Below, one piece after another: positions 1-25,219 of a stretch of DNA of 25,219 bases (position 1 is its first letter; each line of letters opens with the position of its first letter). The stretch is from a virus (taxonomy: Duplodnaviria; Caudoviricetes), in IMG/VR virus record IMGVR_UViG_3300044674_001373, positions 1 to 25,219 of that record, one strand, 5' to 3'. A program made the position numbers and the translations under genes. The notes under the pieces are model-generated. The model saw nothing but the letters and a program-made list of their open reading frames with translations, had not been told where the DNA came from and ran no database searches.

Positions 1-562
1 TGGGGGCGAACGTGGCGTTGTGCTTGACCCTAAACGTGTTGCTGGTGCCCACTACATCTAACTCACCAAAAAACATCAAACCATCTAAAACGGGACTGCC
101 GTTGTATTGGATCACGGTCAGTGGATCAGCGTCTGGGTCCTGTAGTTCAAAGGGAGTACCCGACCTGACGGCGGCACCGCTGAAGTTGGAGCCGTTCGCA
201 GTCCAGCACCATATGAGATACGTGCCCACGCCCAGTGTGAATTGTCCCGATGATAAACTGGTTATGCCACTGGGATCACTGACGATTGAAGTGATGTCTA
301 TCTGTGGGTCAGTGCTACTGACCGCCGTGCCTATCTGTAAAATCGCTTCCTGGAACACAGCCGCCTGTGTCTCGAATCTAGAGTTGGTTGAATTATACAC
401 CAAGGTGTCCTTGTCGCTGGGTGTGGTGATGTCAAACATATCTATTATGCTGTTGGTGTTGTCTATGTTGTTTTTGATGTCAGCACGTGCCAATCTCGGC
501 TTGTCGCTGCCGCTATCCACGTTGCTTGTTGATGCCTTGTTGTTGCTGGGCCAAATAGCCAT
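1..562 (-). CDS. Tail fibre/spike-like virion protein, 3' end truncated by window edge (missing from ORF track)
   Basis: Manual translation from ATG at 562 (RBS AGGAGG just upstream): MAIWPSNNKASTSNVDSGSDKPRLARADIKNNIDNTNSIIDMFDI...DPSGITSLSSGQFTLGVGTYLIW..., open to the window edge. N-terminal domain is paralogous to 567..1334 and 12438..12869. Confidence 0.85.
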   Translation of the reverse strand, partial: MAIWPSNNKASTSNVDSGSDKPRLARADIKNNIDNTNSIIDMFDITTPSDKDTLVYNSTNSRFETQAAVFQEAILQIGTAVSSTDPQIDITSIVSDPSGITSLSSGQFTLGVGTYLIWCWTANGSNFSGAAVRSGTPFELQDPDADPLTVIQYNGSPVLDGLMFFGELDVVGTSNTFRVKHNATFAP

Positions 563-566
563 AGTG

Positions 567-1334
567 TTATCCTCCTATTTTAATTATTTCAATTACCACG
601 TCTAATTGTTGTGGGTTGTTGCTGCCTATTGTATTGCTCGACCCACCATCATATGCCAAGGTGTTGGTGCCACCTCGGTCATAGAACACGTAGTATTTCC
701 TGGTCTCACCGCTGGGTACCGTGAATTTGTATGCGTGGTTGGCGGCTCGTGCCCTTGTGTCATTGAAGAAACTGCTGTAGCCGTCCCACCTCGCCGGGTA
801 GTTGTCCGTGCTGTCGCCGTCGTCCTCTATGTTCTTGATAACGTGTCCCAGCCAACTGGGTCCTTCAACAGAACCAAACGCACCATAGTTGGTGATGTAA
901 TAAGTCTGCTCACTCTGTGTGTTGAACAAGTACGTGCCCTCTGACAACTGCCAGCCATCGCCAGTTATGTCAGTGATCAAGCCAAAGGGGTCATACTTCA
1001 GTCGCCTGTCCAGCATCTTGTTTCGCCTGCCGTCTGCTGTGGTGGGGTAGATGCCCTCCTCGCTCTGTGTCTCGTCCAAGTCCTCCTCGAATCCCTTGTA
1101 GATCAGGAACGCCTTGGCCAGTGATTGTGCTGATGTTGTGTTGAACTCTCCCGCCGTGCCGTCGTATGCTAGGATTGATCCATTGGGTGTGTCAGTGGGT
1201 ATGTCGAATGTGTCCGTTATGCTGTTGATGTTGTCTATGTCCTTCTTGATCTGTGCCCTGCTCAAGTTAGGTACGTCGGTGCCTTGGTCAATGTCTGTTG
1301 TGGTCGCTTTGTTCGAGGACGGCCAAGTGGTCAT
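567..1334 (-). CDS. Tail fibre/spike-like virion protein (shared WP...DxGxDxP N-terminal domain)
   Basis: 255 aa. N-terminus TWPSSNKATTTDIDQGTDVPNLSRAQIKKDIDNINSI matches its neighbour. Beta-rich, aromatic C-terminal domain. Confidence 0.75.
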   Translation of the reverse strand: MTTWPSSNKATTTDIDQGTDVPNLSRAQIKKDIDNINSITDTFDIPTDTPNGSILAYDGTAGEFNTTSAQSLAKAFLIYKGFEEDLDETQSEEGIYPTTADGRRNKMLDRRLKYDPFGLITDITGDGWQLSEGTYLFNTQSEQTYYITNYGAFGSVEGPSWLGHVIKNIEDDGDSTDNYPARWDGYSSFFNDTRARAANHAYKFTVPSGETRKYYVFYDRGGTNTLAYDGGSSNTIGSNNPQQLDVVIEIIKIGG

Positions 1335-1465
1335 TACTCATCTCCATCATCAAAAGGATCACGCTTCTTCAATTCCGCCAGTTTCTTATTGAACTCTTGG
1401 TTGCTTTTATACCATTCAATTGGTGTTTTGATGATTTTATATATTTCCTGTAAGATATGCTTCAT
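1334..1465 (-). CDS. Small hypothetical protein, 43 aa (below ORF-track cutoff)
   Basis: MKHILQEIYKIIKTPIEWYKSNQEFNKKLAELKKRDPFDDGDE. Fills the gap exactly, with TAATG coupling at both ends. Confidence 0.8.
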   Translation of the reverse strand: MKHILQEIYKIIKTPIEWYKSNQEFNKKLAELKKRDPFDDGDE

Positions 1466-1683
1466 TAGGTCGCCGCCGATAATTTTGTTTTAAGAAGGTT
1501 AGCGTCATCAGTGTCTGTGGCCTCAATCTGCCTCCAAACACCATCTACCTGTTTCTCAAACTTGTAAGGCATCTTCCATATTGGTGTGCCTGAATCCACT
1601 GAATGTTGTATTACGGTATCTATCACGGTTGATAGATCTGCGTTTTCAACATCATTGGTTATGTCATAATTCGCTCTATACAT
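1465..1683 (-). CDS. Hypothetical protein (possible fibre assembly factor)
   Basis: 72 aa, acidic, TAATG-coupled to both neighbours in the fibre module. Confidence 0.7.
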   Translation of the reverse strand: MYRANYDITNDVENADLSTVIDTVIQHSVDSGTPIWKMPYKFEKQVDGVWRQIEATDTDDANLLKTKLSAAT

Positions 1684-2684
1684 TAATTGGTGCCTCCTGA
1701 TCCTGGTCCGTCTGTATCTGCGATGTAGTTGATTGATCCTGTGCCTGTTTTAAACACCGTTGGTCCATCCGCCGGTGATTCTGTTCCACCATTCACCAAA
1801 GTGGTTCCATTGTGATACAAGAACAAGTCTGGCTGTGGTGCTCCACCACCCGTGCCATCCGTGCCTGGATCAACGAAACCATCCGTGTTGGCTGGGTCAT
1901 AGAAATATCTCCTCACTGATTGCGATGTGAAATCCAAACTCTGCCCTGTGTAGATCCATATTGGACCTATGTCGGCGGCCCCACCAGCCTTACCAAAAGT
2001 CTCCGCACTGGCGCTGCCAGTTGATCCATTCCATCCCTGTGAAACAAGATGTCCCACGGTCATATTCTTAAACGCTCTGACATCGAAATTACTTCCAAAA
2101 TTCTGATTTGAACTACTTGCCACGCCTGGGCCGTCATCACCGTGGAATATATGTGTGTTGCCAGGTGTAGTTGTATCTACTGGGGTTGCGTTAAGGTCTA
2201 AAGTTGCCATAACGCACTGCCAAGTGCCATCTAGGTAATTACTACGGTAATCAGTCATTGAAATGTCATTGGCGCCTGGAGTTCCATTGGTTCCATATTT
2301 TGTGTAAGTGTTGTTGCCTGAATCTAACATTCCTAATGTATAGCCAAAACCCGTGTCATACAAGAAATAAGCCTGTTCAGCACTACCGAACCAGTTAGGG
2401 TTTAATAGCCTCCATCCCAAACTGCCATTTGTTAAATTGCTGACGCCATTGACCCTGAACCACATCACCGTGGATATCTTCCTGTATTCGCCTCCTGTTG
2501 AATCACCTCCAACGATCACATCACCGGTGGTTGATACTGATTGGCTGTTTAGGTTGGTGTCAAAGTAATACGCCGCCTTGTTGGCTCCATCTACCGCCGC
2601 ACCATCATTGAATGCTCCTATGCCGCTCGCCGCCGCGGCTGGTGCCGCTGTGGTTAAAATTGATTTCGCTAAACCCAAAGGCAT
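1683..2684 (-). CDS. Putative receptor-binding/adhesin protein, LamG/concanavalin-like beta-sandwich
   Basis: 333 aa rich in G/T/S/N and aromatics. ISTVMWFR and DGTWQCVMATLD resemble LamG strands. Directly follows the tail fibre; RBS AGGAG. Confidence 0.6.
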   Translation of the reverse strand: MPLGLAKSILTTAAPAAAASGIGAFNDGAAVDGANKAAYYFDTNLNSQSVSTTGDVIVGGDSTGGEYRKISTVMWFRVNGVSNLTNGSLGWRLLNPNWFGSAEQAYFLYDTGFGYTLGMLDSGNNTYTKYGTNGTPGANDISMTDYRSNYLDGTWQCVMATLDLNATPVDTTTPGNTHIFHGDDGPGVASSSNQNFGSNFDVRAFKNMTVGHLVSQGWNGSTGSASAETFGKAGGAADIGPIWIYTGQSLDFTSQSVRRYFYDPANTDGFVDPGTDGTGGGAPQPDLFLYHNGTTLVNGGTESPADGPTVFKTGTGSINYIADTDGPGSGGTN

Positions 2685-2693
2685 TCGTGTCTC

Positions 2694-4205
2694 CTATGCG
2701 TATGCTTGGGCTATGTTGCCCAAGTAGTTGGTGCCGTCATTGAATATGGTTATAACATCGATTGAGCTGGCCGCTGTTGAAAGCGTTGGTGTGCCACCCG
2801 CAAACTTGACTGCGGTTGATCCATCAGTGCCAAACGTCGCCGTCCTCGATCCCGTGCCGTCTTGTGTTATGATTATGGTCGCTGTCTGTCCCGTGCCGAG
2901 ATTGCTGATGTTGAACTCCGTGTTGGTGCCTAACGTGATCGTATGTACTGGGGCCAACCCACAATCAACCGTTATTGTAGAACTTGACGTCAATGCGTTT
3001 ATTGTCTCCCTGTATCTCTCTATGGTGCCCAGTCTCGATTCCGCAGTATCGCTCGCGGAATAAAATGCGTAGTTGTTGGTGCCACCTGTTCCCGGTGTGT
3101 AGAATGCGTAGTGGTTTGTTATGGTCGCGGAACCCGAACTCTGGTTGTCCGTGTAAGCACTACCATAGTAGTCATACACGTTGGTCATCGTCAATGCCGC
3201 CGTTCCGTTGTTCTCTACACCATTGGTTGTCCTCACACCGTAAGCGTTATCGATCGTGATGTCCTGGTTGTGATTGCTGTAGTCCTGTATGTAAGCACCA
3301 GCGTCAATGCCACGCAGTGTGGCCAGTGTTGAAGCACCCGCACCGCTGTTCTCGACCTGTCCCCAAGCCCCTATGGCCACCGGTCCCCTCGAACTACTGG
3401 CGTTGGTGTAATCGAATCCTGCTAGATCCACGTTTGAGTTCGCGTGTATGGCCCTTGGCCTGAAGTCTGCGTCCGTGCCCGATCCGGTCAGCGTGGTGTT
3501 GTGTGCTATGATCGAGTTGTATGTTCTGTCCGCGATGCTACCAGCATCCACGCTTTCCACCGTGGCTATGATCGTGTTGCCCCGATTGGCTGTGCCAGCA
3601 ACGTTTGAATAAAGTGTTGAGTTGAATATGTTGCTGTCATCACCCGCGATGTGAATCGCACCCGTGCCGTTAGCACTGATGAACAGGTTGTCATTTGACC
3701 TTGTTGCGGTTATCTTGTTGTCGTCTATGCTGACCGCGTCATTGCCTATCGATGTGCCCGCCGTTATGCTTCCGCCCGCTGTGATGTCTGTCGTAGCACC
3801 GATCGTGGTCGATGCTGTCATATTGCCCGTGATGGCCAACGTTGAACCATCAAAAGTCAAGTTTGCCTCACCATCTAATTCAGTCGTTGTAGCACCTATG
3901 GTCGTCAGCCTGTTTGCCGCTTGGTTGTTCAATGCTGTTATGCTGCCGGCCTGGTCAGCGCCTGTTATGGTCAGCGTGTCGCCGCTCAAAGATGTTGTGA
4001 TGTTTGAGCCACCCGCTATTGTGATTGTTTTGTCATCTGAAACTTGTAGCACCGTTGAGCTGTCATCTGCTATGCCCCAAGTGCTGTCTCTTAAATTAAT
4101 TAGGTTTGAGTCAAGTTCAGCGTGTGTAAGGGCACTAGTCGCTACCTCCGTAGCACTAACGCTTGATGTGCTCGCTGTCCTTGTCTTTAAATGGGCTTTT
4201 GTCAT
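2694..4205 (-). CDS. Tail fibre protein
   Basis: 503 aa, T/S/A/G-rich. N-terminal LTHAELDSNLINL anchor, LDGEANLTFDGSTL shaft motif, C-terminal IITQDGTGSRT...KFAGGTPTLST...DVITIF domain typical of phage fibres. RBS AAGGAG. Confidence 0.85.
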   Translation of the reverse strand: MTKAHLKTRTASTSSVSATEVATSALTHAELDSNLINLRDSTWGIADDSSTVLQVSDDKTITIAGGSNITTSLSGDTLTITGADQAGSITALNNQAANRLTTIGATTTELDGEANLTFDGSTLAITGNMTASTTIGATTDITAGGSITAGTSIGNDAVSIDDNKITATRSNDNLFISANGTGAIHIAGDDSNIFNSTLYSNVAGTANRGNTIIATVESVDAGSIADRTYNSIIAHNTTLTGSGTDADFRPRAIHANSNVDLAGFDYTNASSSRGPVAIGAWGQVENSGAGASTLATLRGIDAGAYIQDYSNHNQDITIDNAYGVRTTNGVENNGTAALTMTNVYDYYGSAYTDNQSSGSATITNHYAFYTPGTGGTNNYAFYSASDTAESRLGTIERYRETINALTSSSTITVDCGLAPVHTITLGTNTEFNISNLGTGQTATIIITQDGTGSRTATFGTDGSTAVKFAGGTPTLSTAASSIDVITIFNDGTNYLGNIAQAYA

Positions 4206-4237
4206 TGTGGTATAAACTCCTTGTCTTAATACTTGAT

Positions 4238-4245
4238 TATTTATA
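4238..4245 (-). promoter_or_regulatory. T4-type late promoter TATAAATA for the tail-fibre module
   Basis: Exact T4 gp55 consensus in the intergenic gap, 32 nt upstream of the fibre ATG. No sigma70 -35 is apparent. Confidence 0.75.
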
Positions 4246-4413
4246 CTACTGACTATACAATTTGACTTTTTTTTGCTTCTCTATACAGATTATGATGTGT
4301 GTTCTGTGATGCTGGTCCTCTACTGCGATCTCCCAACCCTGTAAGGGATCGTAGTGCGTGTGTGTTATGGTGTAGTGATCTATGCCCAGGTGGTTCAACA
4401 GCACTCGCGGCAT
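4246..4413 (-). CDS. Hypothetical protein (55 aa; start reassigned)
   Basis: RBS TAAGGA before ATG at 4413 (MPRVLLNHLG...). The longer track ORF overlaps the upstream gene extensively. Confidence 0.55.
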   Translation of the reverse strand: MPRVLLNHLGIDHYTITHTHYDPLQGWEIAVEDQHHRTHIIICIEKQKKVKLYSQ

Positions 4414-4444
4414 AGTCCTTATGCTGGTAGTGATGTTGTGTGTG

Positions 4445-4813
4445 CTACACTTCAAAGAGGTTGTTGAATTCACTGCTCTTGTTGGGCTTGCTGGGTTTCT
4501 TGTTCTTGCCGGGCTTCCTGTGTATCTCGCCAATTGTTGGTCGGTGATCAGCGTCAAAGCAGTTGGCCTTGTTAGCAAAGGGCACAAGATCAAACACCTC
4601 CACGTGATGCCCTGGGTTGTTCTTGAACTTGTCTATGAGATCTACCCAATTGACGTAGTTCCTCATCTTGGGGCTGACCTGACAACTCCAAATCTCCCTC
4701 CTGCCATCTTCAAACGGCACAATGAATATGAGTTTGTGTTGTAGCCCGGCGTACTTGTGTTGGTTGGGGCCTTTGTATTTGTAGTCTTTGATTACGTCAA
4801 GTAGTGCTTCCAT
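4445..4813 (-). CDS. Hypothetical protein
   Basis: 122 aa, RBS GGAGAG, TAATG-coupled to upstream gene, basic C-terminal tail. Confidence 0.75.
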   Translation of the reverse strand: MEALLDVIKDYKYKGPNQHKYAGLQHKLIFIVPFEDGRREIWSCQVSPKMRNYVNWVDLIDKFKNNPGHHVEVFDLVPFANKANCFDADHRPTIGEIHRKPGKNKKPSKPNKSSEFNNLFEV

Positions 4814-5112
4814 TATCTCTCTCCTTCCGCTCTGGGTACAAGCTCGCAGTTGTGCCTGCTCCAGGGCTGTCTGTCATCTATTCTCCGCAGTGTGAGGTCC
4901 TTTGCCTTCTTTCCCCTCCTGTCAGTGTTGTTGTGCCAAAAGTGGTAGTAGTCCTCAAACGTCATACTCCAGGGCTCGTCCCTGAACTTGGCCTGTGCCT
5001 TGGCCATCAAGTACCACCTGTTGATTATTCTCTTCTCGTTGTCTGGGCCTTGTTTCCAACGTTCCGGGAAGGTTAGGCCCTTCTGTCCGCTAACATAACC
5101 CCTAAAGCTCAT
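4813..5112 (-). CDS. HNH-like (beta-beta-alpha) nuclease/DNA-binding protein, possibly degenerate
   Basis: AKAQAKFRDEPWSMTFEDY...LTLRRIDDRQPWSRHNCELV resembles the phage 'LxRID...Y...N' HNH-related family. The catalytic His appears substituted. Confidence 0.55.
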   Translation of the reverse strand: MSFRGYVSGQKGLTFPERWKQGPDNEKRIINRWYLMAKAQAKFRDEPWSMTFEDYYHFWHNNTDRRGKKAKDLTLRRIDDRQPWSRHNCELVPRAEGER

Positions 5113-5327
5113 TGCTTGTCCTCCCTCTCTTTTTGTCTCTGTTTTATTAGATCAATAATCTTCTCTGCCCTGTTGTCTTGATCTTTCTTGATCTGTTTCA
5201 AAGCCTGTTGTAGTTTGAAAGTGTTGATGGGCACTGCCTTGTCGCCCGCCTCTGCCGCGATCATTTTGAGTTCGTCGATCACGCCCTCCAATACGTCGAT
5301 CAAATCAATTATGTCCTGCTTCTTCAT
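5109..5327 (-). CDS. Hypothetical coiled-coil protein (start reassigned)
   Basis: ATGA overlap with the upstream stop at 5324-5327. MKKQDIIDLIDVLEG..., helical. Confidence 0.7.
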   Translation of the reverse strand: MKKQDIIDLIDVLEGVIDELKMIAAEAGDKAVPINTFKLQQALKQIKKDQDNRAEKIIDLIKQRQKEREDKQ

Positions 5328-5521
5328 TGCTTGCCCTGCCTGTTTGCCTGTTTGACACGTTTGACCCAACTGGTGCTGTTGGCCCTCACTATGTCCGCTT
5401 TGTCTGTTGCCTTGAGCTGTGTGCCGTCCTCGTATCTAACGTCTCCGTACGCCTCGAGCGCCATCTCGGCACTCTTAACGATCAACTCGTCTATGTTGTC
5501 CTCTATTTCTCTCAATGTCAT
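5324..5521 (-). CDS. Hypothetical protein
   Basis: 65 aa, ATGA overlaps at both ends. Confidence 0.7.
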   Translation of the reverse strand: MTLREIEDNIDELIVKSAEMALEAYGDVRYEDGTQLKATDKADIVRANSTSWVKRVKQANRQGKQ

Positions 5522-5823
5522 TTTATTACGCTATGTCCTCTGTTTGTAAGGCACTGCCTCACAGCGTGCCTGTATGTTGATTGACGCTTGGGTATTAGTC
5601 CCAAACTCGCCGTGCTGAAATACCAATTAACTGCCTGTTGATATGAGTCCCAAGCCTTGCTCACGTGTTTATTGACCAACTGCTCACAATGCTGTATGTC
5701 GTTAGTGATCTCACGTGCCTGGTCCTCTGGGAACGTGCCGCTCCTACCCGCAGTGTCTATAACTGGTTTGTAAGAGCACGCACTCATCAAAATCAACGTA
5801 GTTAATAATAATGCCTTGTTCAT
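5518..5823 (-). CDS. Lipoprotein with paired cysteines
   Basis: Signal peptide MNKALLLTTLILMSA-C (lipobox). D.QHC...CLTNRGH motif recalls small lipoproteins of marine alphaproteobacterial phages. Confidence 0.75.
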   Translation of the reverse strand: MNKALLLTTLILMSACSYKPVIDTAGRSGTFPEDQAREITNDIQHCEQLVNKHVSKAWDSYQQAVNWYFSTASLGLIPKRQSTYRHAVRQCLTNRGHSVIK

Positions 5824-6014
5824 TAATACACCGTCCTCTTAAACTTGACCAATTGTACCTCCACCGTACAATCTGCGTGTTTAGCCTTAACGGTCTTGCT
5901 GAAAAGACCCGCTTCTACCTTCTTGTTCTCGTTTGACACTTGCTTCATCTCAAACGATTCGTTTTTGTCTTTGTCTATGATTGTAGCCAAAGCATATAAG
6001 CCCTGTTTCGCCAT
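5823..6014 (-). CDS. Nested small protein MAKQGLYALATIID... (63 aa)
   Basis: Strong RBS AAGGAGG 8 nt before ATG at 6014, with its own promoter at 6040-6073. Confidence 0.7.
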   Translation of the reverse strand: MAKQGLYALATIIDKDKNESFEMKQVSNENKKVEAGLFSKTVKAKHADCTVEVQLVKFKRTVY

Positions 6015-6683
6015 AGTGTTGTCCTCCTTGTTGTTGTTGTATTTATTATACTTTATTTCGGGGTATTTCGCAATCAGTTTGTCAAACAATTTACGCCTGA
6101 TAGCGACTTTGTTGTCCTTCAACTGCTTGTTTAGATATCTGGCCCTCGTGCTGTCCAATGTGCCTGCCCTAGCAAGATCGCCTTTCTCGAAGCAGTATTT
6201 GATGCTGGCCTCGTCCCATTGCTTCTTGTAGTCCGCAAACACTTTGTCCTCCTGCTTCTTGTCCTTGAGCAGTTTATTGAACTCATTGTATTCTTTGCCG
6301 TCAAAGATCACGTAGTTTAACTCCGGGCAATAGTCTTTAAAGTTCAGAACCCTTTTAGGGTATTGAGGTTTGCCATCTTTCCATTTCATTATTTTAGGCG
6401 TTTTATCTGACATCGCCCAACTTAATTGTTGGAGATCTGTACTAAACGCCATAATGCTCTTGCTCTGGTCTAATCCCAAATAGTGCTGTGCCAACCATTT
6501 CTGGTGTTGCCAAGCATCACTGGTCTTGTAGTATCGCCATTGTGAGCCCAAGCCTAATTTGCCCGAGTACTGGTGCTTCCTTGTTATGCCTTTGCTTTTA
6601 GCCACGCATATTACTACCTCACGGCTACAATCATCTTTTTTAGCAAGGTCTATCTCTACTTGTTCTAACGGTTTTACAATCAT
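5823..6683 (-). CDS. Hypothetical protein, in frame with a separately initiated C-terminal 63-aa gene
   Basis: 286 aa, Lys-rich, ATGA overlap at start. The segment encoding KYNKYNNNKEDNT is a promoter plus RBS. Confidence 0.7.
   Translation of the reverse strand: MIVKPLEQVEIDLAKKDDCSREVVICVAKSKGITRKHQYSGKLGLGSQWRYYKTSDAWQHQKWLAQHYLGLDQSKSIMAFSTDLQQLSWAMSDKTPKIMKWKDGKPQYPKRVLNFKDYCPELNYVIFDGKEYNEFNKLLKDKKQEDKVFADYKKQWDEASIKYCFEKGDLARAGTLDSTRARYLNKQLKDNKVAIRRKLFDKLIAKYPEIKYNKYNNNKEDNTMAKQGLYALATIIDKDKNESFEMKQVSNENKKVEAGLFSKTVKAKHADCTVEVQLVKFKRTVY
6040..6073 (-). promoter_or_regulatory. Composite sigma70/TAAATA promoter inside a CDS
   Basis: TTGCGA (6073-6068), 17 bp, TATAAT (6050-6045), overlapping AATAAATA (6047-6040). 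Confidence 0.7.
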
Positions 6684-6868
6684 CTGTCCTCCTTTGTTTG
6701 CCTACAATCTTTAACCATCGGTATTGTCTCCTTTGCTTGTTTGTGTAGCAGTTCGTATGCCTCGTCAATAGTCTTTACAGAACCAACTACTTGGGGATTC
6801 TTACAATACACTTCATACTTGATTAGATTAACTTCATCGTCGTGTTGTTGTATTTCAAACATAAACAT
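6680..6868 (-). CDS. Hypothetical protein (62 aa; start reassigned)
   Basis: RBS AGGAGGAGG before ATG at 6868 (MFMFEIQQ...), immediately after the upstream stop. Confidence 0.7.
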   Translation of the reverse strand: MFMFEIQQHDDEVNLIKYEVYCKNPQVVGSVKTIDEAYELLHKQAKETIPMVKDCRQTKEDR

Positions 6869-6869
6869 A

Positions 6870-7499
6870 TTACGCCTCCTCCTTGTTGAATGCTTTGTTG
6901 TACCATCTCTTCGCCACGTCATCTTGATAATTGTAGTTGTAATGACCGTACGCCGTTTTATGGGTGTATCTCTTGCTCAATACAAAGCCCTCCAAAGCGT
7001 CCTGTAGTCTATGTACGAGCTCAAGCCTCTCGCTGTACGTCAGTCCTCGGGGTGTCGCAATTGATAAGTCCTGATTGTAGTTGCTCGCCAACCAAACCTC
7101 GCCCTCCCCCGGCAATCTGGGCTCTAATTTATACTTGGGCTTGATGTGTTTGTCCAAACGTAGTGCGGTACGTGATTCTATATATGCCCTAGCCTTGTCC
7201 CTGATCGACCTCTGTAGTTTGTCCTTTATCTTTTCATAGTCAAAGTCAAAGTCATTGATCTCGAACTGCCAAAGCAGGTTCCTCGCCGTGTGCTTGTCCG
7301 TCAGTTTGCCGTTTTGTTTGAGCCAACGCCTAAACACCTTCCTCATCTTCTGCTGTGAGCCCAACATCTCTAGGGTCAATTGCTCATCGATGTGTTTGTA
7401 CAACTTGTCCAAATTAACCGTGTATGCCTTCTCGCTCCTGTTGTTGGTTATGGTGTATTCAACGGGCTTGTATAACTTGGTTAGATCATATTTTTTCAT
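6870..7499 (-). CDS. Hypothetical basic protein (start reassigned)
   Basis: ATG at 7499 (MKKYDLTKL...) preceded by GGGGG. 209 aa, K/R-rich, possibly DNA-binding. Confidence 0.7.
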   Translation of the reverse strand: MKKYDLTKLYKPVEYTITNNRSEKAYTVNLDKLYKHIDEQLTLEMLGSQQKMRKVFRRWLKQNGKLTDKHTARNLLWQFEINDFDFDYEKIKDKLQRSIRDKARAYIESRTALRLDKHIKPKYKLEPRLPGEGEVWLASNYNQDLSIATPRGLTYSERLELVHRLQDALEGFVLSKRYTHKTAYGHYNYNYQDDVAKRWYNKAFNKEEA

Positions 7500-7737
7500 T
7501 GTTGCCCCCCGGGTCGCCCTGTTGCCACACAAAGTCAGTCGGACTATGTCCATTCTGCTTGACCTCCTGTGTGTTGTGCTCATTTTGTTTGAGTTTGTGA
7601 GCAAGTATGTGCTTCTCTTCCTCGATAGCCTCTTCAAGTTGCTCTATCTCCTTCTTCAAGGGCACTAACTTGTCCATAAAGAACTCCACACGTAGTATGA
7701 AGTCATTTATGACTGCTATGTCTTCTTTGTCTGCCAT
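7486..7737 (-). CDS. Hypothetical coiled-coil protein (start reassigned)
   Basis: RBS AAGGAGA before ATG at 7737 (MADKEDIAV...), directly downstream of the promoter. Confidence 0.75.
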   Translation of the reverse strand: MADKEDIAVINDFILRVEFFMDKLVPLKKEIEQLEEAIEEEKHILAHKLKQNEHNTQEVKQNGHSPTDFVWQQGDPGGNNEKI

Positions 7738-7765
7738 TTTATGTTCTCCTTTGTTTAACATTATG

Positions 7766-7799
7766 TATTTATTATAGCACAAAGCCATATATGTGTCAA
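7766..7799 (-). promoter_or_regulatory. Composite sigma70/TAAATA promoter
   Basis: TTGACA (7799-7794), 17 bp, extended TG-C-TATAAT (7776-7771), overlapping AATAAATA (7773-7766). Confidence 0.9.
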
Positions 7800-7817
7800 T
7801 TGATAAAAAGTCATCAT

Positions 7818-8198
7818 CTATGCGGTTTTGTTGTGCTTGTTCTTACAGAAGTCCCTGTTCTTATGGCTCTTATAACTATGACAGTTCTTACAGAGCGTCT
7901 GTATGTTGTCTATGACGTTATTACATCTATCGCCGTCTATGTGATCTAGTTCTAACACACCCGGGTATGGTATGTGAGCGGAGCATTCGTATCCCAACCT
8001 CGAGTCCCTGTTCTCGCAGTACGTCTTCTTCACAGCCACCACGTGCTCGTCCAATGGTTTAGCACCATATGACGCGAGATGACAGCGTCCGCACACTGGT
8101 CGCCACCGTTTAGTGCCGTTCTTGTGTGTATGGCTGTAGGCCACCTTGTTTGAGCAGTTGATGTTGATACACCTAGGGATTGAATCGTCGTGTAGCAT
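7818..8198 (-). CDS. HNH endonuclease with N-terminal Zn-binding motifs
   Basis: LELDHIDGDRCNNVIDNIQTLCKNCH is a canonical HNH motif. N-terminal CxxxxC and CxxC. Confidence 0.9.
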   Translation of the reverse strand: MLHDDSIPRCININCSNKVAYSHTHKNGTKRWRPVCGRCHLASYGAKPLDEHVVAVKKTYCENRDSRLGYECSAHIPYPGVLELDHIDGDRCNNVIDNIQTLCKNCHSYKSHKNRDFCKNKHNKTA

Positions 8199-8367
8199 AG
8201 GTCTGACAGGTCTGTTCTGGTGTGTTGAATCCCGTGTAGTTGGGGCAGGGCCAACCGTCTATGAGCTTGACCCTTGTGTGCCACAACGCAGTGCCGCACC
8301 CCTGTAAGGACAAGAGTGTTATGAGGCACAGCACCGCTGTTGTTCTGTTAAATCGTATTGACTTCAT
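8173..8367 (-). CDS. Small lipoprotein (64 aa; start reassigned)
   Basis: RBS AAGGA before ATG at 8367. MKSIRFNRTTAVLCLITLLSLQG-C lipobox; two further Cys in the mature part. Confidence 0.65.
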   Translation of the reverse strand: MKSIRFNRTTAVLCLITLLSLQGCGTALWHTRVKLIDGWPCPNYTGFNTPEQTCQTYATRRFNP

Positions 8368-8587
8368 ATTGTATGTCCTTGAGGCGTTGTGATATCTCCC
8401 ACACGCCCTGGCTTTGTTCCTGTCCCTGTAGATACACTCGGGCGTTGTCCAAGTCCGCCTTGCTCCTGTGCCTGAACCACTCCACGTACTGATCACGTGT
8501 GTTGAACCATATGGGGAAGCCCGCGGGCACTGGTGCCCCAAGTTCCACCAATAGCCTCTGTGCCTGATACTGCCGTGCCCCGCTCAT
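8348..8587 (-). CDS. Hypothetical protein
   Basis: 79 aa, ATGA overlap with the upstream gene. Confidence 0.65.
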   Translation of the reverse strand: MSGARQYQAQRLLVELGAPVPAGFPIWFNTRDQYVEWFRHRSKADLDNARVYLQGQEQSQGVWEISQRLKDIQYEVNTI

Positions 8588-8826
8588 CGCGTCGTGCCCG
8601 ACGCTTCAGCGTCGTCCCCCGCGTTAGACAGCAGTGCGGCCAATACGTCCGCTATGGCCCGAGTGTGTGCCCCAGGGTGTATATTGACGCCGGATACTTG
8701 GCGATCGAATATGATCAGGCTGGGGCCACGCTCGCTTGACTCCAACTGCGATCGAGCACGTGTGATCGTACAGCCGGGTTCAAAGTCTGTCTGGGTGTAA
8801 ATGTTGATGCCCTTGTATTGTTCCAT
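8584..8826 (-). CDS. Hypothetical protein (80 aa; start reassigned)
   Basis: RBS GGGGAG before ATG at 8826 (MEQYKGINIY...). Confidence 0.7.
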   Translation of the reverse strand: MEQYKGINIYTQTDFEPGCTITRARSQLESSERGPSLIIFDRQVSGVNIHPGAHTRAIADVLAALLSNAGDDAEASGTTR

Positions 8827-8933
8827 TATGATCTCCCCACACTGGGGCACACGATTGAAACTGGGAATTGACCCATAACTGATGTGCCCCGTGTTGGTCT
8901 GTTTATAGAGTTTAAAAAAATAAACATAGTGTC

Positions 8934-8962
8934 ATTGTAGCACGTTTGAGCAAATGTGTCAA
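8934..8962 (-). promoter_or_regulatory. sigma70 promoter (extended -10)
   Basis: TTGACA (8962-8957), 17 bp, TG-C-TACAAT (8939-8934). Confidence 0.85.
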
Positions 8963-9065
8963 GGCCCCAATTGTGATTAATTTTTACAACGCAACTGGGC
9001 CGTGTCTCCGATGTCATTTCAAGCGACGCCACTCTATGCCGCCCTCGTGTCAATTTCTTGATTGT

Positions 9066-9154
9066 GTATGGCGTGTGCCCGTGAGGGGTAGCCCTTGCTC
9101 ACCCTGGGAACTCGTGTGCCACACACGCCATACTTTATAAGAGCAAAGCACACG
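9066..9154. other. Intergenic stem-loop with alternative pairings
   Basis: 12-bp perfect inverted repeat GTATGGCGTGTG (9066-9077)/CACACGCCATAC (9122-9133) with an inner GTGAG...CTCAC stem. Extra GCACACG at 9148-9154. Confidence 0.6.
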
Positions 9155-9164
9155 GTCCCGTTCA

Positions 9165-9368
9165 TTAACTCTGTTTCACCTCGTTAGTCATTAGTGTCTT
9201 GAATCGCCTAGCACCCACTCGCTGTCGTGCCAACTCCTCTATGGTGCTGGGGTCATCGGTCTCCACCACAAAGTCATTCACCACTGGTTGCTTGTCCGTG
9301 TTGTATGTCCTGTAGTATGGGTGCGAGTCGTAGTGCTCCGTATATACTTTGTATATCTTGTACGCCAT
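9165..9368 (-). CDS. Hypothetical protein
   Basis: 67 aa, RBS AAGGAGG, TAATG coupling. Confidence 0.8.
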   Translation of the reverse strand: MAYKIYKVYTEHYDSHPYYRTYNTDKQPVVNDFVVETDDPSTIEELARQRVGARRFKTLMTNEVKQS

Positions 9369-9679
9369 TACTGGTCCTCCTTCAGTATGTCCAACAGCAC
9401 TTCCTTGCTGTTGCCATAGTCCAATACTGCTTGATACTGCTGTTGTGTCAGTGTAAAGTCTAGGTCGCCGTCCTCGAAGTCGGAGTCGTGATCTACCTCA
9501 TATGTGTTGTGATCAAACGTGCTGTGTATGTACTCCGCTTGGGGCCAACTTATCCTCGTGTGCTGGTCCCCGGGCTTGGAATCGTTCGCTCTCATTGTGA
9601 TGTACATACCCCTTGTTTTGTCTTGATCGAAGCAGGCCGTCATTGTGTCCGCAACGTGTTGTCTCAATTTGCCGTACAT
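9368..9679 (-). CDS. Hypothetical acidic protein
   Basis: 103 aa, RBS AGGAGG, TAATG coupling. Confidence 0.8.
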   Translation of the reverse strand: MYGKLRQHVADTMTACFDQDKTRGMYITMRANDSKPGDQHTRISWPQAEYIHSTFDHNTYEVDHDSDFEDGDLDFTLTQQQYQAVLDYGNSKEVLLDILKEDQ

Positions 9680-9870
9680 TACTTGACCTCCTGTATGGTT
9701 GTGTCAGCGTTGTACAGCTCCTGGTTGTGCTCCAGGGCCATATAGCAGTCCGCCTCGTCATACGCTTGATCCCAATCCTGGGCCTCCACGTAAAACTCTA
9801 TGTGCTCGCTGTCGTTGGTCTCATTGTCCCATAACAGCGTCATCACTTTGTATCTTTTGTTTGTGTTCAT
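9679..9870 (-). CDS. Hypothetical acidic protein (63 aa; start may instead be 9909)
   Basis: RBS AAGGA before ATG at 9870 (MNTNKRYKV...). First gene after the promoter at 9930-9963. Confidence 0.7.
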   Translation of the reverse strand: MNTNKRYKVMTLLWDNETNDSEHIEFYVEAQDWDQAYDEADCYMALEHNQELYNADTTIQEVK

Positions 9871-9929
9871 TTGTCTTGTCCTTTGTAGTATAGTGCCCGT
9901 ATGCTTCATTGCGTACTATTAACACTATG

Positions 9930-9963
9930 TATTTATAATAGCACACAACACACAAGATGTCAA
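9930..9963 (-). promoter_or_regulatory. Composite sigma70/TATAAATA promoter
   Basis: TTGACA (9963-9958), 17 bp, TG-C-TATTAT (9940-9935), overlapping a perfect TATAAATA (9937-9930). Confidence 0.85.
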
Positions 9964-10029
9964 GCGTCAAAACCCCCATAAAAGACACTTTTTTGACGAT
10001 TTTTTTACCATTTTTTCTGTTTCCTAGGC

Positions 10030-10057
10030 TTGACAGGGCGGAAAAGTGTGCTATAAT
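10030..10057 (+). promoter_or_regulatory. Divergent sigma70 promoter with no downstream sense ORF
   Basis: TTGACA (10030-10035), 16 bp, TG-C-TATAAT (10052-10057). Same GTGCTA signature as the other early promoters. Confidence 0.75.
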
Positions 10058-10228
10058 CGGGCTCAACAGGGCTTTTACGCTGTAAAACGTTGAAATCATT
10101 GAATCTTTTGTGTTTAAACAAAGTTAGACGGGGCCGGGCAAATACCCATACTATATCAACCCTTCTGTAGTAGCCATTTAACCTTCTGTGTGTGCTCTTT
10201 ACCAACCTAAACGTCTTGTAATCGCCTG

Positions 10229-10987
10229 CTAATCTTGGCTCAAATTCAAACGTTCAAGCATACTCTCGAGATTGTGTGTGCCCTGCTTTACTGCTCGCTT
10301 TAAGGGCTGTTCTTGGTAAGCGTACTGCTGTTGCCGGTCAAACACGTCTGCCACCGCGGGTGTTGTGTCATAGTCAGTGTGTTTCATCCCCACTATGCCG
10401 TTGTAAGTGTCTAGCACCGTGTTGTCCTTGCTGGTGTGTATCGTGAGGTTGTGTATGGTGTTCAGTGTGTTCAGTTTGCGTTTGATGTCCGTGATGTCAG
10501 CGCCACAGCCAAGATTGGTCTTTACGCCACCCAGTCCCTTGGCCCTACTGCGTGTGTCCCGGCGTTGCTTGGCCTCTGCCTCGGTGTAGTCCATATGTAG
10601 CACGTGTATGGGTGCTGACTCACTCAGTGTGTGGAACAGCTCCAGGCTTTGGTGATACAGCCCCTCGAATGCCAGGTGTGCGCCGTGTTGCGTGGCCCAT
10701 TTGGCCCATTGCTCTATGCTACGGCTTGACTTGACGTAGTCCCCGCCCTCCATATTGTGCGTGATGTACCAGTCCTGTCCGGGTGCCTTGGTGCCGCTGT
10801 ATGATCCCACCACCCAGCAGTCCTGTCGGGGCGTGTGTGCGGTCGTGTCGTCCCAGCATCTCGTGAGTAGCGCCTGTCCCGTGGTGGTGCTCTTGAGGAA
10901 CACCCTGCTGTGTGTGTAGCTCTGCTTTATGGTGCGTATGGCGTGGCTCTTGCCAGATCCGCTAGTGCCCAGTGCTGTTATGTACAT
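10229..10987 (-). CDS. P-loop nucleotide/DNA kinase-like protein (start reassigned)
   Basis: N-terminal Walker A GTSGSGKS, then VVGSY...EGGD...FEG motifs reminiscent of the P-loop kinases linked to thymidine hypermodification. ATG at 10987 follows GCGGGGA. Confidence 0.7.
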   Translation of the reverse strand: MYITALGTSGSGKSHAIRTIKQSYTHSRVFLKSTTTGQALLTRCWDDTTAHTPRQDCWVVGSYSGTKAPGQDWYITHNMEGGDYVKSSRSIEQWAKWATQHGAHLAFEGLYHQSLELFHTLSESAPIHVLHMDYTEAEAKQRRDTRSRAKGLGGVKTNLGCGADITDIKRKLNTLNTIHNLTIHTSKDNTVLDTYNGIVGMKHTDYDTTPAVADVFDRQQQYAYQEQPLKRAVKQGTHNLESMLERLNLSQD

Positions 10988-11000
10988 AAAATCCCCGCCA

Positions 11001-11040
11001 TATTTACCTGTAGTATAGCACACTACTCAAAATGTGTCAA
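11001..11040 (-). promoter_or_regulatory. Tandem sigma70/TAAATA promoter
   Basis: TTGACA (11040-11035), 17 bp, TG-C-TATACT (11017-11012), followed by GGTAAATA (11008-11001). Confidence 0.85.
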
Positions 11041-11095
11041 TGACTGCTGTGCGTCGTTGTGTGTAAGTCTATGTGGGGGTTTGTGCGTGGGCTTT

Positions 11096-11282
11096 GGGGC
11101 CTGGTCCGCTCCTGTATAAGCACGTGTAAGAATCGCGGGGTTGGCCCCTGGGCCTTGTGCGGCGCTGTGGGTTGTGATATGCCTCACTAGGAACACAGCG
11201 CCTAAACCGGACAGCATACGTCTTGCCTCTATCGAGTACAAAGGAGTGTTTCAGTATGGCGAACTGAAAGTGCTTCCCGGCA
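11096..11282 (-). ncRNA. Candidate structured ncRNA downstream of TAAATA (11294-11289)
   Basis: Stems TTTCAGT/ACTGAAA (11249-11269), GGCGCTGTG/CACAGCGCC (11161-11202), GGGGCC/GGCCCC (11096-11148), enclosing CCGG pair (11207-11210/11277-11280). No credible ORF. Confidence 0.4.
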
Positions 11283-11668
11283 TAAAATTATTTAGCGTGG
11301 GCAAACTCACATAAGTAAAAATGTTAGGCACACTTTAGGCACGTTCAACAACACACATAGATGACAGCCAAGGCAACAAGGAGTTTTACACACCCTCTGA
11401 ATTGTGTAGAGTACTAGGGCTGTATGTACGCCCCTGTTAGGCAAGGACAGGTTAAACAAATGGGCAGTCAATGACGGGACTTTTTGGAAATTTTGGGTCC
11501 CGTGCTTTGCTACAATCAAGCGGACCAACAGGCGAGTAGCAATTTGGAAATAGCCATCCCCGAGGGGGGTGCGTGTGATACGGAACACCCAGCACGCGGC
11601 AATTGGTGAATCGTTGGTCATCTGTGAGATGTATTTTTAGCATTCTTGCTAAAAGTCATCTACCTTGA

Positions 11669-11730
11669 AAAGAAGAAGTGAGAAACGCGTGAGTGTTTCT
11701 CAATTGAGTGCTTTAGCACTCATCTTCTTT
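11669..11730. other. Branched (three-way) inverted-repeat structure
   Basis: Outer stem AAAGAAGA/TCTTCTTT encloses hairpins TGAGAAAC/GTTTCTCA (11679-11702) and TGAGTGC/GCACTCA (11705-11722). Confidence 0.65.
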
Positions 11731-11736
11731 GAACCT

Positions 11737-11744
11737 AGTAAATA
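11737..11744 (+). promoter_or_regulatory. TAAATA late-type promoter, probably giving a leaderless mRNA
   Basis: AGTAAATA followed by 5 nt and then ATG (11750). No Shine-Dalgarno. Confidence 0.6.
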
Positions 11745-11749
11745 TCGCT

Positions 11750-12268
11750 ATGACGTCGCACAACATAGTATGGTTCAATGGTCCCAGTGCCGGGTTCTTC
11801 ATACACACCCTACAGAAACAGCACTGCGAGATCGGCTGTAATCACATATACCGAGACAGGAACGTTGATCACGTGGTCGTGTTCGATCAACAGATGTTTC
11901 AGCACATACGGAGGGGATCACACACGCTATGGACCAAGAGCGGCAACAAGCACCCGGACTTCAAAGAGATTGGCTACCCACTGCGACTACAACCACACAA
12001 CAGCGGCGTTTTGGCGTTGAGGCTGGCCATAAATCTCAAGCTGGAGCACGTGTTCGTGGTTGGCTGTGATTGGGGCGTGTCAAACGTCAGCAGATATGAC
12101 TATGGCGCCAGGAACAGCGAGCTCAAATACACGAATGGTCAGAAGAGGATAGTACGGGAGATGAACAGGGAGATAGACATCACGTTCGTGAGCGCCAACA
12201 GCGATCCCATAGACGTGCCGTGTGCTACAATCGAACCTTCAGCGTTCTTGCGTTGCCTAGATAGTTAG
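11750..12268 (+). CDS. MptE/DUF115 (MAF_flag10)/sialyltransferase-like Rossmannoid transferase
   Basis: Motifs NGPS, IGCN, VVVFD, NSGVLALRLA, FVVGCDW. The only convincing plus-strand gene. Confidence 0.7.
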   Translation: MTSHNIVWFNGPSAGFFIHTLQKQHCEIGCNHIYRDRNVDHVVVFDQQMFQHIRRGSHTLWTKSGNKHPDFKEIGYPLRLQPHNSGVLALRLAINLKLEHVFVVGCDWGVSNVSRYDYGARNSELKYTNGQKRIVREMNREIDITFVSANSDPIDVPCATIEPSAFLRCLDS

Positions 12269-12431
12269 ATTCAAACTTACAGGTATGATTATTGCCACCC
12301 TGACAGGTGTGCGTGTTAGGCGGCTTGCCCCTCGTGGGTCTGCCCGTGGTCTTGCTCACGTGCCTCCTTGTCTTCGTACATCTGAAAGTGCCCAGTTGTT
12401 CCGCTAAAGCCGTGAATTTAGCGGGGTCCAT
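12225..12431 (-). CDS. Small basic Cys/His-containing protein
   Basis: 68 aa, RBS TAAGGA, last gene of the tail operon, 44-nt convergent overlap with 11750..12268. Confidence 0.55.
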   Translation of the reverse strand: MDPAKFTALAEQLGTFRCTKTRRHVSKTTGRPTRGKPPNTHTCQGGNNHTCKFESNYLGNARTLKVRL

Positions 12432-12437
12432 ATGTCC

Positions 12438-12869
12438 TTAACTTGCTACTTCTGTGTTGTCAGAGAAGTATCTCCACACGCCGCCCGCGTAATACACCGG
12501 TGTATCCACCGTGCTGTCTCCATCACTGGCCATAGCGATCATACCGTCCTGGAGGTCGCCCCTGGCGTAGAGCTGTGCCCTGGTCTGCGGGTTTAACTTG
12601 ATCACGCTGTTGATGTTTAGACGACCCGTGTTGGGTGTCAGCGTTAGGTCTGCGGAACTGCTTGATATTATGGTGTCCGGCAGTTGGGTGTTGGTGATCT
12701 TGCTTGATGCGTTCAATCCCGCAACGCCACTGGCCTCATTACGTCCGTTAATGATGTTTGTTATCTCGTCCAGCGCCGCTTTGAGGTCAGCCCTCGCTGA
12801 TGCTGGGTTGTCTGTGCCCGAGTCTAGATTTGCTGTTGATATGTTGTTTGCGTTAGTTGGCCAAGCCAT
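12438..12869 (-). CDS. Virion tail accessory protein (shared WP...DSGTDNP N-terminal domain)
   Basis: MAWPTNANNISTANLDSGTDNPASARADLKAALDEITNII, paralogous to the N-termini of 567..1334 and 1..562. RBS CAGGAG. Confidence 0.75.
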   Translation of the reverse strand: MAWPTNANNISTANLDSGTDNPASARADLKAALDEITNIINGRNEASGVAGLNASSKITNTQLPDTIISSSSADLTLTPNTGRLNINSVIKLNPQTRAQLYARGDLQDGMIAMASDGDSTVDTPVYYAGGVWRYFSDNTEVAS

Positions 12870-12889
12870 CTTCTATCTCCTGTTTGTTG

Positions 12890-12897
12890 TATTTACA
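12890..12897 (-). promoter_or_regulatory. TAAATA late-type promoter
   Basis: TGTAAATA in the 30-bp gap upstream of the RBS of 12438..12869. Confidence 0.6.
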
Positions 12898-12899
12898 CA

Positions 12900-13772
12900 C
12901 TACACTCTCACCACGTTGCCTGCGATGTCCATAGCCGCCAAGGGCAGTCCCTTGACCAACAGATCCACCGTGCTATTCACGTCTTCTCCCGTGTTGGGTT
13001 TGAGCAGTTGTATGGTTATTGTTGTTGATACCACGCTGTTGGTGTTAGCACTGACGAATCTGCCCAGGGGCAGTGTCGTGATCGTGATCTCCGTGGAGGC
13101 ATCACTGGACACGTAGTCTGAATTGACGTAGTTGTCCGCCACATAGATGCCACCCCCCGCGGTCTCCTCGTCATCTGTTATGGTCAGCGTTGGCGTTATC
13201 CCCACGTAATTCACCGAGCTGTATATCTTACGCAATGGTACAACCCTCGTGGTGCTTGATCCATCATCAACGGTGCTGGTGTCGAAGTTTTCCACAATCT
13301 CCTCCTGCGGTTCAGTGTCCAGCGTGATGTCAAACCCAGTAAATCCCTGGGGTGCTGTGTTGATGCCGCTGTTGATGTTGAATGTAAATCTGTAGTACCT
13401 AAACTTGCCTATCGTGCTGAAGTACGGGTCCGTGTCCTTGGTCAGCGTGATGCTACTTACGCCACTGCTCATATTGGCCACGTTGCTACCCTCTATGGTT
13501 ATGCTGGGCTTGTCATCTTCGAGGAACGCGGCGGTGCTGGTCGTGCCATCCCTCAATGTTGTTATAGTGATCAGGGGCAAAACGGTAGCTTCCGAGCCGA
13601 AGTCTATGATGTCCGTGGTGAATTCAACCGTTGTGGAGGTTGATAGATTCTGATACCATCCCGTCCAGTTGTCCCAAGTGCTGTACGGCGCTGATCCCAA
13701 GTCATCCCAAGTCAAACTGTCCTTGGGCAAGTAAATTCCCTGTCCTGCGTCAAAAAAACCTGTCTTTGCCAT
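12900..13772 (-). CDS. Tail tip-associated structural protein
   Basis: 290 aa, acidic and T/S-rich, W-repeat (TWDDL...TWDNWTGW) and FRYYRF motif. Follows the tip protein. Confidence 0.65.
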   Translation of the reverse strand: MAKTGFFDAGQGIYLPKDSLTWDDLGSAPYSTWDNWTGWYQNLSTSTTVEFTTDIIDFGSEATVLPLITITTLRDGTTSTAAFLEDDKPSITIEGSNVANMSSGVSSITLTKDTDPYFSTIGKFRYYRFTFNINSGINTAPQGFTGFDITLDTEPQEEIVENFDTSTVDDGSSTTRVVPLRKIYSSVNYVGITPTLTITDDEETAGGGIYVADNYVNSDYVSSDASTEITITTLPLGRFVSANTNSVVSTTITIQLLKPNTGEDVNSTVDLLVKGLPLAAMDIAGNVVRV

Positions 13773-13773
13773 A

Positions 13774-15744
13774 CTATGATCCTAACTGACTCGCTCCTAT
13801 CGTTGTCTTTAAGTTGTTCGTGATGGGGTCTGAACTCAACTGACCACCACTCTGTTCATATGTTTCAGCCACGGTGTGATTCAGTGCTGTAGTGAAATCA
13901 CTTACCCTGTTCAATTCATTCCGCACCCTAACCCTCACGTCGTAGCTCTCGCCCAACGCCACTGGACTTATGATCGCCTGTGTGTCTGATGTTTCTAGCA
14001 CGGTAAAGAATGTTGTGTCGCTACTCTTCTTGTATTGTACTATGTAATTGACCACAAACGGATCTGACGTAGCCGTCCAATTCACCTTTAATCTCCTAAT
14101 TGTGTTGCCCTCGCTGTCTATGAGATTGAAGCTTGACCCACTGCTCAACGTCAAACTGCTTACCCCATCAACCTGTAAGGGATTAGGTAAGTTTATAGTT
14201 GGTTTCTCTGGCGCCACACTCTTGGCCTGTACTGCGTAGTCGGCGCTGTTGTGTTGTGTGCCGGTGAATGCTATCTGTCCCTGTGATGTTAGATCAACGC
14301 TCTGTATTCTAAAGATGCTGTCCAGGCTAATGTTGTCATTCACCACCCTCACTAAATCACCCACGCTGATCGTGGCCGTGTCCGTGGTTGTCTGTAGAGA
14401 TATGGTCTGATTGGTCCTGCTCTTCTTAACCATCACCTCTGCCATTTGTAGAGCCTGCTCCCTGTTGGTGATCATATTGAACGTGTATTTCTTCTCTAGC
14501 CTTATACCGTCTTCTGCTAAAAATGTTAAATCATCAGCACTACCGTCCTCGGGATACACCACCTGTTCTGCTTGGTAGTCAGCGTCTGGATCAACAAACG
14601 TTAGCACCGCCCTGTTGATCTTGTTCTTCTTGCTGGGTGCCTGTAGCGACACGCCGCCAACTATGTGATCAGTTGTTATGGTGTAAGAAGTGCTGGGATC
14701 CGCTGGGGTCGCCGTGATGTCCGTGTCGTCGCCACCGTGTTCTATTTTTAAATGGTACTGCCCTATCTGGTAAGGCATTATACCCCTGAAACTGCTCAAC
14801 AGCATCTTTGTGTTGTTCATTAACGTCTGTCCTGAATCAACTACAGAGTCAGTGGTGAATGCTTTGCCTGTGGTCGTGTCCGTGTAATCTACGACCTGAT
14901 CACACAGGTCTGCCGCTACTTTGAAACTTGTGAAGTCGAAGCTGTCGTTGGGTAGTCCCTTGCCGTATCTCGGGTTCCTCATATAGTCCAACAGCACACT
15001 GACTGAGTTGTTTGTGAATGTTGTGGTCTCGTTGCCGTATGTGGTCGAGTGCGATGCTGTGAGTGTTGTAGCATCAAAAACTTTCTTGCCCTGTAGTAAA
15101 ATGTTGATCTTGGGCATTCCCCTATATGGGTTGTTGTCCGCGTCTTCCTGTGTCTCAATCTTCTTCCATTCAAACCTACACGCCACGTAAGCCAATCCCG
15201 ATAGCGTATGATCTGAACTCCAGTTGGGTGTCTCTTGTAGCAGAGAACTAACCGGCTGCGAGTCCCTGCCGTCAAAGAACTGTACCTTTAGCCTATCGCT
15301 GTATGGTCCCGAGCTCGGTGTCGCTTGTGTGTTATGGGCATATGAGTTAAGGGGCACCTCGTTGTCATCGAGATACAACTTGGTGTAGCCATTTACCTGT
15401 CCCTCACTCACTACGAGTGCTATGTACAGATATTTGTTGTTTGAGCCGTCCGTGCTTATAAACACACGACTGCCACCAACCCTACGTGTGCCATACACTA
15501 TGGGAACTGGATTTACGGCGCTGTCTTTATTGACCAAAACGCCTTGTATTGCTTGAGCCTGTGCTTGTTCGATTCCCGGCGCACCCATATCCATACCAAA
15601 AGGCATTCCCACAATGCTTAAGGCAGTCTCGAATATATCCACAGCGGCATCTACTACGATTTCAACTGCGTCAATGATTATATCAATAGCGTCTTCTACT
15701 ATGTCTATAGCATCTTCAATTATCTCGCCTGGACTTGGGCACAT
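13774..15744 (-). CDS. Tail tip/central tail (lambda gpJ-like, host specificity) protein with FN3-like C-terminus
   Basis: PVPIVYGTRRVGG, VVSEGQV, LSGLAYV, LLDYMRNPRYGKG motifs and a C-terminal FN3 pattern (W...Y.VQY...Y.VRVR). RBS AAGGAG supports the start at 15744 (MCPSP...). Confidence 0.85.
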   Translation of the reverse strand: MCPSPGEIIEDAIDIVEDAIDIIIDAVEIVVDAAVDIFETALSIVGMPFGMDMGAPGIEQAQAQAIQGVLVNKDSAVNPVPIVYGTRRVGGSRVFISTDGSNNKYLYIALVVSEGQVNGYTKLYLDDNEVPLNSYAHNTQATPSSGPYSDRLKVQFFDGRDSQPVSSLLQETPNWSSDHTLSGLAYVACRFEWKKIETQEDADNNPYRGMPKINILLQGKKVFDATTLTASHSTTYGNETTTFTNNSVSVLLDYMRNPRYGKGLPNDSFDFTSFKVAADLCDQVVDYTDTTTGKAFTTDSVVDSGQTLMNNTKMLLSSFRGIMPYQIGQYHLKIEHGGDDTDITATPADPSTSYTITTDHIVGGVSLQAPSKKNKINRAVLTFVDPDADYQAEQVVYPEDGSADDLTFLAEDGIRLEKKYTFNMITNREQALQMAEVMVKKSRTNQTISLQTTTDTATISVGDLVRVVNDNISLDSIFRIQSVDLTSQGQIAFTGTQHNSADYAVQAKSVAPEKPTINLPNPLQVDGVSSLTLSSGSSFNLIDSEGNTIRRLKVNWTATSDPFVVNYIVQYKKSSDTTFFTVLETSDTQAIISPVALGESYDVRVRVRNELNRVSDFTTALNHTVAETYEQSGGQLSSDPITNNLKTTIGASQLGS

Positions 15745-15745
15745 A

Positions 15746-16204
15746 CTATAACTCCTTCTTGAACAAGTGTCCAACGGTCTTAAACTTCATAAACTTGTAA
15801 AGTTTCTCGACCCTGTCTCTTGCTATCTCTACGGTGCTGCCTGGACGGAACTCTCTGGCTCCCTGTTCCTTTGCCCATTCAGTGGCCGCGTTAATTAATC
15901 TTATGGGAACAAAAATACTTTTCCTGTGCTTGGGATCAACGTACAACGCTAGGTCATTAGCGACCTTTTCATTATTGAAGTAGTAGTTGTTTATGACCAC
16001 CACTATACCGCCTATTATCTCACCCTCCTTCTCAGCCACGAAACCAACTCCCTTATCGGTGCTCATCAGCGTCATAAAGGTGTTTAAAACTTTCTGCCTG
16101 TCAAAAGTCATATGGGCATACGCACCCTCGTGCCACATAGACTCGCCGAGGTCCAATATCGTTTCGAAGTCATCATATGTCCATTTACGTATGTTATATT
16201 TCAT
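15746..16204 (-). CDS. GNAT-family N-acyltransferase
   Basis: IRKWTYDD N-terminus, FVAEKEGEIIG, LYVDPKHRK motif A, WAKEQGA, LYKFMKF motif B. Confidence 0.85.
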   Translation of the reverse strand: MKYNIRKWTYDDFETILDLGESMWHEGAYAHMTFDRQKVLNTFMTLMSTDKGVGFVAEKEGEIIGGIVVVINNYYFNNEKVANDLALYVDPKHRKSIFVPIRLINAATEWAKEQGAREFRPGSTVEIARDRVEKLYKFMKFKTVGHLFKKEL

Positions 16205-16661
16205 ATTCTTTAGCGTATATCTTCTCTTCTATGTTGAAGCCCAAGTTCAAAAGGCTGTTGTCGTCAATGTTCCTGTTGCTTATCCTTAAACTTTCTATGT
16301 TCTTGTTCCTACAAAATGTCTCAAGCTCATCAAACAATCTCACAATGTTGTCGTTGGTCTGAAACTTGGGCTCTATGTAAAAGTATTGTAGATTAGCGAT
16401 GTTTTTCTTGGGTGCCCAAGGTGCTTGATTGACAAACAGGAACGCGAACCCGATCAAAGTCTCGTTATGGTAAAGTCCTATGCTACCCTGCCAATAAGGA
16501 GATACCAACGATCTCTTGATGTACGTGTAAAAATGTGTCTCGTCATAATCAACGCCAAACAGGCCCGTCTCGTGTAGTGCCTTGTATCCCAACTTGGCCA
16601 CCTGTGTAGCGTCTTCGGTCGTTAGTGCCCTCGTGTAAATTAGATCTATTCCCTGCCCCAT
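16194..16661 (-). CDS. GNAT-family N-acyltransferase (divergent)
   Basis: TRALTTEDA, LIGFAFL, YFYIEPKFQ motif A, FCRNKNI, LLNLGF. The acetyl-CoA binding G-loop looks degenerate. Confidence 0.75.
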   Translation of the reverse strand: MGQGIDLIYTRALTTEDATQVAKLGYKALHETGLFGVDYDETHFYTYIKRSLVSPYWQGSIGLYHNETLIGFAFLFVNQAPWAPKKNIANLQYFYIEPKFQTNDNIVRLFDELETFCRNKNIESLRISNRNIDDNSLLNLGFNIEEKIYAKEYEI

Positions 16662-17227
16662 TTTATGTCCTTTACTATTTGATTGCTAAACTCCATACCC
16701 TTGTCATTATTGAAGAATAATTGTTGGCTCGCCACGCTGGTTGTCCTGCCCGCGGTCTTCTCAAAATCAGCGAACTGACTAGCACACTGGATCGTGATCG
16801 TTGCCGTCTCCTGTGCCTCCGCTATCTTCCAAGCAGTTATCCTGCCATCGAAGAACTGGAACACCTTTGTGCTGTTGAACTTGCCCGTTGTGTCAAATAT
16901 ACATCTGTACAGCACCACACGTTTGTCTATGTAGTTGTTGTTGAGCACAAGCCCAACGGTAGTTAGATCAACCGCAGTGAAACTGATGTCTAGAGTATTG
17001 ACCGTTATGGAGCCGCTCTCCTTGACGTTGCCGAACTCCAGGAACTGTCCTTGTGCTAGATAAACATTTGTGCCTGTGTCTGGTGCCGTTGGGCTGTCGT
17101 ATCTTATGTCTATGTTGGCGTTGGTGAAATACACAGCGGCGTCGAAGTGTATCTCTATGAGATCAGCAGTTAAGATCTTTGTCTGTGCTAAAGCATCTTG
17201 TATGGTGCTGTCCAAGTTCCTGGGCAT
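16646..17227 (-). CDS. Tail tip/baseplate hub protein (DUF2163/gpL-like)
   Basis: FDGRITAW, GRTT..SQQ.FF..DKGMEF....KDIKWGR motif, and position after the Dit-like gene. Confidence 0.75.
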   Translation of the reverse strand: MPRNLDSTIQDALAQTKILTADLIEIHFDAAVYFTNANIDIRYDSPTAPDTGTNVYLAQGQFLEFGNVKESGSITVNTLDISFTAVDLTTVGLVLNNNYIDKRVVLYRCIFDTTGKFNSTKVFQFFDGRITAWKIAEAQETATITIQCASQFADFEKTAGRTTSVASQQLFFNNDKGMEFSNQIVKDIKWGRE

Positions 17228-17832
17228 TACGTGTCCTCTCTAACATTAATCTCGTATGTGAATAGTTCAGGGTTGCCAACGCTGAACTGCTGTTGATCGC
17301 TTGTTAAAAAAACTTTGAAAGGAACGTTGTTGTATTGTACCGTAGTGCTTGACGTGGTCGCCGTCCTCAATGTTGGGAATATGGGCAAAGCGTCTATGGT
17401 CGAACCATCTAAATTGACGTCCTCCGTTAGCATATACACCTTGTCGTGATTGCTGAATTTTATTAGATCACCACTCTTGAGCGTGCCAGTGCCTCCACTT
17501 ACGGGCACGTTGCTTGATGTAGCGGAGTTGTCATAATCGCTTGTAGTCGCTTCCGCACACGTTATGGTGCCTGAAGCCGTACCCCTCGTGCTAGAGATCA
17601 ACGGTGGTACAACGGTGAAACTATCAAACTTACCGCCCTGTTTCATTATGAATGCCATTATGGGCATATAGTCTTCCCTGCTCAACGGTGGGGATACTAA
17701 TTTGAAACTGAAGTGTTGGCTGTTGATCTGTGCCCTCTGTGTCCTGCCCGAAAGAGTCTGTGTTGTCCTAGTCTGTGTGTTGCTCTTGAACTCCATAGTT
17801 GTGAAGCCCGCTGTTGGGAATGTGCCTGCCAT
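17227..17832 (-). CDS. Distal tail (Dit-like) protein
   Basis: TLSGRTQR, IMAFIMKQGGKFDSF, LKSGDLIKFSNHDKVYM motifs. Immediately after the tape measure gene. Confidence 0.75.
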   Translation of the reverse strand: MAGTFPTAGFTTMEFKSNTQTRTTQTLSGRTQRAQINSQHFSFKLVSPPLSREDYMPIMAFIMKQGGKFDSFTVVPPLISSTRGTASGTITCAEATTSDYDNSATSSNVPVSGGTGTLKSGDLIKFSNHDKVYMLTEDVNLDGSTIDALPIFPTLRTATTSSTTVQYNNVPFKVFLTSDQQQFSVGNPELFTYEINVREDT

Positions 17833-19838
17833 TATACTAATGCCCTCCTGCCTTGTTCATTCAACGCTTGATTGATCATTCCAATGAATACGCTTTGTCT
17901 CGATCTAATCAGCTTGTCAAAATCACGTGTGTCTGTTGCTGTTATGTTGAAGTTTATGTTTATGGTTTGTTGTCCGCCCGCTAGTTTGTCATTAGGCACA
18001 ACGGTTCCAGTCCTTCCCGGCACAAAGAGCTCGGGTCCAGCTTCACCAATCATAAACGGTTGATTACCTATCGTTGTACCACCCTCTTCCCTGCCTGGGT
18101 ATTGTTGATTCCTAATTACTGCCACCTGTGCCAGTCCCGAAGCAACTATGGCTCCCGCTAACAACGGTCCGAATATACCACCCTGTGCCAACGCCTTCGT
18201 AGCACCTTGGTATGTGTTGATCACCGCCTCTGTTATGGCTACCGCCTTGTTAAGTTCGAAAGCACGTTTATTGACCTGTGCTATCTGTTCTAAAGCACTA
18301 CGAGCCCCCGCTACCGCTACTTCTCTTTTCTCTTCTTCAGTAGCGTTTGCTAGATCTAGGTCTTTGAAGTTTCCCTGTCGTACAGCACTGATCCTTGCTT
18401 CTTGGTTTCTTCTAATTTGTTCTAGTTCTCTGTCGTAAATGGCCTTACGTTTTGCCGCCGCGTCCTCTTCTATCTTCTGTATTCTCTGTGCCGCAACTTC
18501 ATAACTGAATGCTTTCTTTTCAAGTCCTTCTTCTATTAATGCTTTCTGCTCATTCTCCTTACGTATTATCTTGTCAAGTTCGTCTTCGTTTAACCTGTCT
18601 ATAGTCTCCAACGCACTCTTGTTTTTCTTTAAGAATTCTTCTATAGCATTCGCTTCTCTTTTGATCTGTTCGATCTTTTCCTTACGTTGTTTCTTCTCTT
18701 CCCTTAATCTCTGTGTGGCTCTCTCTACGCTGGCGTTGTAGTGTTCGTTGTGCTCCGTTAGTTCCCCAAGCTCCTCGCTCGTGCCCATAATGTCCTGTAT
18801 CAGCCCATCTATCTCGTCCCTGAACACGTATAGTCCCGCCAACGCCGTGCCCGCTAGCAACAGGAACAACGGATTCTTCAGCATAACCGCCGTCAAACCT
18901 CGCACTATGCCCGTCAATGCCACGAGTGTGTTAGCGAACTTGACGAAACCGTTAGCAACACCTATTATGGCCAAGCCCGCGAACGCCACCTTTAAAATCT
19001 CTATGTTGTCTTTTAGGAATATTACTGCCTTGCCCGCATTTATAGTAGCACCCGCAAGTGCCTTACCAACGCCTTCAGCGAAATCATCTAGGCCATCTTG
19101 GTTCTCATCAAAGAACTTGTTGAGATCGCCCAGCTCGGTTTTCAGTGCTTCAAAAAATGATTCATTGACCGTGGTTTGAAATTTAAAGAATTTATCTCCC
19201 AACATCGAGAGCGTACCCTCTAACGTGTTAGCAAACTCCTGTGCCGCGTTGCCGAACTCACCGCCAGCGCCGAACACTTCCTCGAATCTACGTCTCGTCT
19301 CCTCCGCCGTTGTCCTCACGCCTTGTTTGAATCCCAGTAATGCTAACACACCCCTTTCTCTGAATATGTCCGCACTCGCCGCACCTGTACTGAACGCCCT
19401 CTGTATCTGCTCACCAGCAGTCCTAAAGTCAATGCCCGATACAGCCGCAACGTTTGCCGTTATGCCCAAAACGTCATTTAGTTCCTCGGCGTCATCTGCT
19501 ACGATAGCCAAGTTTCCCGATGCTAACGCAATGTCTTGAAGGCTAAAGGGAACGCCCGCCGCAAAGTCCGTAAGTGTCTTGAATGCCCTCGCACCCTCTT
19601 CAGCACTTCCGAACAAGAACTTAAATCGTAGTTGTAGTGATTCTACTTCCTTACCAACGCTGACGAGACCCTTAACAAACCTGGCCGCACCTAGGCCCGC
19701 TAAAGCAACTCCAGCCAGCGTGGCTGCCCTGCCAAAGGACATCAATGCTTTTTCGTTGTTCTTTAAGGCACCGCCCAGTGCTTCCACATCGCGTTTGCCC
19801 TGTACCTTGGCTCGTATGTTATAGTCCTGTGTCGTCAT
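17832..19838 (-). CDS. Tail tape measure protein
   Basis: 668 aa, helical and A/G-rich. FGSAEEGARAF...FAAGVPFSL core, hydrophobic segments, C-terminal GEAGPELFVP motif. Confidence 0.92.
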   Translation of the reverse strand: MTTQDYNIRAKVQGKRDVEALGGALKNNEKALMSFGRAATLAGVALAGLGAARFVKGLVSVGKEVESLQLRFKFLFGSAEEGARAFKTLTDFAAGVPFSLQDIALASGNLAIVADDAEELNDVLGITANVAAVSGIDFRTAGEQIQRAFSTGAASADIFRERGVLALLGFKQGVRTTAEETRRRFEEVFGAGGEFGNAAQEFANTLEGTLSMLGDKFFKFQTTVNESFFEALKTELGDLNKFFDENQDGLDDFAEGVGKALAGATINAGKAVIFLKDNIEILKVAFAGLAIIGVANGFVKFANTLVALTGIVRGLTAVMLKNPLFLLLAGTALAGLYVFRDEIDGLIQDIMGTSEELGELTEHNEHYNASVERATQRLREEKKQRKEKIEQIKREANAIEEFLKKNKSALETIDRLNEDELDKIIRKENEQKALIEEGLEKKAFSYEVAAQRIQKIEEDAAAKRKAIYDRELEQIRRNQEARISAVRQGNFKDLDLANATEEEKREVAVAGARSALEQIAQVNKRAFELNKAVAITEAVINTYQGATKALAQGGIFGPLLAGAIVASGLAQVAVIRNQQYPGREEGGTTIGNQPFMIGEAGPELFVPGRTGTVVPNDKLAGGQQTININFNITATDTRDFDKLIRSRQSVFIGMINQALNEQGRRALV

Positions 19839-20023
19839 CGTCTATTCTTCGTCCTCGCTCTCGCTTGACGCATTTGCTTGTTGGCCGCATCTGCCTCAAT
19901 TTTAAGATATGCTATCCACATATCTATCTCCAACGCCGTCAGTTCCATTACCTCGGACACACTCTTCTTCAGCCTGTCCGCCAACATAAACAGGAACCTT
20001 GTTTCAGCGTTGGCGTTTATTCC
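19835..20023 (-). CDS. Tail assembly chaperone, -1 frameshift extension (gpT-like; missing from ORF track)
   Basis: The -1 frame relative to 20017..20364 reads GINANAETRFLFMLADRLKKSVSEVMELTALEIDMWIAYLKIE...KNRR* and ends in an ATGA overlap with the tape measure start. Confidence 0.8.
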   Translation of the reverse strand, partial: GINANAETRFLFMLADRLKKSVSEVMELTALEIDMWIAYLKIEADAANKQMRQARARTKNRR

Positions 20024-20364
20024 TTTACAAGTTCGTCAATCTTGGGTTTTAAAGCCGCGTTGTTGATCGTACCTGCCACTTTAGTGATAACGTTGGGATC
20101 CGCCTCATTCATTAAAACTATCCTGTCAGCCTCGTCAAATATTTTGTTGCCATTGCTGTCTAAAGCCTTTTGAATCAAAGACTCCACAAGTGCCTCAACT
20201 ATCTGTCCCTTGCTCTGTAGTTCTAACACTTTCGACTCCACTCTAAACGGGTATGTTGTCTTGTAAAAGACGTCCATATCCCACTCATCCACGTGTAGTT
20301 TCATAGCGTCTCCGCCTATCTCTTTGTGATAGTGTTTTGTTATTTTTTCTAAAGTTTTACTCAT
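20017..20364 (-). CDS. Tail assembly chaperone (gpG-like)
   Basis: 115 aa, LIQKALDSNGNKIF motif, canonical position between tail tube and tape measure. Confidence 0.8.
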   Translation of the reverse strand: MSKTLEKITKHYHKEIGGDAMKLHVDEWDMDVFYKTTYPFRVESKVLELQSKGQIVEALVESLIQKALDSNGNKIFDEADRIVLMNEADPNVITKVAGTINNAALKPKIDELVKE

Positions 20365-20672
20365 CGTATTATTTTTCCCTTCTGTCTGTTAGACACTTCC
20401 CTCGACGCTGGTCGGTAAAAACCCCGAGGTGCTTGTTTCGAATAGCCTTCATCAAGTCGCTGTATATAAGGTACGGTGTTCCGTAAATTATAATTCGTGT
20501 TGGATCTCTTCGCAAGTCTCCAATTGCTCCTTGCCCGACCTGATCGCTTCGGTGTGTATTTCTTGACCGTAGTTAAAAGATCTTTGGCTATTGAGCGAAC
20601 CATCTGATTTAGATTCCGTTCAAAATCAGCAGTTGCTTTGACCGAGTTAGGTGATATACTAACCTTAAACAA
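20361..20672 (-). CDS. HK97 gp10-like neck/tail completion protein
   Basis: TPKRSGRARSNW...NTVPYIQRLDEG motif. TTG start after CAGGAG. Confidence 0.8.
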   Translation of the reverse strand: MFKVSISPNSVKATADFERNLNQMVRSIAKDLLTTVKKYTPKRSGRARSNWRLAKRSNTNYNLRNTVPYIQRLDEGYSKQAPRGFYRPASREVSNRQKGKIIR

Positions 20673-20686
20673 GTGTATATCTCCTG

Positions 20687-21118
20687 TTATGTAGCCGCTA
20701 TTGTTAAGCCTGTTCCAGAACCGTTGTTAGTTCCTTGAAACGAGCAAGTAGCTTCTACCATTCCATCGAATGTACTGGTGATCGAGAAACCTGTGATTAT
20801 AACCTCACCTGTTAATGTCATACCAGCAGTCTCACCTGATGGGTATAGTTTTAATGTAGCTGGTGCTGAACCTTGAGTCCTCAATGCTTGTTGTGCCGCA
20901 TCGCTGTCCCTCATAAAAAGATCCATTGTACCACTGAAGTCAGTTAAACCCGCTTTGTATGATCTCACACCGCCCGAAGACATATTAGTGTCTTCAATAG
21001 TTTCGGTGTTAAGGTCAATACTAAAAGATCTAACAGACGCCACATTTGTTAAAGAATCAGAAACGTCAAACTCGACCCTTCCTGCTTCTCCTGTGTATGT
21101 AGTTGTATTGTAAGCCAT
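20687..21118 (-). CDS. Major tail tube protein
   Basis: 143 aa, SFSIDLNTETIEDT...GLTDFSGT...ITGFSITSTFDGMVEATCSFQGT. RBS GGAGG. Confidence 0.88.
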   Translation of the reverse strand: MAYNTTTYTGEAGRVEFDVSDSLTNVASVRSFSIDLNTETIEDTNMSSGGVRSYKAGLTDFSGTMDLFMRDSDAAQQALRTQGSAPATLKLYPSGETAGMTLTGEVIITGFSITSTFDGMVEATCSFQGTNNGSGTGLTIAAT

Positions 21119-21366
21119 TAGTTAGCCTCCTCATTATTGTTGATTAGGTCCTCGGGTCCTTCGAGTCCCACATCTATTCTTGGTTTAAGCACCACGGGCT
21201 CATCCACTTGGACATCACGCACAATCCTTTTACGTGATCTCTTCATTGATGGCTTCTGTGGTGTCGATGGTTCATTGTATGACCAACCATCTTTCAGTCT
21301 TGCCTGTACCTCTTTCGATGGTACAAGTTCTGAATTCCCTTGTTTGTCCCATAATTGTATTCTCAT
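21118..21366 (-). CDS. Hypothetical protein in neck/tail module
   Basis: 82 aa, TAATG-coupled at both ends. Confidence 0.7.
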   Translation of the reverse strand: MRIQLWDKQGNSELVPSKEVQARLKDGWSYNEPSTPQKPSMKRSRKRIVRDVQVDEPVVLKPRIDVGLEGPEDLINNNEEAN

Positions 21367-21803
21367 TATAGTACTCCTTTCAAGTATTGATATCTAACCT
21401 CAACCGTTATTACTACCTCACCGAGGGGCAGTTCTCTCTCCACCACCTCTATGTTTGATATCCTCGTGCTGACCGCGTGTATGTTTCCCGCGTCCCTTGT
21501 TAGATCTCTGTCCCTCGACACTTCCAGGATCTCCTCAACCCTCTCGACTATGTCGTTCCTCAAAGTGTCTATCTGTGTGCCTCGGACATAACATTTCAAT
21601 TGTATGCTCATTATGCCCTCACGTAAATCTGTTGATATGTCGCTCCTGCTCTCGCTCAATGTGTTGATCAGTATGGCCGGGAATTGTGTGATCGCTATCT
21701 TGCTGACCTCGAAGAACTCCCTGCTGACCAATCCCGGTGCTGGCTCCGTCATATTGAGCAGTTGGTCGTGTATGTTTTTTGTGATGTTTTCCCTTGCTGA
21801 CAT
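21366..21803 (-). CDS. Tail terminator/completion protein
   Basis: MSARENI...QFPAILI...ESR pattern and position upstream of the tail tube. Confidence 0.7.
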   Translation of the reverse strand: MSARENITKNIHDQLLNMTEPAPGLVSREFFEVSKIAITQFPAILINTLSESRSDISTDLREGIMSIQLKCYVRGTQIDTLRNDIVERVEEILEVSRDRDLTRDAGNIHAVSTRISNIEVVERELPLGEVVITVEVRYQYLKGVL

Positions 21804-22252
21804 TACCTAATTAGCCTACCTTGATAAAAGGACTGTTTCTCCGCGTCAGAGAACGTACCACTGCTGTCAAGATCGTAAGCAACGCCAACTTGTAGTATGG
21901 CGTCAAACTCCTCACTAAACTTCTGCTTGTAGTACATCATCTTCTCCCTGAACACATCTCCTTCTACCTCAAACGTTGATAAACGGGGATATATGTATTC
22001 GTGTAAAACGTGATACACAGCGGCCCTGGTGAATTGAGTAGTGTCCAATCTGCTTGGGCTTAATTTCGTATTGACGCCCACCACGCTGATATCTCTCGTA
22101 GCGTAGTTGGCCGTCGGCCACCAACGTATGTTTAGTAGTCTAATAAGGTCATCATAAGTCTTCTCGTGTAATGAAGTAAAGTCTTGTATGCCGTAGTTTT
22201 TGATGTCTGGCTCGTATTCCAGTATGTCTGAATCTGTAGCAAATGTAGCCAT
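21803..22252 (-). CDS. Head-tail adaptor/head completion protein
   Basis: 149 aa, MATFATDSDI N-terminus, first gene after the capsid gene, ends in ...GRLIR. Confidence 0.7.
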   Translation of the reverse strand: MATFATDSDILEYEPDIKNYGIQDFTSLHEKTYDDLIRLLNIRWWPTANYATRDISVVGVNTKLSPSRLDTTQFTRAAVYHVLHEYIYPRLSTFEVEGDVFREKMMYYKQKFSEEFDAILQVGVAYDLDSSGTFSDAEKQSFYQGRLIR

Positions 22253-22256
22253 TGAG

Positions 22257-22304
22257 TAAAGTCCTTCTTTAATTTCTATGTTCTACTAAAGTCCTTCTTT
22301 AGTA
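22257..22304 (-). repeat. Tandem AAGGA-loop hairpins in the 5' UTR (15-bp direct repeat)
   Basis: TAAAGAAGGACTTTA at 22301-22287 and 22271-22257. Each copy is a hairpin, and the second contains the RBS. Confidence 0.85.
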
Positions 22305-22308
22305 CAAG

Positions 22309-22316
22309 TATTTATT
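22309..22316 (-). promoter_or_regulatory. TAAATA late-type promoter for neck/tail genes
   Basis: AATAAATA between the post-capsid hairpin and the AAGGA hairpins. Confidence 0.65.
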
Positions 22317-22322
22317 TGTCTC

Positions 22323-22351
22323 GGGCGTTGTAAGGGGAACAAACAACGCCC
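22323..22351 (-). terminator. Post-capsid stem-loop (terminator or mRNA-stabilising)
   Basis: 9-bp stem GGGCGTTGT/ACAACGCCC, 27 nt after the capsid stop. No U-tract, so intrinsic termination is uncertain. Confidence 0.45.
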
Positions 22352-22378
22352 ATAAGACCAGAGAGGTTAATTGTTAAA

Positions 22379-23263
22379 TTATACCTCTTTGTTTCCTTTA
22401 ACAAGAACCGCGTATGAAGCTTTAACAACGTTATTGCCTCTCGCCGTAGTACCAACGTACTCCGTTAATCTTCTCGAAACGTCTCTTTGGGTCTCGATTC
22501 TGATTGGTCTCTTGATGACGTGTGCGAATGCTTGGGGGCTAAAAACCGCACCAAGACCACTTGTAGATGTTGAATCATCCGCTATCGCAGTTGATTGAAA
22601 CATCTTCACGTTAAAGATCTTGCCAACGAACGCTGATGATGATAATAAGTTATTACCAACGTTAGACAAAGCACCAGCCGCTCCAGATGAAGCATAACCG
22701 GCGTTCGCTAACACTTTAGCGATGTTGAACGCTTGTTTTGGATGTAAAACACAGAAGTAGTCGCCATCAGCATCTGTTGGTGCTGAATTGCCTCTTAATG
22801 TATATACCGCTTGTAAAATGTGATCTGGTGTTAATTCTATATTATCACCACCCACTAAAGGGTTAGCATTAAGTTTTGCTTCTGTGAATTGAGCAAAAGC
22901 GTCGGTGTCGATCTTTTCGGCTAAAGCTCCGCCGATCATAACGCCCACGTCTGAGCCCATATTTCTCGCTGTTGATTCTGCTAATAAGTCAGAAACATCA
23001 ACTCTTGCCGCGATCTCTGATGCTGTAATATCTACTTGAGCAACTGATACCGCTGATTCTGAAACATCATCAGTCTGTGCTGGAGCACTGGCTGAGATTT
23101 CAGGATACACGGGGATTTGAGCAGTTAAGCCTGGAGTCCCTGTCATATCGTATGTGTTGAACACACCACCCGCAATAGATTTCTCAGAAGCTGTGAAGAC
23201 CGCCTCTTGTAAAATATTGGTATAAAGTTGTGTGTCGTTTGATTGTAGTTCTGGTTGTGCCAT
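22379..23263 (-). CDS. Major capsid protein (HK97 fold)
   Basis: 294 aa following the scaffold. TAQIPVY, GALAEKIDTD, YFCVLHP.Q, VGKIFNVKMF, IRIETQRD motifs. RBS CAGGAG. Confidence 0.9.
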   Translation of the reverse strand: MAQPELQSNDTQLYTNILQEAVFTASEKSIAGGVFNTYDMTGTPGLTAQIPVYPEISASAPAQTDDVSESAVSVAQVDITASEIAARVDVSDLLAESTARNMGSDVGVMIGGALAEKIDTDAFAQFTEAKLNANPLVGGDNIELTPDHILQAVYTLRGNSAPTDADGDYFCVLHPKQAFNIAKVLANAGYASSGAAGALSNVGNNLLSSSAFVGKIFNVKMFQSTAIADDSTSTSGLGAVFSPQAFAHVIKRPIRIETQRDVSRRLTEYVGTTARGNNVVKASYAVLVKGNKEV

Positions 23264-23285
23264 TACTATCTCCTGTTAGTGCGCC

Positions 23286-24008
23286 TTATATCCTCGGTTT
23301 ATAGACGTCGTGTCTTAACTTCTTATACAAAGCACGTTGTTCTGGATCGTTAAGATCCAACTTGTTTATATCAACCTTTGTAGCACCTTCAGTAGATGTA
23401 TTCGATTTCGATCCGCTGCCTGCTGGTCCCGCCGCAACAAAATGAGCGTTGTCTCGTAAAAATGTGCTCACGAGTTGCTCAGTTGTCAAAGCATCACCCT
23501 TGTCAGTATAACGTGTCTGTCGCGATACTGGATCAACCACTTCGACCGTTCCGTCCTCATTCATCTTGACTTGATCCCTAACAAGTTTAACAACCTGTCC
23601 TGGGTTTATCGCTTTGTACTTGCTTGCCGCATCTAACAAAGCTCCATCAATCTTAATGTTTGACAGTTCTTGTGTCAAAGTATTGATTTTAGAGTTGGCC
23701 TTCTCAGCCTGCTCCCTCAATATCGTCTCGAACTCACCTTTCTTCTTCTGCTCTTCAAGTTTAGATTGCTCTTCCTTGTCAAGCAAAGTCCTGTAAGTCT
23801 CAACATCCACACCATCAAACTTCTTTAACACTTTAGCCTCTGTGGTGTGTTTCACCTTGGCCATTATGTTATCTACGTCTTCCTGTGTGTAAGTCTTCGC
23901 GTGTTGATCTACCGCGTTCTCCTGAGTTGGGTTGTTTTTTGTTTGTTCCGGTTGTGCCCCAGTAGCAGTCTCCGTATTCAAATCCGATGTTTGTGTGTCT
24001 TGACTCAT
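23286..24008 (-). CDS. Capsid scaffolding protein (start reassigned)
   Basis: Disordered N-terminus, KTYTQEDVDNI motif, coiled coil with KKGEFE, C-terminal GSGS. RBS CAGGAGG before ATG at 24008. Confidence 0.88.
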   Translation of the reverse strand: MSQDTQTSDLNTETATGAQPEQTKNNPTQENAVDQHAKTYTQEDVDNIMAKVKHTTEAKVLKKFDGVDVETYRTLLDKEEQSKLEEQKKKGEFETILREQAEKANSKINTLTQELSNIKIDGALLDAASKYKAINPGQVVKLVRDQVKMNEDGTVEVVDPVSRQTRYTDKGDALTTEQLVSTFLRDNAHFVAAGPAGSGSKSNTSTEGATKVDINKLDLNDPEQRALYKKLRHDVYKPRI

Positions 24009-24053
24009 CGTGTCCTCCTGTTGTTTGTCTCGGGCCGTATTTGCCCTACGCAT

Positions 24054-24061
24054 TATTTATA
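24054..24061 (-). promoter_or_regulatory. T4-type late promoter TATAAATA for scaffold-capsid genes
   Basis: Exact consensus immediately after the upstream stop and 45 nt before the scaffold ATG. Confidence 0.75.
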
Positions 24062-24064
24062 CGT

Positions 24065-24529
24065 TTAAAAGAATTGTGTGAAATCTTTGATGCCCCACGC
24101 TTTGTAGTAGCCAGTCTTCTTCAAAGTTTGCTGTGCCTTTTTGAGTTTGCCCATATCCTGTATGAACAACAACGGTGCTTTACCAAAACTAAAGCTCACG
24201 CCCTTGTGCTTGCCGTCATTGTCTGGGTGATCATACATCACGGCGAAGTTGGGGCTTAAATGATTACACTGCCTACACAAACGGGACAACTTGCGTTCCG
24301 TTATCTCGTAATTGAAATATAAGATGACAACATCCAAAGCAAGGCTGTTAAAAAGATCACAACACTGAGCAACCTGAGTGAGCACATCCACTTTAGCAGG
24401 GACGACCTGTACTTTACGATCCTTGAGTGCTCTTTCCGCAAACGGACAGATTGCCGCTCCACTCGCCTTATGAGTTTTAGCAACAACCTGTCTGATCCAA
24501 TCTTCAACGTCTTTACTTCCTACGGCCAC
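24065..24529 (-). CDS. DUF1415-like protein
   Basis: WIRQVV...ICPFA and DHPD motifs match my recollection of DUF1415. GTG start. Confidence 0.6.
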   Translation of the reverse strand: MAVGSKDVEDWIRQVVAKTHKASGAAICPFAERALKDRKVQVVPAKVDVLTQVAQCCDLFNSLALDVVILYFNYEITERKLSRLCRQCNHLSPNFAVMYDHPDNDGKHKGVSFSFGKAPLLFIQDMGKLKKAQQTLKKTGYYKAWGIKDFTQFF

Positions 24530-24605
24530 TTTTTTTAGACTTACGTCTGCCGCTCATTTTAGACATTGCTGGTTTTCTACGTCCGCTTCTTTTAGGTCCT
24601 GGCAT
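24513..24605 (-). CDS. 30-aa protamine-like basic peptide (missing from ORF track)
   Basis: MPGPKRSGRRKPAMSKMSGRRKSKKSGRRK. Perfect RBS AGGAGG 9 nt upstream; bridges two genes. Confidence 0.8.
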   Translation of the reverse strand: MPGPKRSGRRKPAMSKMSGRRKSKKSGRRK

Positions 24606-24921
24606 CGTTTGTTTCCTCCTTTTTGATCTTGGAATTCTGTTTGTCAGCAAGGCTGATGCTGTACTTGTCGTGATGGCCATATATGGGCTCCCTTCCTATG
24701 TTCTGTACATCGCTGTACAATGATAAAATCTCCCTGCCCCTGTGTTTCGCAAACTTCCGCATAGCCCTCAACGCTCGTCTCGCCCTCTCCGCATAACGCC
24801 GCGATGGCCTCTCCAGTAGTTTCTCATACGCATTGAAGTAGTCTAGACACGCCCTCTTGAGTGCCAGATGTCCAGCTGTCTCACTGGGTTGTCTGTATAT
24901 CCTTCTTACTTGTTTAGGCAT
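24592..24921 (-). CDS. Hypothetical basic helical protein
   Basis: 109 aa, R/K-rich (AERARRALRAMRKFAKHR), TAATG-coupled. Confidence 0.75.
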   Translation of the reverse strand: MPKQVRRIYRQPSETAGHLALKRACLDYFNAYEKLLERPSRRYAERARRALRAMRKFAKHRGREILSLYSDVQNIGREPIYGHHDKYSISLADKQNSKIKKEETNDART

Positions 24922-25133
24922 TAATCAAATTCTATTAAGTTCCAGGGCATAGCACGCCCTTGGCTGTTCTTCACTACCTCACCTGTATCTGTGTAGTTCG
25001 CTGATTTTAACTTCTTGAAGCCATTTGATAACATCTTCTTTTGATACACGAGGCAAGGTCTTACCTTTCTTCCTCCCACGGAGTACTGACGGTGATGTGT
25101 TTGTTGTCCTCGCCTTGTCTTTATTCCGCTCAC
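24921..25133 (-). CDS. Hypothetical basic protein
   Basis: 70 aa, GTG start after GGGAG. Confidence 0.7.
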   Translation of the reverse strand: MSGIKTRRGQQTHHRQYSVGGRKVRPCLVYQKKMLSNGFKKLKSANYTDTGEVVKNSQGRAMPWNLIEFD

Positions 25134-25145
25134 GCTCTTCTCCCA

Positions 25146-25219
25146 TTACCAAAATCTCTTTATCTGATCTGAAAGCCATTCGAATGCCCTATCTATCGCA
25201 TCTAACAACTTCATCATAA
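25146..25219 (-). CDS. Partial or small ORF at the window edge
   Basis: MMKLLDAIDRAFEWLSDQIKRFW*, amphipathic, ends just before the next RBS. Confidence 0.35.
   Translation of the reverse strand, partial: MMKLLDAIDRAFEWLSDQIKRFW

Follow-up and report, generated by a model that had tools for sequence, protein, structure and literature searches.

Small aquatic siphoviruses wired with T4-type late-promoter motifs: candidate full-virion satellites of T4-like phages

Introduction

Why would a small siphovirus carry the late-promoter motif of T4-like phages, and which machinery would read it? This question is raised by the window studied here, i.e., a stretch of 25,219 nt from a small estuarine tailed phage. 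The original prediction saw in it an element that builds its own virion and relies on a T4-like helper for the late sigma factor. T4-family late promoters consist of a short -10-only motif (TATAAATA or NATAAATA) without a -35 and precede virion genes; in RB49, S-PM2 and Syn9, early promoters overlap with late ones (PMC2988020, PMC2984593). Our literature search returned no report of TAAATA-wired elements without gp55.

Results

Gene annotation of the 25,219 nt shows that the window is a linear fragment in which terminase and portal are missing (Table 1). In a 97.8%-identical relative this gap is spanned by 5.65 kb coding for virion and packaging proteins. We put the full genome at roughly 31 kb, i.e., a tailed virus that itself encodes head, packaging motor and siphovirus tail. 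An Rfam search of the window gave 0 matches.

Table 1. Genes, modules and TAAATA sites of the window (coordinates in nt).
Position	Strand	Feature	Remarks
2..4205	-	Putative fibre or receptor-binding module	Judged by position and repeats; truncated at contig end
4238..4245	-	TATAAATA	About 33 nt before fibre module (4205)
4445..10987	-	Variable early/accessory region	Sigma70 and dual promoters; small ORFs; HNH gene 7818-8198
4813..5112	-	99-aa protein, putatively PacI-like (beta-beta-alpha)	R-x-D...W...N, no conserved His
5823..6683	-	286-aa ORF	Contains site 6040
6040..6073	-	Dual promoter	Within ORF 5823-6683, 25 nt before in-frame AGGAG-ATG
7766..7799	-	Dual promoter	Perfect TTGACA-17-TATAAT overlapping TAAATA
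9930..9963	-	Dual promoter	TTGACA-17-TATTAT overlapping TATAAATA
10229..10987	-	P-loop protein gene	Motif GTSGSGKS read off the sequence
11001..11040	-	Sigma70 promoter TTGACA-17-TATACT, then TAAATA	Before P-loop gene
11289..11294	-	TAAATA	In non-coding stretch at 11-11.7 kb; no convincing gene or known RNA after it
11739..11744	+	TAAATA	5 nt before ATG (11750)
11750..12268	+	172-aa gene	G001 homologue weakly matches sialyltransferase family
12438..12869	-	143-aa fibre-family gene
12890..12895	-	TAAATA	About 21 nt before gene 12438-12869, AGGAG between; same site in G004, G013, G018
12900..22252	-	Complete non-contractile tail module	Connector, terminator, tube, neck, chaperones, tape measure, Dit, hub; also two GNATs, J-like central fibre, 290-aa gene
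22309..22314	-	TAAATA promoter of neck/tail operon	56 nt before head-tail connector start (22252)
22379..23263	-	Major capsid protein	PHROG 267
23286..24008	-	Scaffold	PHROG 2303
24054..24061	-	TATAAATA, late-type promoter	45 nt before scaffold start (24008)
24065..25133	-	Small late genes	Portal on one side, scaffold on the other

All ten predicted TAAATA hexamers are present, three of them as perfect TATAAATA. With regard to their number, the window does not exceed chance (10 vs 11.5 in shuffles; 76 of 100 shuffles contain at least 10), which is what one would expect if TAAATA were a by-product of AT-rich intergenic DNA. Their positions are nevertheless non-random: eight of the ten fall into sense-strand intergenic DNA, which makes up 2,452 nt or 9.7% of the window, and genes contain two sense and no antisense copies vs 6.8 and 5.0 expected from codon shuffling (the plus-strand site at 11739 being scored as coding). 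That every site lies upstream of a gene or RNA holds for seven minus-strand sites (about 14-60 nt before a gene) and for 11739, while 11289 is followed by no convincing gene or Rfam RNA and 6040 is intragenic. The in-frame start behind the latter likely yields a second product of 63 aa. The site of gene 11750-12268 recurs just upstream of its homologues in G001-G004, and the fibre genes of complete relatives are likewise preceded by TAAATA.

As predicted, no conserved -35 accompanies the scaffold, neck and fibre sites. Each of four others (6040, 7766, 9930, 11001) either overlaps a good sigma70 promoter or comes directly after one (TTGACA/TTGCGA-17-TATAAT-like, 10-12 of 12 positions matching). 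These sigma70 promoters had been missed before, and the four sites therefore represent dual early/late promoters. Across 16 wired genomes, 8 of 77 sigma70-like sites are dual in this sense.

We then compared relatives down to about 38% capsid identity, counting a site if it lies 20-70 nt before the gene start. TAAATA precedes the scaffold gene in 76/76 loci (1.7 expected), a gp80-like gene in 23/23 (0.5 expected) and the head-tail connector in 80/86 (1.7 expected), so that 179 of the 185 target loci carry it at a fixed place; the connector site is missing from the most divergent ones (L091-L093, L095-L097). The same test gives 0-7% for control genes (capsid 3/86, tube 0/75, portal 0/42, TerL 1/29, Dit 3/41, gp77 1/27). 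All 15 genomes that have gp77 retain an intragenic copy 104-118 nt before this gene, whereas TAAATA spells just 17 of 290 [VIL]N[TS] tripeptides. This is synonymous conservation.

Outside such positions the hexamer is avoided. Coding DNA of the 16 wired genomes holds 101 copies on both strands vs 325 expected (sense 58 vs 156.8, antisense 43 vs 168.6), while the unwired genomes G017 (28/27 sense/antisense vs 20.8/23.3) and HTVC111P (24/26 vs 28.9/19.2) show no such depletion. Per genome, 27-80% of TAAATA copies are upstream, compared to 7-22% for 13 permuted hexamers. The original prediction had named a lack of positional enrichment as a reason to abandon it; on a proper count the enrichment is very strong. 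Fixed loci, synonymous conservation, depletion elsewhere and the lower values of permuted hexamers together refute the AT-rich by-product reading, to which we assign next to no probability.

The consensus is aTAAATA with A at -1 in 65% of the sites. Upstream of it the logo of 91 dereplicated sites is flat without a conserved -35; no site has a 6/6 match to a -35, and nine reach 5/6 vs 3.9 in shuffles. This agrees with cyanophage NATAAATA and T4 TATAAATA. Given such a core before virion genes and no -35, the sites show both sequence hallmarks of T4-type late promoters and may be classified as putative members of this class.

Who would read them? One answer is the host's own sigma or transcription system, such that late genes need no helper. 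In its favour, another bacterial bin, G136, has a 346-aa frame with a gp55-like match, and TATAAATA resembles an archaeal TATA box. On the other hand, the early promoters are canonical sigma70, the SAR11-infecting sisters are unwired, and missing replication and lysis genes (see below) would be left unexplained. The gap between motif and ATG is about 14-21 nt at 12890 and 11001, with an AGGAG inside it at 12890, and is too short for an archaeal TATA box. We thus give this answer a very slim chance.

The relatives' gene content points elsewhere. We examined 15 relatives, complete or nearly so (8 closed, 29-32 kb), whose genes specify a full siphovirus virion; the complete ones and L257 have TerS, TerL, portal, scaffold and capsid. 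In these 15 genomes we found no gp55, sigma factor or RNA polymerase, whose presence elsewhere in the genome the original prediction had listed as evidence of autonomy, and no replication initiator, integrase, holin or endolysin. A gp55 profile search hit 0/5 and 0/11 virus records. Neither queries for gp55, gp45, gp44, gp43, primase and helicase nor those for UvsX/Y/W, DnaD, exonuclease and endolysin matched any wired genome, and a PHROGs and Pfam scan of 302 proteins (gene calls by a simple script, short ORFs dropped) likewise gave no such gene in wired genomes. A search of the window's region 4445-10987 for a replication or sigma gene was also negative. With initiation, integration and lysis genes missing as well, and with no wiring in the sister phages that have kept such genes, the case is firmer than first proposed.

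Since virion genes and TAAATA wiring coincide with the lack of recognisable replication, lysis and late-transcription genes, the virus likely multiplies only upon co-infection with a T4-like phage. That is, we infer that it is probably a full-virion satellite exploiting the helper's late sigma, replisome and lysis; the support so far comes from gene absence and motif statistics.

An autonomous phage could look alike if a private factor fired TAAATA and started replication by means of host enzymes and if its lysis genes were uncatalogued. Most early genes match no family and may therefore include an activator, an initiator or a lysis gene that went unrecognised. G012 and G013 contain short HTH segments resembling sigma region 4, and G011 encodes an AAA-like protein. 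The most plausible private factor is the putative PacI-fold protein (gene 4813-5112): its gene is found in 15/16 wired and 0/4 unwired genomes as the sole near-universal non-virion gene, its family is large (2,977 clusters at E<=0.001), and the fold shows weak similarity to viral proteins annotated as 'Srd/anti-sigma factor' (E 0.003-0.02). Conserved are R79, D81, W86, N90 and R96, with no conserved His in that stretch. However, the solved structure closest to the predicted model is the nuclease PacI and not a sigma (Z 6.3, rmsd 3.6, 81 aligned; next Z 4.0), a match above the unrelated rows and under Z 8 (Foldseek E 1.4). The model thus suggests a PacI fold rather than a sigma factor. Furthermore, the gene itself stands behind TAAATA in G002, G018 and G020, which makes it awkward as activator of TAAATA. 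No second non-virion gene is common to the six genomes compared, and three separate functions would each have to escape recognition, even though their counterparts in the sisters are readily found. Overall, autonomy is unlikely. The wired group appears as a single origin in 26% of bootstrap trees, by which such an origin is neither shown nor excluded.

We searched capsid patterns against 185,579 prokaryotic genomes. The sole match is a 28-kb stand-alone contig. Its bin, G010, contains in addition a T4-like contig of 118.7 kb with gp55, gp45, gp44 and gp43; among 150 other genomes of the bin's family, one has a gp55-like match. The bin includes a third terminase contig and is therefore phage-contaminated. 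Its two contigs differ in GC content (38.7 vs 31.9%) and have no common protein at E<1e-5 (masked search), and we take the co-binning as weak support for a T4-like helper. Several accessory genes are common to wired genomes and the T4-like contig C28, some of which the unwired sisters have too.

The helper might instead be a large phage other than a T4-like myophage, equipped with a gp55-like sigma or a polymerase of its own, or dependence might be partial. Consistent with this, the flanking logo is unlike that of Mosig and C28 (position +6 is mostly A/C in the wired family vs G/T in both), and dual sigma70/TAAATA promoters permit some helper-free expression. The core motif is nonetheless the T4-family one, and accessory genes are shared with T4-like genomes: those in common with C28, an hmC glucosyltransferase gene in G002, and gene 24065-24529, whose weak homologues among deposited phages are solely in T4-like cyanophages (16 records, E from 1e-5). 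We consider another helper, or a merely partial dependence, highly improbable.

Discussion

For a satellite of T4-like phages, the following course can be envisaged. The particle would inject unaided and its early genes would be read by host sigma70. Lacking an integrase, it would have to encounter the helper in one of three ways: infecting a cell together with it, persisting as a circle that does not replicate, or travelling on the helper particle. The helper replisome would then copy its DNA, perhaps begun by a nick or origin binding of the PacI-fold protein, and helper gp55 with gp33 and clamp-loaded gp45 would fire the TAAATA promoters. Finally, its own terminase would fill its own virions, to be freed by helper lysis. 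Extended to the whole, i.e., a large and widespread aquatic tailed-phage family of obligate parasites of T4-like myophages with helper gp55 as switch and sensor and the PacI-fold protein as key, this reading is still the one we favour, if somewhat more cautiously.

The family seems common: at least 477 connector-gene matches are confirmed in IMG/VR and a further 412 in metagenomes, where matches are stretches rather than species and the wiring was checked in part of them. If helper dependence is true, part of the marine and freshwater small-siphovirus fraction would be parasites of T4-like phages that kill cyanobacteria and SAR11, and a family now counted as ordinary viruses in viromes would have to be seen differently. 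It would also explain the resistance to isolation on pure hosts and give a recipe for culturing members. Hidden satellites could be screened for by sequence, i.e., by a helper's promoter motif in genomes without its sigma factor.

Comparison with known systems

The label 'lambdoid-type' of the original prediction does not fit, as this type of virion module is found in DSL-LC06 and HTVC111P-type pelagiphages. The latter have homologous terminase, portal, capsid and tail and the same genome size. They differ in having a DnaD initiator, HTH, exonuclease and endolysin (0/16 wired genomes) and no TAAATA before scaffold or connector (3/4 genomes checked), and were purified alone by dilution to extinction (bioRxiv 10.1101/2019.12.14.876532). 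G017, too, shares the virion genes without the wiring and, unlike the wired family, has initiator and lysis genes including a holin. DSL-LC06 (OR003941), in contrast, is a circular 29.8-kb genome syntenic with the wired family, with shared core, same wiring and the PacI-fold gene (capsid 36-40% identical to the window's). It is the proposed 'Nanhuiviridae', described solely as a new uncultured family in a paper whose main text contains neither 'promoter', 'satellite' nor 'sigma' (PMC10611076).

With T4-family late transcription (gp55, gp33, gp45) the wired family shares the -10-only motif and overlapping promoters, but on small siphovirus genomes in which gp55, gp45 and gp44 were not found, and with relaxed -2/-1 positions.

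MiniFlayer, MulchRoom and Ando have genes for capsid and terminase, are without key replication genes and parasitise large virulent phages; they are smaller (Ando 13 kb) with a short fibre tail or the helper's tail, and the main texts contain neither 'promoter' nor 'sigma' (PMC10690885, PMC13587820). MiniFlayer and MulchRoom are Streptomyces satellite viruses, of which MiniFlayer does not integrate (PMC10690885). Like MiniFlayer and MulchRoom, the wired family encodes its own encapsidation machinery and has no recognised replication genes (15 genomes, many ORFs unassigned); unlike all three, it has genomes of 29-32 kb with every part of a long-tail module, including a tape measure of its own.

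P4, PICI, cf-PICI and PLE integrate, bring their own replicase and take capsid or tail from the helper (PMC10690885, PMC12822802). Helper dependence, as we infer it for the wired family, would be the common trait. Most of the bacterial satellites known so far take structural parts from the helper and replicate with genes of their own; the wired family appears to be the reverse, making its own structure and borrowing replication. The predicted difference from structure-stealing satellites is borne out by full head and tail modules across the family and no integrase or replicase match in wired genomes, among them closed records of 30-32 kb. P4 late promoters are activated by P2 Ogr, i.e., by a helper late activator. 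Virophages (Sputnik, mavirus) are eukaryotic, cytoplasmic and polinton-like; they build their own virion, and the signal on their late genes is that of the helper's late promoters, read by helper machinery. As a working analogy only, and with no homology, the wired family may be viewed as their bacterial counterpart.

Placement of TAAATA in the Window

The ten TAAATA hexamers and the three TATAAATA octamers of the original prediction are all found at their predicted positions. Their total is ordinary (10 observed vs. 11.5 expected), i.e., the number is not enriched, and we thus dropped the raw count as evidence. The tally of sense-intergenic vs. coding positions shows a non-ordinary placement: 8/10 sites fall in the 9.7% of the window that is sense-strand intergenic, and only 2 sense and 0 antisense copies occur in coding DNA (6.8 and 5.0 expected). 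The prediction that every site lies upstream of a gene or RNA holds with two exceptions. The site at 6040 is within an ORF, ahead of an in-frame second start, and the one at 11289 has nothing recognisable downstream; the candidate RNA proposed there is unsupported (no Rfam match).

Strong sigma70 promoters overlap or precede four TAAATA sites, which is the same layout as the early-plus-late promoter overlap described for RB49, S-PM2 and Syn9 in the available text of PMC2984593. Features and their coordinates are collected in the following table.

Features of the window and of related genomes, with the reading proposed for each
Feature	Location	Observation	Reading
Early promoters	7766-7799, 8934-8962, 9930-9963, 11012-11040 (-); 10030-10057 (+)	TTGACA-N12-(T)GTGC-TATAAT; GTGCTA-type -10 also in relatives G001, G003, G004	
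Non-coding stretch	11241-11720	~480 nt between convergent units; AT tracts; two hairpins at 11679-11722	candidate origin or terminator zone
RNA-library contig	11342-11523	one, short; informs on neither strand nor start	
TAAATA before ATG	11739-11752 (+)	five bases ahead of ATG; layout frequent on T4-like contig C28 (bin G010)	likely leaderless
Putative PacI-fold gene	4813-5112 (-)	99-aa product	see text
P-loop gene	10229-10987 (-)	252 aa, GTSGSGKS, no family match	possibly a nucleotide or base-modification kinase
Fibre gene	2694-4205		
Two ORFs	5823-6683; 6870-7499	no usable match in ESM Atlas	
Fibre modules	2-4205; also G001-G020	several long variable fibre/lectin genes, many with own TAAATA	some products could bind the helper particle instead of the cell
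Small basic proteins	24513-25133; L257:6737-8188	form a cluster located between the portal and scaffold genes; Pfam Hc1 match in one G005 member	likely DNA-condensing core proteins
Non-virion region	DSL-LC06 (L032:1732-9017); also G005, G014, G015	nearly all glycosyl-, methyl-, sialyltransferase-like genes	may point to glycosylation of the virion or cell surface
Glucosyltransferase gene	G002 (L102:1958-2905)	beta-glucosyl-HMC-alpha-glucosyltransferase / TAGT	expected if satellite DNA drew on the helper's modified-base pool
gp55-like match	G136:C18:22698-23057	E 4e-24, in 346-aa frame; bacterial bin without Terminase_6N match	

Conservation and Selection of the Motif

We scored the motif in capsid-bearing loci (not dereplicated) and in whole genomes, with HTVC111P kept out of the tallies as control. 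A TAAATA ending 20-70 nt before the start is found for the scaffold (76/76), the gp80-like gene (23/23) and the head-tail connector (80/86), compared with few cases among operon-internal control genes (capsid 3/86, tube 0/75, portal 0/42, TerL 1/29, Dit 3/41, gp77 1/27). The six loci in which the connector has no such site (L091-L093 and L095-L097) are those that diverge most. In the divergent group L091-L097, TAAATA precedes the scaffold (in L092 and L094) and not the connector, a possible intermediate wiring.

Among 91 dereplicated contexts, conservation is confined to the hexamer, the A at -1 and, weakly, T-R-T downstream, i.e., there is no conserved -35, as had been predicted for the late-type sites. 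Readings of the motif as archaeal TATA or sigma28 element were set aside on the basis of spacing and logo. Within the gene preceding gp77, an intragenic TAAATA occurs in 15/15 genomes having that gene vs. 17/290 comparable tripeptides. A second intragenic copy, about 60 codons before the TerL stop and about 180 nt before the portal, is present in 9/16 TerL genes of wired genomes (relatives with TAAATA before virion operons) and also in the unwired G017.

With regard to genes overall, TAAATA is depleted in the 16 wired genomes (sense 58 vs. 156.8, antisense 43 vs. 168.6), and no such depletion is seen in G017 or HTVC111P. T4-like segments gave a mixed picture as depletion controls (Mosig 11/23 vs. 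21/32; S-8S53 11/2 vs. 9.4/6.6). We infer that depletion and conservation are the trace to be expected when a short word is read as a promoter; on these sequence comparisons, selection acts on TAAATA throughout a deep family.

Gene Content of Wired and Unwired Genomes

The window has a variable early region and encodes scaffold, capsid and neck proteins, fibres and a complete non-contractile tail; terminase and portal are absent from the 25,219-base contig. In the relative L257 (covered over 20.4 kb), identity to the window is 97.8% across 13.4 kb of one end, compared with 80% at the opposite end. Its intervening 5.65 kb carries, among ORFs of at least 70 aa, a gp80-like gene, a 435-aa structural gene, gp77, TerS, TerL, portal and a small basic protein, and supplies the missing part, so that the whole genome comes to about 31 kb. 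The five runs in which at least half of the sampled words occur are all metagenomes from estuaries, and three of these runs may be the source of the window. Contigs from RNA runs X8-X10 lie mainly over the genes for scaffold, capsid and tube (6, 7 and 11 of 30 bins), with 1-6500 almost bare; since they were retrieved by the stretch searched, they neither rank genes nor give starts. Neither the fibre nor the P-loop gene of the table matched deposited phages in tblastn, and thus they provide no receptor or host link.

The closest cultured phages are HTVC111P-type pelagiphages, for which the available text of bioRxiv 2019.12.14.876532 reports dilution-to-extinction purification as well as replication and lysis genes. 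The three that we checked have DnaD, HTH, exonuclease and endolysin in common, and their scaffold and connector have no TAAATA. The same holds for scaffold and connector of G017 (found in the terminase search), which encodes initiator, holin and lysozyme and has one TAAATA ahead of a small gene following the capsid. Since these four unwired genomes form one branch (FastTree 1.0; 90/93), they amount to one contrast, not four. The TerL tree rooted with four outgroups is a polytomy.

Fifteen wired relatives were examined whole, i.e., seven with terminal repeats (G001-G003, G011, G012, G016, G019), seven linear records that are 93-100% complete, and DSL-LC06, which is circular. As for the window, where the original prediction noted no visible sigma factor, the gp55 profile (phrog_234) matched 0/5 and 0/11 virus records. 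In six-frame searches (E<=0.01), no wired genome matched three gp55s, two gp45s, gp44, gp43, primase, helicase or UvsX/Y/W, nor the DnaD, HTH, exonuclease and endolysins of the sisters; TerL and capsid control queries recovered every wired genome. We also scanned 49 + 130 + 123 proteins with PHROGs and Pfam, leaving out core proteins, proteins under 45-55 aa, near-duplicates of scanned ones, three proteins split by fetch borders and the annotated sugar enzymes of DSL-LC06. Families found are HNH nucleases, methyl-, acetyl- and glycosyltransferases and fibres; polymerase, primase, helicase, initiator, integrase, holin and endolysin are absent among the scanned proteins of the wired genomes. Many of their ORFs have no family, which counts against a satellite reading, as do an AAA-like protein in G011 and short sigma-region-4-like HTH segments without region 2 (G012, G013).

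Homologues of the putative PacI-fold protein are present in 15/16 wired genomes (all except the 93%-complete G015) and 0/4 unwired ones; its family is large. The structural model (pLDDT 81) is best matched by PacI with Z 6.3, i.e., below Z 8, and Foldseek against the PDB returned nothing at E<=0.001. Sequence searches gave weak matches to homing-endonuclease-like ORFs of T4-like coliphages and, for the A2 query against the PDB, nothing meaningful. The model weakly resembles viral proteins labelled Srd/anti-sigma in BFVD, labels that we do not accept as function. The protein is our top candidate for the hijacking step, which might be a nick, origin binding or an anti-helper nickase such as NixI of PLE. 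The gene is also the best support for an autonomous phage with a private toolkit, in which it would be a private factor of a self-sufficient virus; we consider this unlikely.

Proposed Helper and Mechanism

When 185,579 prokaryotic genomes were scanned with capsid patterns, a single relative was recovered, namely L098, a stand-alone contig of 28 kb in bin G010. The bin also holds a 118.7-kb contig with gp55, gp45, gp44, gp43, gp23 and gp18 (54-80% identity to pelagiphage Mosig), and a gp55-like match occurs in 1/150 other genomes of its family. Since the bin includes a third terminase-bearing contig, the co-binning is one weak hint. Contigs C59 and C28 have a 35-nt stretch of matching DNA, which was put down to chance. 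Some accessory genes are common to T4-like phages and the wired family.

The family has virion genes, sigma70 early promoters and TAAATA sites under selection; genes for sigma, replication, integration or lysis were not recognised in it. The family is probably a full-virion satellite that uses the late sigma factor, replisome and lysis of a T4-like helper. According to the available text of PMC2988020, gp55 recognises a motif that consists of a -10 element only, and gp45 mounted on DNA activates it together with gp33. The helper would replicate the satellite DNA and thereby load gp45 on it, gp55 would next fire the virion operons, the satellite would package its own genome and helper lysis would release the particles. 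An absent replisome and a gp45-coupled promoter would be mutually consistent.

Comparison with Known Systems

Satellites that encode a capsid and have no replication genes occur in Streptomyces, as available parts of PMC10690885, PMC13587820 and PMC12822802 describe. The available text on DSL-LC06 (PMC10611076) mentions neither promoters nor satellites. A title/abstract search of mostly open-access literature found no description of a gp55-dependent satellite; supplements of PMC10611076 and bioRxiv 2019.12.14.876532 may bear on it. In terms of kind, the family is thus likely to be a bacteriophage satellite virus, which is already known. New would be its control via the late sigma factor of the helper. 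By analogy, the family would work like a virophage.
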